Source: Ascidiella aspersa (Eukaryota). From it: a DNA stretch of 64,000 nucleotides. The position numbers and the translations under genes are program-made. The notes below the pieces were generated by a model, which worked only from the letters and a program-made list of their open reading frames with translations, was not told the DNA's origin and made no database searches. This document shows positions 1 through 64,000 of the stretch, piece by piece. The stretch lies in assembly GCA_963924565.1 (NCBI GenBank), contig OZ004608.1, positions 35,898,001 to 35,962,000 on the forward strand, given 5' to 3'. Every line of letters starts with the position of its first letter. The stretch's first letter is position 1.

Positions 1-93
1 TGTCAAGTCATTGACTGAAGTCATTACAACACTGCGATAAGGTATTAGCAACATGATCAGGTGCGGTAATAGTGCACGGTAATAGACCCGAAC

Positions 94-3000
94 CTTCTTC
101 CACTTTGTAGTTTTGTGAAGGTGCACAATCGTCTGCCGGTGGGCACGTTTTATAGTCCGGTGGTGGTGTTTGGCCTGCCTCATCGGATGCGAGTAATGTT
201 GCGGCTTCGGTAGGTGAATAAATTATTGGAAGTGTATCTTCCTCAGGTGTTTGACATTCGTCTTCATCAAAATGTTTCTCTTCTGTGCTCAACGAAAATA
301 AGTGGTATTTAAAAAAATAAACTACCTATCATGATTAACCTTAGTGGAAAAGTTTAGTAGGGGAAAGTAAGTTTTATGAAATTAATTTGAATTTCGGTTT
401 ATTAGAACTAAGATTTCTACCTGTATGTGAATCAGCTAAATTCATAACTGAACTGTAAACGTCTAATGCATTGACCTACTGAAAAAATGATATCAACCCG
501 TATCACATAAATTCAACGAAGTTATTGTATACGAGCTCAACTGTATCGCTGTAACCAGCTACTGTAATTAATTCAGCAAGGCGACTTAGTTGTAAATGGT
601 GGGCCGTGAAAAGGTTACTATCTGAACAAATGATGTACCTTTTGTGTTCTGTCGCGAAGTTGTATTACTGGAAGGATCTTTGGTCAACAATGGATAAAGT
701 TTCGGTAGTGAGGTTTGGCCCATCTCGATTGTTGGGAGAATATGACGAGAATCATGGTCATATTCAGCTGAGAACTGTGTCCTATCTTCTAATGTGGTGG
801 TTTCAGTAGGTGAAGGAGTTTTTAGCTGGAGTTTATTTTCTTTGGGTATATATGATGTACCTGTTACTTTTGTGTTCTGTCGCGAGGTTTTATTACTGGA
901 TGGATCTTTGGTCGATAATGGACCAAGTTCAATTTTTGATCCTCGTTCTTCATCTTCACATGAAATTCCTCTTTCTGTACGACAAGATTAAACACCAACG
1001 ATAGAGAGTTATCTGATTTTAAGCCCTAATTTCGAATGGGATGAAACAAATTTACTCGACAACACTTACGACACCAAAAAAATATTTTCACAGTAATTGT
1101 AAGACAGGGTTTAGATAATCTAGTAATTGAGTAAACAATAAACATACATGTTTACGGAATATAGTTAATCAATTGTCACACAGTATATTTTAACCAGGTA
1201 AATTAAAAAAATAATCATCAATAAAATCGACATCTAGGTTCATTAAGACTTTTGGTATTCATTGCCATGTACAGTATTAATAGAAAGAAAATAATCTTAC
1301 TTTTTAAACATTTCAATAGATGTTTTCGGACGAAGCACATCACTAGCCCCACTGAAACGATAAGTAGTAAAATGATGGGCAATATAAACCATGGAATTCT
1401 GTGTTCATCTGTTAATAAAACAAAGACGTTTTAATAGAGTGCATTAAATGTTTTAACAATACCTAATACGCTTTATAAAACTTCTATTTATACTGTGAAG
1501 TGATGTAAAAGAGAAAATGTTACCTACCAAATTGGTAAAAAGGCCACCTTTTGGGCTTGGAGTCAATGGCCCCCATGTTTGTCAAAATCAGTTTTATAAA
1601 TGCCAATATTTTGAAGAAAATACAAATTTCTTATGCTTTCAATGCGTCATATGTTTTAATTAAAGTTTTGCCAATTTGAACAAAAAATGCAATTAGTATC
1701 AATTTTGGTATTTTCATTTGGTCTCACTGATGTGAAATCGTTTAATACCGATTTGCTTTTTGTATGATGTCTATTTTATACGTGAGAGGAAACAAGGCAC
1801 AGGACAATTCCCGAAGGGCAGAAAGCTTAAGAACCACTGGTTTACAAACATTTAGCTTCCCTGACAGAAGTTACCTTCTAATATACCGTTATAACTCAAT
1901 TTCTTAGTTGCAATTAGTTTAGACAGATATCGTGTGCCGAACGTGCAATATAACAAAAATGTTCACATCATTTTTATTTTATCCGAATTTTAGTTCCAGG
2001 TCACAAATTAAACCATTGAATTTGAGTGTTTCATAAATAGTTCACTTCATGGCTTAAGTATATCAGAAGATGCTTGGGTCGCAAAATTTGACCATTATTA
2101 AGTCGTGTTAAAAAAGGTTGCGAACCACTGGTCTTTTGGAGCAGGTGTTGGTTTTGGTAAAATTCTGTTCTTTATAGTTTTAACAAACTACTTGGCAAAC
2201 GCGAGCATGTTTGTAGTTTTTAATCCATTTCCTTGATTTAAATTTCAATAATACAGTGTTTTCTCGGTAGTTCACTATATTTAACCGCAAACCCGGAGGT
2301 AAGGATATAGTTGAGACAAAAGTTCTTCCGGGAATTAAACGTATGGCAGGTGGGGCAAGTAGTAAAAAATAAACCCTCGAGTTAAAAAATATTTTTTTAT
2401 GCAAATGACATTGTAATGCATATTGGGTATAGGTTTGGTTTTGTATGGATATATTACACAGAACTTATTAGCTATTTCTCTTTTTCAATTTAAAGACAAT
2501 CAGACTATAAAACGCTTTTTAGTGACACCATTAACATGAGCTCTATTTACAAACCTTGTGTTGCTTCAATTGTGATTTCAAATAATTCGCTGAAGGAACT
2601 TTGACCAAACTCGTTGCCAACTGCAACTTTAACTTGGTACAAAGTTGCATTTTCGATTTTCGAGATCTGTAAAATATGTTTAGTTAGAAAATTAGAGCAG
2701 AGTGAAAAGCAAACAATAATATAACCAAAAAGTGACCAAAGTTTGGTGGATCTATAACAAATATGTATGCTTTTTTAATTTTTAAAGAAAATAACACGAT
2801 TCTTTTGGAAAAGCAGATATCCTTAAAACCAATCTAGTTAGAGGTCAAAATTGTTAAATTGTTACCGCGAAATTGGTGTTACAATATAAATCTAACTAAC
2901 ATTAAAAAGATATTTATCCTAAAAGCGTAAAAAACGGGGGATAAAAAATGGAGCCTAGAAAGAAAAACGAGAAACAATGTGTTGGTGACTTAATAACTTA

Positions 3001-6000
3001 ATAACTATAAACGTCGTTGAATATGCCGGATCTCTAAGCAGTTTATTCTTTAAAATGTCGCATACCTATATACATATTGCGTTCAGACATATTCTTTAGA
3101 TATATTTTGGACATATATTTATTGTTATATATTACTCAAGTTTTTACAGTAATCAAGGATGATGTAGCAGACGAATGGGTTTCGTTCCACTCGGAACAAA
3201 CGTTTCCGTCATCCGCCGTTGCATTGTAGCAAAACCGATACTTGACAATATAAATCACTTTGGATGATCCATAGTATTTGGTCGGGTAGGTCTGAAATTA
3301 AAAAAAAATTACTTGAGATGAAAACAACGCACAAGATGAAAAAAACAGTTGATTTGTTAGGTTAAGCATTGACATCTGCTAACAATCTGTATGTAACCTT
3401 TAAAATACTTACATTCCAAGTCATCAATATATTTCCATCGTTCAACGTTGCATTGACACCAGATGGCGCTAAAGAAGGAGCTACAACAACAACAAAAATA
3501 TTTACAATTCATAGTTGTACAACACTTCCAGATAGTTATAATGCGTGGGCAATTCTTACCTATACATTATGCAACATGAATTAGCTGAACAAATTAATGT
3601 TAGTTTAAATACGTAGTGCTTGTTATGTGAACTAGTCAGGGGTGGACGAGTAACTTTTGTTTCAGATATAGTCACAAACCTTATGACGTAACTATTGGAA
3701 CATACTATCACTTAAGTCGATTATATAAAAGTGCGTAGAAACATGTTTGTGTTCAGTTAAACTTTCTGCGAATTCGACAAAAAAACTTTTATCTACAATT
3801 TTGTGGATTTGCACTTTTCTTACTTATTTTGTTGATCTTAAGAGGCTCCTGCAAATGTTGGTAAGTATAAAGACAGAATAACTGAATAACCCTTACATAA
3901 ATGGAAACAAAGAGAGCAACGGAAAAAATGCTCAGTCCTGCTTAGATTAGCAAAATGTCGCGCTACTCAAGCGGATAAAACTGATAATTAGGGCGATTAT
4001 TTTTTAAACTTGTCAAAAAAAGTTAAAATTTTGTCAAAATTTATGCGTTAGGTCAGAATTTTTTTGTAAATTAGTTAAAGACCAAATAGAATAAAAATTG
4101 ACATATATCGTTTTTAAAAAAAAGTAAGATAAAAGTATAGTCACCTTTTTGAAATAGTCGTTCAGTTAAAAAAAAAATTTAGTTATATTCAACGACATTT
4201 TAACATTATTGGTACACGCGAGCTGCCAGAATTAACCACCCAGTTCTAATTTACCGCATTAGGTTCAGCTTTAACTTCGTTTTTCATCATATAGTTTTTA
4301 TCTCTATAAATGTATTGCTCTTTTTTGGTTGTGATTTGCAATTATCCCATTTCCCATTTCGATAACTAGGTCTTTGTTCACTTTCTGCAATTGTTTTTGC
4401 GTTGTATTTTAACTGTTTACAACACATTTTTCTAAAATAACCAGCGTCTTGTTTTTCTTATGCATTTTTATAGTTGTCTGTATTTTTAAAATGACAAAAA
4501 TATCATCTAAGCATTTTTATGAGTTTTTTTCCGAAAAACATAAATAATTTGCGTTTGACCGGGGTCAGTAAAACAACAAAAACGTGTGATTGACGACGCC
4601 AAAACACTAATGCAGTGCTTCAAAAAAAAATATGCTGTTTAAATCAATGATTTTGTAATGGTTAAAATTTTGTCAACAAAAATATATTTTTAGGTCAAAT
4701 AAGTCAAAATTTCTCATTTTTTAACTCAAAAAATATTCGCCTACTGATAAGTAAACTTACAACCTACCTCCTCCCAATGTCTTTCGTGGTTTGCTTATTT
4801 CACTCGCCTTGCTCATTCCATATTTATTGATGGAATATACTCGGTAAACGTATTCGATGTATGGAAGCAAGTTTGAAGCATAACAAGGCTTGTTGACGTC
4901 ACAATCGAAAGTAAACCAATTATCTTCTTGTTCCAAACGCCCTTCCACCTTATATTGAATGACGTCTGACGATTGGTTGTCCCACGTCAGATGCTGTGAC
5001 GTGGCGCTCGAATTGATGACGTCAACATGAATCGGGAATGTAGGGAGGTCTACATTATAATTTATACGAGTTTAACGAAACCCAAATTTAGAATTTTCTC
5101 GTGGTAACAAATCACAAAACAATAAAACTCTTGATTGTCTGCCTAATGAACGCAGATGTTTAACAACATGTAAGAATAAGGTGTTTAAGTTAAACAGAAC
5201 TTAATAATATATTTCTTCGTCTATAACATTAATATGTTTTTTTTAGATGCCTTATCAGCACTTGTTAAATATTGGAAGAAGCTAACGCACATACACAACG
5301 CCTTACGAACAATGACATATGAAGCGACATATATTTAAACAACGTGTGTGTTTACCAGCTATAGATAGGTGTGTTGTAGCACAGTTCTCATCGAAGTTTG
5401 AGGAAGTACAACATTTGTAAGCACCAGCTTGGTCATCCCCTACTTCTTTTAACTGCAAACCAAAAGTCACATTTTCGTAAGCTTGATTCGCAATGAAAAA
5501 CTATTGTTCTCCTTCTTTGGTATTTTATTTTATTTAATTAAGGAACGCTCCTAGTGGCCGCCTTAGCCTCCAACAGAAACGTGTCTCGGTCCTAATTTCT
5601 GACCTGATTTTGTTCGTGGTAATAGCAACTTCTGTTGGTATGCAAGTTTTGTGAGCACTATTTAGGCCATATAGTTCTTGAATAAGAAACGAAGTTATTG
5701 CAAATTGCAATCATCAATTATGTTTATTAACTTCTAACTGATTTCAGTAGCCAACAACTTAAAATATTATTATAAACGATGTATGTTTTACCTGAAGAGT
5801 ACCATTTACATGATCATAATCTACAACATCAGTTTCAATTCCGCCAACAAAATGAGTCCAACTCCATTTTGTCTCAAGTCGTTCATCGTGTGTTTCGTTG
5901 CATTGTAAAGTTTGATTTTGTCCTCGTAATACTTCAATTTTGTCTTTAACTGCTACACCAACAGTGGGTTCTAAATCAACGTAAAATCAAAAACGATGAA

Positions 6001-9000
6001 ATTTAATCACGACAGATGACTGTGTTACAACATTTCAACTGAAAACTACTCAATTATGTCACTACTGCTTGACAAGAAATGTGACCATCGCATTTCATAT
6101 AGAAAACGTTATTTTACCATAAACCACAAATTGTGTAGATTCAGTAATTGATCCTTTATTGTTTGTTGCCGTACAACTATACGTCCCCTCATCGGATTTA
6201 GAAGTACTTTGAATCAACAATGATCCCTCGGTTAGTGATCCTTTGCTTGATATTCTGTAAAAATAAAAAATAAAAATAAAACCAGCTTTTGCTACATACC
6301 ATATTAGTAGGCTGAATAAAATTTCGTTTATTTAATTCGTAATTAATTAATTTATTTACAATGTCGAACACAAAACAAAACAAAAAAACTGCATCATCAC
6401 AACGTCAGTACAACGATGAATGCAAAAAATCAATATTGAGTATAATAAGGAAAAAAATCTATATATATTTGTTTGATCTAAAATTAAATATATAAAATCT
6501 CTTATACTTACTTAAGATTGCTTGTCATGTTAACGCCATCTTTCATCCAATAAATACGTGGTCTTGGGTATCCTTCAACTGTACAATTCAATATAATGGT
6601 CCTAAAATTGTAAAACAACATCAGTTTAAAACGTTAAGCATAAAACCATCCCGGAGGTTAGTTGTTTAGTCCAGTTAAGCTACTGTAAGTTAATATATTG
6701 GCCTATTTAACAACATTACTCCACTTCGAAAAGACATATTTTTTGGAACTATTTGTCCTCTGTTGCTTTGCTTGCTCGTTGAAATAAAGCACCTAATAAA
6801 GCGTCAATTTTACCTTGAATTCACAAATCGGTGCTGGTCTAGAATCCTACCACAAGAAACATTATTTGGGTTAGGGTGCTGGTTAGCGTTTGGGTTAGGG
6901 TGGGTCAAGTATTATTATTAAATAAAAACATAATAACACTTGACCCACCCACACCCAAATGCTAACCAACACCCCAACTCAAATTTTGTGCGTTGATTTC
7001 ATAGCTGTGGTAGGATTCTAGACCAGCGACCTCAAATAAAATATTAAACCCTTAACTTACTTGTTTTTCAGGGATTCTACTTGATCAAAGCCGGTCGCAA
7101 AACGAGGTGAAAGTTCTATGAAAAAAAAGGAAAACAATTTATGACTTCACCACAAATTAAAAAAGAAATTGGAAAAAATTCAAAGCTCATTTGCCTTTAA
7201 TTCTAAGCTTGGCATTTGAAGTCAAACTTTCAAGTGGATTTTCGGCAACACATTGATATATTGCCACGTCATCTTCAACAACTTCCGTAATCGTCATTAC
7301 ACTTCCGTCTTCTGTTCCCACGCTCGCACTCACACGTGACGTCATCTCAATAGGAGCTTCATTTTTAAGCCACTTATAAGTTGGCTGAGGAATACCTGAA
7401 GCTTTGCAGCGGAATGTCGCAGTTTCGTGAAAATCGACGTTTTGAGAAAATATTCTTCGTTTAAGAAACAGGGGTTCTGAAAGTATTTTGAAATAGCCTT
7501 GAATTTTGAGAAATTGAATTTATACGGATGTACTAAGAGCTTATAGTGACTGGGTCGGGACTTATGCATCTATAACAGATTAGGGCTAAAGTGCCAGCCT
7601 CGCTAGGTTGCCATGTTACGCGGTGATAAATCTTGATTGTTTATTAAATGTTTGGCCTACCTTCATGGCAGTAGTTTATTCAGTGCTCAATGCCCGTGTG
7701 TACTAAATACCAGTAGTGAGCAAATCATTTGCAAAACGAAACAATTTTCTAAGCTTAAATATATAGTTATTCTGCGCGTTGTGTGGCATTTATTGTTGTT
7801 GTAAAGCCAAATTCATTTTCAAACAGCTGATAAGAATACCTGAAACGATTACTTCCCCTTGTGCTGTCATAGAACCCTGTTTATTGCTGGCCGTACATCG
7901 GTAGGTACCAGTGACGTCATGTGTGACGTCATGGATTTCAAGTTGTCCCGCTTCGGTGATGACGTGATTAGAGGGAAGGGATCCGTTTATTTTTGTCCAC
8001 TTGAGGGTTGAAGTTGGACTGAAAAAAGATTTTCGTAAAAGTCGGTATAGTTAAATCTTATGAACTGATCGAACAGAAAAACAAAGTTGAAATCTTAATC
8101 TTTTAATAAAAGAAATTAAGTTTTGCTACTAGTTTATTCTTACTTGTAATATGTTTGAAATAATATTAGGTAGTGCTTGGTTTATAGTTGGGACCAATTT
8201 ACTAATTTAATTATTTTACAATTTTGTGAAGACTAAAAACGAAAATACTGGGGTGATTCTTTGATGTGATTTTAAGTTTAACAAAAAAGCCTACTTACTT
8301 TCCACCAGCGAAGCACTCAAGCATGACTGATGAACCCACTTTAGCATACGTCACATTCTTCGGTTTCAAGAGCATTGTTGGAGGATTAAGTTTGTCTAAG
8401 TTAATAAAAAGACAACAAACATAAACAACAATAAGGTCAATTAGGTTAACTACAACATCCGTACTCACCAGACTTCGATACTTTTAGGTCGATATAATGC
8501 GATGACTTTTCGATTCGACGACCGCTCGGCAAATTCCACTTATCACGAATGAAGCAGAAATATTTATCAGTTAGGTCTGTTGTGGGATTGGCAAAGTAGA
8601 GGGTTCCGTTTTGCGACACGTAATAATCAGCTCTTCCAGGTTTTCCATAGATAATAAAAGCATTAATAGATTCCCAGAAAAAGTACACCGAGTTGTCTGT
8701 AAAATAAACGTGGTTGTAATGTTCACTGGAAATAGGAAACTGCTGAAAACTTCAAAACGGATAAAACGAACATTATTAGTTCATTGAAGTTAAAAACAAC
8801 TGTACTTTATAACATGTAACTTACCAGGAGCAAAGTTGGCTGTTTCACATGAAATAGCAATTCCTTTACCAGCTTCTGTGCTGTATGAAGTTTTACTTAG
8901 AGGTCCAAAATCATTTATAACTGAAAATATATTGGGATATTTTTAATGTTTTTTTGCTGTAGCAGTGGTTTGTAACAAAGAGTTTGAACAAAATTTAAAT

Positions 9001-12000
9001 TACTTCAAAAACAAGATTCATTCCTCAATTACGTGTACATTTATGTAAATGTATATCTTTTTTAACTGTAACGGTTTGTTCACACTTCCCTCGCTTCCAA
9101 CCGAAAGCTTTAAAGTTGAAATATTTTAACTTTCCGCAACCGATGTGCCGACGTTTATCGAATAACACGTCTAGTGCTAACTAACCTTAACGCTAAAAAT
9201 TAAATATTAACAGACAACTTTTTTAAGTTTTGCCTTGGCAAAATTAAGTGTTTAAATATTATGGCCAAGGCTATCTACCGCAGCATGTTCCCAAACAATA
9301 TGAAAAGCTACTCCTGGCTGATCGTATATGTAGGAGAAATGCAAATCAGTTATTTTGTACCCATGTCCTTTGGTAGCAGCTTTGTTATAAACTTACAAGT
9401 GATCTCAAGTTTTCCTTGATTGCTTAAAGCTGTTCCTTCATCACTTGTTGCCAGGCACTGGTAATTCCCCCCATCTGATACTCGCAGTGGATTTATCGTC
9501 AGTGAGCCATTCTTGCTGATCTTGTACCTCTCTGTATTTGTTAAACAGTGCGTTATCAAAAGCACATAATATAGGAAAAACATTTTTTTACAGTAAATCA
9601 TCATATGAAAACACACAAGATGTCTTCAGAGAGGCTTACAGAAACCAGTCATTCTGATCAGTATTGTAGTACAAGAAAGGCCAGGCTAGAATAACAACAA
9701 CTATTATGCGGTGAGGATCGAACTCACGACCTTTATCACACCTGACTCTACGAAAGCACATTTTTTATTATATAATGTTTGCCGTTATAGTTGGCCAGTA
9801 TAACCCCAGAAGGGCTATGGTCACAGAATACACATTGTTTATATGCATGTTTCAGTTGCTAAAAACAACAAATAAATATTAAGCATATTTTGATTAAAGA
9901 GTTACATCCCAGGAAAATGTAATTACTTTGTCCGTCATACATCAAAATCATGACAAAACTCAACACGTAGTAAAGACCATACAAAAGTAGATATCATTTT
10001 AAGCGTTTCGAATACCTCTTTGGTAATTTTCAAAATCAATTCTGTATAGGCTATGATATTCTTACTACGTCTTACTAAAACCTTCAACATTTATGCTCCA
10101 AAAACTTAACAGTAACAAAAAAATTTAATATTTCTTTTTGGTCATACCTGAGTTGTTTGCTAAAATATAAAAACTAAACGGTTTTGCAATTGATGATGAA
10201 AACAGCGGACTCTTAAAAAACGAAAAGTCCAACAGAGTTTAAAATAACAATTAAAAGCCGATGGTGCAAATATGCTGAACCCAACTGTCGTGACGCGTTG
10301 TCAAATCTGTAAAATGTTGCTAATAAAGAAGCAGCGACTTTTAGGACTCACCATTTGTAATTATTTTGTGACCATCTTTTATCCACGTGGTACTTTGTTT
10401 TAATAAGTTTGTTTCACATTGAAATGTTACTTGCTTCGTTCCATCAAAGAGTCTAACATATTGATCAGTTGGTTCACGTAAAAATACATTATCTAAGGAA
10501 ACAAATATGTTTTATAATACGTCTTATATTTTATGACTGGTCTATTTTTACGATTACAAACAAATGATGCAACTTAACCTTTTAGACTTAGTTTTGCATT
10601 TGAATACAATTGCCCGACAATATTTTCAGCCACACATTGATATATTGCCACGTCATCGTCACCAACTTCCGCAATCGTCATCACACTTCCGCCTTCCGTT
10701 CCCACGCCAATATTCACACGTGACGTCGTTTCAATAGGAGCTCCATTTTTTAACCATGTGTAGTTTAATGCAGATAAACTTGTAGCCTTACAATAAAACG
10801 TTGTTGTTTCACCGTACTGGACAATTTGCGAGGAGATGTTCGTGACCCAAGTTGGTTTATCTAAAAACAAACATCTAGTGTAAACGGCACTTTTTAATTA
10901 TAAATTGTAATTATCTACAAATAACCGGGTGGCATTTAAAGTCTAAACAAAATCAGGTAGTCGACAAGAAATGCTTGCAAACAAGATTTGACCTGCATAG
11001 CTTAGTTGGTAGATCAAATAAGTCCTAAATTATTGGGAATAAGGTCTAAATCAGGGTTCGGCAACCCCTGGCCATAGGCGTAGCCAGAATTTATAAATAT
11101 TTTCAAAATTTATAAATATTTTACTCTTAATAATTTGTTATGTAGCATTTATGAGCAGTACCACAACATTTGATCACAGGCATGCCACACATTTAATTGT
11201 CATGCATTGGTACGTCACAAACGATGTAGTTAATATTACGTTTGCTATACATTAATGTACTTTTACTACTTTTAGACGGTTTTTCCTCTTTGAATGTTTT
11301 TTGAGTATTGCGTTAACACTAAGTCAGTTGCTGCTCGAAACGGTTTGCTAGCATTGTTATTTGTGTTCGTTATGGCAGTTAATACAATGACAAAAGCTAA
11401 ACAAAAAATTCCAACTTTTTGGCCCCACTAAAAATTTTCGGCTGGCTACGCCACTGTCCCTGACACGCGTGCCACTTGTGGCTTTTTTGCATGGCACGCC
11501 AATTGATTTAACGCGCACGTTATATCACCTTAAGAAAGTGCAACCACTACATTACTAACACTAGGGCTAACTAAATGGTTGCACACATTGGCAGTTCGTG
11601 TCACAAATAAGTGTCTTAACTGTGTTGTATTTAATGTTATTTTTTGTGGGCGTTATACTTGTTGTTTACTATTAACCGTTCCTATTACGTCACAATGCCC
11701 CAAATTTGGCGTAACGTTTACTACGTTAAAGCAGGGCATTCTACATCAGTGGTTCTCAACCGCCGGTCTGCGTCAACTTTTCTGCCGGTCCGCCAAAATT
11801 TATATCTCAATTGTAAAAAGCAAGATGTTGGAGGCGGCTTGTCCATCAAATTTAGAACTTAGCAGCCAGTTCCGTAATTTGCAACATTGTGACGTAACAT
11901 AGAGTTAATGGTCTATTTCGGACTTTATCGTACGTCACAATGGTCCAAGTGTTGTGCCCAACTATTTAAAAGTAGGCTACAACTTGTTCAAGTCTTAAAC

Positions 12001-15000
12001 TTTAAGACAAGTTGTACGTGAAAAACTTCAAGGGAAACACGTATGATATCAAAAAGACAGCAGCAAATTTCTCATTACATTGAAGTTTTCGTTATTTGCT
12101 TTTAAGTTGCATACTTTTGTCATAATTACATTTTGGGTTGAATTTAATTTTTAAAGGTCCACCGGTCCGCAAAAATTGTTTTAAAATTTTCCCGGTCCGT
12201 AAGTTAAAAAGGTTGAGAACCACTGTTCTACATTAAAAATAAGCACGTGTGTTTTTGTACGACTGAGAAACCAACAAAAAGCGAAACTGATAGTTAACAC
12301 TTAGGTTTAACACCAAGGTATCGGCTTAAAAGCATTGAAATATATTTCAAAAAAGATACGTAAACTATATGTCAGATCACAGCATGCATGCAGGGCTGCT
12401 GAGTCGGACTCGGGACTCGAGTAAGACCAGGTAAACCTACCCGAGTCCGACGAGTGCGGCATGCGCAGTACTAAACTTCATAACTGATAAGGCAGCAAAC
12501 TGTAAATTGTTAAGGAGGAATAGCATATGCTCGTGGCGTATTTTCCATGACCCTATGAGTGGATTGCGGAATATCCACCTTAATTTAGTGACGTAAATTG
12601 ATGAAATACAGGCTGTAGAGTCGAAGTCGGACTCGGGACGAGATGAACTCTTATATTCGGCCGAAGTTAGATTCGGGTTTGTTTTTAATCATGTCCGCAA
12701 ACCTGATTGCCAGTGCAAAACCAAACATAGAAAAATGTTTAGCACGCGAGTTGTTATATTTTGACATTATTCATAAACTGGCACACTGCGTACGAAAGGT
12801 TGAGAGGTTATGGGATAATCGGGTCCATCGGTTTGGCATCGGCCGTTATGGTTATCGGCCGTACATTTGGACGCTCTAGTCTGACCTGCGCTAGGGCGCC
12901 GCTGTTTTGGCACTGGATTTTGGTCCTGTTTGTGGTTTTTGGTGGTAATGGGTGGGGTTAGAAAATCGGTTAGTGTTGAAATTATTAGGGAAGTTTGTGG
13001 TGGGGTTTGGGGTTAGTTAAAGTGTTGTCTAGGCCAGATTCTGACCTTACGCCTTATTTAGGATTTAGGATTATTCCGATTTGACGGTACTAATACAATT
13101 GGGTATTAGTCCTATTTTGGCCTTATTCCGAAATTGTGTTTCATTCTGACGTTGGTGTTGTTCTTATATCCGTCTTATGGTTGGAGTCCCGTTTAAGCAG
13201 CCTATGCTAACTCTTTATCGGCCGGTTTGGGAACCTAGTAAGGCTGCACGGAGTTCTAACGACAGAAATGACTTATCGTTGGTTAATGCCAATTTTAAAA
13301 CATGCAAGTTTTTGGCCGCTATATTAGTTCCAAGTTATTAGTAATTAACTTTACTGAATGAAATTTTGATGAAAACAATATTGGCAGGCGTAGTGAGTAC
13401 CAAAGTACACACCGCGCATTGTGACGTAATAACTAGAAACTGTTTACTCCAATCAAAACGTTGACTCGCTTGCGAAAAATACATAAACTGTTTATACTTG
13501 AAAGTTGGCTCTTCCCATAACTTGCATCAAAATGCATAACGAAATATCACACCCGACTGAATTGTAAGTTTCGAAGACAAATTCTAAAATCCCCCTTCGG
13601 GGTGAATTTAAATATTTAAATAAAATTGATTGCCTGAAAAACAAGTATATCATGTTGGCCTGACCAGGTTTGTCACAAAAACATATGCTAACTGGTAAGT
13701 TCACCTGTTATCTCCAGTCTAACACTTGATGTCGCACTCCCAAGCTTGTTTTTAGCCTCACACTCGTAAACTCCAGCCATATCTACTGTGACGTAATAAA
13801 CCACAAGTTGACCCGCGCTCGTGATCACGTGACTTAAAGGAAGTTGACCATTAACTTTTCTCCAAAAGATGTTTGGCGTTGGGCTGAAATCGTGAATATA
13901 AACACTATAACATTTCAAAATTATGACCTTATTTGGGCAGTATTTTTGACATTTTATACGTTACAACATTATTTAATTAATTTTCATCACTCGTATAAGC
14001 TACACTTACTTTCCACTGGCAAAACATTCTAAAGTTATGGTTTCACCGACATGAACATAGGTGGTTGATTTTGGCTGCAACATCATTACTGGCGCATGTT
14101 GTTGTTCTGAAAAACAGAAAGGCTGTATGAGGTACATATTTCTTTAATAAGAATTTTCAACACATCATATTTTATTTACTTTCTCCAGTTACACTAAGAA
14201 CGATTTCCGATGAATTGTGTTCCCTGTAAATATCAAAGTATGGCTCCTTTCCAGTAACGTAGCAAGTATATACGTTCGAGTCAGCCTTTGTTGGGTTGGA
14301 GAGATAAAGAGCTCCGTCAGTTTGCGACACATAGTACTCGGGTGTACCCGGTGAACCAAGTTGGTTGCGGTTTTCTTCCTTCTCCCAAAAGTAATCGACC
14401 GAGTTTTCTAAATCAAATACGATTTAATGGTTTAAAGGATCTTTATTGTATGCTATAAAAATAATAGATTTGCTCTTACCTGGCGAAAAGTTAGCTCCGT
14501 CGCACGTTAGTTTCACACCAATACCTTGATTAGTCGTAACACGTGAGCGAGTTTTGCCTTTAAAAGGTCTAAAGTCTAAACAGAGAAAATAGACACAAAA
14601 GAAAACAACATAACGCTGGGCAAATATGCAGGATTGCTTGATTTTCTACCAGGCGACGCGTTAAGCACATTTTTACCAGTAATCTAAAAATGTGCCTTTG
14701 TAAACTATCACTTATCGGTATATTTTTACCTATCCGTACATATAATATAATAACAGCTGGTGAAAACGCTAGCTTTGAAAAAAGCACAAAAACTTTGAAT
14801 AGCTCGTAAAACGGTACAATTGGTTTGATTTTGTTATATGCAAATTAAATCACTTACATTTTGTCTCAAGAAATGCCACATTGCTTAGCGCAGTTCCTTC
14901 ATTATTTGAGGCCAAACATTGATACTTTCCTTCGTCAGAAGCGTTGACTCTTGAAATTATCAAGCTGCCATGTTGGTCCACCAGAAACCTGCTATGTTCT

Positions 15001-16379
15001 ATAATACAAAAACAATTTATACAAAAATCTTCCGTTAAATTTAAATACACATGTGCAATATGAACGAGGATGCTTTGAAGGACCTTTTAGCACAAACTAA
15101 CAACTAAGATTGTAAACAGAAATTAGATCACTTGTTACCTCCAGCTAATATAAATTCTCCATCCTTCTTCCATTGATATTTAGCATTGGTCAAGTTTGCC
15201 TTACATCTTAATGTGACGTCATCAACCACAGCCTCCTCCAAGTCAACAACAGTGACGTGCTTTGGCTCCAGAATGAAGATGTTGGCTGAAACTATAATAA
15301 ATACATTAAATGTTTTTGTAGCTATGGCAATACAATATTGGGAAAGAAGCAAGTAGTTATGGAGTCAACTGTGTTCCGCCTCATATACTCTAAATGACCT
15401 TCTTAACCGTATAACCTTGTCCACGTGACGACAAATTTAAACCGCAAGTTATGACGTCATTGTGTGCAACATTATTTCAAGTCAAAGTCGATTAAAATGC
15501 ACACAAATCGTTTACAAAATACAAAAAAAAAAAAACATTTTGAAACTGTCATTCAGTTGAAATTTTGTCAAAAAAATATAGTTTAGAGTTGTATTCCATG
15601 ACATTTCAATTGTATTTTGTCTTCGTTGGAGCAATAAACGGTATAGACGAGCTTGTAGAATTAGCCACCCTGGCCTAGTTTATCGCGTTATGGGTTGAAC
15701 TCGAACTTCGCTGTTGCTTTATTATTTATCTCCGATTTGGACTGATGTATTGAACAGTATTTGCAGTATTTTTTCGTCTGTGATTTGCAATTATCCCATT
15801 TCCTGTTTCGATCAGTAGGTCGTTGTTAATATTCTAAAACTATTTTACATTGTATAGCAACTGTTTACACAAAATTCTTCGAAAATACCCAGCGTCTTGT
15901 TTGTTTGTCTATTTCAAATAACAAAAAACAACAACTATAAGCATTATTATGGGCTTTGCATAAATTAGAAAAAATAACTAAAACGTGTGGTTGACGACGC
16001 GAAGACACTAATGCAGTACTTTAAACAACAATATGTTGTTCAAATCAATGTTTTTCTAAAAGGTTAAATTTTTGTCAAAAAAATATATTTTTAGGTAAAA
16101 ATTTTTTTCAAGTCAAAATTTCTCATTTTTAAGGTAAAAAAATAATCGTCCTATTATATCATACTACTTCGTTAAAGCTTTTAGCACAAATTTTAGTAAA
16201 ATTGTTTTTGGTCAAATAATGGTATTATGTTGCGGATGTTTAATAAATTTATATTATTTCTATTTGTTTAAACTGACTAGTTATTTCTAAAAAAATAAAA
16301 AAGCAGGCAATTATTTATAACATTCCAGTAAATAGATTATAATACCTGATGCAAAACTGAGAAGAAATACAAGAAACAT
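94..16379 (-). CDS. Copy A: multi-exon contactin/L1-like Ig-superfamily transmembrane protein (SP-10xIg-2xFN3-TM-cytoplasmic tail); 3' end truncated by window edge
   Basis: Hand-spliced exons with consistent phases and no stops: 16346-16379 (MFLVFLLSFAS), 15139-15291, 14858-14998, 14480-14575, 14180-14407, 14010-14106, 13705-13883, 10579-10860, 10352-10492, 9397-9531, 8825-8920, 8469-8696, 8299-8395, 7840-8018, 7195-7476 (GC donor), 7061-7115, 6512-6601, 6118-6254, 5792-5970, 5356-5452, 4768-5049, 3413-3480, 3148-3291, 2555-2666, 1301-1408 (TM), 639-974, 94-282. Ig I-set motifs (W.K.G, D.G.Y.C). Contactin-like segments: FKGKTRSRV..NQGIGVKLTC, YVSQTDGALY, LECFASGNPTP.I.WRKVNG, CNETHDERL, NLLPYIEY.YRV.SIN. 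Confidence 0.88.
1301..1408 (-). CDS. Copy A transmembrane exon (IPWFILPIILLLIVSVGLVMCFV-RKH)
   Basis: Phase 1-1 exon of 108 nt with AG/GTAAG boundaries. ~23 hydrophobic residues followed by basic stop-transfer residues. Absent from the ORF track. Confidence 0.85.
2555..7115 (-). CDS. Copy A Ig9, Ig10 and two FN3 domains (9 exons)
   Basis: Ig9: IILNCTVEGYPRPRIYWMKDG...SDEGTYSCTATN. Ig10: LQCNETHDERL..WSW...DQAGAYKC. FN3-1: HLTW..YKVE..NLLPYIEYVYRVYSIN. FN3-2: APSGV...LMTW..YIVKY..TLYQVKVAVGNEFGQS. Confidence 0.85.
3989..4743. mobile_element. hAT-type non-autonomous element in an intron of copy A
   Basis: Ends TAGGGCGATTATTTTT / AAAAATATTCGCCTA. TSD CTGATAAT/CTGATAAG (7/8). A related diverged copy lies at ~15480-16153. 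Confidence 0.75.
6830..7030. mobile_element. ~200 bp palindromic (fold-back) MITE-like element
   Basis: 22-bp terminal IR GCTGGTCTAGAATCCTACCACA/TGTGGTAGGATTCTAGACCAGC plus an inner IR (GGGTGGGTCAAGT/ACTTGACCCACCC). Further copies at ~29830-30030 and, partially, ~53035-53172. Confidence 0.75.
7195..10492 (-). CDS. Copy A Ig5-Ig8 block (internal duplicate of Ig1-Ig4), 7 exons
   Basis: Exon sizes 141/135/96/228/97/179/282 with the same phases as the first block. Paired motifs: YQCLASNNEGTALSN/YQCLATSDEGTALSN, ANFSP/ANFAP, LECFASGN/LECFAGGN, DDVAIYQCVAEN in both. Confidence 0.88.
10579..15291 (-). CDS. Copy A Ig1-Ig4 block (first horseshoe module), 7 exons
   Basis: Exon sizes 153/141/96/228/97/179/282. 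Four Ig domains, each with a canonical Cys pair and Trp. Confidence 0.88.
11073..11456. mobile_element. hAT-type MITE nested inside the end of another hAT-like element
   Basis: TIR-like ends CATAGGCGTAGCCAG / CTGGCTACGCCACTG. Degenerate 8-bp TSD CCCCTGGC/TCCCTGAC. It interrupts CAGGGTTCGGCAACC...ACGCGTGCC starting at 11052. Confidence 0.7.
11747..12225. mobile_element. hAT (Charlie-like) MITE, copy-A specific
   Basis: Perfect 15-bp TIR CAGTGGTTCTCAACC/GGTTGAGAACCACTG and perfect 8-bp TSD TTCTACAT (11739-11746, 12226-12233). Confidence 0.9.
15480..16153. mobile_element. Diverged partial copy of the 3989-4743 element family in intron 1 (copy B equivalent ~36590-37081, internally deleted)
   Basis: Shares blocks such as GTGATTTGCAATTATCCCATTTCC and AAACGTGTG.TTGACGACGC..A.ACACTAATGCAGT, and the right terminus AATAATCGTCCTA. 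Left boundary is approximate. Confidence 0.6.
16346..16379 (-). CDS. Copy A start/signal-peptide exon (MFLVFLLSFAS + VSA from next exon)
   Basis: ATG lies 5 nt after an acceptor with a TACTAAT branch-like sequence. Hydrophobic stretch. Phase-1 donor G|GTATT joins in frame to exon 15139-15291. Copy B equivalent is 37274-37307. Confidence 0.7.
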
Positions 16380-18742
16380 TTCAGCTTGTATGATTAGTAA
16401 AAAACAGATTGCTTTGTTTTTTCTTGGAAACCATACGCCAAAACAATTAGAGGAAAAAATAGGAATTTAGACAATAAAAGAAACAAATAAATGAGTGTTA
16501 ATTTCATGTAAATAGGCGTTAACAGAAACAGATTGTGGGCAATAGTGATAACTTACAATTTAAACGTATCATACAAAAACGTTGAACTGTGATCAATGTT
16601 AATGAAGGAGCCTTTATGGAGGTAATTCTGTTCAGAGTTTCGCTGCGTTTTATCAGACCAAAAATCATTAAATATCCCCAAGGCCGCCTTTAAAGGGCAT
16701 AAACTGACTCTCAAAAAACTGACTCATAAAGGTACGGGTCATTCAACCATATACATGAACTAGCAAGTATTGACAAAAACTAAAGAGATCTAAACCATAC
16801 GGGTGATAACATACTATTTCACAGGAGGGCTGCGTATTACCCTAAGCCTACAAATATTAACACTCTGGGGAAACCAAATATCGCATGATTTGTATACATT
16901 TTGCAAAATATTATATTGATGTATTTGTCAACAAATTAGGCTAAATTGGATTTTCTTCAGATTTTACATCACATCGATTTTGACAATATTTCATGTAATA
17001 ATTATTGAATATTCATGTCAGGAATAGCACTCTTATCAACAAAAAGGTAATTTACAACTTTTGTATCTGAAACCCGTTTAAAACATTTAAGAAATAACTG
17101 TAGTCAATGCTCTTCGAAAGGTTGAAAAAAAAGTTTATAAGTTTATAAAAGATCCTATGATATATTTTTGACTGAGCCCTTTAACCCCACTGCTGCCCCT
17201 TTGCGATTTAGATCTAACGGAACTACAAAGCTACTTCATTTAAATGTTTATGTTTTGGGGATTCAATCGAGGCGATAAAGACTTAACATATGACTCAGTT
17301 CCTGGAATGATTGTTATGGATTGTTTTAAAATAAGTGTGGCCTCGCAAAACAATTTTAGTCCCATGTGATTCATTTACTGGCACTTTTTTTAGGATTTCG
17401 GTTTGTTAATTTCTTGTATTTTATTACAATATAGGCTAAGTAATGTACACAGGCCCTTAGAAAGATTAATTTGTGTATTTTGTTTTAAATGAAAATATGT
17501 GAAATTGAATTCAGTTAGTAATGTGGGATTTTCCGCTTTATGAGAAAATTGTGAATCCCTACAGTGCTTTGACGCGGTACGTAGCGCTATTTCCCATTAT
17601 TTAGCAAATTAAGTAATCAAAGAACTGTCGAGCATCCACCATAATAAATATAAGGGTAGGCCCTTTGCCAATAAACCTTTAAGCAAACTGTTACTTTGCA
17701 TCAATGATGTCTGGTAGTGGCAAATAATGATGGCAATGCGCAAATTCGATTATTGTGTGTTAAGTTCACCTAAAACTGAAAACAACTTAATTTGCAAGGA
17801 ACGTGCAAATTATTTCAAGATTTTGCCACCAAAAAATATTTTATTTGCAGGAAGTTCAAGAAAAGTAGACTTTAATTTGTACCCTTCCCCCAAAAGACGT
17901 CATTACCCTTCTCAACACCGTCCTTCACCACACAATATGGAAAGCCCGAATTAAAAAAAGTCATAAACCTAGACTCGCAACCTACCCCACCCCAACACCT
18001 AATATCGCGTTTTAATATGTCAATTCGATGCCGGTGCCAAATTGAACAGGTCAAACCCAACTCTCCCCGCATTGACCTGTTCGTTAAACTTACTTCCCTC
18101 CTTTGGTACCAACTGACCCCTCCTCTCCTACCAAACTAAATTGTCCTTGCCCCATGTGAAACCAAAACCATAGGTCTGCCCTAACCCCTTCGTAAAATCC
18201 TATGTTTGTTTCTGTTTATTTTTTATTTTTTTTATTATCCCTTTATTGTCTTATCTATCTTGTATTCGTTTTTAAATATTTATTCAAATTAAGGAAAAGT
18301 TACCCTACTGTCATTGCTCGCCTTTTTCCAGCGAGACACCATTTTGTTTTTCGAACCGCCATTTTTTTTTCAGTTTTTACATTGACATTTTGGTTGATAT
18401 GTACAATATATATTAATGCATTTATCTTGCCGTGCCTTCTTCGAGAGCTGCACCAGCCCGAAGAAAATTTTTTTAAATTAAATATGTATATCCTTAGCCG
18501 ATGGGAGCTATGAAAAACATAGAGCAAGTTGTCCAGTAACACAAGTTTGGAAATGAAATTAAGTTTGGACATGAAATTATGCGATTAACAAAAGTTCACT
18601 TGAAGTAAATCTGAGAGTACATTTTGGATTAATGACTCGTAAATTATTTGTTTTGCTTTTCTAGCATACTAATAACGTCATTGCTATCGGATAGGTCGAG
18701 GCAATGCGTTGTATTATAATGTACCGACCCGCCACCCTAAAG

Positions 18743-18805
18743 TTACAGTTGACCTGCTGATGCATACTCCTCTTGGTAGGGGAGTGAAAAGCAGGTCAAC
18801 TGTAA
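18743..18805. repeat. Inverted repeat/hairpin in upstream repeat DNA (degenerate copy ~39725-39775)
   Basis: 16-bp arms TTACAGTTGACCTGCT / AGCAGGTCAACTGTAA with an inner ACTCCT..AGGGGAGT pairing. Probably part of a transposon-derived element. Confidence 0.6.
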
Positions 18806-21557
18806 ATTTCCCAGTTTTTTTAAAATAATTCACCAAATCATATGAGCAAATAAAACGAAATTATACGGACCCATAATCCATTTATCTGTCCATGCCTTTT
18901 TCACCGCTTATATTTATTCGACAACATTCCAAAATAAAAGACCAAAAAGGGGCAATGATGAGCCCAAACCAAAGGGGGGTTTGCAAATTGCCAACCTCAC
19001 CAACCCTGAGGTACTGAGTCCTCACAAAAGTTAAAAAAAAATCACAGAAATGATGCAAAACTGTAATTGTTAGAACTAACCATGACACACCCTAACTCAA
19101 ACGTTCACCCAAACCTTAAATTATAAATCCTGAATAAACCTACCAACGTTGGAGGAAAATTTTTAGCCGTTATATAACACTAACAGGTGTATGCGATCCG
19201 GGAAAATAGCCACTTGCATTTTTTTAGTATGGGATTTTGTTTCTACACAAACGTCATCAAAATTTAATTATTTTTTAAACGGAAATCGTAAGAGTATTAA
19301 GATAGTACGGGTTTTTCCTGTGCTGCTTTGATGACATTTACTTTTTTTGTAAACTCCACTCATCCATGGTTTGATTTGAAAAAAAAAAGTGAAAATCAGC
19401 ATTGTATATGTTTAGTTTGTTATATGCAGTGGTGAAAAAGCTTTTTATGTTACCTCATTCATATTTTCCTACTATTTTCTGGATTAACTTAGATTATTTT
19501 TTAAAATATCGCAAAGTTTAGTTTTGTCTTTAAGCTTGTAAACGTCAGCTTATAGATTTGTTGATGTCAAAGGTTGACATTTGCTAATATTTGAGGTTGG
19601 AAAGTGGTGAATCTTGGTGTGACAAAATATATAAAAGATCTTCGATATTTAACTCTAAAATCAGAGTTTATAAGTTCTGTCAACAGAAACCGGTGAATGA
19701 GATTGGATTTATTGATTGTTGCATTCTTGGTTGGATTTATTTTAGTGCATTCTTTATATATTGCTAAATTGAACCAGTTAAAATAAAATCCAAAAGCGAC
19801 ATTAGCAGTGAATAAGAATGTCGTGAGTTTCAACTTGCATTAAAACGTCATACCTACCCAAGGCACTCGTTAACTATTTGCCCTAGCCTAGGTACACAAG
19901 ATGGATAACGCAAAGCAAACAATCGGATCATATGTGGCTAAGCTAGTAACTCTCCGGACAGCAACGTCAGAATAAAACACAGTTCGGAATAAGACCAAAA
20001 TAGTGGATTAGTAACGTCTAAAGCGGAATAAAGTTCTAAAACCATCGACATAAGACCTAAATGGCCAGAATCAGTCCTAAACAACACTTTAACAAATCTC
20101 ACCCCTAAGTACATCACTAACTCCCCTAATAACCTCAACCCAAACCCGCTTTCTAACCCCACGCATTACCCACCAATAACCTCAAACAGGGCTTATCATA
20201 CAAAGGTGTGTACAATTGCGATTATTAATATTTTGGTAATAATAAAGATATGAAGTCTTTTTTATGTGCTCTGTGAAAGCAATACAAACAAAAGTACTGT
20301 TCACTGTACATTTGCCCATCACTGGAAGGCCTACTACTATACGAGGTAAAGGTTCTCAACCTGGGATAATTTGAGGGATATTTTAAAGTTCCAAAGAAGT
20401 AGATATAAACGTTACGAGAGTTCCAAATTATTATTGAACCCAAAATAAACCTTCAGTAGGAAGAAATAACCTGCGATTTTCGATACGTTCCAAGTGAGTA
20501 TATGTCTATAAATAAGTTAATCGTAACCATGGCACCATTTTACGGCAATAAAAGATAAGCCTACACCTTATGTGGCAAAACATTACTGACCGTAGTTTGT
20601 TTTGAATTCGTTTCATTGGTTTTCTTTTGCGTTCTGGTTAAAACTCACTTGACCATTGAAAGCCAATTGTTGTTTGACCAGACAGTAGATATAAACTCAC
20701 ATCATAGTAACAAGAGCCAAATCACATTCTTTTTATTGATTATGTAGAGGCAAACTGCTGTGCAGTATTTATTAAAGGCAGCAAAGTGGACAGGGCGTTT
20801 AAGTAACTGGATAATTACGCCACAGGCACACACACTATCAAAGTTTTCGTCGCCTCCAACGAAAACCGTTAAACAAAAACTGTTTAGAGGAACCGGAATA
20901 AAAAATGCCATGGTTTTACAAATATTAATAGTGAGAGAATGACGATGTTTTGAAGTGATACCGGTTTACAAAATCACCAAGTTTAGAAAGTGGCACGTAA
21001 AAAGGCGGAGATAGTAACTCTTTCTATTCAAGTGTTAAGTGTTAAAGTATTAATATTCAGGGTGATGTGTTGGTATATCAAAATACACCAATCGTGTATC
21101 AACATTGTGAAAACCATAATAGAATTCGTTACCGTGTACAGGTCTAGTGTACATAATTAGAGTGGATAGAGTAAACTTTTAATATCTAATTTTTTTCAAA
21201 AAGGTAACATGAGCTGTTGACATATTGTCGCAGACTAGTTTGTGACTCGATCCTGCGTGTTGTAAGTGCTCTCAAACATTGTGTTTAACGACAACCCTTT
21301 TGTTGCGCAATTTACTGCACCCAAGCTTAGTTAGGCAAATAAACGGTCGCAAGGTTAACATAGCCGCACCAAGTGCAGCCATATCCATGTCTGCCGTACC
21401 CATCTACACGCCATAGCGTACAATCAACCAGACTTGGACAACTAGATAATTCTAGATAATATGCCTGGTAGCAATAGTTTATATAGGTTATATTATATTG
21501 CAGTCGGTTAAATTATATCAAGGTTGATTCGATTTATGTTGAAATGCATTAGGTCCG

Positions 21558-24081
21558 CTAGGCATTAGAGTCACTGATATGTTTCCCCACATTATTTAGA
21601 TATGAAGGAAGGAAGGGTTGAGAACCAGAAATAATATCGTAAGCGCTGGATTTCTCAAGATTATCGGCTGATATTGTTCTTCCAAACCCGCATGACATAT
21701 CATCAGAAACACCATCAGCTACTTTGGTGATACTCGCATCCAAACTGACTTCCGATGTGCCGCTTGGTGAAGGTGGACAACGATCGCCCGTTGGCGCACT
21801 TGAATTGAGATTCCATACACGACTGGTTTTACCCATTTGAGCTGGTTTAGGCAAATCATGTTGATATTTAGTTGAGCAGTTGATCTCATCTTGAAAGGGG
21901 GTCGTTCCGGTAGGTAGCGAACTTTTACGGAGGGGTTTATCGTTGTCATCTTCATCAGGACGTTTTTCATCTGCGTTTAAATAAAATAACTAAAAAATAA
22001 CTATTAATTTTATTTACGGTGGTTTGAGAAAGTTTATAAAAAAGAAAAAATTTTACGAAACGAAGTTTGATTTTATTTGAACTAAACTATTGCAGCTAAA
22101 ATAAGAACTAAACTTAGCTGTGAACATACTGAGTATTTGTTGGTTTAAAATTTGTATTGGTTACCTGACAAGTAATGTTTTCATAATCATAATGAATATG
22201 TTACAAAGGTTATTAAATATCGAATATTTAGCTTATCTGTACACATGATGTACCTTCTGTGTTCTGTTGCGAGGTTTCATTACAGGAGGGAACTTTGGTC
22301 AACAATGGAACAAGCTCCGGTGGTGATGTTTGGTTTATCTCAACCGTTAGGAGAATTTTACGGGAATTATGATGTTGATATTCAGATGAGAACTGTGTAT
22401 TGTCTTCTAATGTGGTGGCTTCGGTAGGTAAATGAATTATTGACAAGGGTGTATCTTCCTCGGGAGTTTGACATTTGTTTTCATCAAAATGTTCGTTTTC
22501 TGTGCTCAACCAAAATAAGTGGTATTTTTAACTATAAACTACTAATCATGTTTAAGGTAGCTTGAAAGAATAGTTCAGAAGGTAAAGTAAGTTTGTTAAT
22601 ACTAAGTTATTCTTGCATATTTGTTTGTCCAACGTTTTGGCTGACTATTCAAAAAGCATTTATCAGCGATAAATTTATGTAAAGTGAGTTTTATGAAACT
22701 AAGTTATTTATTAGAACTAATATTTAAACGTTTTGGCCTTTGATTGTTGCGAAACTGGAATCTCCATAGAAGTTTTTGCTTATGCACTTTTGGCTGTTTT
22801 CAGTTTTTCATTAACGCACGACAAGGCAGTGTGTGAACAAGTCATTTTAAAATAACTCTAGTCCAAGTCAAGTCGTTTTAAAAAATAACAAGTCAAACAT
22901 TATTTAAGCAAGTCAAGTTATTGACAAAAATAAAACATTAAAGTATTAAAATTCTTAACCTCGTTCGATAATGAGCATTACCTTAACTAAAGGGTTAAAC
23001 TGTTTTACCTGCAAAAATTTAGAAAAAAAAACAATTTTATTAAAAAAAATAAATGAAAACACTTGATTTTATCGCAAGTCATTTACCACAATGCTTAAGT
23101 TCAAGTCAAGTCACTTGTCAGAAAGACTGGAGTCAAGTTAAGTCATTTAAAACGGCGACTTAAAGTGAACTTAAATGACAAGTCATTGACTGAAGTCATT
23201 ACAACACTGCGATAAGGTATCAGCGGCACGATCAGGTTTCCCTGCCCGAACCTTCTTCAACTTCGTAGTTTTGTGAAGGTGCACAATCGTCTGCCGGTGG
23301 CCACGTTTTATAGTCCGGTGGTGGTGTTTGGCCTGCCTCATCGGATGCGGGTAATGTTGCGGCTTCGGTAGGTGAATAAATTACTGGCAGGGTTGTATCT
23401 TTCTCGTGTGTTTGACATTTGTCTTCATCAAAATGTTTCTCTTCTGTGCTCAATCAAAATAAGTGGTATTTTAAAAAATAAACTACCTATCATGTTTAAC
23501 CTTAGTGGAGTAGTTTAGAAGGGGAAAGTAGGTTTTATGAAATTAAGTTCAATTTCGGTTTATTAGAATTAAGATTTATACCTTTATGTGAATCAGCTAA
23601 ATTCATAACTAAACTGTAAACGTCTAATGCATTGACCTATTGAAAAAATGATATCAACCAGTATCACATAAATTCAACGAAGTTATTGTATACGAGTTTA
23701 ACTGTATCGATGTATCCAGCTAATGCAATTAATTCAGCAAGGCGACTATCTGAACACATGATGTACCTTTTGTGTTCTGTCGCGAAGTTGTATTACTGGA
23801 AGGATCTTTGGTCAACAATGTTTGGCCCATCTCGATTGTTGGGAGAATTTGACGAGAATCGTGGTCATATTCAGCTGAGAACTGTGTCATATCTTCTAAT
23901 GTGGTGGTTTCGGTAGGTGAAGGAGTTTTTAGCTGGAGTTTATTTTCTTTGGGTATATATGATGTACCTGTTACTTTTGTGTTCTGTCGCGAGGTTGTAT
24001 TACTAGAAGGATCTTTGGTCGATAATGGACCAAGTTCAATTTTTGATCCTCGTTCTTCATCTTCACATGAAATTCCTCTTT
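21558..24081 (-). CDS. Copy B cytoplasmic tail: four related Ser/Thr/Pro/Glu-rich exons, with PPDY and terminal SAYDII motifs
   Basis: Exons 23767-24081, 23252-23443, 22254-22499 and 21558-21970 all start in phase 1 after CAG. Shared repeats: E..HFDE..CQTPEED, PTE.TTLED.TQFS.EY.H, LLTK.PS.N.TS.QNT. Donors (G|GTACAT, G|GTTCGG) are weak, so exact ends are less sure. Confidence 0.7.
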
Positions 24082-27000
24082 CTGTACGACAAGATTAAAC
24101 ACCAACTACATCACCATGTTAAAGAAAACAGCAGGTTACAAGAAATGCCGAATAACTTATTCTTAAAAATAGGAGGAGATATATCTGAATTCAAGCCCTA
24201 ATTTCGAATGAGATGAAACAAATTTACTCGACAACACTTACAACACTAAAAAAATATTTTCACATTAATTGTTAGACAGGGTTTAGATATTCTAGTTACT
24301 AGATTCTAGTAATTGAGTAAACATAGATGTTTACGGAATATAGTTGATAATCAAGTTGTCACACAGTTTATTTTAACCAGGTTAATTAAGAAAAATAATC
24401 ATCAATAAAATCGACATCTAATAGGTTCATTAAGACTTTTGTTATTCATTGCCATGTACAGTATTAATAGAAAATAATCTTACTTTTTACATATTTCAAC
24501 TTACGTTTTCGAACGAAGCACATCACTAGCCCCAATGAAACAAGTAGTAAAACGATGACGATGGGCCATATAAACCATGGAACTCTGTGTTCATCTATTA
24601 ATAAAACAAAGACGTTTTAATAGAGTGCATTAAATGTTTTAACAATACCTAATACGCTTTATAAATCTTCTATTTATACTATGAAGTGTATGTAAAAGAG
24701 AAAATGTTACCTACCAAATTGGTAAAAAGGCCACCTTTTGGGCTTGGAGTCAATGGCCCCCATGTTTGTCAAAATCAATTTTATAAATCCCAATATTTTG
24801 AAGAAAATACAAATTTCTTATGCTTTCAATGCGTCATATGTTTTAATTAAAGTTTTGCCAATTTGAACAAAAAATGCAATTAGTATCAATTTTGGTATTT
24901 TCATTTGGTCTCACTGATGTGAAATCGTTTAATACCGATTTGCTTTTTGTATGATGTCTATTTTATACGTGAGAGGAAACAAGGCACAGGACAATTATAG
25001 AAGGGCAGAAAGCTTAAGAACCACTGGTTTACAAACATTTAGCTTCCCTGACAAAAGTTACCTTCTAATATACCGTTATAACTCAATTTCTTAGTTGCAA
25101 TTAGTTTAGACAGATATCGTGTGCTAAACGTGAATTATAACAAATATTTTCACATCATTTTTATTTTATCCGAATTTTAGTTCCAGGTCACAAATTAAAC
25201 CAATGCATTCGAGTGTTTCATAAATAGTTCACTTTTTGGCTTATGATATATCAGAAGAAGCTTGGGTCGCAAGATTTGACCATTATTAAGTCGTGTTAAA
25301 AAAGGTTGCGAACCACTGGTCTTTTGGAACAGGTGTTGGTTTTGGTAAAATTCTGTTCTTTATAGTTTTAACAAACTACTTGGCAAACGCGAGCTTGTTT
25401 GTAGTTTTTAATCCATTTCCTTGATTTAAACTTAAATAATACAGTGTTTTCTCGGTAGTTCACTATATTTAACTGCAACCCCGGAGGTAAGGCTATAGTT
25501 GAGACAAAAGTTCTTCCGGGAATTAAACGTATGGCAGGTGGGGCAAGTAGTAAAAAATAAACCCTCGAGTTAAAAAATAAATTTTTATGCAAATGACATT
25601 GTAATGCATATTGGGTATAGGTTTGGTTTTGTATGGATATATTACACAGAACTTATTAGCTATTTCTCTTTTTTAATTTAAAGACAATCAGACTATAAAA
25701 CGCTTTTTAGTGACACCATTTACATGAGCTCTATTTACAAACCTTGTATTGCTTCAATTGTGATTTCAAATAATTCACTAAAGGAACTTTGACCAAACTC
25801 GTTGCCAACTGCAACTTTAACTTGGTACAAAGTTGCATTTTCGATTTTCGAGATCTGTAAAATATGTTTAGTCAGAAAATTAGAGCAGAGTGAAAAGCAA
25901 ACAATAATATAACCAAAAAGTGACCAAAGTTTGGTGGATCTATAACAAATATGTAAGCTTTTTTAATTTTTAAAGAAAATAACACGATTCTTTTGGAAAA
26001 GCAGATATCCTTAAAACCAATCTAGCTAGAGGTCAAAATTGTTAAATTGTTACCGCGAAATTGGTGTTACAATATAAATCTAACTAACATTAAAAAGATA
26101 TTTATCCAAAAAGCGTAAAAAACGGGGGATAAAAAATGGATCCAAGAAAGAAAAACGAGAAACAATGTGTTGGTGACTTAATAACTTAATAACTATAAAC
26201 ATCGTTGAATATGCCGGATCTCTAAGCAGTTTATTCTTTAAAATGTCGCATACCTATATACATATTGCGTTCAGACATATTCTTTAGATATATTTTGGAC
26301 ATATATTTATTGTTATATATTACTCAAGTTTTTACAGTAATTAAGGTTGATGTAGCAGACGAATAGGTTTCGTTGTGTCCAAACCACTCGGAACAAACTT
26401 TTCCGTCATCCACCGTTGCATTGTGGCAAAACCGATACTTGACAATATAAATCACTTTTGGATGATCTATCATCCAAAGTGACCAGATAGTTATAATGCG
26501 TGGGCAATTCTTACCTATACATTATGCAACATGAATTAGCTGAACAAATTAATGTTAGTTTTAATACGTAGTGCTTGTTATGTGAACTAATCAGGGGTGG
26601 ATCAGTAATTTTTGTTTCAGATATAGGCACAAACCTTATGACGTAACTATTGGAACATACTATCACTTAAGTCGATTATATAAAAGTGCGTAGAAACATG
26701 TTTGTGTTCAGTTAAACTTTCTGCGAATTCGAAAAAAAACTTTTATCTAGAATTGTGTGGTTTTGCACTTTTCTTACTTATTTTGTTGATCTTACGAGGC
26801 TCCTGCAAATGTTGGTAAGTATAAAGACAGAATAACTGAATAACCCTTACATCAATGGAAACAAAGAGAGCAACGGAAAAAATGCTCAGTCCTGCTTAGA
26901 TTAGCAAAATGTCGCGCTACTCAAGCGGATAGAACTGATAATTAGGGCGATTATTTTTTAAACTTGTCAAAAAAAGTTAAAATTTTGTCAAAATTTATGC

Positions 27001-30000
27001 GTTAGGTCAGAATTTTTTTGTAAATTAGTTAAAGACCAAATAGAATAAAAATTGACATATATCGTTTTTAAAAAAAAAGTAAGATAAAAGTATAGTCACC
27101 TTTTTGAAATAGTCGTTCAGTTAAAAAAAAATTTTAGTTATATTCAACGACATTTTAACATTATTGGTACACGCGAGCTGCCAGAATTAACCACCCAGCT
27201 CTAATTTACCGCATTAGGTTCAGCTTTAACTTCGTTTTTCATCATATAGTTTTTATCTCTATAAATGTATTGTTCTTTTTTGGTTGTGATTTGCAATTAT
27301 CCCATTTCCCATTTCGATAACTAGGTCTTTGTTCACTTTCTGCAATTGTTTTTGCGTTGTATTTTAACTGTTTACAACACATTTTTCTAAAATAACCAGC
27401 GTCTTGTTTTTCTTATGCATTTTTATAGTTGTCTGTATTTTTAAAATGACAAAAATATCAACTAAGCATTTTTATGAGTTTTTTTCCGAAAACATAAATA
27501 ATTTGACCGGGGTCAGTAAAACAACAAAAACGTGTGATTGACGACGCCAAAACACTAATGCAGTGCTTCAAAAAAAAATATGCTGTTTAAATCAATGATT
27601 TTGTAATGGGTAAAATTTTGTCAACAAAATATATTTTTAGGTCAAATAGGTCAAAATTTATCATTTTTTAACTCAAAAAATATTCGCCTACTGATAAGTA
27701 AACTTACAACCTACCTCCTCCCAATGTCTTTCGCGGTTTACTTATTTCACTCGCATTGCTGATTCCATATTTATTGATGGAATATACTCGGTAAACGTAT
27801 TCGTTGTATGGAAGCAAGTTTGAAGCATAACAAGGTTTGTTGACGTCACATTTGAAAGTAAACCAATTATCTTCTTTTTCCAAACGCCCTTCCACCTTAT
27901 ATTGAATGACGTCTGACGATTGGTTGTCCCACGTCAGATGCTGTGACGTGGCGCTCGAATTGATGACGTCAACATGAATCGGGAATGTAGGGAGGTCTAC
28001 ATTATAATTTAAACGAGTTTAACGAGACCCAAATGTAGGATTTTCTCGTGGTAACAAATCACAAAACAATAAAACGCTTGATTGTCTGCCTAATTAACGC
28101 AGTATGAATAATAAAGCAACACGCCAAAGACACCTTGATGTTTAAAAACATGTAAGAAAAAGGTGTTTTAAGTACAGAACTTAATAATATATTTCTTCGT
28201 CTATCGCATAAATATTGAGCTTTTAGATGCCTTATCAACACTGTTAAATATTGAAAGAAGCTGACGCACATACACGTCAACGTAAGAAAAAAAATGTCAG
28301 ATGGAGCGACATATATTTAAACAACCTGTGTGTTTACCAGCTATAGATAGATGTATTGTAGCACAGCTTTGATCAATATTCGTAGAACAACAACACGTGT
28401 AAGCACCAGCTTGACCATCCCCTACTTCTTTTAACTGCAAACCAAAAGTCACATTTTCGTAAGCTTGATTCGCAATGAAAAACTATTGTTCTCCTTCTTT
28501 GGTATTTTATTTTATTTAATTAAGGAACGCTCCTAGTGGCCGCCTTAGCCTTCAACAGAAACGTGCCCCGGTCCTAATTTCAGACCTGATTTTGTTCGTG
28601 GTAATAGTTACTTCTGTTGGTATGCAAGTTTTAAGTTTTTATATTTATCTCATTGTGAGCACTATTTAGGCTATAGGTCTATAGTTCTTGAATAAGAAAC
28701 GAAGTTATTGCAAATTGCAATCATCAATTATGTTTATTAACTTCTAACTGATTTCAGTAGCCAACAACTTAAAATATTATTATAAACGATGTATGTTTTA
28801 CCTGAAGAGTACCATTTACATGATCATAATCTACAACATCAGTTTCAATTCCGCCAATAACATGAGTCCAACTCCATTTTGTCTTAAGTCGTTCATCGTG
28901 TGTTTCGTTACATTGTAAAATTTGATTTTGTCCTCGTAATACTTCAACTGTGTCATTCATTGGTACAGCAACAGTGGGTTCTAAATAAACGTAAAATCAA
29001 AAACGATGTAATTTTAATCACGACAGACGAGTGTGTTAGAACATTTAAACTAAAAACTACTCAATTATGTCACTGCTGCTTGACAAGAAATGTGATCATC
29101 GCATTTCATATAGAAAACGTTATTTTACCATAAACCACAAGTTGTGTAGATTCAGTAATTGTTCCTTTATTGTTTGTTGCCGTACAACTATACGTCCCCT
29201 CATCGGATTTAGAAGTACTTTGAATCAACAATGATCCCTCGGTTAGTGATCCTTTGTTTGAGATTCTGTAAAAATCAAAATATTACCAGCTTTTGCTAAA
29301 TACCATATTAGTAGGCTGAATAAAATTTCGTTCATTTGATTCGTAAGTAATTAATTTATTTACAATGTCGAACACAAAACAAATCAAAAAAACTGCATCA
29401 TCACTAATGTTGGTACAACGATGAATGCAAAAAATCAATATTGAGTATAATAAGGAAAAAATCTATATATTTGTTTGATCTAAAATTAAATATATAAAAA
29501 CTCTTATACTTACTTAAGATTGCTTGTCATGTTAACGCCATCTTTCATCCAATAAATACGTGGTCTTGGGTATCCTTCAACTGTACAATTCAATATAATG
29601 GTCCTAAAATTGTAAAACAACACCAGTTTAAAACGTAGCATAAAACCATCCCGGAGGTTAGTTGTTTAGTCCAGTTAAGCAACTTTAAGTTAATATATTG
29701 GCCTATTTAACAACATTACTCCACTTCGAAAAGACATATTTTTTGCAACTATTTGTCCTCTGTTGCTTTGCTTGCTCGTTGAAATAAAGCACCTAATAAA
29801 GCGTCAATTTTACCTTGAATTCACAAATCGGTGCTGGTCTAGAATCCTACCACAAGAAACATTATTTGGGTTAGGGTGCTGGTTAGCGTTTGGGTTAGGG
29901 TGGGTCAAGTATTATTATTAAATAAAAACATAATAACACTTGACCCACCCACACCCAAATGCTAACCAACACCCCAACTCAAATTTTGTGCGTTGATTTC

Positions 30001-33000
30001 ATAGCTGTGGTAGGATTCTAGACCAGCGCCCTAAAATAAAATATTAAACCCTTAACTTACTTGTTTTTCAGGGATTCTACTTGATCAAAGCCGGTCGCAA
30101 AACGAGGTGAAAGTTCTATGAAAAAAAGGAAAACAATTTATGACTTCACCACAAATTAAAAAAGAAATTGGAAAAAATTCAAAGCTCATTTGCCTTTAAT
30201 TCTAAGCTTGGCATTTGAAGTCAAACTTTCAAGTGGATTTTCGGCAACACATTGATATATTGCCACGTCATCTTCAACAACTTCCGTAATCGTCATTACA
30301 CTTCCGTCTTCTGTTCCCACGCTCGCACTCACACGTGACGTCATCTCAATAGGAGCTTCATTTTTAAGCCACTTATAAGTTGGCTGAGGAATACCTGAAG
30401 CTTTGCAGCGGAATGTCGCAGTTTCGTGAAAATCGACGTTTTGAGAAAATATTCTTCGTTTAAGAAACAGGGGTTCTGAAAGTATTTTGAAATAGCCTTG
30501 AATCTTGGGAAATTGAATTTATACGGATGTACTAAGAGCTTATAGTGAATGGGTTATAGTGAACTTATAGTGACTGGGACTTATGCATCTAGAACAGATT
30601 AGGGCTAAACTGCCAGCCTCGCTAGGTTGCCATGTTACGTGGTGATAAATGTTGATTGTTGATTAAATGTTTGGCCTACCTTCATGGCAGTAGTTTATTC
30701 AGTGCTCAATGCCCATGTGTACTAAATACCAGTAGTGAGCAAATCATTTGCAAAACGAAACAATTTTCTAAACTTAAATATAGTTATTCTTCGCGTTACG
30801 CGGCATTTACTGTTGTTGTAAATTCCACTGTATAATTCCACTGCCCCTTGTGTTGTTATAGAACCCTGTTCATTACTGGCTGTGCATCGGTAGGTACCAG
30901 TGACGTCATGTATGACGTCAGGGAGTTCAAGTTGTCCTGCATCAGTGATCACGTGATTAGAGGGAAGGGATCCGTTGATTTTTGTCCACTTGAGGGTTGG
31001 ATTTGGACTGAAAAAAGATTTTCGTAAAAGTCGGTATAGTTAAATCTTATGAATTGATCGAACAGAAAAACAAAGTTGAAATCTTAATCTTTTAATAAAA
31101 GCGAAACCCATAATTTAAGTTTTGCTACTAGTTTATTCTTACTTGTAATATGTTTGAAATAATATTAGGTAGTGCTTGGTTTATAGTTGGGACCAATTTA
31201 CTAATTTAATTATTTTACAATTTTGTGAAGACTAAAAACGCAAATACTGGGGTGATTCTTTGATGTGATTTTAAGTTTAACAAGAAAGCCTGCTTACTTT
31301 CCACCAGCGAAGCACTCAAGCATGACTGATGAACCCACTTTAGCATACGTCACATTCTTCGGTTTCAAGAGCATTGTTGGAGGATTAAGTTTGTCTAAGT
31401 TAATAAAAAGACAACAAACATAAACAACAATAAGGTCAATTAGGTTAACTACAACATCCGTACTCACCAGACTTCGTTACTTTTAGGTCGATATAATGCG
31501 ATGACTTTTCGATTCGACGACCACTCGGCAAATTCCACTTATCACGAATGAAGCAGAAATATTTATCAGTTAGGTCTGTTGTGGGATTTGCAAAGTAGAG
31601 GGTTCCGTTTTGCGACACGTAATAATCAGCTCTTCCAGGTTTTCCATTGATAATAAAAGCATTAATAGATTCCCAGAAAAAGTACACCGAGTTGTCTGTA
31701 AAATAAACGTGGTTGTAATGTTCACTGGAAATAGGAAACTGCTGAAAACTTCAAAACGGATAAAACGAACATTATTAGTTCATTGAAGTTAAAAACAACT
31801 GTACTTTATAACATGTAACTTACCAGGAGCAAAGTTGGCTGTTTCACATGAAATAGCAATTCCTTTACCAACTTCTACGCTGTATGAAGTTTTACTTCGA
31901 GGTCCAAAATCATTTACAACTGAAAATATATTGGGATATTTTTAATGTTTTTTTCTGTAGCAGTGGTTTGCAACAAAGAGTTTGAATAAAATTTAAATTA
32001 CTTCAAAAACAAGATTCATTCCTCAATTACGCGTACATTTATATAAATGTATATCTTTTTTACCTGTAACGGGTTTGTTCACACTTCCCTCGCTTCTAAC
32101 CGAAAGCTTTAAAGTTGAAATATTTTAACTTTCCGCAACCGAAAGCGTTTTTTACGCTCTATGTACCGACGTTTATCGCATAACACGTCTAGTGCTAACT
32201 AACCTTAACGTTAAAAATTAAATATTAACAGACAACTTTTTTAAGTTTTGCCTTAGTAAAATTAAGTGTTTAAATATTATGGCCAAGGCTGTCTACCGCA
32301 GCATATTCCCAAACAATATGAAAAGCTACTCCTGGCTGATCGTATATGTAGGAGAAATGCAAATCAGTTTTTTTGTACCCGTATCTTTTGGTAGCAGCTT
32401 TGTTCTGTACTTACAAGTGATTTCAAGTTTTGCAGAGTTGCTCAAAGCTGTTCCTTCATCACTCGTTGCCAGGCACTGGTAATTTCCCCCATCTGATACT
32501 CGTAGTGAATTTATCGTCAGTGAACCATTCTTGCTGTTCTTGTACCTCTCTGTATTTGTTAAACAGAGCGTTATCAAAAGCACATAATATAGAAAAACAT
32601 TTTTTTACAGTAAATCATCATATGAAAACACACAGGATGTCTTCAGGGAGGCTTACAGAAACCAGTCATTCTGATCAGTATTGTAGTACAAGAAAGGCCA
32701 GTCTAGAAAAACAACTATTCTGCGGTGAGGATCAAACTCACGACCTCTGTCACACCTGACTCTACGAAAGCATATTTTTTATTCTATAATGTTTGCCGTT
32801 AGAGTTGGCCAGTACAACCCCAGAAGAGCTTGGTCACATAATACACATTGTGTATATGCATGGTTCAGTTGCTAAAAACAACAAATAAATATTAAGCATA
32901 TTTTGATTAAAGAGTTACATCCCAGGAAAATGTAATTACTTTGTCCGTCATACATCAAGAATCATGACAAAACTTCAACACGTAGTCAAGCCCATACAAA

Positions 33001-36000
33001 AGTAGATATCATTTTGAACGTTTCGAATAACTCTTTGGTAATTTATCACATCAGTTCTGTATAGGCTTTGATATTCTTACTACGTCTTACTGAAACCTTC
33101 AACATTTATGCTCCAAAAACTTAACAGTAATAAAAACATTTAATATTTCCATTTGGTCATACCTGGGTTGTTTGCTAAAATATCAAGACTAAACGGTTTT
33201 GCAATTGATGATGAACACAGCGGACTCTTAAAAAACGAAAAGTCCAACAGAGTTTAAAATTACAATTAAAAGCCGATGGTGCAAATATGCTGAACCCAAC
33301 TGTCGTGACGCGTTGTCAAATCTGTAAAATGTTGCTAATAAAGAAGTAGTGACTTTTAAGACTCACCATTTGTAATTATTTTGTGACCATCTTTCATCCA
33401 AGTGGTACTTTGTTTTAATAAGTTTGTTTCACATTGAAATGTTACTTGCTTCGTTCCATCAAAGAGTCTAACATATTGATCACTTGGTTCCCGTAAAAAT
33501 ACATTATCTTAGGAAAGAAATCTGTTTTATAATACGTCTTATATTTTATAACTGCTCTATTTTACAAGTACAAACTAGCAATTTAGTTTCACCTTTTAGA
33601 CTTAGTTTTGCATTTGAATACAATTGCCCAACAATATTTTCAGCCACACATTGATATATTGCCACGTCATCGTCACCAACTTCCGCAATCGTCATCACAC
33701 TTCCTTCTTCGGTTCCCACGCTCACATTCACACGTGACGCCATCTCAATAGGAGATCCATTTTTTAACCATCTATAGTTTACTGCAGATAAACTTGTAGC
33801 CTTACATTGAAACGTTGCTGTTTCACCGTGTTGGACAATTTGCGAGGAGATGTTTGTGACCCAAGTTGGTTTGTCTAAAAACAAACTAGTGTGAATGGCA
33901 AACAAGTTTTTAATGATAAATTGTAAATATGTACAAATCACCAGGTGGTATTCGAAGTCTAAACAAAATCAGGTAGTCGACAAGAAAATGTTTGCAAACA
34001 AGATTTGACTTGCATAGCTTGGTTGGTAGACCAACTATACTGAAACGTTTAGGAAGTTCGAATTATACTGCGGGCTAACGTTTAGGTGACCGATGTCTTT
34101 CGGAGCCTATAGTAAATGACTACCCGGAGTTCTAACGACAGAAATATCTTATCGTTGGTTAACGCCAATTTTAAACATGTTGATCGCGACCCACACGTTG
34201 GGTATGTTGGTTTGGGTCAGTGGTTCCTAACATTTTCATCCCATGGACCTCCTTACGGTGTTTAAACGCCCCCCCCCCTCCTAAAAAACAGAAACAGTAA
34301 ATTTGACAATACGAACGAAGTAGGCTATAAGTCCTTTTAACATTGTAGGCTTTTTGGCCGTTATCCAAGGTATTAGTAATCTACACTGATTGATATTTTG
34401 ATAAAAACAATATATGCAGTGGTAGTAAATACAAAAAGTCCCGCGCATTGTGACGTAATAAATATAAACTGTTCACTCCAGTCAAAATTTTGACTCGTTT
34501 GCGAAAAATACATTTACTGTTTATACTTTGAAGGGGGCTCTGCTCAGAACCTGCGTCAATATGCATGCGCGGTTTCACCCCCAACTAAAACGTGCTTGTT
34601 TTGGTTAAATTTAAAATTCCCACATAGAATTTTGAAAGTCTCTCTGTGGGGTAAATTCACCCCGGTTGAGAACCTCTCGTTTAGGGTATACTTGTCTAAT
34701 TACAATGAATTGAGCGTATAAAATATGTGACTACAATTAAGCGTATGAAATCGGGCTGACCAGGTTTGTCACCAAACATATTCTAACTGTTATAATCACC
34801 TGTTATCTCCAGTCTACCACTTGATGTCACCCTATCCAGATTGTTTTTAGCCTCACACTCGTAAACTCCAGCCATATCCCCTGTGACGTTATGCAGCTCA
34901 AGTTGTCTCGCGCGCGTGATCACGTGACTTGAGGGAAGGTGACCATTAACCTTTCTCCAAACGATGTTCGGCGTGGGGCTGAAAAGTTAAATACAACACT
35001 GTAGGGAATAATGTTTGGTGTTTGTGCAAAACATTTTCAAAACCATGAGCTAATTTTGGCAGTATTTGACATTTTATGCTTCACAACATTATTTAATTAA
35101 TTTTTATCACTCGTACAAGCTACACTTACTTTCCACTGGCAAAACATTCCAAAGTTATGGTTTCACCAACAAAAACATAGGTGGTTGGTTTTGGTTGCAA
35201 CATCATTACTGGCCCATGATGTTGTTCTAAGAAACAGAAAAGCTGTATGAGATACATATTTCTTTAATAAGAATTACAACACATCATATTTTATTTACTT
35301 TTTCCAGTAACTGAAAGATCAATACGAGGTGAGTTGTACTCCCTATAAATATCAAAGTATGGCTCCTTCCCAGTAATGTAGCAAGTATAACTGTTCGAGT
35401 CAGCAATTGTTGGGTTGGAGAGATAAAGAGTTCCATCAGTTTGCGACACGTAGTACTCGGGTGTGCCCGGTGAACCAAGTTGGTTGTAGTTTTCTTTCTT
35501 CTCCCAAAGGTAATGGACCGAGTTTTCTAAATCAAAGTACGACTTAGTGATTTCAAGGATCTTTACGGTATGCTATAAAAATAATAGATTTGCTCTTACC
35601 TGGCGAAAAGTTAGCTCCATCGCACGTTAGATTCACACCAATACCTTGCTTAGTCGTAACACGTGAGCGAGTTTTGCCTTTAAAAGGTCTAAAGTCTAAA
35701 CAGAGAAAATCGACACAAAAGAAAACAACATAAAGCTGGGCAAAGATGCATGATTGCTTGATTTTCCACTAGGCGACGCGTTAAGCACATTTTTACCAGT
35801 AATTTAAAAATGTGCCTTTGTAAACTATCACTTATCGGTATATTTTTTACATATAATATAATAACAGCTGTTGAAAACGCTAGCTTTGAAAAAAGCACAA
35901 AAACTTTGAATAGCTCGTAAAACGGTACAATTGGTTTGATTTTTTTATAAGCAAATTAAATCACTCACATTTTGTCTCGAGAAATGCCACATTGCTTAGC

Positions 36001-37307
36001 GCTGTTCCTTCATTATTGGAGGCCAAACATTGATATTTTCCTTCGTCAGAAGCGTTGACTCTTGAAATTATCAAGCTGCCATGTTGATCCACCATCAACC
36101 TGCTATGTTCTATAATACAAAAACAATTTATACAAAAATCTTCCGTTAGATTTAAAAACACATGTACAATATGAATGAGGATGCTTTGAAGGACCTTTTA
36201 ACACAAACTAACAACTAAGATTGTAAACAGAAATTAGATCACTTGTTACCTCCAGCTAATATAACTTCTCCATCCTTCTTCCAGTGATATTTAGCATTGG
36301 TCAAGTTTGCCTTACAGCTTAATGTGACGTCATCGACCACAGCCACCTCCAAGTCAACAACAGTGATGTGCTTTGGCTCCAGAATGAAGATGTTGGCTGA
36401 AACTATAATAAATACATTAAATGTTTTTGTAGCTATGGCATTACAATATTGGGAAAGAAGCAAGTAGTTATGGAGTCAACTGTGTTCCGCCTCATATACT
36501 CTAAATGACCTTCTTAACCGTATAACCTTGTCCACGTGACGACAAATTTAAACCGCAAGTTATGACGTCATTGTGTGCAACATTATTTTAAGTCAAAGTC
36601 GATTAAAAATGCACACAAATCGTTTACAAAATACAAAAAAAAATCTATAGTCAGCTTATGGAAAATTGTCATTCAATTGAAATTTTATCAAAAAAATATA
36701 GTTTAGAGTTGTATTCCATGACATTTTAATTGTATTTTGTCTTCGTTGGAGCAATAAACGGTATTCACCAGCTTGAAGAATTAGCCAACTGTTTACACAA
36801 AATTCTTCGAAAATACCCAGCGTCTTGTTTGTTTGTCTATTTCAAATAACAAAAAACAACAACTATAAGCATTATTATGGGCTTTGCATAAATTAGAAAA
36901 AATAACTAAAACGTGTGGTTGACGACGCGAAGACACTAATGCAGTACTTTAAACAACAATATGTTGTTCAAATCAATGTTTTTCTAAAAGGTTAAATTTT
37001 TGTCAAAAAAATATATTTTTAGGTAAAAATTTTTTTCAAGTCAAAATTTCTCATTTTTAAGGTAAAAAAATAATCGTCCTATTATATCATACTACTTCGT
37101 AAAAGCTTTTAGCACAAATTTTAGTAAAATTGTTTTTGGTCAAATAATGGTATTATGTTGCGGATGTTTAATAAATTTATATTGTTTCTATTTGTTTAAA
37201 CTGACTAGTTATTCCTAAAAAAATAAAAAAGCAGGCAATTATTTATAACATTCCAGTAAATAGATGATAATACCTGATGCAAAAGTGAGAAGAAATACAA
37301 GAAACAT
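21558..37307 (-). CDS. Copy B: complete paralog (or allele) of the 10xIg-FN3-TM contactin-like receptor, ~1581 aa; second FN3 partly deleted
   Basis: Exons: 37274-37307, 36250-36402, 35969-36109, 35600-35695, 35299-35526, 35130-35226, 34800-34978, 33593-33874, 33367-33507, 32415-32549, 31824-31919, 31468-31695, 31298-31394, 30811-31007 (inferred new donor), 30194-30475 (GC donor), 30061-30115, 29514-29603, 29129-29265, 28802-28980, 28338-28434, 27715-27996, 26336-26466 (inferred new acceptor), 25743-25854, 24484-24594 (TM), 23767-24081, 23252-23443, 22254-22499, 21558-21970 (stop TAG). The sum is 4746 nt, divisible by 3. It could instead be a young pseudogene if the new splice sites are not used. 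Confidence 0.82.
22827..23209. mobile_element. hAT-type MITE with dispersed AAGTC subterminal repeats
   Basis: Ends CAGTGT.../...ACACTG. TSD CGACAAGG/CGATAAGG (7/8). Many AAGTCA motifs. The tail of the copy-A equivalent is at 1-34. Confidence 0.7.
24484..24594 (-). CDS. Copy B transmembrane exon (VPWFIWPIVIVLLLVSLGLVMCFV-RKRK)
   Basis: 111 nt, phase 1-1. Indels relative to copy A are in-frame. A second in-phase donor C|GTAAGT lies at ~24504. Confidence 0.85.
25743..30115 (-). CDS. Copy B Ig9, Ig10, FN3-1 and truncated FN3-2
   Basis: Near-identical to copy A 2555-7115. A ~260 bp deletion at ~26467 removes the 68-nt exon and the start of the next exon. Confidence 0.8.
26943..27690. mobile_element. 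Same hAT-type element in copy B (predates the duplication)
   Basis: Same termini and TSD CTGATAAT/CTGATAAG as 3989-4743. Confidence 0.75.
29830..30030. mobile_element. Palindromic MITE-like element, copy B equivalent of 6830-7030
   Basis: Essentially identical sequence and inverted repeats. Confidence 0.75.
30194..33507 (-). CDS. Copy B Ig5-Ig8 block
   Basis: Same exon series as copy A 7195-10492, except that the original donor of the Ig7 C-terminal exon is deleted and an in-phase GTAAAT lies 18 nt further on. Confidence 0.82.
33593..36402 (-). CDS. Copy B Ig1-Ig4 block
   Basis: Same seven exon sizes and phases as copy A 10579-15291; open frames. Confidence 0.85.
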
Positions 37308-40300
37308 TTCAGCTTGTATGATTAGTAAAAAACAGATTGCTGTGTTTTCTTGGAGACCATACGCCACAAAAATTAGAAGAAAAAATAAGAAATTAGGCTA
37401 ATAGATAACAAATTAGGCTAAAGAAACAAATAAATCAGTGTTAATTTCATGTAAAAGGGCGTTAACAGAAACAGATTGTGTTGTTGGCAATAGTGATAAC
37501 TTAAAATTTAAACGTATCATACAAAAACGTTGAACTGTGATCAATGGGAGCCTTTATGGAGGTAATTCTGTTCAGAGTTTCGCTGCGTTTTATCAGACTA
37601 AAAATCATTAAATAGCCCCAAGGCCGCCTTTAAAGGGCATAAACTGACTCTCAAAAAACTGACTCATAAAAGTAGGCCATTCAACCATATACATGAACTA
37701 ACAAGCATTGACAAAAACTAAAAAGATTTAAACCATACGGTTGGTAAAATACTATTTCACAGAAGGGCTGCGTATTACTCTAAGCCTACAATTATTAAAA
37801 CTCTGGGGAAACCAAATATCGCATGATTTGTATACATTTTGCAAAATATTATATTGATGGATTTGTTAACAGATTAAGCTAAATTGGATTTTCTTCAGAT
37901 TTTACATCACATGTAATAATTATTGAATATTGATACCAGGAATAGCACTCTTATCATCAAAAAGGTAATTTGCAACTTTTGTATCTGAAACCCGTTTAAA
38001 ACATTTAAGAAAGAACTGTAGTCGATACTCTTCGAAAGATTGAAAAAAAAGTTTATAAGTTTATAAAAGATCCTATGAAATATTTTTGACGAGCCCTTTA
38101 ACCCCACGGCTGTCCCTTTGCGATTTAGATCTAACGGAACTACAAAGCTACTTCATTTAAATGTTTATGCTTTGGGAATTCAATCGAGGCGATAAAGACT
38201 TAACATACGACTCAGTTCCTGGAATGATTGTTATGGATTGTTTTAAAATAAGTGTGGCCTCTCAAAACAATTTTAGTCTTATGTGATTCATTTACTGGCA
38301 CTTTTTTAGGATTTCGGTTTGTTAATTTCTTGTATTTTATTACAATTTAGGCTAAGTAATATACACAGGCCCTTAGAAAGATTAATTTGTGTGTTGTTTT
38401 GTTTTAAATGAAAAATATGTGAAATTGAATTCAGTTAGTAATGTGGGACTTTCCGCTTTATAAGAAAATTGTGAATCCCCTACAGTGCTTTTAATAAATC
38501 CACCATAAAAAAATAAAAATGTAGGGGTAGACCCTTTGCACATAAACCTTTAGGCAAACTGTTACTTTGCATCAAAGTCTGGAAGTGGCAAATAATGATG
38601 GCAATGCGCAAATTCGATTATTGGTGTGTTAAGTTCACCTTAAACTGAAAACAACTTAATTTGCAAGGAACGTGCAAATCAATTCAAGCTTTTGCCAACA
38701 AAAAATATTTTATTTGCAGGAAGTTCAAGAAAAGTAGACTTTAATTTGTAGTGTGTTTTATTTTTACTTTGATATATGGCGCAACATTTATTGCCTCTAG
38801 CTGCTGCAATGTATAGCATTCGAGCGCTAGCTGTCGCTGTTTTTATAACATAAACGTCCATTATCAAACTCATGTGCATCCGCGTGCACCGAAGCGTGCA
38901 GATCGCCTTTTTCCTATTTTCGCCGCTGTAGTTGTATAACGCGTGTTTTTTCGCATCATTGTGAATAAAGCGTCGACCGCTTTAGCACAATCACTCACAG
39001 GGTAATTGTCCCCAGCTAAAAGACATTTAAACGGATGATTAGGGAACTAACATTGAAAATGACCCTTCCCCCAAAAGACGTCATTACCCTTCTCAACACC
39101 GTCCTTCACCACACAATATGGAAAGCCCGAATTAAAAAAAGTCATAAACCTAGACTCACAACCTACCCCACCCCAACACCTAATATCGCGTTTTAATATG
39201 TCAATTCGATGCCGGTGCCAAAGAGAACAGGTCAAACCCAACTCTCCCCGCATTGACCTGTTCGTTAAACTTACTTCCCTCCTTTGGTACCAACTGACCC
39301 CTCCTCTCCTACCAAACTAAATTGTCCTTGCCCCATGTGAAACCAAAACAATAGGTCTGCCCTAACCCCTTCGTAAAATCCTATGTTTGTTTCTGTTTAT
39401 TTTTTATTTTTTTTATTATCCCTTTATTGTCTTATCTATCTTGTATTCGTTTTTAAATATTTATTCAAATTAAGGAAAAGTTACCCTACTGTCATTGCTC
39501 GCCTTGTTTCAGCGAGACACCATTTTGTTTTTCGAACCGCCATTTTTTTAGTTTTTACATTGACATTTTGGTTGATATGTACAATATATATTAATGCCTT
39601 TATCTTGCCGTGCCTTCTTCGAGAGCTGCACCAGCCCGAAGAAAATTTTTTAAAATTAAATATGTATATCTTTAGCCGAGGGGAGCTATGAAAAACATAG
39701 AGCAAGTTGTCCAGTAACACACAGACCTGCTGATGCATACTCCTCTTGGTAGGGGGAGTGAAAAGCAGGTCAACCGTTAATTTCCCAGTTTTTTTTAAAA
39801 TAATCAACCAAATCATATGAGCAAATAAAACGAAATTATATGGACCCATAATCCATTTATCTGTCCATGCCTTTTTCACCGCTTATATTTTTTCGACAAC
39901 ATTCCAAAATAAAAGACCAAAAAGGGGCAATGATGAGCCCAAACCAAAGGGGGGTTTGCAAATTGCCAACTTCACCAACCCTGAGGTACTGAGTCCTCAC
40001 AAAAGTTAAAAAAACCCCATAGAAATGATGCAAAACTGTATAAATTAAAATTGTTAGAACTAACCATGACACACCCTAACTCAAACGCTCACCCGAACCT
40101 TAACTTATAAATCCTGAACAATCCTACCAACGTTGGAGGAAAATTTTTTTAGCCTCTAGCTGCTACAATGTATAGCATCCGAGCGCCGCTAGCTGTCGCT
40201 GTTTTCCTATTTCGTCGCTGCACTTATTAACCCGTGACGCGTGTTTGTTTTGCAATACCTCTTGACTTTTGCGTTTTGCAACTACGCAATGAAGCAGAAT

Positions 40301-42739
40301 AAATCAAAGAAAGGATGCAAAGTGTAGAAATTAAAATTCTTAAAACTAACCATGACACACCCGACCTCAAAACTTATAAATAAAGAAAAATCCTATCAAC
40401 GTTGGTGGAAAATTTTGAATCCAATATACAACACTAATGGGTGTGTGCGTGGGATTTTGTTCTTACACAAACGCCATTAAAATTTAGTGCTTTGTTAAAG
40501 GCCGCATTTGTCTAATACTTTATCTGTAAATCAGGTGGCACTGTTGAACGAAATTACATTGTAATGTACTTTGATTCGAGTAAGACGTTTTGTCTAAATC
40601 GGTAGTCTTAAGGGTAATAATATAATACGGGGTTTTCCTGTCATGTTTTGATATTATTTACTCTATGTGTAAACTCCATTTGGCCAGGATTTGTTTGTTT
40701 TTGCAAAAAATAGTTGTGTAGAGCAGTTTTGTACGTTTGGACATTCTTATATGTCCAGTTGTTAAATTGGCGTTTGTTTACCTATTTTAATGAAACATAC
40801 AAAATGTTTGCCGTTAGATGACGTAAGTGAGCTAATTGGAGTGCGTTTTTTTACATGGTGGCGCTAGAGGGTAAACAAGGCTTGGATCTTCCCTTCCAAG
40901 GCGGGCTTAAGGTCCAACTAACTGCGCCGCGTATGACATAAAGGAATTAGCAGAACGCGACGAAAAAAAACACGAGGACAAGAGGGGAAAAATATTATTT
41001 TTTTAAATATTTTAAAATGTGCCTGGTCTGGTTACATTAACAAAACGTTTGTGTATGAAGAAAAGTACACAATAAAATATGTAACAACAGACTGCCCGCT
41101 ATGCGCATTTTTCCGTGACTTTTTTATTGTTTTTTTTTTGTTTAGCGCAAGCAAAAAACAAATTAAAAGTTCTTTTCCTAATATTTGATCTCCAGTCATC
41201 TTCTGGCAATTACTTTTTGCAAGGATTTTTAAATATAATACCTTAAGTACCCGTTTAAACAAGGCTTGGTCCAGTAACTCACTGCTTCAAGTATGACATA
41301 AATTCAATCATGAGGCTTTAAGAACTTAGACCCTTCTTAAAAATATTAGTTTTTACTTTTAAGGCTGTAAACGTGTGTGTATAAATTTGTAGATGTCAAG
41401 GGTTGACACCCGCTAATACTTTGGGGGTTAGATAGTGGTGGCTCTTGGGTGACAAAATAAATAGAAAAAACTTGATATAAAACTTTAAATCGGAGTTTAT
41501 TTTGTGACGTTAAGTGGTTTTTTAAGGTAAAGCTTGTCATTTCTTTACCGATTTAATATAGCATACACAAAAAGGTTAAGCCGGTAAAAAAATACGTGAA
41601 AGTCACCCTTATTTAAAAATATAACATTCACGTGATACTCGTAACTATCTAAAACTGTTACACTTCCCTTGTAAAAACTAAAAACAGACTGGACGTCTTT
41701 TGCAAAATAACATGCTGGCTGTTCACCTTTTCTATCACTTTATGAAAGACAGACTACACAACCTTACACAAGCTTATCTCAAATATCCTAAAATTCTCTT
41801 TCCATCGCATGTGATGACTGAACAACCGGATCTGAAGTTTTCAACTTTTAATCAACTATGGTTAATCATTTACTATGAATCATTTTACCCTTTTGTCGGC
41901 AGGTAACGAGCTAAATACATGGGTGATAAAACAGCAAGAAGCCAGACTTCAAACTGCGCTCCGCCCTAAAAACGTCAGCAATCAATTTACAGAGCCCATG
42001 ACGTAACAATGCCACACGCGTGAAGTCACAATACGACGCGAAAGCAGGCGGGAAGTCATTGGGAAAGTTATTTTTATCAATCACAGACGTCCATCGATCG
42101 GGTCGCCTATAAAGAAACAGCTAATATTTCTGGAATGAAATTTTGCAGACAGTGAACCACAGTTTTTACATTCTTTACGTGGAAGGCGCGCACTACCGTG
42201 CCTAATAAGTGATATGTGCCTATGCGATGCGTCGCGCCATTATGCGCGCGCAAAAGCGAAAAATGGAGCTATAGCGAAAGGGAAAAATCTTACACTATTG
42301 GTAAAACCGTCCTGTTGGCCATGTGTGTCATTCCCTGAAGAAGGCTTTCCGAATAGTAAGCTGAAACGTTGGTTTAACAAATATATACCAGAAGAACTTA
42401 TTTTTATTATAATATGCCTTATAGAAACAGCATATTGATTCACCTTCCTTGTTATAATGATCGCCACATTCACCTTCTTTATTTGTGGGTATACGGTAAC
42501 CATACTGTAACCGTTTAACTATCTTTATTCACATATTTTGCTTTTTTACTTCATTAAAATAAACCAAAGTTTAACATGTGAGTTTGGCGAAACGCCAAGT
42601 TAATGCCAATAAGCTCACAGGCAAGTTACCAGGTCGTTGTATTGTAACGAAACTTTCCCTATGAACTTCTTGCACTTGCTAACAAACCTTGTAGTGTTTC
42701 TGGTCTGCGAGCACCACGCCCACTATTGTACAACTGACG

Positions 42740-43144
42740 TTACTTGACTTAAGCCTTTTGGACAAATGACTTGAAGTGTTTTTATTACGCATTTTTTACA
42801 AAGCTGGATTATTTATTCCAAGTTTTACACCTAAAACAATTTGCTTCTTATAGGTTTTATTTTGTTATTTTTCAGTTGAGTTATTTTTCATGATCGGATT
42901 TTTTTTTACAAATGACTGGACGAGTTACCAATTTTAAGAATTTAACATTCAATTTTTATGACAAGGACTTGACTTGGGATTGCCTTGTTCTAATTGTGAC
43001 TTGACCTGGACTTGACTTCTTATTCATTTAAAATACTTAACTTAGACTTGAGTTATTTAGAAAATGGGTTGATCTGGACTTAAGTTTTTTACAAATGACT
43101 GGACTCGGACTTCGGTCATTTCAAAATGATTTGTTTACATCACT
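42740..43144. mobile_element. Related (TGACTT-rich) element in opposite orientation
   Basis: Repeated GACTTGACTT motifs. The right end ...AAAATGATTTGTTTACATCACTG resembles the reverse complement of the 22827 terminus. Left boundary is approximate. Confidence 0.5.
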
Positions 43145-46100
43145 GAATAACACCTTGTACTTCACAGTATTCCAAAAGCTGTTCTTATATATCAATATTG
43201 CATTTAATGCCCAATTATCAAGAAGTCATAATATAGCGAACAAACTCATGGGACTTCTGGCGACTTAATTAGGTCTTCCACTAATCATTGTAGATTTGCG
43301 ACAAAAAAACATATTTTTTAACAACGAAAAACTTCAGTGCGCAAAACTTATTTATTGACACAATATTGCGCTTTATAAATGCAAAACATGTGCAAGGTGA
43401 TCCAATAAGAATGTATTGTCAGATGGTAGTTTTCTATAATTACTGTTTTTACACATGCGAAAACTTAAATGTGAATACACTACGGGTATTGGTATTCGGT
43501 TTATGTTTTGGTATTTTGAATTTAATTTTCGCAAGGATTTGCCAACAGGAACCGGTGAATGGGATTGGATTTATTTATTGTTGCATTCTTGGTTGGATTT
43601 ATTTTAATGCATTCTTTATATTTTGCTAAACCTGCACCAGTTTAAATAAAATACAAAAGCGACATTAGCAGTGAATTGAGAATGTCGTGAGTTTAAACTT
43701 GCAACAAAACGTCATAGTCTACCCGAAGCAGCCGTTAAGTATTACACGAAAACTTCGTATAGCCCTAGCCTAGGTACACAAGATGGATAACGATCGGATC
43801 ATAAGCAAACAATCGGATCATATGTGGAAATTGCTAAGCTTGTAATTCTCCGGGACTACAATCATAAGACCGAAATCAGAACGACAGCAACGTCAGAATA
43901 AAACACAGTTTGGATTAAGACCAAAATAGTGGATTAGTAACGTCTAAAGCGGAATAAAGTTCTAAAACTATCGACATAAGACCAAAATGGCCAGAATCAG
44001 GCCTGAACAACACTTTAACAAATCCTACACCTAAGTACATCACTAACTCCCCTAATAAACTCAACCCAAACCCGCTTTCTAACCCCACGCATTACCCACC
44101 AATAACCACAAACAGGGCTTATCATACAAAGGTGTGTCCAATTGCGATAATTATTATTTTGGTAATAATAAAGATATGAAGTCTTTTTTCTGTGCTCTGT
44201 GAAAGATGCAAACAAATGAACTGTTCACTGTACATTTGCCCGTCACTGGAAGGTCTACTACTAAACGAGGTATAGGTTCTCAATCTGGGATAATTTGAGG
44301 GATATTTTAAAGTTCCAAAGAAGTAGACATAAACGGTACGAGAGTTCCAAATTATTATTGAACCCAAAATAAACCTTCAATAGGGAATAACCTGCAATTT
44401 ACGATACATTCCAAGTAAGTATAAGCCTATAAATACGTAAATTGTTACCATGGCACCATTTTACTGCAATAAAAGATAAGCCTGCACCTTATGTGGCAAA
44501 ACATTACTGACCGTAGTTTGTTTTGAATTCGTTTTCTTTGGTTTTCTTTTGGGTTGTGGTAAAACTCACTTCACCATTGCAAGCCAATTCTTGTTTGACC
44601 AGACAGTAGATATAAACTCACATCATAGTAACAAGAGTCAAATAACATTATTGTTGCTTATATGGAGGCAAACTGCTGTGCAGTATTTATTAAAGGCAGC
44701 AAAGTGGACAGGGCGTTTAAGTAACTGGATAATTAAGCCACAGGCACAGACACACAATCAAAGTTTTCGTCGTCTTCAACGAGAAACGTTAACAAAAACT
44801 GTTCAGAGGAACCGGAATAAAAAAATGCCATGGTTTTACAATTGTTAAGAGTGAGAAAATGACGATGTTTTGATACCTGTTTACAAAATCACCAAGTTTA
44901 GCAAGTCGCACGTAAAAAGGCGGAGATAGTAACTCTTTCTATTCAAGTGTTAAGTGTTAAAGTATTAATATTCAGGCTGATGTGTTGGTAAATCAAAATG
45001 CACCAATCGTGTATTAACATTGTGAGAACCATAATAGAATTCGTTACTGTGTACAGGTCTAGTGTGCATAATTAGAGTGGATAGAGTAACCTCTTAATAT
45101 CTCCTTTTTTCAAAAAAGTAACATGAGCTGTTGGCCTATTGTCGCAGTCTAATTTGTAACTCGATCCCGCGTGTTGAAGTGCGCTCATCGAACATTGTGT
45201 GTAACGACGATGTTTGGTTTGTTCAGATGTTTGGTTTGTTTGTACTTGTTACGTGTGTATCAACACAGTAAACACCTAAACTTGTTAATTGTCACAAGCA
45301 TATAATCTCAAAGTTCCACTATCATTAGGAGTTATTACGAATTGTTAAATAGGTTTTAAGACGGCGATAATTCTTAAGTGTTTTTGTATTTCGAAATTAA
45401 TGTAGTTATTGTCTGTTCCTCTCTATCTTTTTCAGGTGTACATTACCACGACTTTATTTCGGTCATTTAGAGCATACAATGTTAATGTAGCCTGTGCGTG
45501 CGAACGACATTCGCTGCCCGAAGCGATGGCCACTCGGGCGAGATAAGTGGACCTGTGTACTGTTTATCTTAGCAAATTCCTGCTGGCCTAGTCTGCAGGT
45601 CTTTGAACGACTGATGGACTTTTTTGTGTTTCTAAATTACCAGCTTGACCAGTAGTAGAATTGTTAGCGTGATGACTTTGCTAAATTGTATTGCATTTTG
45701 TGCTATATATTTGAGAACGATTCGGTTCTAATATGCCAGTTTTGATTCGTGGTTATTGCAGTAACATGTTATGATTTGACAATAATATTGTAAGTAGATT
45801 TGTGTAATGCCGATATTAATGCTAACTCTTGTTTGTGATAGTTATTAACGCTCATCTTTTACACTTAACCCAATATATACTAAAGAGATACATTTGTGTT
45901 GTTTGATTATTCCTAAGGACAGAATAGAATTTATAATTACCCGGATAGAACTCACTTAGCGACTTTAGGTTTTGTTACTTATTAAACGAATATAGGATAC
46001 TACCATAAGTTTCTCAACATAACTAAAAAGTCGCTACAGTACTGTTCCGGGCGAAGTCAGGAACCGTCGCAACGTTTACATAGTGAGTCACCACCAAGTG

Positions 46101-46679
46101 CAGCCATATCCATTCACACGTCATAGCGTACAATCCAGTATGCAAAAACTAGCTGGGTTTGGACATTCTTTTAGTGACTTTCCAGGTAAACCATACGAGC
46201 CGCCTTTGTTTATACTTCTCGAAACTCCCGATTAAAAGTCAAATGTTAAGCTCGCAATAACATCGAAAACAAATCGAAATTGGTTGAAACTTTCTTTGAC
46301 AATCTCGGTTTAGGTTTTTGAATTCTTTTTAAATTAGTTTGGTTTAGAATTAACAGAAAAGTTACATGGTAATTTCATTGGTGAAAGTTAACGCATCATG
46401 AAACGTCTAAAATTAACTTTTCTTGGGACTTGCGGCGAAAATCAAAACAAATTTGTTTTTCCATTTTAATCGCAAAGTTTCGCAAGTAAGGTAACAACTA
46501 ATGATGTGGAAAACGACAAAATGAATTATTCCAAACAGGATCATGAGATGCTACCTACTTCTGTATAGGCTTGATATATTCATTGTACGTCCAATACGAC
46601 CTCCAGAAGATATATTAAGATTAATTTGGAACGTTTATAAAATACTACGTACTTTTGTATGGGCTTTAAAGAATTATTC

Positions 46680-47100
46680 CAAAATGGCCAGAATCAGGCC
46701 TAAACAACACTTAAACTAACCCCAAATTTCACCCCTAATTACGTCACTAACTCCCCTAATGTCCTCAACCGAAACCCACTTTCTAACCCCACCCTTTACC
46801 CACCTATAACCACAAACAGGCCCCAAAACCGGTGCCAAAACAGCAGCGCTCGAAAGGCGCCGGTCCAACTAGGGCGTCCCAATATCGACACCAAAACGGC
46901 CGATGCCAGACCAACGGCCCCCGATCATCCCATATTCTCTACCTACAGTTTCAGGCGTTATTTTGTTTGTCCATTTAGGCCTTATTCTGATGAATTTAGG
47001 ACGTATTCTGACAAGTTTAAGACTTATTCAGACGATTTCGATCTTATTCTGTGATATTATTGCGTATTTGGCTTTATTATGCCATTGATCTTAATACTAT
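46680..47100. repeat. Dispersed repeat family with CTAACCCC-rich core (also ~12790-13160 inverted, ~19960-20190, ~43865-44120)
   Basis: Shared motifs AAATGGCCAGAATC.GGCCTA.ACAACACTT, TTTCTAACCCCAC, GTGCCAAAACAGC, GGCCGATGCCA. Class unknown. Confidence 0.6.
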
Positions 47101-47782
47101 GGTTTTATAGATTTTTCTGCTTTATGCATTTTTGCTTTATAGGTCTTATTGTGTGTTCCAAAATGTAACGGTTAAAGTTCGTTTAGAGTCTAAATTTTAG
47201 ACCAAATCTAAGAAAGCAATACAAGCAAATGTACTGTTCACTGTACATTTGCCCATCACTGAAAAGCCTACTACTTTACGAGGTGTTCAAAATCTGCATA
47301 TGTTTGCGTATTTTACGTCGCCTCTTAAGCAAAAGCCTACACTTTTTGTGGCAAAACATTACTGACCGCTGTTTGTTTTGAATTCGTTTTTATTGGTTTT
47401 CTTTTGCGTTCTGGTTAAAACTCACTTCACCATTGCAAGCCATTTCTTGTTTGACCAGACAGTAGATATAAACTCACATCATAGTAACAAGAGACAAATC
47501 ACATTCTTTGTTGCTTATATAGAGGCAAACTTCTGTGTAGTATCTATTAAAGGCAACAAAGAGCAAGAGCCATTTAACTAATTGGTTGGGCATGCCGCAA
47601 GCACACACACACAATAGTAGCTTTCGCGGTCTTCAGTGAGAATCGCTGAACAAAAATGTTAACAGCTGTTTGAAAGAAACCGTTGATGAGAAAAATGTTG
47701 TTAATGTACGAAGTTTGGAAGAACAAGCTGGTTTCCAAAATTACCAAAGTTGGAAGTTAATACGTTAATAGGCGGTTAAACT

Positions 47783-48120
47783 TCAGGGGCTCTTAAACTG
47801 GGTACATGGACCCCTTGGGTGTAGGTGAACTAGTTTTATGAGGTCCATCAAGGCCCAATTAAAATATTAGTGTAAATTGGAGTAATCATTTTTTAACAAA
47901 AAGTGTTAAATTATACATAAAACGATTTTGCACTGAATGCATATTTAGAGTCCATTGCGCTTACACATTTTTTTGGACAGGAAACTGCAAATTTTTGAAA
48001 TCTATTTGTATTGTGACATCAATTGATGACGTCATCTCTAAAATTCCTTGCCACGCTGGTCCATGCAAAGCAAAACTATTTTTTAGGGGTCTGCAGTAAA
48101 AAAAAGTTCAAGAACCCCTG
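47783..48120. mobile_element. Charlie/MER5-like hAT MITE carried within the repeated upstream module (also ~51722-52059, ~60958-61296, partial ~63212-63537)
   Basis: Ends CAGGGGCTCTTAAACT / AGTTCAAGAACCCCTG. No clear TSD. The same flanks in each copy show spread by segmental duplication, not transposition. Confidence 0.6.
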
Positions 48121-51100
48121 AAAATGACTCTTTATATCCGAGTGATCAATCAGCCAAAGCTCCCTGTAATATCTAGGTTTATCACTACACGGTACACGGA
48201 GTTTATAACATTATCAGAACGTTTCAATAGCATAATGTAACTAAAACCATCCGACTAGGCCCGAATTGAGCTTACTGCCTAATTTTCGTACGTTGGATGA
48301 ATTAAAACCGTCTTTGCGATTTTTGTTGCTCAGGGTGTATCATTAGGTAAGATACACTAACACTTCAGTATATGTTTTTTAAAACAAGAGAATATGTGAT
48401 ACTGATCATTTGTAAGCTCTTAATCATGTGTTTAACGGTTGGATTTGCAAACAAATGTAAAAAATATGCAAATATATGTAAAAATAACGTAGCATGGACG
48501 CCTTGGTTTTAAATCGGTGAGTAGCATAGATTGTTATGGGTGCTCAAAATTTGCGCTCAATAAGTTGTCAAAAAATGCCCACGTAATTATATGCAGAGTG
48601 GTGAACGAGTCAAAATGTCTTTTTAAGTTACGATACGTTAAACAGTTGTATAAGTGTAGGAATCGTTATCTAAAGTTACGCCTGTTATTACCAATAAACA
48701 AAGTATTTTCATAACTATGGTATGATGTTCAATTTATAACGTAGCTATAAATTTTATATTATTGAACATTTTTTTTTACGGAATTTGCTTATGGAATAAG
48801 CATATCTTCCTGCTTCGAAAAGACAAAATGACATTAAAAAAAATCCCTCCCCTTGTTTTTAGGAATAATGTAATGTTTGTCAAAACATTGATCTACTGCG
48901 GGTCAAACAAACATTTTATACACAGAGGTTTTTTATCAAACCGGTCTTTGTCAGATCAACTAGGTCACGACTTTTTTGACTAAGTTAGCTAAACAAATCA
49001 ATTTAAATGAGTCTGACATACACGCATACAAACGTTAACTTCAATAGTGGAACTAGGGCTGATACACGATTTAAAATAGAATTTTACCCTTTATTTGAAT
49101 TTTAATTTCTTTAATTTGAACAGTAAAAAAAAAAAAAAAAAAGTGGGGGGGGGGGGGGCGCCAAGCAATTCAAGGGGGGCGCAAGCTCGACTTCAATATT
49201 TTAACTTTTTGCAGTGATTTTAATAGTTTCGTTTAGGTTAGGCATAATTCCTACATACAAACTCTGTTTTTTGCCAACTTTAACATTAAAACTGCACAAA
49301 CGAATCTTCTAATTCCTTTTTAGAAAATCCACGGTATCACCGCCCTATTAAATTAACTTATAGATAAACGATAAAAGCTATTGCCTTTTCGGACTATTTT
49401 TCTTGGCGAAACTATATTGTTTTTGCAATATTGCCGTCAATGTTTAATATTTGCGCTTGACATTTTTTGCGCTCGACATCATACATCTCTTACAACTGTG
49501 GAGTAAATGCCCTCGCAACACGTTCGTCAAAACCAGCTCGATAAAATCAATGTGTCGAGCTCGCGCAATTTGATGGCACTATCTCACGGCAATAAAAGAT
49601 AAGCCTACACCTTATGTGGAAAAACATTACTGACCGTAGTTTGTTTTGAATTCGTTTTCATTGTTTTTTTTGCGTTCTGGTTAAAACTCACTTCACCATT
49701 GCAAGCCAATTCTCGTTTGACCAGACAGTAGATATAAACTCACATCATAGTAACAAGAGCCAAATCACATTCTTTGTTGCTTATATAGAGGCAAACTGCT
49801 GTGCAGTAACTATTAAAGGCAACAAAGTGGGCAGGGCGTTTAAGTAACTGGATAATTACGCCACAGGCACACACACACAATGAAAGTTTTCGTCGTCTCC
49901 AACATGAATCGTTAAACAAAAACTGTTCAGAGGAACCGGAATAAAAAATGCCATGGTTTTACAAATGTTAAGAGTGAGAGAATGGCAATGTTTTAAAGTG
50001 ATACCGGTTTACAAAACACCACGTTTAGAAAGTCGCACGTAAAAAGGCGGAGATAGTAACTCTTTCTATTCAAGTGTTAAGTGTTAAAGTATTAAAATTC
50101 AGGGCGATGTGTTGGTATATCAAAATACACCAATCGTGTATTAACATTGTGAGAACCATAATAGAATTCGTTACCGTGTACAGGTCTAGTGTGCATAATT
50201 AGAGTGGATAGAGTAACCTCTTAATATCTTATTTTTTTCAAAAAGGTAACAGGAGCTGTTGCCAATTGTCGCAGACTAGTTTGTGACTGGAACCTGCGTG
50301 TTCTAGCATTGTGTGCGCTCAAACAAGTGCGCTCAAACATTGTGTGTTTAACGCCCACAAGAACTCACTGGTCCACGTTTATCAGGCAAACAAACCATCG
50401 CAACGTTAAAAATTAACTTTTAAACAAAAGTTCTTTTGTATGGCTTTGATATGTATTTCCAAAATCACCAATATCTGTTCGTACAGTATATACACTCACC
50501 ATTTTCATTTTTACAATCGCCATGGTTTCACCAAACGCTATTTACACATTTACACTTGGAAATGCGAAAAGTTACCTCGAAGCATACTTCACAAAACCTA
50601 ATTATCATAATTAGGCAATATTTTGAAATATTCATACAAAGGTGTGTGGCTACAATTGCGATTGTTTATATTTTGGTAATAATAAAGATATGAAGTCCTT
50701 TTTCTGTGCTCTGTGAAAGCAGTACAAACAAAAGTACTGTTCACTGTACATTTGCCCATCACTGAAAGGCCTACTACTATACGAGGTACAGGTTCTCAAT
50801 CTGGGATAATTTTTTTCATTTGAGGGACTTTTTAAAGTTCCAAAAGATAGTTTTGTATTTAAAAAAAACAGTTTTTTTGGTATATTGAACAAATTTAAAT
50901 AAATAACGAGGAAGTAGATATAATAGATTAAAGCTTGTCTGTTCTAGTGGGTAATTTTTTTTAAGTGTAGGTCTACGGATATAGAACACATCTTAAGAAA
51001 ATAAATTTCAGGGGAATTTTAGTTAACATAGCGGGATCGTCACCTGCGTACTAGCGATCTGCGCAGACCAGCGCTTCGACCAGCAGACCGGAGTGCTGGT

Positions 51101-51456
51101 CATCGCAATGAGAGTTCCAACTTATTATTAAACCCAAAATAAACCTTTAAAAGGGAAATAACCTGCGATTTTCGATACGTTCCAAGTGAGTAAATGCCTA
51201 TAAATATGTTTAATCGTAACCATGGCACTATTTTACGGCAATAAAAGATAAGCCTACACCTTATGTGGCAAAACATTATTGACCGTAGTTTGTTTTGAAT
51301 TCGTTTTCATTTGGTTAAAACTCACTTTGCCATTGCAAGCCAATTCTTGTTTGACCAGACAGTAGATATAAACTCACATCATAGTAACAAGAGCCAAATC
51401 ACATTCTGTGTTGCTTATATAGAGGCAAAATGCTGTGTAGTATCTATTAAAGGCAG

Positions 51457-51520
51457 TAAAGAGCAAGGGCCATTTTTACTAATTGGTTGGGAAATTAGTA
51501 AAAATGGCCCTTGCTCTTTA
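51457..51520. repeat. Perfect 28-bp inverted repeat with 8-nt loop
   Basis: TAAAGAGCAAGGGCCATTTTTACTAATT-ggttggga-AATTAGTAAAAATGGCCCTTGCTCTTTA. Confidence 0.9.
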
Positions 51521-54500
51521 GCCCTTGCTCTTCGCAAGCACACACACACAATAGTAGCTTTCGCGCTCTTCAGTGAGAATTGTTGAACAAAAATGTTTAA
51601 CAGCTGTTTGAAAGAAACTCTTGATTAGAAAAATGTTGTTAATGTACGAAGTTTCGAAGTACAAGCTGGTTTCCAAAATTACCAAAGTTGGAAGTCAATA
51701 CGTTGATAGGCGGTTAAACTTCAGGGGCTCTTAGACTGGGGTACATGGACCCCTTGGGTGTACGTGAAGTGGTTTTATGAGGTCCATCAAGGCCCAACTG
51801 AAATATTAATGTAAATTTGAGTCATCATTTTTTAACAAAAAGTGTTAAATTAAACATAAAACGATTTTGCACTGAATGCATATTTAGACTCCATTGCGCT
51901 TACACATTTTTTTGAACCGGAAACAGCAGATTTTTGAAATCTATTTGTATTGTGACATCAATTTATGACGTCATCTTTAAAATTCCTTGCCTACGCTGGT
52001 CGGCGCGAAGCAAAAATATTTTTTAGGGGTCTGCGGTAAAAATAGTTCAAGAACCCCTGAAATCACTCTTTATATCCGAGTGATCAATCAGCCAAAGCTT
52101 ACTGTAATATCTAGGTTTATCACTACACGGTACACGGAGTTTACAACATTATCAGAACGTTTCAATAGCAAAATGTAACTAAAACTATCCGACTAGGGCC
52201 GAATTGAGCTTACTGCCTAATTTTCGTATGTTAGATGAATTAAAACCGTCTTTGCGATTTTTGTTGTTAAGGGTGGATCATTAGTACAAGTTGGGAATGT
52301 TGAAAATAAATAAAAATTTATTAATAATGTTAACAAAACGCTATCTATGTTTAAGGAGTAATTCATTATATGTCAAACTATAACCTTCGGTGCTTTCAAG
52401 TTTATATTAGTTTTAGCCAGTTGTTGAGTGACAATATTGATTTAAAAAATGTAAAAATCTTAACAAATTCTCATGTTTTTGGTAAAATTTATGTTTTGTC
52501 TTGTTAGTTCTCATTACACATCACATATTCCATGAGACAAAAGTGGTCCAGAATGTATGTATTATTTTGTGGCTTGCATTGATTCTTGCTCTTTAAATCA
52601 TTCCGATAAAAATATACCACTTAGCTGTTGTTCCATGTTTGTTTTTTTGCAGGAATTTTTTTTATTTTTTACAGTAGAAAAGTCTTCAGGAAATATTTAC
52701 AGGTTAACACACATCTATATTATAGAATCTAAGTAATATGAGATACTCAAATCAGCAACAACAATTATATTGTTAGTTTAATATCAAACTAGTTACATGC
52801 AAAAAAGAAACTTGCACTGTTATTCATCAATATTATTATTTGTCATAAATTCATGCATTGTTGAAATTCTGATATTTATTAAAAAATAACTATACTCATG
52901 TAGTTTAAGTGGAATTACTTGCAGGCTTTACTTAAATGGTTTAGTGATAAATTCCAGTTCAAAAAATCTAGGTGTGTTCCTGCAATCAAAATTATTCGAC
53001 TAAACCTATTAACAGTCACAGTGCGGACTAAACCGGTGCTGGTCTAGAGGTTAGGGTGGGTCAAGTTTTATTTTTAAATAAAGAATATAACAATACTTGA
53101 CCCACCCACACCCAAACTCGCACCCTAACTCAAATTTTGTGCGTTGATTTTATAACTGTAGTAGGAGTCTAGTGGCCAATGTTTGTTAGTGGATGACACA
53201 GACAAACACCATATAAAACACAGCAACTAATTCAGGACATCCATGAGATATTAAAAGCAATTAAATAAAATACCTGATTCTACTTATGCATATAGCTTCA
53301 ATTAAACCTTACTACTACCTGCTGCTGTTACTATTATACGAAAATAAATGCTAAGAAATGTTGTTGTCAGAACAGCGTTACCAACCAGCATAGTTAAATG
53401 TACATAATAAATACATTAACTAGACTGATCAAAAAGGCCATTCCAATGATTTGTATATCATATAAGTTGATTTTACCTAACTTGACGTTGCCTTGTTGCA
53501 ATAAAAACAAATATTTTCTGGTGCCAGTAAAAACGAAGTATATTTTTATCAGCAGGAGCTAAAATCAAGTTATTCTGCTTTATTCGTATTGTGTATAGTA
53601 CCAAGCATACCAATACATCACTAATGACTAATTCCTTAAAATTCGGTAAAATAATCACCAAATATTGCCATAAAGACAATTTTAAGATACCTCTCCCATA
53701 AGCCGCAATGCAAAATTTGCGCACTTTAGGAACCTTAGAAGATGGCGTAGAAACCTTCTAATTGGCTTCAATTTTCAACCACTAGTTGCGCTATCCAGGT
53801 TTCATAGAGATCAGTGAAATTAATGCCGAGCTGCTTTTTCTATCGTTCGTTTCTTATGGTATCATCCGAACTAATCAAAATTGGTTAAATATTTCAACAA
53901 ACAAATAAGGATTTCATCGGAAGACTTTCATATAACGGGTTGGGTAAAATCAACAGAAGACCCTTAATTGAATTAAAACGGACGAATTAGCCTAAAAATA
54001 CCCATGTTCATTTTAAGTGAAGGGTTATAATTGTTAAAGTTAAACGTCTTTTTTATTTGAGGGACATTTTAAAGTTCCAAAATAATTTTTGTATTTAAAA
54101 AAGCCTTTTTTTTGGTATATTGAACACATTTAACCTGCAATTTGCGATACGTTCCAAGTTATTGAATGCCTGTGAATAGGTTTATTGCAACCCTGACAGA
54201 GAAACGTTCATAAACGGTATTTTTGGTAGCCTTAACAATTTTTTTAGGATTGTACGATTGGACTATAGAAGAGCCACAAAAACTTGCCGAAGAGCCGCAG
54301 TTCGCCCAACCCCTGATTTATAAGGTGATCGTAATGTTGTTGTTACCCTTGTACAAGTGCTTTGACCTAATTTAACACGAACTGTTTTTGATTTTGTTTC
54401 TGAATTGTTTCGCGTTGAGCATCATCGCTATAAATAGTCGCTTAAATTAATGAGGTTAAACATGGCGCGTGGGGGGGGGGGTTGTAATCCGCGCCTTTTG

Positions 54501-57500
54501 TTGTAAATCCGCGCCATCAACTAAATGTTGGTAAAACTAAGGCCCTATGAAAACTTTTGCTTTATGTAACGATCGTTATAGTCGCGATTCGGTGGTAAGC
54601 ATGTAACACTTGGTATGGCTTTTTAACGGAAATCAATAAAGGATTGAAGAAACGTATATGTTTTTCGGTATGATGTTATGTTTTTGATTAGACTGTAATT
54701 AACTTTATTTAAATCGTAGTAATTGATTCAGGTGCGTAATACTTATTAGATTGTATACTGGTTAAAATGTTGTATTTGTCAGGTCATTTTCGTATTAATA
54801 ATTTAATCTAAAACCGAAATTCAGAATTCACATACGGCTTTAGTTTAGGTGACAAATTAAATTAGATACGAGAGAGCCGTACCATTAAGATCCAGACCGG
54901 CGGGCCTCTGTTAAAAAAAATTGTTAAAAAAACCTCTTACACAAATTAAAATTCACGAAATTATTTTTCAAAAAGCTAGGAACGGACTGGGGATATTTGC
55001 AAGAGTCTCCCCCTCAGCCTACATGTTCGGAAACAGAATCTTATTATATATTGACCTCACCTAATGGCCATGCGCAGATACTTAAGGGCCGAGATCTTTT
55101 TAAATATTGCACAATGTACGCCTGTTCCAAATGTGTGATGTTACATTTATTAGTCTTTGATTGACGGCCTATTGATTTCGTTGGCGCTACAAGAATGTGT
55201 CCAGTATTTGTGATTCAACAGGACGCAAAAACATAATAACTTAAAGTGTAAAACACTAAAAATACAACCAAACAAAATTCAAAGTTGCCTTTAATGTTTT
55301 CTCGAAGGATTTTCAGCACTACTGATTTATCTTAGCCCAACAACCCATTATGATGGCAGACTTGTACTCACACGGGCATACAACAGTGCAAATACCTTAG
55401 ACTATTTGTGATATAAAGATGACAACCAGGAGAAAGGCACTGGAATTAAGGAAAAAATAAGCACAGGAATTAGGAAATAATGATCGTGTCGTATATTATG
55501 AAACTTGACATTACTTGCACGCCTTACACCGCCCATGAGTAAACACGTGATATGCCGACCTAGCAAAATGGCGCCATCACGTTTTACTTAAGTCCGCCGC
55601 AACAATCAACATCATCATAAGCAAACATGCTAGCCAACAATATTCGTGTTTAGTCCTAAGGCACATAACGCTGTTGAGAAGCACAATCGTCCATGTGTGC
55701 ACACCTCAAAAACGACAAGGCTGTGTTTGAGGAAACAAACGGTCGGTGAATATTAGGCGAAGAATTTCTTTTCAAACAACATACATGTAAACTTTGGGTT
55801 CAGTCAATCAGAACGACCTTGAAATCGAGCAGGGTCGTAATGTTGTGTACTATCTTTTGCGAATCTCACGTTACTGTTATTTTTCCTTGCACCACCCATG
55901 TCACGTTGCCATGCGCAAAATATAAATGCTTTTCGCGCCGATTCTGTAAAATGATACAAACAATCATTTTCGAAAAATGGTTTAAAGCATTCATTTTAAA
56001 ATTCCAATATTTCGGATTAACAAAGTCACTTCGGTGGTGTTACGTGTTTATCAACACAGTAAACACCTAAATTTGTTAATTGTCATAAGCATATTAGCTC
56101 AAAGTTCCACTAGCAATAACACCGTAGCAGTTGCGTCCATATTTTTGAGTGTTTTTTTAAGTAATTCGATCTGCAATTAGAATTGCAAAAAACTAATTTT
56201 AAGTAAAATATTGTCTATAAACAGAACTTTTACTGCTCTAAAATAGTATTTTATATTGATCGCTTTAAAAAAAAGCAATGAAATAAACTCTTTATCTCCT
56301 CTAGCCGTAACTTGGTTTTATTCAGATTTGTCACTATATCATTTTACTTGATGCTGAAACGTGTGGCCTCCGTGGCGGCACCTGCTCCCTATAGTGGTGA
56401 CAGGTTGTCAGAGGACTGGGCTCACACTACTGCTTGCTCAGAAATTACCGGCCTCCTTCTTGGCTAATGGGAAGAACCCAGGCGCAACCCTTGGCAATTT
56501 CTTTACTTCGACTTACTTTCTCTTAGATATCTCTTAGATAAGTTCACCACTGGAGGAAAATAAATGATTAACCATGTACACGAACTTAAATCTGTGGTCA
56601 ACCCCTGGGTAACGATCAACATATTGAAACTTACTTCAATCTTGCCTTAACGGAGGTTTACCACAATATTCAGGAGTGAAAACGATTTTGACGCAAAGTT
56701 AAGGTTGAAAACTCAAAGGTTTGTTTATATAAACTACATGCTAATTTTTTTTGTTAGTTTTTCATTTATCTTTGCAACCTTGGTATTCTTCTTATAACAA
56801 CCGACTTTGCAGATTTTCTATTTCGCTGCTAAAATACAATATACCGTTCAATTGTGGCTTTGTGTCTTGTTTGAAAAAAACACAGTTTTGCCAGCGAAGG
56901 CTACGTGCTAAATGTTTAATGTTACCCTTATCGCGAGATCTATTCACGTTAAAAAAGGGAAACTGGATAAAAAATCGATATTTAAAAATGATAAATCCAC
57001 TGTCGTATGTGTTTATCGATCAATGAAGCAATGAAACGCTCACGATATAATACTTCACATTTTAAAGAAAAAATGTAGCGTCCACAGCAACACAGTGCCC
57101 TTAGCAACCAAGTTTACAAACTAGCGAAAGATTAAATATGTTGGCAAAAAAAACTATCCTGTTCTGCGCCATGATTAACTAATACGTTTATTTTCAGTGT
57201 GGGTTTTTGTTCTTACACAAACGCCATCAAAATTTAGTGCCTTGTTAAAGGTCGCATTTATCTAATTCTTTATCTGTAAATCAGGTGACACTGTTGAACG
57301 AACTTACATTGTAATGTATTTCGATTCGAGTAAGATGTTTTGTCTTAAAGGTAATCTTAAGAGTATTAATATAGTACGGGGTTTTCCTGTCATGTTTTGA
57401 TAACATTTACTCTATTTGCAAACTCCATTTGGCCAGGATTTGTTTGTTTTTACAAAAAATAGTTGGGTAGAGCAGTTTTGTACGTTTGGACATTCTTATA

Positions 57501-60500
57501 TGTCCAGTTGTTAAATTGGACTTTGTTTACCGATTTTAATAAAACACACAAATGGTTTTGCCGTTAGATGACGTAAGTGAGTTAATTGGAGGTTTTTTAC
57601 ATGGTGGCGCTAGAGGGTAAACAAGGCTTGGATCTTCCCTTCCAAGGCGGGCTTAAGGTCCAACTAACTGCGCCGCGTATGACATAAAGGAATTAGCAAA
57701 ACGCGACGAAAAAAACACAAGTACAAGAGGGAAAAATATTATTTTTTTTAAATAGTTTAAAATGTGCGTGATCTGGTTACATTAACATCTAAGAAAACGT
57801 TTGTGTATGAAGCAAAGTGCACAATAAAATATGTGACAACAGACCCGCTATGCGCATTTTTTCCGTGACTTTTTTAATTTTTTTTTGTCTAGCGCAAGCA
57901 AAAAACAAATTAAAAGTTTTTTTACTAATATTTGATCTCCAGTCGTTTTCTGGCAATTACTTTTTTGCAAGGATTTTTAAATATAATACCTTAAAGGCCC
58001 ATTTTTACTCCTCCAAAGTTTGGAAAAAGTGCTCAAGTTAGTTTTATCCGAGCTACGTACGACCAAAAAAGTGACCAAATTAGTTTTATTTTCAGGTTAA
58101 AAAAAAGTTTTCCATTCCTATTCAAGTGGCAAAACGCGCCGCGACGTATCGCGTTTTTCGCTTTCGAATCAATGATTTCTTTGTTATGTAACTTTTGTAA
58201 CGAAAGTAACGCTTCTCCAACCTAAAACGTTAACAAAATAAACGAACTCTGTTTTAAGGTTGTACATTCACCCCGGACACGGACCTTTCGTTCCTGTAAA
58301 AATTAGCATCTAAAAAACCCATTTATTTGCAATAACGTTACACTTACAATATATATTTGTATGCTATGTATTTGTATGAAGAAAGTCGTATCAATTTGAC
58401 ATATGGCTAAGTTCATTGCGCAATTAATATATATAGGCTTATATTTAATATACCCATTAACGTTTCCGCTTTTTACGACTCAAATGTTACCACCAGTAAT
58501 TTAAGTTCTTCTGCGCGAAGACAACACGTAAAATTGTTTCAGCATAGTGTTACTAAACACCAGGGTTGTCAAAAGTTCAGTCCAACTGAGCGTCGGATGA
58601 CATAATTTGAACATGTTAGAGGCGAAAAGAAAGGCGAAAAGAAAAAAAATATATTATAGAGGCCAAATAAATATTTAGGTTGAATTTGTAAAATAACCGT
58701 TACACTTCCACAACTTCTTGACGTACCGCAATAAATGTTGAAAAAACGCTTGGCTTTTATTTGCAAGTTAAGAAAGAATAAGCTTTAATATTGTGTCGTG
58801 TTTCGATTTTACTATTTGAAATGTGTAACTCTTATTGCCTCTAGCTGCTACAGTGTATAGCATTCGAGCGCCGCTAGCTGTCGCTGTTTTTCCTATTTCG
58901 CCACTGTAATTATTAACCCGTGACGCGTGTTTGTTTTGCAATACCTCTTGACTTTTGAATTTTGCAACTACGCAATAAAGCAGAATAGATCATAGAAATG
59001 ATACAAAATGTAGAAATTAAAGTTGTTAAAACTAACCCTGACACACCCGACCTCAAAACTTATAAATAAAGAAAAATCCTATCAACGTTGTTGGAAAATT
59101 TTGAATCCAATATACAACACTAATGGGTGTATGCGTGTGATTTTGTTCTTACACAAATGTCACCAAAATTTAATGCTTTGTTAAAGGCCACATTTATCGA
59201 ATTCTTTATCTGTAAATCAGGTGACACTGTTGAACGAAATTACATTGTAATGTATTTCGATTCGAGTAAGATGTTTTATCTAAAATCGGTAGTCTTAAGG
59301 GTATTAAGATAGTACGGGGTTTTCCTGTCATGTTTTGATATTATTTACTCTATTTGTAAACTCCATTTGGCCAGGTATTGTGTTTTACAAAACATAGTTG
59401 TGTAGAGCAGTTTTGTACGTTTGGACATTTTTATATGTCCAGTTGTTAAATTGGCGTTTGAGTGCCGATTTTAATAAAACACACAAAATGTTTGCCGTTA
59501 GACGGCGTAAGTGAGCTGCTAATTGGAGTGCGTTTTTACATGGTGGCGCTAGAGGGTAAACAAAGCTTGGTTCAGTAAGATCTTCCCTTCCAAGGCGGGC
59601 TTAAGGTCCAACTAACTGTGCCGCGTATGACATGAATCCAATCATGAGGCTTTATGAACTTAGACCCTTCTTAAAAATATTAGTTTTTACTTTTAAGGTT
59701 GTAAACGTGTGTTTATAAATTTGTAGATGTCAAGGGTTGACATTCGCTAATACTTTGGAGGTTAGATAGTGGTGGCTCTTGGGTAACAAAATAAATAGAT
59801 CGACGTTTATTTTGTGACGTTAAGTGCTTTTTTAAGGTAAAGCTTGTCATTTCTTTACCGATTTAATATAGCATACACAAAAAGGTTTAGCCGGTAAAAA
59901 AATACGTGGAAGCCACCCTTATTTAAAAAAATAAAATTCACACGTTATACTCGTTACTATCTAAAACTTTTACACTTCCCTTGTAAAAACTAAAAACAGA
60001 CTGGACGTCTTTTGCAAAATAACATGCTGGCTGTTCACCTTTTCTATTACTTTATTAAAGACAAACTACACAACCTGACACAAGCTTATCTCAAATATTC
60101 TAAAATTCTCTTTCCATCGCATCTGATGACTGAACAACCTGATCTGAAGTTGGCAGCCTTTGTTGCAAATTTTAGTTAATTATTTACTACGACCCCTTTT
60201 GTCGGCAGGTATTTCCCCCGAAACGAGCTTAATACATTCTTTACGTGGAAGGCGCGCACTACCGCGCCTAATAAGTGATTGTGCCTATGCGATGCGTTGC
60301 GCCTTTATGCGCGCGCAAAAACGAAAAATGGAGCTGTAGCAAAAGGGAAAAAATCTTACACTATTGGTAAACCCGTCCTGTTGGCCATGTGTGTCATTCC
60401 CTGAAGAAGGCTTTCCGAATAGTAAGCCGAAACGTTGGTTTAACAAATATATACTAGAAGAACTTATTTTTATGATACTATGCCTTATAGAAACAGCATA

Positions 60501-61997
60501 TTATTCACCCTACTTGTTATAATGGTCGCCACATTCACCTTCTTTATTTGTGGGTATACTGTAACCATACTGTAACCGTTTAACTATCTTTATTCACATA
60601 TTTTGCTTTTTTACTTCATTAAAATAAACCAAAATCTAACATGTGAGTTCGGCGAAATGCCAAGTTAATGTCAATAAGCTGACAGACAAGTTACCAGGTC
60701 GTTGTATTGTAATGAAACTTTCCCTGTGACTTACCAACCTCCTGACTTGCTAACAAACCTTGTAGTGTTTTTTAGTGTTTCACACAATAGTAGCTTTCGC
60801 GGTCTTCAGTAAGAATCGTTGAACAAAAATGTCTAACAGCTGTTTGAAAGAAACTCTTGATTAGAAAAATGTTGTTAATGCACGAAGTTTGGAAGAACAA
60901 GCTGGTTTCCAAAATTACCAAAGTTGGAAGTTAATACGTTAATAGGCGGTTAAACTTCAGGGGCTCTTAGACTGGGGTACATGGACCCCTCGGGTGTACG
61001 TGAACTAGTTTTATGAGGTCCATGAAGGCCCAATTGAAATATTAGTGTAAATTTGAGTAATCATTTTTTAACAAAAAGTGTTAAATTATACATGAAACGA
61101 TTTTGCACTGATTGCATATTTAAACTCCATTGCGCTTACACATTTTGTTGAACCGGAAACAGCAGATTTGTGAAATCTATTTGTGTTGTGACACCAATTT
61201 ATGACGTCATCTCTAAAATTTCTTGCCTATACTGGTCCATGCGAAGCAAAAATATTTTTTAGGGGCCTGCGGTAAAAAAAAGTTCAAGAACCCCTGAAAT
61301 CACTCTTTATATCCGAGTGATCAATCAGCCAAAGCTCACTGTAATATCTAGGTTTATCACTACACGGTACACGGAGTTTATAACATTATCAGAACGTTTC
61401 AATAGCAAAATGTAACTAAAACTATCCGACTAGGGCCGAATTGAGCTTACTGCCTAAGTTTCGTATGTTAGATGAATTAAAACCGTCTTTGCGATTTTTG
61501 TTGTTCAGGGTGGATCATTAGGTAAGGTACACTAACACTTCAGTATATGTTTTTTTAAACAAGAGAATATGTGATACTGATCATTTGTAAGCTCTTAATC
61601 ATGTGTTTAACGGTTGGATTTGCAAACAAATGTAAAAAAAACACGCAAACATATGTAAAAAATAACGTAGCATGAACGCCTTGGTTTTATATCAGTGTGT
61701 AGCATAGATTGTTACGGGTGCTCAAAATTTGCGCTAAATAAGTTGTCAAAAAATGACCCCTGAATTATATGCAGAGTGGTGAACGAATTAAAATGTCTTT
61801 TAAGTTTCGTTAAACAACTGTACAAATGTAGGAATTTATGTGGAAATATCACCTTAAAGCCTACGCATCAACAGAAATGTAACAGTCAACTTCAATATGA
61901 GCTCGTGCGTCGATAGCGAGATTGCTCAAATTTGCGAGGTGTGTGTCGCCCTATGCCACCCTAAAGTAAATAAAGTTGCACACGGAACTAACAATAA

Positions 61998-62089
61998 GCT
62001 ACCACAGCACTAGGCTAACATAGCACTAGGCTACCACAGCACTAGGCTAACATAGCACTAGGCTAGCATAGCACTAGGCTAACATAGCA
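61998..62089. repeat. 16-bp minisatellite (AGCACTAGGCTAACAT / AGCACTAGGCTACCAC), ~5.5 units
   Basis: Directly visible tandem units with a constant AGCACTAGGCTA core. Confidence 0.9.
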
Positions 62090-64000
62090 AAGACTATAGC
62101 AAAAAACTTGTTGGGACGCCCCCCTGTGACGTCAAATGGAAATTGATGCCGAGCTGCTTTTCCTATTATTTGTTTATTAAGGTCACGATAGCATCCGAAC
62201 TAATCAAAATTGGTAAAATATTTCTTTTCATTTCATCGGAAGACTTTCATATAACGGGTTGGGTAAAATCAACAGAAGACCCTTAATTGAATTAAAACGG
62301 ACGAATTAGCCTAAAAATACCTATGTTCATTTTAGGTGAAGGATTATAATTGTTTGTTTTTTATTTGAGGGACATTTTAAAGTTCCAAAAGATAATTGTG
62401 TATTTGAAAATGCATTTTTTTGGGTATATTGAACAAATTTAAATAAATATCGAGGAAGTAGATATAATAGACGAAAACTTTTTTTTTAAAGTGTAGGCCT
62501 ACGGATATAGAACACATCTTAAGAAAATAAACTCTTTCAACGGAATTTTAGTTAACATAGCGGGATCGTCACTTGCGTACTAGCGATCTGCGCAGACCAG
62601 TGCTTTGACCAGCAGACCGGAACGCTCGCCATTATTAAACATTATTATTTTTAAACCCAAAATAAACCTTTGAAAGGGAATAACCTGCGATTTGCGATAC
62701 TAGTACATGCCTATAAAAAAGTTTGTTGTAACCATGGCACCATTTTACTGCAATAAAAGATAAGCCTAAACCTTATGTGGCAAAACATTACTGATCGTAT
62801 TTGTTTTGAATTCGTTTTCATTGGTTTTCTTTTGCGTTCTGGTTAAAACTCACTTCACCATTGCAAGCCAATTCTTGTTTGATCAGACAGTAGATATAAC
62901 ATCACATCATAGTAACAAGAGACAAATCACATTCTTGTTGCTTATTTGGAGGCAAACTGCTGTGTAGTATCTAATAAAGGCAACAAAGAGCAAGGGCCAT
63001 TTAACTAATTGGTTGGGCATGCCGCAAGCACACACACACAATAGTAGATTTCGCGGTCTTCAGTAAGAATCGTTGAACAAAAATGTTTAACAGCTGTTTG
63101 AAAGAAACTCTTGATTAGAAAAATGTTGTTAATGTACGAAGTTTCGAAGAACAAGCTGGTTTCTAAAATCACCAAAGTGGGAAGTTAATACGTTAATAGG
63201 CGGTTAAACATCAGGGGCTCTTAGACTGGGGTACATGGACCCCTTGGGTGTACGTGAAGTGGTTTTATGAGGTCCATCAAGGCCCAATTGAAATATTAGT
63301 GTAAATTTGAGTAATTATTTTTTAACAAAAGTGTTAAATTATACATGAAACGATTTTGCACTGAATGCATATTTAAACTCCATTGCGCTTACACATTTTT
63401 TTGAACCGGAAACAGCAGATTTTTGAAATCTATTTGTATTATGGCATCAATTTATGACGTCATCTCTAAAATTCCTTGCCTACGCTGGTCCACGCGAAGC
63501 AAAAATATTTTTTAGGGGTCTGCGGTAAAAAAAAACTGAAATCACTCATTATATCCGAGTGATCAATCAGCTAAAGCTCACTGTAATATCTAGGTTTATC
63601 ACTACACGGTACACGGAGTTTACAACAATATCAGAACGTTTCAATAGCATAATGTAACTAAAACTCTTCGACTAGGCCCAAATTGAGCTTACTGCCTAAG
63701 TTTCGTATGTTGGGTGTATTAAAACCTTTGCGATTTTTGTTGCTCAGGGTGGATCATTAGGTAAGATACACTAACACTTCAGTATATGTTTTTTTAAACA
63801 AGAGAATTATGTGATACTGATCATTTGTAAGCTCTTAATCATGTGTTTAACGGTTGGATTTGCAAACAAATATAAAAAATATGCAAACCTATGTAAAAAA
63901 GAACGTAGCATGGACGCCTTGGTTTTAAATCAGTGTGTAGCATAGATTGTCACGGGTGCTCAAAATTTGTGCTAAATCAAAAATGCCCACTGAATTATAT

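What the first reader, a model, noticed from the sequence alone, without database searches (positions are those of the whole stretch)
94..37307. Tandem cluster of 'double-horseshoe' contactin-like receptors with a signalling tail: candidate self/non-self or immune recognition system
Seen: both genes splice into SP-10Ig-2FN3-TM-~390 aa tail, with contactin-type ectodomain motifs. Established: contactins are 6Ig-4FN3 and GPI-anchored; L1/neuroglian proteins are 6Ig-~5FN3 with a short FIGQY tail; Dscam has 10 Ig but 6 FN3 and a different order. This architecture fits none of them. Inference: a neural adhesion scaffold has been rebuilt into a lineage-specific, tandemly amplified, diversifying receptor with inhibitory/ubiquitin-ligase motifs. 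This parallels hemolin (an immune horseshoe related to neuroglian) and Ig-FN3-TM allorecognition gene clusters.
Basis: partly seen in the sequence, partly recalled or inferred. Interest (0 to 1): 0.88.

Follow-up and report, generated by a model that had tools for sequence, protein, structure and literature searches.

The report
Clustered contactin-like receptors with duplicated horseshoes
The window holds two neighbouring members of a family of at least 24 tandemly repeated genes for contactin-like cell-surface receptors, in what is probably a sea-squirt genome; the four-domain binding module occurs one, two or three times per gene, and no immune or self-recognition role has been shown.

Summary
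On the minus strand lie two ~23-kb tandem duplicons. Gene A resolves into 29 exons with consistent phases: signal peptide, 10 Ig, 2 FN3, one TM helix and a ~400-aa tail (about 1591 aa). Its last two tail exons lie left of the window. Gene B is collinear, but a 255-bp deletion has removed the first exon of FN3-2.

The Ig1-4 and Ig5-8 blocks are two copies of one 7-exon cassette. Their exons match contactin Ig1-4 best among solved structures.

The pair belongs to a cluster of at least 24 loci over 1.35 Mb, in two inverted arms. Cassette number varies: two (10 Ig) in at least six loci, apparently three in one, one (6 Ig) in most. Both 6-Ig types examined carry deletion scars of a 10-Ig ancestor.

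Paralogues are mosaics, consistent with gene conversion. Pairwise dN/dS is 0.2-0.7, so diversifying selection is not shown. The tail conserves a PPxY and an acidic dileucine-like motif. The ITIM-like motif is in B only.

Best reading: a contactin-derived adhesion/recognition receptor family regulated by endocytosis. An allorecognition or immune role remains speculative. No RNA evidence and no cross-species comparison could be obtained.

The parts
16346..16379 (-). Gene A exon 1: ATG and signal peptide (MFLVFLLSFAS, phase-1 donor)
   Evidence: 97% conserved in B, c09, c17, c19
14858..15285 (-). Gene A Ig1 (exons 15285-15139 and 14998-14858)
   Evidence: Pfam Ig_2/I-set; contactin-2 is the top PDB hit for Ig1b, E 7e-26; phases
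14180..14575 (-). Gene A Ig2 (exons 14575-14480 and 14407-14180), with the YYVSQ..G.LY motif
   Evidence: Pfam ig; aligns to contactin-2 Ig2 residues 136-182
13705..14106 (-). Gene A Ig3 (exons 14106-14010 and 13883-13705)
   Evidence: Pfam I-set; contactin-1 and -2 Ig3 are the top PDB hits, E 5e-19
10579..10860 (-). Gene A Ig4 (single 282-nt exon); end of cassette 1
   Evidence: Pfam I-set, E 6e-15; contactin-5 Ig4 (296-380), E 6e-24
9397..10492 (-). Gene A Ig5 (exons 10492-10352 and 9531-9397); start of cassette 2
   Evidence: exon sizes 141/135 against 147/141 in cassette 1
8469..8920 (-). Gene A Ig6 (exons 8920-8825 and 8696-8469)
   Evidence: exon sizes 96/228 identical to Ig2; no PDB hit on its own
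7840..8395 (-). Gene A Ig7 (exons 8395-8299 and 8018-7840)
   Evidence: Pfam I-set/Ig_3; exon sizes 97/179 identical to Ig3
7195..7476 (-). Gene A Ig8 (single 282-nt exon, GC donor); end of cassette 2
   Evidence: Pfam I-set, E 2.5e-16; contactin-5 Ig4, E 8e-31
6118..7115 (-). Gene A Ig9 (three exons: 7115-7061, 6601-6512, 6254-6118)
   Evidence: small A-strand exon found through cross-copy conservation; Pfam I-set
5356..5970 (-). Gene A Ig10 (exons 5970-5792 and 5452-5356)
   Evidence: only weak Pfam Ig_3/I-set hits; two cysteines in the usual positions
4768..5049 (-). Gene A FN3-1 (single exon)
   Evidence: Pfam fn3, E 2.5e-8; generic FN3 hits in PDB
2555..3480 (-). Gene A FN3-2 (three exons: 3480 or 3468 to 3413, 3291-3148, 2666-2555)
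   Evidence: phases; only motif-level and weak Pfam support; the acceptor at 3468 is not conserved in other copies, so 3480 is the likelier one
1301..1408 (-). Gene A transmembrane exon (IPWFILPIILLLIVSVGLVMCFV, then RKHLLK)
639..974 (-). Gene A tail exon T1 (alternative in-phase donor at 861)
   Evidence: no Pfam hit
88..282 (-). Gene A tail exon T2 (PPPDY motif). T3 and T4 lie left of the window, at about -694..-939 and -1230..-1606
37274..37307 (-). Gene B exon 1: ATG and signal peptide
33593..36396 (-). Gene B cassette 1, Ig1-Ig4 (exons 36396-36250, 36109-35969, 35695-35600, 35526-35299, 35226-35130, 34978-34800, 33874-33593)
   Evidence: projection with intact splice sites and frames
30194..33507 (-). 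Gene B cassette 2, Ig5-Ig8 (exons 33507-33367, 32549-32415, 31919-31824, 31695-31468, 31394-31298, 31007-30811 with a relocated donor, 30475-30194)
28338..30115 (-). Gene B Ig9 and Ig10 (exons 30115-30061, 29603-29514, 29265-29129, 28980-28802, 28434-28338)
27715..27996 (-). Gene B FN3-1
25743..26514 (-). Gene B remnant of FN3-2. The FN2a exon is deleted; a possible in-frame exon is 26514-26336, followed by 25854-25743
24484..24594 (-). Gene B transmembrane exon
21596..24081 (-). Gene B tail exons: T1 24081-23767, T2 23443-23246 (GC at the donor; a stop follows 4 codons later if unspliced), T3 22499-22254, T4 21970-21596 (ends at the stop)

Best explanation
The region holds two adjacent members of a large tandem family of type I membrane glycoproteins derived from the contactin/L1 branch of the immunoglobulin superfamily.

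Shown here:
- Each gene encodes a signal peptide, one or more copies of a 7-exon cassette encoding four Ig domains of the contactin Ig1-4 type (two copies in A and B), two further Ig domains, two FN3 domains and one TM helix.
- The tail is about 400 aa, acidic and Ser/Thr/Pro-rich. It is built from phase-1 exon modules whose number varies between paralogues.
- The family has at least 24 loci in 1.35 Mb, in two inverted arms.
- The paralogue comparisons point to three processes: tandem duplication, unequal recombination that adds or removes whole cassettes, and sequence exchange between paralogues (mosaic divergence, read here as gene conversion). Constraint is moderately relaxed (dN/dS 0.2-0.7).

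Inferred:
- The proteins act as cell-surface adhesion or recognition receptors. They would bind in trans or in cis through the folded-back Ig1-4 modules, as contactins, L1 and Dscam do. The two cassettes in tandem would give two binding heads on one stalk.
- The conserved PPxY and acidic dileucine-like motifs in the tail suggest control of surface level by Nedd4-type ubiquitin ligases and adaptor-mediated endocytosis. They do not suggest ITIM/ITAM signalling.

Unknown: which cells express the genes and what the ligand is.
For: Architecture and exon model.

Cassette duplication: exon sizes are 147/141/96/228/97/179/282 against 141/135/96/228/97/179/282, with the same phases.

Contactin as closest solved family, exon by exon and at equivalent domain positions for Ig2b, Ig3b, Ig4 and Ig8.

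Cluster size and cassette counts.

Ectodomain exons are intact, with conserved splice sites, in 12 fetched paralogues.

Purifying but relaxed selection and mosaic divergence: A and B show no differences across the Ig7a exon, Ig8 and the first two Ig9 exons, but dS is about 0.2 in Ig2, Ig3 and Ig10. A and c09 differ by a single substitution in Ig1.

Deletion scars: a hybrid Ig4/Ig8 exon in c09 and c17 (c19 is identical to c17 in this exon), and a dead Ig1b remnant in c05 and c15 (mapped), also present in c06, c07 and c18.

TM helix and modular tail.

PPxY in T2 and [DE]xxxL[LI] in T3 are present in every copy where those exons were readable; there is no FIGQY, NPxY or ITAM.
Against: No transcript evidence. 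Exon joining, the use of T3 and T4 after the weak T2 donor, and expression itself are unproven.

The horseshoe fold of either cassette is inferred from per-exon similarity only. The spliced protein was not folded.

The Ig6b exon has no detectable PDB match.

Some copies are damaged: the B FN3-2 deletion, a shared nonsense codon in c17 and c19, and a fragment with two TGA at 35.825 Mb.

The tail motifs are short and could be conserved simply because the duplications are recent.

Tail exons evolve at dN/dS of about 1 or more.
Confidence: 0.6

Rival explanations
1. Self/non-self determinant. The cluster would be an allorecognition, histocompatibility or gamete self-incompatibility locus. Paralogue and allele diversity in the membrane-distal Ig modules would serve as the recognition code.
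For: A large tandem cluster of type I IgSF receptors with variable domain number, mosaic sequence exchange and pseudogenes. This resembles in outline the Hydractinia allorecognition complex of 41 clustered Alr genes (PMC9546547). Other agents' notes say the genome is an ascidian, a group that has colony allorecognition and self-sterility.
Against: No domain shows dN/dS above 1 with adequate counts. ITIM is not conserved and there is no ITAM. There are no polymorphism, expression or linkage data. Whether the species is colonial is unknown. No homology to known ascidian fusibility genes was shown or sought.
Confidence: 0.15
2. Neuronal or epithelial surface identity code. The paralogues would be expressed in different combinations per cell and mediate isoform-specific homophilic adhesion or self-avoidance. 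This is analogous to clustered protocadherins or Dscam1, here achieved by gene number instead of alternative splicing.
For: The closest relatives, contactins, are neuronal wiring molecules that bind homophilically through Ig1-4 (PMC10084454). The family has many similar paralogues in one cluster. dN/dS below 1 fits maintained binding function.
Against: No expression data. No shared constant exons or promoter-choice structure was seen; each gene has its own full exon set. Intergenic regions were not analysed for regulatory structure.
Confidence: 0.15
3. Largely non-functional segmental-duplication array. A recently amplified block of a contactin-like gene would now be mostly decaying, with the apparent architecture being a relic.
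For: The B FN3-2 deletion. The shared stop codon in c17 and c19. The fragment with stop codons at 35.825 Mb. The weak or GC donor after T2. Tail dN/dS of about 1. Repeat-rich surroundings.
Against: In 12 copies nearly all of the roughly 24 ectodomain exons keep frame, length, cysteines and splice sites. dN/dS is well below 1 in most Ig and FN3 domains at dS of 0.1-0.3. Family members diverged to 50-65% identity still show open exons.
Confidence: 0.1

Closest known systems
Contactins (CNTN1-6, Drosophila Cont, C. elegans RIG-6)
   Same: N-terminal four-Ig module. Contactins are the best solved-structure match for the Ig1b, Ig2b, Ig3b, Ig4 and Ig8 exons. The match falls on the equivalent contactin domain for Ig2b, Ig3b, Ig4 and Ig8; for Ig1b it falls on Ig1 in the Ig1-4 structures but best on Ig5 in the longer chains. 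Ig domains precede FN3 domains, and most Ig domains are split over two exons.
   Different: Contactins have 6 Ig + 4 FN3 and a GPI anchor, and most invertebrates have one gene (PMC10084454). Here there are 6, 10 or about 14 Ig, only 2 FN3, a TM helix, a ~400-aa tail, and at least 24 clustered genes.
L1 family (L1CAM, neurofascin, NrCAM, CHL1, neuroglian)
   Same: Type I membrane IgCAM with a horseshoe-type Ig1-4 module. Neurofascin appears among the PDB hits, at lower rank.
   Different: L1 proteins have 6 Ig + 4-5 FN3 and a short conserved tail with the FIGQY ankyrin-binding motif (own knowledge). No FIGQY-like motif is present here. The tail is long, modular and unrelated. Tunicates are reported to have a single L1 (PMC10084454).
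Dscam
   Same: Ten Ig domains in total, an N-terminal horseshoe, and recognition diversity as a theme.
   Different: In Dscam the tenth Ig lies between FN3-4 and FN3-5, and there are six FN3 (own knowledge). Insect diversity arises by mutually exclusive splicing within one gene. Here the ten Ig are contiguous and include a duplicated Ig1-4 cassette, there are two FN3, and diversity comes from gene copies.
Hydractinia allorecognition complex (Alr family)
   Same: Dozens of type I IgSF receptor genes and pseudogenes in one genomic interval, with variable domain architecture (PMC9546547).
   Different: [quoted passage not shown] Alr1 and Alr2 control allorecognition in Hydractinia and are highly polymorphic (PMC9546547). 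Here the domains are canonical contactin-like I-set domains, there is no conserved ITIM or ITAM, and no functional evidence exists.

Membership tests
Contactin | N-terminal Ig1-4 module with contactin-type sequence at each domain position | tested here: met
   Per-exon phmmer against PDB. Ig1b: contactin-2, E 7e-26. Ig2b: contactin-2 Ig2. Ig3b: contactin-1 and -2 Ig3, E 5e-19. Ig4: contactin-5 Ig4, E 6e-24. Ig8: contactin-5 Ig4, E 8e-31. The Ig6b exon gave no hit.
Contactin | Six Ig domains | tested here: not met
   A and B have 10 Ig. The 6-Ig paralogues examined derive from a 10-Ig form by deletion.
Contactin | Four FN3 domains | tested here: not met
   Only two FN3 units lie between Ig10 and the TM exon.
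Contactin | GPI anchor, no cytoplasmic domain | tested here: not met
   A 23-residue hydrophobic helix followed by RKHLLK and four tail exons.
L1CAM family | 6 Ig + 4-5 FN3 ectodomain | tested here: not met
   10 Ig + 2 FN3.
L1CAM family | Conserved short cytoplasmic tail with FIGQY ankyrin-binding motif | tested here: not met
   A regular-expression scan of the TM and T1-T4 exon peptides of seven copies found no F[IV]G[QA]Y.
Dscam | Order 9 Ig - 4 FN3 - Ig10 - 2 FN3 | tested here: not met
   The ten Ig are contiguous, followed by 2 FN3.
Dscam | Arrays of mutually exclusive alternative exons for half-Ig domains (arthropod Dscam1) | tested here: not met
   In the chained exon projection each exon query was placed once per cassette in each gene.
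Hemolin | Secreted protein of four Ig domains only | tested here: not met
   Hemolin is a low-ranked PDB hit. The genes here have more Ig domains, FN3 domains, a TM helix and a tail.
ITIM-bearing inhibitory receptors | Conserved (S/I/V/L)xYxx(I/V/L) motif in the tail | tested here: not met
   Present only in B (SAYDII). A has SAYDIT, and c08 and c05 lack the Tyr.
Allorecognition determinants (functional class) | Extreme allelic polymorphism and genetic linkage to fusion/rejection or self-sterility | not testable with these tools
   No population or phenotype data.
Allorecognition determinants (functional class) | Positive selection on the recognition domains | tested here: inconclusive
   Pairwise Nei-Gojobori dN/dS per domain is 0.2-0.7. 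Site-level tests were not run and would be confounded by the evident sequence exchange between paralogues.

The most novel reading that the evidence does not exclude
The 1.35-Mb cluster is this ascidian's self-recognition system: either a histocompatibility or self-sterility locus, or a cell-identity code. In this reading a contactin-derived receptor has been multiplied to more than 20 genes. Recognition diversity would come from shuffling whole Ig1-4 horseshoe cassettes (1, 2 or 3 per gene) and from gene conversion between paralogues. That way of diversifying an adhesion receptor is, as far as I know, not described for any IgCAM.
Probability: 0.15. Interest if true: 0.9.

Novelty: new variant of a known kind. 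Interest (0 to 1): 0.62.

Why it matters
Contactins are usually single-copy outside vertebrates, GPI-anchored, and fixed at 6 Ig + 4 FN3 (PMC10084454). Here the same binding scaffold has been converted into a transmembrane receptor with a long modular tail. It has been amplified to at least 24 clustered genes, and the whole four-domain binding module varies in copy number.

If the genes are expressed, this is a natural experiment in how horseshoe Ig modules work in tandem. It is also a concrete candidate locus for cell or individual recognition in the closest invertebrate relatives of vertebrates. If they are not expressed, it is a clear example of cassette gain and loss by unequal recombination in a young gene family.

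Tried and rejected
- The search of protein representatives with the Ig4 exon. The list was swamped by giant multi-Ig proteins (hemicentin/titin-like). Local BLAST of all exon peptides against the 150 hits found only generic Ig matches and no orthologue. P0039 and P0139, taken as possible contactins, are not.
- An NCBIfam scan of nine such hits was a wrong choice of library and gave nothing useful.
- The search for homologous proteins with the FN3-1 frame: no candidate. The length window excludes full-length proteins.
- The search for related loci in metagenome contigs: no relative.
- ESM Atlas with tail exon T4: no usable hit.
I did not try further, and read laying could not be used.
Their structure is known only from exon-hit coordinates.
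- Literature searches for an ascidian contactin-like cluster found nothing relevant. Hits for 'contactin' plus Botryllus were the word 'contacting'.
- The species could not be named; a search of genome notes found none with a matching genome size.
- Pfam, Rfam and tRNA scans of window 38000-64000 found nothing.
- The spliced (joined) protein was not built for any search or fold. All searches were made exon by exon, by reference.


Full report
**What is in the window.** The window is AT-rich (about 35% GC) and has no gaps. A self-comparison shows that window 1-21292 and 23176-45208 are tandem duplicons, 88-95% identical. On the minus strand of both there is a long series of short open frames with immunoglobulin and fibronectin-III signatures. 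The strongest are I-set, E 6e-15, for 10577-10897; I-set, E 2.5e-16, for 7190-7519; and fn3, E 2.5e-8, for 4760-5071. The window is G000:C2:35898001-35962000 in a 308.6-Mb assembly.

**Gene model.** I derived exon borders for copy A from splice consensus, phase continuity, the internal duplication and conservation in paralogues. The result is 29 exons with consistent phases throughout. All introns are GT-AG except a GC donor after Ig8.
- The order is a signal-peptide exon (MFLVFLLSFAS, then Ala completed by the next exon), ten Ig domains, two FN3 domains, a TM exon (IPWFILPIILLLIVSVGLVMCFV followed by RKHLLK) and four tail exons, T1-T4.
- The sum is 4776 nt, or 1591 aa. Four more residues are added if the conserved FN2a acceptor at 3480 is used.
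- Every Ig domain carries its two cysteines, and the ectodomain exons hold 21 N-glycosylation sequons.
- A small 55-nt exon (7115-7061) encodes the first strand of Ig9. I found it only because paralogues conserve that stretch.
- A's exons T3 and T4 lie 0.7-1.6 kb left of the window. I read them from the flanking genome.
- B's equivalents are inside the window, at 22499-22254 and 21970-21596.
- The finding's end coordinate, 37307, is B's ATG.

Everything was searched exon by exon, by reference.

**The 'double horseshoe'.** The seven exons of Ig1-Ig4 measure 147/141/96/228/97/179/282 nt. Those of Ig5-Ig8 measure 141/135/96/228/97/179/282 nt, with identical phases. So Ig5-8 is a duplicate of the Ig1-4 cassette.

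Against all solved structures, contactins are the best match for each of the following exons:
- Ig1b: contactin-2, E 7e-26.
- Ig2b: contactin-2 residues 136-182, which is Ig2.
- Ig3b: contactin-1 residues 251-306 and contactin-2 residues 244-297, which is Ig3, E 5e-19.
- Ig4: contactin-5 residues 296-380, which is Ig4, E 6e-24.
- Ig8: contactin-5 Ig4, E 8e-31.

Neurofascin, Robo, DCC, Dscam and hemolin rank lower. The Ig6b exon alone finds nothing, and FN3-1 matches only generic FN3 domains. The horseshoe fold itself is therefore an inference from position-specific similarity, not a tested structure.

**Copy B.**
- B is collinear with A and keeps frames and splice sites in 27 exons.
- A 255-bp deletion (A 3273-3527) removed the FN2a exon and the acceptor of FN2b.
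- An AG at 26516/26515 would keep the frame. It would replace the first strands of FN3-2 with sequence that is intronic in A. Whether it is used is unknown.
- B's Ig7b donor is lost and replaced by an in-phase GT at 30810. Paralogue c08 shares this change, so it is not a private lesion.
- At the T2 donor B has GC. If that intron is not spliced, the frame stops four codons later.

**The pair is part of a much larger cluster.** The FN3-1 exon has 21 matches on C2 between 35.37 and 36.72 Mb. They are on the minus strand up to 35.93 Mb and on the plus strand from 36.27 Mb. One further match lies on C5. Searches with the Ig4, Ig5a, Ig6b and Ig7b exons add further loci at 35.826, 36.00 and 36.03 Mb. 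They also show that the locus whose FN3-1 exon lies at 36.275 Mb begins at about 36.246 Mb. That makes at least 24 loci.

Cassette number per locus:
- Two cassettes (10 Ig): A, B, c08 (35.80 Mb), c20 (36.66 Mb), the locus at 36.246-36.275 Mb and the one at 35.997-36.008 Mb. The last has no FN3-1 match, so it may be incomplete.
- Three cassettes: c21 (36.7045-36.7126 Mb). It has Ig2b-, Ig3b- and Ig4-type exons three times each in interleaved order, so probably 14 Ig.
- One cassette (6 Ig): most of the others.

A more distant Ig/FN3 gene lies between the two arms, at 36.186-36.194 Mb. Another first-reader note calls it a contactin.

**Direction of change.** I fetched 12 close paralogues and projected A's exons on them.
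- In c09 and c17 the 'Ig4' exon matches A's Ig4 for about the first 240 nt. Its last 40 nt and the downstream intron match A's Ig8. c19 is identical to c17 in this exon. This is the signature of unequal homologous recombination that deleted Ig5-8.
- In c05, c06, c07, c15 and c18, Ig1a is followed by a dead remnant of the first ~97 nt of Ig1b. In c05 and c15, where I mapped it, the sequence then jumps into the Ig5a-Ig5b intron. This is a ~4.8-kb deletion that splices Ig1a to Ig5b.
- Both kinds of 6-Ig gene therefore descend from 10-Ig genes. Within this part of the family the double cassette is the older state.

**Selection and exchange.** Pairwise Nei-Gojobori estimates per domain are mostly 0.2-0.7. 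No Ig domain is above 1 with adequate counts.

Divergence is strikingly uneven along the gene, at synonymous sites too:
- A and B show no differences across the Ig7a exon, Ig8 and the first two Ig9 exons. They have dS of about 0.2 in Ig2, Ig3 and Ig10.
- A and c09 differ by a single substitution in Ig1 but have dS of 0.15-0.4 elsewhere.
- B and c08 are almost identical from Ig5 to FN3-2 but not in Ig1-4.

This is mosaic ancestry, most simply explained by gene conversion or recombination. It is not evidence of diversifying selection. Some copies are damaged: c17 and c19 are near-identical and share a stop codon in Ig10a, and a fragment at 35.825 Mb has two TGA.

**The tail.**
- No Pfam family matches it.
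- It is acidic and Ser/Thr/Pro-rich: 66 acidic against 38 basic residues, and 123 S+T+P of 380.
- It is built from related phase-1 exon modules whose number varies. c15 has at least four T2-type exons and c05 has an expanded T1.
- PPxY in T2 and an acidic dileucine-like ELVPLL in T3 are present in every copy in which those exons could be read.
- The ITIM consensus is met only in B (SAYDII). There is no ITAM, NPxY or FIGQY.
- Tail exons evolve at dN/dS of about 1 or more.

**Organism.** Notes by other agents call the genome an ascidian. My only independent check was a glycoside-hydrolase-6-like match at C5:19613851, just over Pfam's threshold. It fits the tunicate cellulose synthase. I treat 'ascidian' as probable.

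**Interpretation.** The best-supported reading is a contactin-derived family of transmembrane adhesion or recognition receptors. Surface abundance is probably controlled through WW-domain ubiquitin ligases and endocytic adaptors.

The claims of diversifying selection and inhibitory signalling are not supported. An immune or allorecognition role is untested. It remains a live but minority possibility, alongside a neuronal identity code and partial pseudogenisation.

According to a review, contactins are 6 Ig + 4 FN3 GPI-anchored proteins, single-copy in most invertebrates, and tunicates have one L1 (PMC10084454). Against that background, a cluster of more than 20 genes with 1-3 horseshoe cassettes, a TM helix and a modular tail is a new variant of a known kind. 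I found no paper that describes it.

**Limits.**
- No cross-species comparison: the protein searches cannot reach full-length eukaryotic proteins from single exons.
- No structure of the spliced protein.
- The more distant paralogues are known only from exon-hit coordinates.

Noticed in passing
G000:C2:36704529-36712881 (+), outside the window: Paralogue c21 has Ig2b-, Ig3b- and Ig4-type exon matches three times each in interleaved order, upstream of its FN3-1 exon at 36720284. It probably has three Ig1-4 cassettes (14 Ig).
   Followed up: partly
G000:C2:36186183-36194444 (-), outside the window: A more distant Ig/FN3 gene lies between the two inverted arms of the cluster (Ig3b-type 45%, Ig4-type 32%, FN3 44% identity). 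Another first-reader note calls it a contactin with a hammerhead ribozyme in an intron. It may be the parent gene of the family.
   Followed up: no
L026-L027 (C2:36448897-36468896) and L030-L031 (C2:36583965-36603964): Paralogues c17 and c19 are nearly identical, with no ectodomain differences except in FN3-2, and share a stop codon in the Ig10a exon. This looks like a recent segmental duplication, 135 kb apart, of an already broken 6-Ig copy.
   Followed up: partly
window 7193-7194 and 30192-30193 (-): The donor after the Ig8 exon is GC (AAG|GCAAAT) in A, B, c08, c05 and c06, but GT in c07, c15 and c18. It is a likely functional GC-AG intron of about 80 nt.
   Followed up: partly
L025 (C2:36376469-36386468), copy c15: At least four tandem T2-type tail exons, each with a PPxY motif and each open frame ending GSGRET-stop. 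In c05 the T1 frame is expanded to 205 aa. Tail module number varies between paralogues.
   Followed up: partly
window 6830-7027: A ~200-bp stretch in the Ig9a-Ig9b intron matches itself in reverse orientation (about 74%). It is present in A, B, c05, c06 and c08 and is probably a small inverted-repeat transposon.
   Followed up: no
window 38000-64000: Repeat-rich DNA with many 84-95% identical dispersed copies (for example 47333-48592 and 62762-64000). There is no Pfam, Rfam or tRNA hit and no sign of a further gene.
   Followed up: partly
G000:C2:35825382-35827086 (-): An isolated cassette-1 fragment (Ig2b-, Ig3b- and Ig4-type matches, the last with two TGA) lies between c08 and c09. It is a pseudogene piece.
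   Followed up: no
G000:C5:19613851-19614090 (+): A glycoside-hydrolase-6-like match of 28 bits, just over Pfam's cut-off. It is consistent with the tunicate cellulose synthase and hence with the ascidian origin stated in other notes.
   Followed up: no

What the first reader, a model, noticed from the sequence alone, without database searches (positions are those of the whole stretch)
7195..15291. Exact internal duplication of the Ig1-Ig4 horseshoe module (7-exon cassette x2)
Seen: exon sizes 153/141/96/228/97/179/282 are repeated as 141/135/96/228/97/179/282 with identical intron phases and paired motifs. The duplication stops exactly at the Ig4 boundary, after which Ig5/Ig6-like domains resume. 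Established: Ig1-4 fold as one horseshoe unit (Ig1:Ig4, Ig2:Ig3) that carries the binding surface in contactin-2, L1, Dscam and hemolin. Inference: each molecule may present two independent binding modules, or use the second as a spacer. The large amino-acid divergence between the modules implies the event is much older than the A/B duplication.
Basis: partly seen in the sequence, partly recalled or inferred. Interest (0 to 1): 0.8.

Follow-up and report, generated by a model that had tools for sequence, protein, structure and literature searches.

The report
Doubled horseshoe cassette in contactin-like receptor
A probable sea-squirt gene for a contactin-like membrane receptor carries the seven exons of its four-domain 'horseshoe' binding head twice in a row, and its roughly 25 neighbouring sister genes carry one, two or three such cassettes, so the whole head is copied and deleted as a unit.

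Summary
On the minus strand, 14 open exons of 153/141/96/228/97/179/282 and 141/135/96/228/97/179/282 nt sit at the stated places. Their intron phases are identical. Twenty-seven of the 28 splice sites are AG or GT; the E14 donor is GC. Each exon matches its n+7 partner best (z 10-51; 46.7% amino-acid identity overall). DNA similarity is confined to the exons.

E4 matches contactin Ig2 position-specifically, E6 and E13 match Ig3, and E7 and E14 match Ig4. The cassette borders are all phase 1, so cassette number can change without breaking the frame.

The gene belongs to a tandem family of at least 25 loci on the same chromosome. Members carry two cassettes, three cassettes (one gene, 21 exons) or one. 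Seven one-cassette genes share a single deletion junction, from mid-E2 to intron 8. Three others have a hybrid E7/E14 exon. Both kinds therefore descend from multi-cassette genes by unequal recombination, and the duplication predates the family radiation.

Both cassettes show dN/dS below 1.

Three things remain untested: whether both cassettes enter one mRNA (RNA coverage was too thin), whether they fold as two horseshoes, and what the receptor does. The scan had already noted this same stretch (s1-801610), not other DNA.

The parts
16346..16379 (-). Leader exon: ATG plus 11 hydrophobic codons (MFLVFLLSFAS), ending in phase 1 with a GT donor
   Evidence: Sequence read. The region is conserved in a paralog (79% over window 16364-16299). 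Phase.
15139..15291 (-). E1, 153 nt, first half of Ig1 of cassette 1
   Evidence: E1-type exons open 24 family loci.
14858..14998 (-). E2, 141 nt, second half of Ig1
   Evidence: I-set, E 6e-7. Pairs with E9 at z 24.2.
14480..14575 (-). E3, 96 nt, first half of Ig2
   Evidence: Pairs with E10 at z 10.0.
14180..14407 (-). E4, 228 nt, second half of Ig2
   Evidence: Best solved-structure matches are contactin-2 residues 136-189, which is Ig2. Pairs with E11 at z 13.8.
14010..14106 (-). E5, 97 nt, first half of Ig3, ends in phase 2
   Evidence: Pairs with E12 at z 20.8.
13705..13883 (-). E6, 179 nt, second half of Ig3
   Evidence: Matches contactin-1/-2 residues about 244-306, which is Ig3. Pairs with E13 at z 33.5.
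10579..10860 (-). E7, 282 nt, whole Ig4 of cassette 1; followed by an 86-nt intron
   Evidence: I-set, E 4e-15. Matches contactin-5/-4/-2 residues about 295-389, which is Ig4. Junction sequence read.
10352..10492 (-). E8, 141 nt, first half of Ig5 (Ig1 of cassette 2)
   Evidence: (z 10.9 with E1). E8-type exons are found only in the multi-cassette genes and, more distantly, in the chromosome-5 gene.
9397..9531 (-). E9, 135 nt, second half of Ig5
8825..8920 (-). E10, 96 nt, first half of Ig6
8469..8696 (-). E11, 228 nt, second half of Ig6
   Evidence: Sixteen copies at 73% identity or more in the genome. No solved-structure match on its own.
8299..8395 (-). E12, 97 nt, first half of Ig7
7840..8018 (-). 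E13, 179 nt, second half of Ig7
   Evidence: Matches contactin-2 residues 244-300, which is Ig3.
7195..7476 (-). E14, 282 nt, whole Ig8 (Ig4 of cassette 2); GC donor
   Evidence: I-set, E 1e-16. Matches contactin-5/-4/-2 Ig4. Donor.
7061..7115 (-). 55-nt exon for the first strand of Ig9 (phase 1 in, phase 2 out); restores the frame between E14 and the next exon
   Evidence: the only open candidate with a pyrimidine-rich AG acceptor and a GTAAGT donor. It lies in the 85%-conserved stretch seen.
6110..6609 (-). Two further exons of Ig9 (about 6609-6511 and about 6250-6110)
   Evidence: Pfam Ig_3/I-set hits. Conserved in paralogs directly after their last Ig4 exon.
5351..5974 (-). Two exons of Ig10 (about 5974-5795 and about 5491-5351)
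   Evidence: (weak I-set hit).
4760..5071 (-). Fibronectin type III exon
   Evidence: Pfam fn3, E 2.5e-8.
1221..1430 (-). Transmembrane segment (ILPIILLLIVSVGLVMCFV) followed by basic residues
   Evidence: mean Kyte-Doolittle hydropathy 3.06 over 19 residues.
30195..36400 (-). The same 14 exons in the second tandem gene copy
   Evidence: 93-97% DNA identity; per-exon coordinates.

Best explanation
The region encodes the ectodomain of a type I membrane receptor related to contactins. An old in-frame tandem duplication doubled the 7-exon cassette for the four N-terminal Ig domains, the unit that folds as a horseshoe in contactins, L1, Dscam and hemolin. The predicted order is: leader, Ig1-4, Ig1'-4', two more Ig domains, at least one FN3 domain, a transmembrane helix and a tail.

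Every cassette border (leader to E1, E7 to E8, E14 to the next exon) is a phase-1 intron. A cassette can therefore be added or removed without breaking the frame. The chromosome shows that this has happened repeatedly. The gene sits in a tandem family of at least 25 loci with one, two or three cassettes. These were made by unequal homologous recombination between homologous exons or introns of the cassettes.

What is shown:
- the exon anatomy and the pairing of the two cassettes
- the position-specific likeness of E4, E6/E13 and E7/E14 to contactin Ig2, Ig3 and Ig4
- that the two-cassette state is older than the family radiation
- that the one-cassette members examined are derived
- that both cassettes are kept open and under constraint

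What is inferred:
- that both cassettes are spliced into one mRNA
- that each folds as its own horseshoe
- that the family serves cell-surface recognition, with cassette number setting the number of binding heads or the reach of the distal one
For: Anatomy and pairing:
- Searches give the exons, phases, pairing and exon-only DNA similarity.
- E4 matches contactin Ig2, E6 and E13 match Ig3, and E7 and E14 match Ig4, with contactins as top or near-top hits.
- The E7-E8 intron is 86 nt with strong sites (ttccttag| and |gtgagt) and no spacer coding sequence. This favours plain constitutive splicing.

Constraint:
- Between the two gene copies, dN/dS is 0.47 for cassette 1 and 0.35 for cassette 2.
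- Both cassettes stay open with conserved splice sites in paralogs whose introns no longer align.

Family:
- E11-type, Ig4-type, E8-type and E1-type exons map to at least 25 loci on C2 35.37-36.72 Mb, plus one on C5.
- L045 holds 21 colinear exons, which is three cassettes.
- Trees of the Ig3b and Ig4 exons split into a cassette-1 side and a cassette-2 side (99/97 and 90/96).

Direction of change:
- Seven one-cassette genes share one junction. E1, intron 1 and the first ~97-108 nt of E2 are joined to intron 8 about 226-239 nt past E8 (window ~14902/14891 joined to ~10126/10113). They descend from one deletion in a two-cassette gene.
- Three other one-cassette genes have an Ig4 exon that is E7-like for about 240 nt and E14-like at its end. 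Their flanks match intron 6 upstream (95.5%) and the sequence after E14 downstream (85.6%).

Membrane anchoring.

Expression: sparse RNA reads lie on E7, E12-E14 and the Ig9/Ig10 exons, all in the orientation expected for a minus-strand RNA in a stranded library.
Against: - No read or contig shows the E7-E8 junction. Joint use of both cassettes in one mRNA is therefore inferred, not seen.
- The few RNA reads cannot be assigned among the near-identical paralogs.
- E14 has a non-canonical GC donor.
- No two-horseshoe structure was predicted, because the exons were not joined.
- No homologue from another species was obtained, so the age of the duplication in species terms is unknown.
- Some exons (E12, E14, Ig9a) show zero differences among three paralogs, while E4 and E6 differ more than the flanking introns. 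Gene conversion therefore blurs both the dN/dS values and the trees.
- The function is unsupported by any experiment.
Confidence: 0.8

Rival explanations
1. The two cassettes are used alternatively. Each transcript carries either Ig1-4 or Ig1'-4' (leader to E1...E7 to the 55-nt exon, or leader to E8...E14), so each protein has one horseshoe, chosen from two diverged versions.
For: All cassette borders are phase 1, so either choice stays in frame. One-cassette paralogs of both types exist with open exons, so single-horseshoe proteins are viable in this family. RNA data did not show the E7-E8 junction.
Against: The E7-E8 intron is only 86 nt with good sites, and seven well-formed exons would have to be skipped as a block. 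No conserved intronic elements of the kind used for mutually exclusive choice were found, although the only check was DNA similarity between the cassettes. The absence of junction reads reflects about 1x depth or less, not a negative result.
Confidence: 0.12
2. The two-cassette gene did not arise by duplication inside one gene. It arose by fusion of two neighbouring paralogs that had already diverged, through unequal crossover between the intron after Ig4 of one and the intron before Ig1 of the next. On this view the 47% identity reflects divergence before the fusion.
For: Unequal crossover between paralogs is demonstrably active here. The chromosome-5 relative appears to have an E8-like first Ig exon followed by cassette-2-type exons only. 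It could represent a free-standing 'type 2' gene.
Against: All seven chromosome-2 'type 2' genes tested are deletion products of a two-cassette gene, with an E2 relic and a shared junction. All three 'type 1' single genes carry hybrid Ig4 exons. No chromosome-2 gene examined looks like a primary one-cassette ancestor of either type. The canonical-looking contactin-like gene in the cluster is about equally distant from both cassettes (31-44%). Without an outgroup species the two routes cannot be fully separated.
Confidence: 0.15
3. One cassette is a decaying remnant that is never or rarely included, so the duplication has no functional consequence.
For: dN/dS of 0.35-0.47 is relaxed compared with typical housekeeping genes. 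In cassette 1, dN (0.074) is close to the local intron divergence.
Against: All 14 exons are open, and 27 of their 28 splice sites are AG or GT (E14 has a GC donor), in this gene. The homologous exons are open in the second copy, apart from the end of its E13. Homologous exons are also open at 55-96% amino-acid identity in paralogs whose introns are unalignable, including the three-cassette gene. Elevated synonymous change in E4 and E6 points to exchange between paralogs, not to decay.
Confidence: 0.05
4. The duplication is an assembly artefact.
For: None specific. The genome is rich in near-identical tandem copies.
Against: The cassettes are only 61-72% identical in DNA, and only in exons, so they cannot be a collapsed or doubled read pile. 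Independent DNA runs cover all 30 bins of the 5001-10990 stretch that was laid, which spans E7 through cassette 2. The same arrangement recurs in at least five loci.
Confidence: 0.01

Closest known systems
Contactins (CNTN1-6, axonin-1/TAG-1)
   Same: Contactins are the best solved-structure matches for every informative exon. The matches are position-specific: E4 to Ig2, E6 and E13 to Ig3, E7 and E14 to Ig4. The general order is the same: Ig1-4 head, two more Ig domains, then FN3. A more contactin-like single-horseshoe gene with the same exon plan lies inside the cluster.
   Different: There are ten Ig domains, with the head present twice, instead of six. A transmembrane segment and a long tail replace the GPI anchor. 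The gene belongs to a tandem family of at least 25 loci with variable cassette number.
L1 family (L1CAM, neurofascin, NrCAM, CHL1, neuroglian)
   Same: A type I membrane protein with an Ig1-4 head, further Ig domains, FN3, a transmembrane segment and a tail. Neurofascin appears among the matches.
   Different: L1-family matches are weaker than contactin matches. No FIGQY-like ankyrin-binding motif occurs in any open segment of the tail region. There are ten Ig domains, not six. A review reports a single L1 in tunicates (PMC10084454), whereas this is a large family.
Dscam
   Same: A many-Ig receptor whose Ig1-4 form a horseshoe. Its diversity arises by duplicating exons or genes.
   Different: Dscam diversifies by mutually exclusive single exons or by whole-gene duplication, not by repeating the whole four-domain head. 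Its order is 9 Ig, 4 FN3, Ig, 2 FN3, which is not seen here. Sequence matches are weaker than to contactins.
Hemolin
   Same: A free-standing Ig1-4 horseshoe. This shows that the four-domain unit can act as a self-contained module. There are weak matches to E2 and Ig9b.
   Different: Hemolin is a secreted insect protein of four Ig domains only, with no tandem repeat of the unit.

Membership tests
Immunoglobulin I-set domain proteins (Pfam PF07679) | Domains that score above the Pfam gathering threshold for I-set | tested here: met
   E7 scores 56.2 bits and E14 60.7 bits against a cut-off of 23.7. E2, E6, E13 and Ig9b are also over the cut-off as half-domains.
Contactin family | N-terminal Ig1-Ig4 unit with position-specific sequence likeness to contactin Ig1-4 | tested here: met
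   E4 matches Ig2, E6 and E13 match Ig3, and E7 and E14 match Ig4 of contactin-1/-2/-4/-5, with E-values from 1e-6 to 8e-31. The Ig1 halves are not position-specific.
Contactin family | Six Ig domains followed by four FN3 domains | tested here: not met
   Ten Ig domains are encoded. Only one FN3 exon was recognised by Pfam. Further FN3 exons are likely but were not resolved exon by exon.
Contactin family | GPI anchor, with no transmembrane segment or cytoplasmic domain | tested here: not met
   A 19-residue stretch of mean hydropathy 3.06 is followed by RK-rich residues and further open coding segments, in both copies.
L1 family | Six Ig, three to five FN3, one transmembrane segment | tested here: inconclusive
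   The transmembrane segment is present. The Ig number is ten, not six. The FN3 number is unresolved.
L1 family | Cytoplasmic ankyrin-binding FIGQY-type motif | tested here: not met
   No [FY]IG.Y occurs in any open minus-strand segment of 60 aa or more in the tail regions of either copy. The tail of copy 1 is cut by the window start.
Horseshoe-forming Ig1-4 modules (structural class) | Ig1 packs on Ig4 and Ig2 on Ig3 after a turn in the Ig2-Ig3 linker | not tested
This needs a fold of the joined exons. Only sequence likeness to proteins with solved horseshoes is available.
Dscam family | Order of 9 Ig, 4 FN3, Ig, 2 FN3, and clusters of mutually exclusive Ig half-exons | tested here: not met
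   FN3 follows the tenth Ig domain, and no Ig exon was seen after the FN3 exon. Repeats are whole 7-exon cassettes in series, not arrays of one exon.

The most novel reading that the evidence does not exclude
The four-Ig horseshoe behaves here as a copy-number-variable building block. A lineage-specific receptor family would tune the number of independent binding heads (one, two or three per molecule), or the reach of the distal head, by adding and deleting whole cassettes through unequal recombination. The family would serve self/non-self or immune recognition rather than neural adhesion. Tandem horseshoes in one polypeptide would also be a new ectodomain geometry for IgCAMs.
Probability: 0.25. 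Interest if true: 0.75.

Novelty: new variant of a known kind. Interest (0 to 1): 0.58.

Why it matters
The Ig1-4 horseshoe is the binding head of contactins, L1, Dscam, sidekicks and hemolin, and it is normally present once per chain. Here nature has repeated it two and three times, and has also cut it back to one, within a single gene family.

This has three uses:
- It gives a ready-made series for asking whether the horseshoe is an autonomous folding and binding module, and how head number and distance from the membrane affect adhesion.
- It is a clean example of exon-phase symmetry (1-1 cassettes) enabling modular gain and loss by unequal recombination, with the breakpoints still readable.
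- If the host is a tunicate, as the evidence suggests, a family of at least 25 such receptors with diverging distal domains is a candidate recognition system in the closest invertebrate relatives of vertebrates. A review records only a single L1 in tunicates (PMC10084454).

Tried and rejected
- The exhaustive HMMER search with the single Ig4 exon E7 returned only giant multi-Ig proteins ranked by summed domain scores. Re-scoring those 150 with all 14 exons found no colinear relative. It gave no orthologue.
- The word search with E7 found no candidate within its length window of 51-163 aa. This says nothing about full-length relatives.
- A full-length search, a self-dotplot of the protein and a two-horseshoe structure prediction all need the exons joined. 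Everything was done exon by exon.
- RNA reads of the one RNA run of the species (X3) were laid on window 5001-10990. Depth on the cassette exons was about 1x or less (5.9 in the Ig10a bin), and no junction reached the listing threshold. The tandem-versus-exclusive question therefore stays open. The two DNA runs only showed that the stretch is covered.
Architecture was instead pieced together from exon hits and 54 short loci, so gene counts are lower bounds and some loci are only partly seen. One example is the 22-kb gap between the E8-type exon at C2:36248669 and the E10-type exon at C2:36270738.
- Solved-structure searches with the short second halves of Ig1 and Ig9 were not position-specific, and E11 alone matched nothing.
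- Literature searches for a tandem or double horseshoe, or for an expanded contactin-like family in ascidians, found nothing relevant. The library is partial, so this is weak evidence of novelty.
- An assembly artefact and a decaying cassette were considered and rejected (see rivals).

Full report
**What is in the sequence**

The gene lies on the minus strand.

- Cassette 1: E1 15291-15139, E2 14998-14858, E3 14575-14480, E4 14407-14180, E5 14106-14010, E6 13883-13705, E7 10860-10579.
- Cassette 2: E8 10492-10352, E9 9531-9397, E10 8920-8825, E11 8696-8469, E12 8395-8299, E13 8018-7840, E14 7476-7195.

A short leader exon (16379-16346; ATG plus MFLVFLLSFAS) ends in phase 1. In both cassettes the internal phases are 1,1,1,1,2,1, and both outer borders are phase 1.

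All acceptors follow pyrimidine runs, and donors are GT(A/G)AGT-like. The exception is E14, which has a GC donor (AAG|GCAAAT). Four other paralogs share that GC donor; the rest of the family has GT there.

The E7-E8 intron is 86 nt, and the coding sequence runs ...KLSLK / NVFLREP... with one split codon and no spacer.

After E14 the frame is carried by a 55-nt exon (7115-7061) with a strong acceptor and a GTAAGT donor. It encodes a first-strand-like peptide. Next come two exons completing Ig9, two exons of Ig10, an FN3 exon (Pfam fn3, E 2.5e-8), further exons, a strongly hydrophobic transmembrane segment (1430-1221) and a tail.

**Is the repeat real?**

Yes. Each exon peptide of cassette 1 was scored against each exon peptide of cassette 2, with 200 shuffles per cell. 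The cognate pair is the best cell in every row and column, with z = 10.9, 24.2, 10.0, 13.8, 20.8, 33.5 and 51.2. Identity is 46.7% over 375 aligned residues, highest for the Ig4 exons at 60.9%.

At the DNA level the similarity is colinear, restricted to exons and 61-72%. The introns no longer align.

Pfam sees Ig families in ten of the fourteen exons taken singly. E7 and E14 are complete I-set domains.

Solved structures give position-specific matches, and contactins are at or near the top of each list:

| Exon | Best match |
|---|---|
| E4 | contactin-2 residues 136-189 (Ig2) |
| E6, E13 | contactin-1/-2 residues about 244-306 (Ig3) |
| E7, E14 | contactin-5/-4/-2 residues about 295-389 (Ig4) |

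The short second halves of Ig1 and Ig9 are not position-specific, and E11 alone matches nothing.

The protein self-dotplot and the two-horseshoe fold both need a joined model.

**The second copy**

A second gene copy at about 16.5-37.4 kb is 93-97% identical in DNA, introns included. It has the same fourteen exons.

Summing Nei-Gojobori counts exon by exon between the two copies gives dN/dS of 0.47 for cassette 1 and 0.35 for cassette 2. Divergence is patchy. E12, E14 and Ig9a have no differences at all among three paralogs, whereas E4 and E6 differ more than their flanking introns at synonymous sites too. This points to sequence exchange between paralogs. These ratios are therefore rough.

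**The family context, which changes the picture**

The window is C2:35,898,001-35,962,000 of a 308.6-Mb assembly. Exon-wise searches of that genome place the following in a 1.35-Mb stretch of C2 (35.37-36.72 Mb), plus one locus on C5:

- 16 E11-type exons at 73% identity or more
- about 30 Ig4-type exons
- 24 E1-type exons
- 9 E8-type exons

Mapping all exon types on 45 short loci and on targeted stretches shows four architectures.

1. **Two cassettes.** These are this gene, its copy, and the genes at 35.80 and 36.65 Mb. A diverged gene at 36.00 Mb and a gene at 36.25 Mb each show an E7-type exon followed by an E8-type exon. The 36.25-Mb gene has a 22-kb gap before its next cassette-2 exon, and it remains unresolved.
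2. **Three cassettes.** L045 (C2:36,703,165-36,712,881) holds 21 colinear exons on one strand: E1-E7, then E8-E13 plus an Ig4 exon, then E8-E14.
3. **'Type 2' one-cassette genes** (at least 10). These consist of an E1-type exon followed by E9-E14-type exons.
4. **'Type 1' one-cassette genes** (35.885, 36.458 and 36.593 Mb). In the 35.885-Mb gene, E1- and E4-type exons and an Ig4 exon are followed directly by the Ig9 exons, FN3 and the transmembrane segment (L043). For the other two, the short loci show the Ig4 exon running directly into the Ig9 and Ig10 exons.

Trees of the Ig3b and Ig4 exons separate a cassette-1 side from a cassette-2 side (99/97 and 90/96 support). Members of diverged paralogs fall on both sides. 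The duplication therefore predates the radiation of the family.

**Direction of change**

In seven type-2 genes (M1, M3, M5, M6, M7, P5, P8) the DNA between the E1-type and E9-type exons aligns in two parts.

- The first part aligns at 75-80% to this gene's E1, intron 1 and the first 97-108 nt of E2, ending at window 14902 or 14891.
- After about 12-25 unaligned bases, the second part aligns to intron 8, starting at window 10126 or 10113 and running on into E9.

All seven carry the same relic of E2 and the same junction. They therefore descend from a single ~4.8-kb deletion in a two-cassette ancestor. That deletion removed the end of E2, E3-E7, E8 and the start of intron 8, and left E1 to splice in phase to E9.

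The three type-1 genes have an Ig4 exon that is E7-like for about 240 nt and E14-like at its 3' end (...ENPLGSLISNAVLRIK). In L043 the upstream flank matches this gene's intron 6 at 95.5%, including a 2.3-kb insertion. The downstream flank matches the sequence after E14 at 85.6%. The two alignments overlap by about 130 nt inside the exon. That is the signature of unequal crossover between E7 of one gene and E14 of another.

Cassette number is thus being changed by non-allelic homologous recombination. The highly conserved core of the Ig4 exons (GGSVMTI.EV..DDVAIYQCVAEN) provides one of the crossover sites.

The C5 gene seems to start with an E8-like exon and shows no E1/E2 relic. It could be a third kind of deletion product or a free-standing type-2 gene. 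This keeps open the rival that the first two-cassette gene arose by fusion of diverged neighbours.

A more contactin-like gene sits inside the cluster (L053/L054). It has the same exon plan but one cassette, and is 31-44% identical to either cassette. Its Ig4 exon scores higher against contactin-2 (114 bits) than E7 (73) or E14 (88). This fits an origin of the family from a contactin-type gene.

**Expression**

One RNA run of the same species label was available. About 6% of it was read. The reads fell as follows:

- on E7, E12, E13 and E14, and on the Ig9 and Ig10 exons
- none on the introns, apart from a repeat
- all in the orientation expected for a minus-strand RNA

Depth was about 1x or less on the cassette exons, with 5.9 in the Ig10a bin. 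Depth falls towards the 5' end, and no junction reached the listing threshold. Reads at 5844-5958 carry fixed differences, so they probably come from a paralog.

Transcription of family members is therefore likely. Whether E7 is spliced to E8 is not shown.

**What it most likely is and does**

The product is a type I membrane receptor of the contactin/L1 kind whose binding head is present twice. I commit to both cassettes being included in one mRNA (about 0.8 given the gene is expressed), for three reasons:

- the 86-nt intron with good splice sites
- the long-term conservation of both cassettes
- the existence of a three-cassette relative

Each cassette then most likely forms its own horseshoe. 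Cassette 1 is the more variable and membrane-distal one. Cassette 2 would act as a second head or as a rigid stalk. This step is inference.

The family's size, tandem arrangement, recombination and non-L1 tail suggest lineage-specific cell-surface recognition. No FIGQY motif is present. One SAYDII ITIM-like motif sits in an open segment of copy 2. The function is untested.

**Host**

Earlier notes of the scan call this a sea-squirt genome. I tested this only by finding a cellulose-synthase-family match over Pfam's cut-off in a 647-codon open frame (C5:19,610,700). To my knowledge, tunicates are the only animals with cellulose synthase, so this fits a tunicate. A review states that tunicates have a single L1 (PMC10084454), so this family would be an undescribed expansion.

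**Comparison and novelty**

The protein is not a member of the contactin family by architecture: it has ten Ig domains and a transmembrane anchor. It is not a member of the L1 family by tail motif. By sequence it is closest to contactins.

Repeating single Ig domains is commonplace. I found no description of a repeated whole Ig1-4 head, or of a family varying in head number. The library is partial, and no cross-species search of full-length proteins was possible here.

I rate it a new variant of a known kind, with interest 0.58.

The scan had already flagged this same stretch as a 'double-horseshoe' cluster (s1-801610).

Noticed in passing
window 6826-7030: A ~200-bp element with terminal inverted repeats (ggtgctggtctagaatcctaccaca ... 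tgtggtaggattctagaccagc) and a palindromic interior lies in the intron after the 55-nt exon. DNA runs pile up on it at more than 200,000-fold word depth, and RNA reads hit it on both strands. It is probably a very abundant MITE.
   Followed up: partly
window 7193-7194 (donor of E14): The last exon of cassette 2 has a GC donor (AAG|GCAAAT). The same is true of four paralogs (copy 2, and the genes at C2:35800998, 35629955 and 35684313). All other family members have GT.
   Followed up: partly
L045, C2:36703165-36712881 (+): A paralog with three horseshoe cassettes in series (21 exons, 12 Ig domains before the Ig9-type exons). The Ig3b and Ig4 exons of its middle cassette group with cassette 1, while its other exons look like cassette 2.
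   Followed up: partly
L023/L041, C2:36026228-36030671 (-): An irregular paralog. E6- and E7-type exons are followed by Ig9-type exons, then another Ig4-type exon, then Ig9-type exons again. This looks like a different unit of duplication, Ig4 plus Ig5.
   Followed up: no
L015 C2:36248309-36248803 and L020 C2:36656119-36656613 (+): In two paralogs the E7-type and E8-type exons lie in one open frame of 185-187 codons, separated by exactly 81 nt. The inter-cassette intron could be read through there as a 27-residue linker.
   Followed up: no
window 11017-13329: A ~2.3-kb insertion in the E6-E7 intron is absent from the second copy in the window. It is shared at 95.5% with the one-cassette neighbour just left of the window (L043). 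That neighbour's 5' half is therefore this gene's closest relative.
   Followed up: partly
window 7195-7476, 8299-8395, 6511-6609 versus 30195-30473, 31300-31392, 29513-29611: E14, E12 and Ig9a are identical between the two copies even at synonymous sites. E14 and E12 are also identical in protein in the 35.80-Mb gene. E4 and E6 differ by 17-25% in protein. This patchiness suggests gene conversion.
   Followed up: partly
L053/L054, C2:36186001-36199500 (-): A single-horseshoe, more contactin-like gene with the same exon plan lies inside the cluster. It may be the canonical contactin and the source of the family.
   Followed up: partly
window 21630-21647 (-): An ITIM-like SAYDII motif lies in a 143-codon open segment of the second copy's tail region. 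The tail also has repeated acidic and Tyr-containing units. Exon status was not verified.
   Followed up: no
G000 C5:19610700-19611167 (+): A cellulose-synthase family (PF03552) match over the curated cut-off lies in a 647-codon open frame. This is consistent with a tunicate genome.
   Followed up: no
window 30839-31006: The E13-type exon of the second copy aligns only over residues 1-56 of 59.
   Followed up: no

Follow-up and report, generated by a model that had tools for sequence, protein, structure and literature searches.

Why should two neighbouring genes differ strongly in one part of their coding sequence and scarcely at all in another? The question is raised by a stretch of 64,000 nucleotides from the tunicate Ascidiella aspersa (C2:35,898,001–35,962,000 of a 308.6-Mb assembly), here called the window; features are placed in window coordinates unless the prefix C2 or C5 is given. 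An earlier note on this DNA held that the divergence between two immunoglobulin (Ig) genes, A and B, is concentrated in the membrane-distal domains Ig2 and Ig3, and that binding specificity is diversifying there. Our answer, to which we assign a probability of about 0.72, is that A and B are patchworks of array segments, and that the peak extending from the C-terminal exon of Ig2 (Ig2C) to that of Ig3 (Ig3C) marks a point at which their ancestries diverge, with purifying selection no different there (dN/dS ~0.45).

Two genes with a doubled horseshoe

A and B form a 23-kb tandem pair on the minus strand, which carries all the features of the two genes located below. Gene B (21564–37307, or roughly 21,600–37,300) comprises a tentative signal exon, 10 Ig domains, two fibronectin type III (FN3) domains of which the second is broken, a transmembrane (TM) exon and a long tail; gene A (1–16380, roughly 1–16,400) has the same layout, its last exons preceding the window start. 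How are the 10 Ig domains arranged? In both genes they make up two contactin horseshoes and two further Ig domains. Ig1–4 and Ig5–8 each align in order with residues ~20–402 of Ciona contactin, at 32–54% identity per exon; since both match the same region, the horseshoe module has been doubled.

In gene B, whose Ig exons contain no stop, Ig2C (35299–35526, 228 nt with AG/GT ends) encodes strands C to G and matches contactin-2 Ig2 residues 143–189. The N-terminal exon of Ig3 (Ig3N) lies at 35130–35226 and Ig3C at 34800–34978; the counterparts of these three exons in A are at 14180–14407, 14010–14106 and 13705–13883. The second-horseshoe copy of Ig2C is Ig6C, at 31468–31695 in B and 8469–8696 in A. 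The Ig8 exon of B is at 30194–30475, the Ig10 exons at 28338–28980 and an exon that reads as TM-like at 24503–24594. The Ig8 donor (30194 and 7195) is GC rather than GT in A, B, C, g05 and g06, and GT in 13 other genes.

The tails (21564–24100 and 1–1000) consist of repeated Ser/Thr/Pro-rich exons, the number of which differs between paralogs; the last tail exons of the array genes are poorly conserved, with stops in some. We rejected a reading of the tails as those of ITIM receptors: the ITIM-like hexamer in B's last exon is not conserved in A or most paralogs, and the tail translations hold no conserved ITIM/ITAM tyrosine motif. Outside the two genes, interleaved repeats of 0.5–1.5 kb at 85–95% identity occur in positions 40000–64000 and recur at 19,700–21,300. 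Rfam gave no match in the window, and the five open reading frames upstream of gene B matched no Pfam family. A cellulose-synthase open reading frame scores over the Pfam cut-off; tunicates are the only animals known to have a cellulose synthase.

Are these genes expressed? In one RNA run from another sample, of which about 6% was read (reads unphased, paralogs pooled), the reads are exon-restricted and all lie on the sense-consistent strand. Eight reads from six starts, derived from related copies, cross the Ig3N–Ig3C joint (34978–35130) at the predicted ends. The contactin-derived family is transcribed and spliced. By homology with contactins, its products are most likely cell-surface adhesion or recognition receptors that would bind through an Ig2-type domain.

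The contactin-derived array

From what were A and B assembled? Searches of the same genome and about 1 Mb of fetched, non-contiguous stretches reveal at least 23 contactin-derived genes or fragments over C2:35.36–36.72 Mb. Two horseshoes are present in six of them and three in one; five carry only the first type, of which one is truncated and one has additional Ig exons, and 11 have an Ig1N–Ig5C hybrid; in 14 of the 23, as read from sequence, a TM-like exon is followed by tail exons. In the two one-horseshoe genes checked, E and I, the 5' end of the fourth Ig exon resembles Ig4 and its 3' end Ig8, and an Ig8-type intron follows; a dead 5' fragment of Ig1C survives in 8 of the 11 hybrids. The chimeric exon and the remnant suggest in-frame losses of one horseshoe. 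A canonical contactin with six Ig and four FN3 domains, matching Ciona residues 9–1013, sits mid-array (C2:36,179,700–36,207,900, minus strand) and is the likely source of the array.

Several members have peculiarities of their own. Derived copies to the left of the canonical contactin are mostly on the minus strand and those to the right on the plus strand; a dispersed partial copy with one second-type horseshoe only is found at C5:33,555,100–33,560,300. Copies I and J (C2:36.454–36.465 and 36.589–36.602 Mb) show no differences in 1949 exon nucleotides and have a common stop in Ig10N, and they differ in the TM exon; their identity may reflect a very recent duplication or an assembly artefact. 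In gene H (C2:36.253–36.271 Mb), 17.6 kb separate Ig5C from Ig6N; the locus may be a single gene that took in a large insertion, or a pair of partial genes. In gene E phenylalanine replaces the Ig2 F-strand cysteine.

The best named full-length matches to the Ig2C/Ig6C profile are tunicate contactin-2-like proteins, Ciona intestinalis XP_026691271.1 / XP_078488522.1 and Styela clava XP_039264284. Protein database searches for longer relatives returned one weak match among 121 candidates and none among 7975, and an Atlas search returned generic Ig clusters only. A literature search, most subscription journals being outside its reach, turned up no account of a contactin array in a tunicate; contactin is not mentioned in the accessible part of PMC12065747, nor are tunicates in PMC13262535.

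Where A and B differ

In whole codons, the exon counts that had drawn attention to this locus are accurate: A and B differ at 13/75 amino acids in Ig2C, 15/59 in Ig3C, 2/75 in Ig6C and 0/93 in Ig8, and the roughly five synonymous codons given for Ig3C are five purely synonymous ones. Those counts lacked 10 synonymous codons in Ig2C and the whole of Ig3N (4/31 amino acids). The Ig8 exon shows no nucleotide difference between A and B, and C has the identical exon.

Is the divergence then concentrated in the membrane-distal domains? With the signal exon excluded, the amino acid differences are 7/94 in Ig1, 15/106 in Ig2, 19/90 in Ig3, 11/93 in Ig4, 6/90 in Ig5, 6/106 in Ig6, 10/86 in Ig7, 0/93 in Ig8, 3/74 in Ig9, 18/91 in Ig10 and 5/93 in the first FN3 domain (FN1). 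Ig2 and Ig3 do differ more than the other domains (34/196 vs 66/820; Fisher P = 0.00025), a peak beyond chance. A concentration in Ig2 and Ig3 is not borne out: membrane-proximal Ig10 forms a second peak and is equally divergent (P = 0.62 vs Ig2 + Ig3). Ig4 and Ig7 are also elevated, and Ig6C and Ig8, which had served as controls, are among the most similar A/B exons.

The amino acid differences within Ig2C had been described as clustered in the F–G region. They are not: no 10-residue window holds more than 4 of the 13 (permutation P = 0.81). What clusters is nucleotide differences, 14 of 32 falling in 36 nt (P = 0.0016), many of them synonymous. The adjacent introns had been called more diverged as well. 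The Ig3C–Ig4 intron is mostly non-homologous between A and B (2844 nt in A, 925 nt at 33875–34799 in B), the Ig3N–Ig3C intron equals Ig3C (19/123 vs 24/179, P = 0.62), and the introns flanking Ig2C, at 6/72 and 5/72, diverge less than that exon does (32/228).

Does selection on the pair account for the peak? Between A and B, dN/dS is 0.42 in Ig2C and 0.57 in Ig3C. Pooled over Ig2C, Ig3N and Ig3C, dN is 0.115 and dS 0.244, a ratio of 0.47 that lies below 1 (P = 0.009); in the 18 other exons the values are 0.036, 0.084 and 0.43. The proportion of nonsynonymous changes to synonymous ones does not differ between the divergent exons and the rest (P = 0.75), dN and dS both being raised about threefold. 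For this pair the peak does not show diversifying selection, the ratio being neither above 1 nor distinguishable from that of the remaining exons. When more time has passed since two sequences had a common ancestor, dN and dS go up together, which is the pattern here. The earlier note had itself allowed for an older haplotype block with dN/dS near 1; mosaic ancestry is the better form of that reading, and the ratio is about 0.5.

Mosaic ancestry

If the time since common ancestry differs along the genes, which copies are the nearest relatives of each segment? The evidence comes from one assembly. The nearest paralog switches exon by exon. For Ig2C it is I/J for A and C for B; for Ig3C it is I/J for A (5.6%) and D for B (8.5%); for Ig10 it is g05 for A, and B hardly differs from C. 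Over the stretch Ig5–FN1, B lies at a distance of 1.1% from C and 4.3% from A. Sites compared three ways tell the same story: C is the odd one over Ig1–Ig2N, A over the 3' half of Ig2C (28 sites), and B over Ig3C–Ig4, where A groups with C. The Ig2 G-strand tract (codons 60–72, 35309–35347) exists as two deep haplotypes, B and C being the same here. The PHI test gives P = 0.001 in all three alignments, namely horseshoe a, Ig2C alone and horseshoe b. The Ig3C–Ig4 intron falls into a long class (A, C, E, I) and a short class (B, D, H, K).

The A–B distance is 0.142 in Ig2C and 0.136 in Ig3C, against family means (eight genes) of 0.105 and 0.116. The peak is therefore two abutting tracts with different nearest paralogs, in which the A–B distance is back at the family background. 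In Ig6C the family mean is 0.111, like that of Ig2C, and the A–B distance is 0.018; the low A/B values of Ig6 and Ig8 would be due to A, B and C having shared sequence recently. Family mean amino acid distances are 0.152 for Ig2, 0.191 for Ig3, 0.187 for Ig6, 0.201 for Ig9 and 0.191 for Ig10, in gene sets that differ (5–15 genes). Codons 30–45 of FN1 (27715–27996 in B) hold the family's highest synonymous-diversity windows, reaching 0.66, where haplotypes are deeply split and amino acid diversity is not correspondingly high.

How might such patchworks arise? Gene conversion and unequal crossing-over are the likely builders of A and B, and tandem receptors are well known to evolve as mosaics (PMC1852091 and PMC3924837, in their accessible parts). 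The likeness of A, B and C over Ig6–Ig9 would stem from recent exchange, and pairing nearby is probably hindered by the non-homologous Ig3C–Ig4 intron; theory predicts that pairing suffers from insertions and large indels (PMC3924837, accessible part).

Three observations count against mosaic ancestry as the explanation. Synonymous divergence in Ig2C exceeds that of the flanking introns (12/49 vs 11/144, P = 0.004), a peak of opsin-like shape. Nearest-neighbour distance among seven genes peaks at Ig2–Ig3 (0.056–0.066 vs 0.035–0.044 for Ig1 and Ig4). And a mosaic-only origin is opposed by a site-model signal confined to Ig2 and Ig6.

Possible selection on a few outward residues

Could selection act in addition to the shuffling? 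In both horseshoes, a small number of outward-facing positions in the Ig2-type domain (G strand, start of F, C–D loop and A') may diversify and so give the paralogs different binding preferences. This proposal is compatible with mosaic ancestry, and we regard it as possible, with the odds somewhat against it.

Where would such residues lie? The B Ig2C exon, the single-exon part of Ig2, was folded at a pLDDT of 88.6, with axonin-1 as best fold match. Its predicted strands are at 3–9, 24–26, 33–35, 44–54, 59–64 and 68–70, and the last two place the supposed F–G motif on the G strand. Codons 67–71 sit at the far end of that strand; labels of outward and inward residues come from alternation and the partial-domain model. 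The candidate elements match the contactin 1–neurofascin interface, formed by the Ig2 G strand, the C–D loop and the Ig2 N-terminus (PMC9633819, accessible part).

Site models were run with our own GY94 code (naive empirical Bayes) rather than codeml, on trees made per exon or per 25-codon piece from nucleotides and rescaled under the codon model. Rows dropped were J (duplicate of I), the distant F, G, L and g18, the broken exons of D, B, I and g20, the deleted Ig7C end in B and C, and, for the stalk, H and g16. With unsplit trees the signal is P = 0.0009 in Ig2C and P = 0.005 in Ig6C. The Ig2C value was reached in none of 78 mosaic null sets; 9 of those passed the nominal 5% line, and of the single-tree sets 1 of 39. 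The unsplit Ig2C signal is lost with rate variation (P = 0.26), multi-hit changes (0.65) or both (0.92). With split trees, M2a vs M1a gives P = 0.00035 for Ig2, 0.00049 for Ig6 and 1.7 × 10−7 pooled, and there is no signal at horseshoe positions 1, 3 and 4 (P = 0.075–1). The pooled value becomes 0.0012 with multi-hit changes and 0.06 with free site-rate variation. No mosaic-only null set (0/22) reached the observed statistic, but 3 of 21 did when site-rate variation was added.

Which codons carry the signal? Candidates are codons 13, 40, 45, 67, 69 and 71 of Ig2C and codon 44 of Ig6C. The triplet 67, 69 and 71 of Ig2C (35326–35312 in B, within the G-strand tract) has a dN/dS of 2.0–2.3 in Ig2 + Ig6 vs 0.53–0.57 at the corresponding positions of eight other domains (P = 0.0005–0.001; vs 1, P = 0.012–0.036). 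It is the most variable triplet in horseshoe a (rank 1 of 311, picked post hoc) and among the top 7 of 309 in horseshoe b. Codon 44 of Ig6C (31564–31562 in B) takes seven amino acids among 15 genes. In a second set-up, however, the Ig6 triplet falls to 1.25 (P = 0.55), and the C–D loop and outward face to about 1, values that fit relaxed constraint; inward and D–E positions are at 0.1–0.4. Segment 58–75 of Ig2C has a tree length of 2.44 vs ~0.9 and a dN/dS of 0.29, the mark of a deep genealogy. A handful of codons drive the signal, several differing at two or three bases, and the P-values are uncorrected across many tests.

Elsewhere the site models found no positive selection in Ig3 (Ig3C P = 0.99; split trees P = 0.92–1), Ig4/Ig8 or Ig1N; the stalk was borderline, with P = 0.29 for M2a and P = 0.047 for M8 vs M8a. 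Family-wide, then, diversification drops out for Ig3 and comes down to a few fast codons, borderline, in Ig2 and in Ig6, the supposed control. The Ig2/Ig6 signal at few codons is suggestive; we read the surface bearing the fast codons as released from constraint and possibly diversifying.

Further explanations

Might selection instead shield the whole distal horseshoe from homogenisation, so that the A/B peak is a conversion-resistant specificity block like EC2–EC3 of the protocadherins (PMC1852091, accessible part)? Nearest-neighbour distance in five two-horseshoe genes is 0.06–0.09 in Ig2–Ig3 vs 0.02–0.065 in Ig5–Ig8, and B differs from C at 56/383 amino acids in Ig1–4 and 8/633 beyond. But the argument leans mainly on the trio A, B and C, and a single crossover near Ig4–Ig5 explains B vs C. 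The distal exons do exchange, Ig3C of C and E differing by 1.1% and the Ig2 G tract of B being that of C, with the PHI signal lying inside Ig2C itself; and introns are below synonymous sites family-wide (0.09–0.15 vs 0.13–0.21). We consider such shielding unlikely.

Is gene B simply decaying, its differences the result of relaxed selection? A deletion of ~250 bp (26460–26490), found in B only, has removed the N-terminal exon of the second FN3 domain and the next acceptor; one of ~30 bp (30820–30850), common to B and C, has removed the canonical Ig7C donor; and none of 68 RNA reads over Ig1–Ig3 is ≥99% like B, in the small portion of a run from another sample described above. The dN/dS below 1, the absence of stops from its Ig exons and the fact that B's variants are common to C and D, not private, make decay improbable. 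More improbable still is a tandem assembly in which one gene's two haplotypes stand as A and B: long A/B stretches are 95–100% alike and the I/J identity makes a false duplication in the array possible, but in most exons A and B are each nearer to other paralogs than to one another.

Relation to known systems

How does the array compare with known receptors? Ig1–4 of A and B are homologous, in order, to the contactin horseshoe. Contactins have six Ig and four FN3 domains, number six in mammals and are listed once each in fly and worm (PMC10084454, accessible part); A and B have 10 Ig and two FN3 domains, and only the gene at C2:36.18–36.21 Mb fits the contactin plan. Contactins carry a GPI anchor, whereas the array genes read as having a TM-like exon and long tail instead; the array differs further in its at least 23 copies, its one to three horseshoes and its mosaic evolution. 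The L1 family (L1CAM, neurofascin, neuroglian), with six Ig and five FN3 domains, a TM segment and an ankyrin-binding motif, likewise combines a horseshoe, FN3 domains and a single TM segment. The array genes differ in having only two FN3 domains, their best sequence matches are contactins, and an L1-type ankyrin-binding motif was not seen by eye in the tail translations. L1 proteins and contactins have the Ig2 G-strand binding mode in common (PMC9633819), and a single L1 is reported in tunicates (PMC10084454; accessible parts of both).

Clustered protocadherins are likewise tandem paralogs, in which the proximal ectodomain is regionally homogenised and the distal part diverges more (PMC1852091, accessible part). 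They have cadherin folds, whereas the array has Ig folds in multi-exon genes each with its own tail; its distal part is also exchanged, and its family-wide gradient is weak. Arthropod Dscam1 shares the Ig1–4 horseshoe and Ig2/Ig3 diversity, for which evidence of positive selection is weak (PMC3236188, accessible part). The analogy fits poorly because Dscam's variable parts are the N-terminal halves of Ig2/Ig3, supplied by alternative exons (PMC5465998, accessible part), whereas A and B are separate genes that vary mainly in C-terminal exons; alternative Ig2/Ig3/Ig7 exon arrays are absent, each horseshoe having one copy of each exon. The fester co-receptors (FcoR) of Botryllus, too, are type I Ig receptors encoded by a tunicate multigene family, with long tails and a variable gene content, but have V-Ig, sushi and two C2-Ig domains and ITIM/hemITAM motifs (PMC12065747, accessible part); the array genes are contactin-like with FN3 domains and lack a conserved ITIM.

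What does the locus mean? Taken as posed, the A/B peak is a classic pitfall: divergence measured between just two copies of an array that recombines. The array is more interesting than the peak: a contactin seeded it, horseshoe number varies within it and the breakpoints are visible. Rather doubtfully, a contactin may here have been turned into a recognition code of at least 23 TM receptors, in which horseshoes are gained and lost by in-frame recombination, segments are shuffled by conversion and the Ig2-type docking face of each horseshoe is selected to vary. If so, it would be to contactin what the clustered protocadherins and Dscam are to their own families, and would serve cell identity, self/non-self recognition or the recognition of pathogens. 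Should the Ig2/Ig6 signal hold, three to six named codons would directly test how contactin-type horseshoes gain new specificities, and the vertebrates' sister group would offer, in this array, a candidate recognition system.
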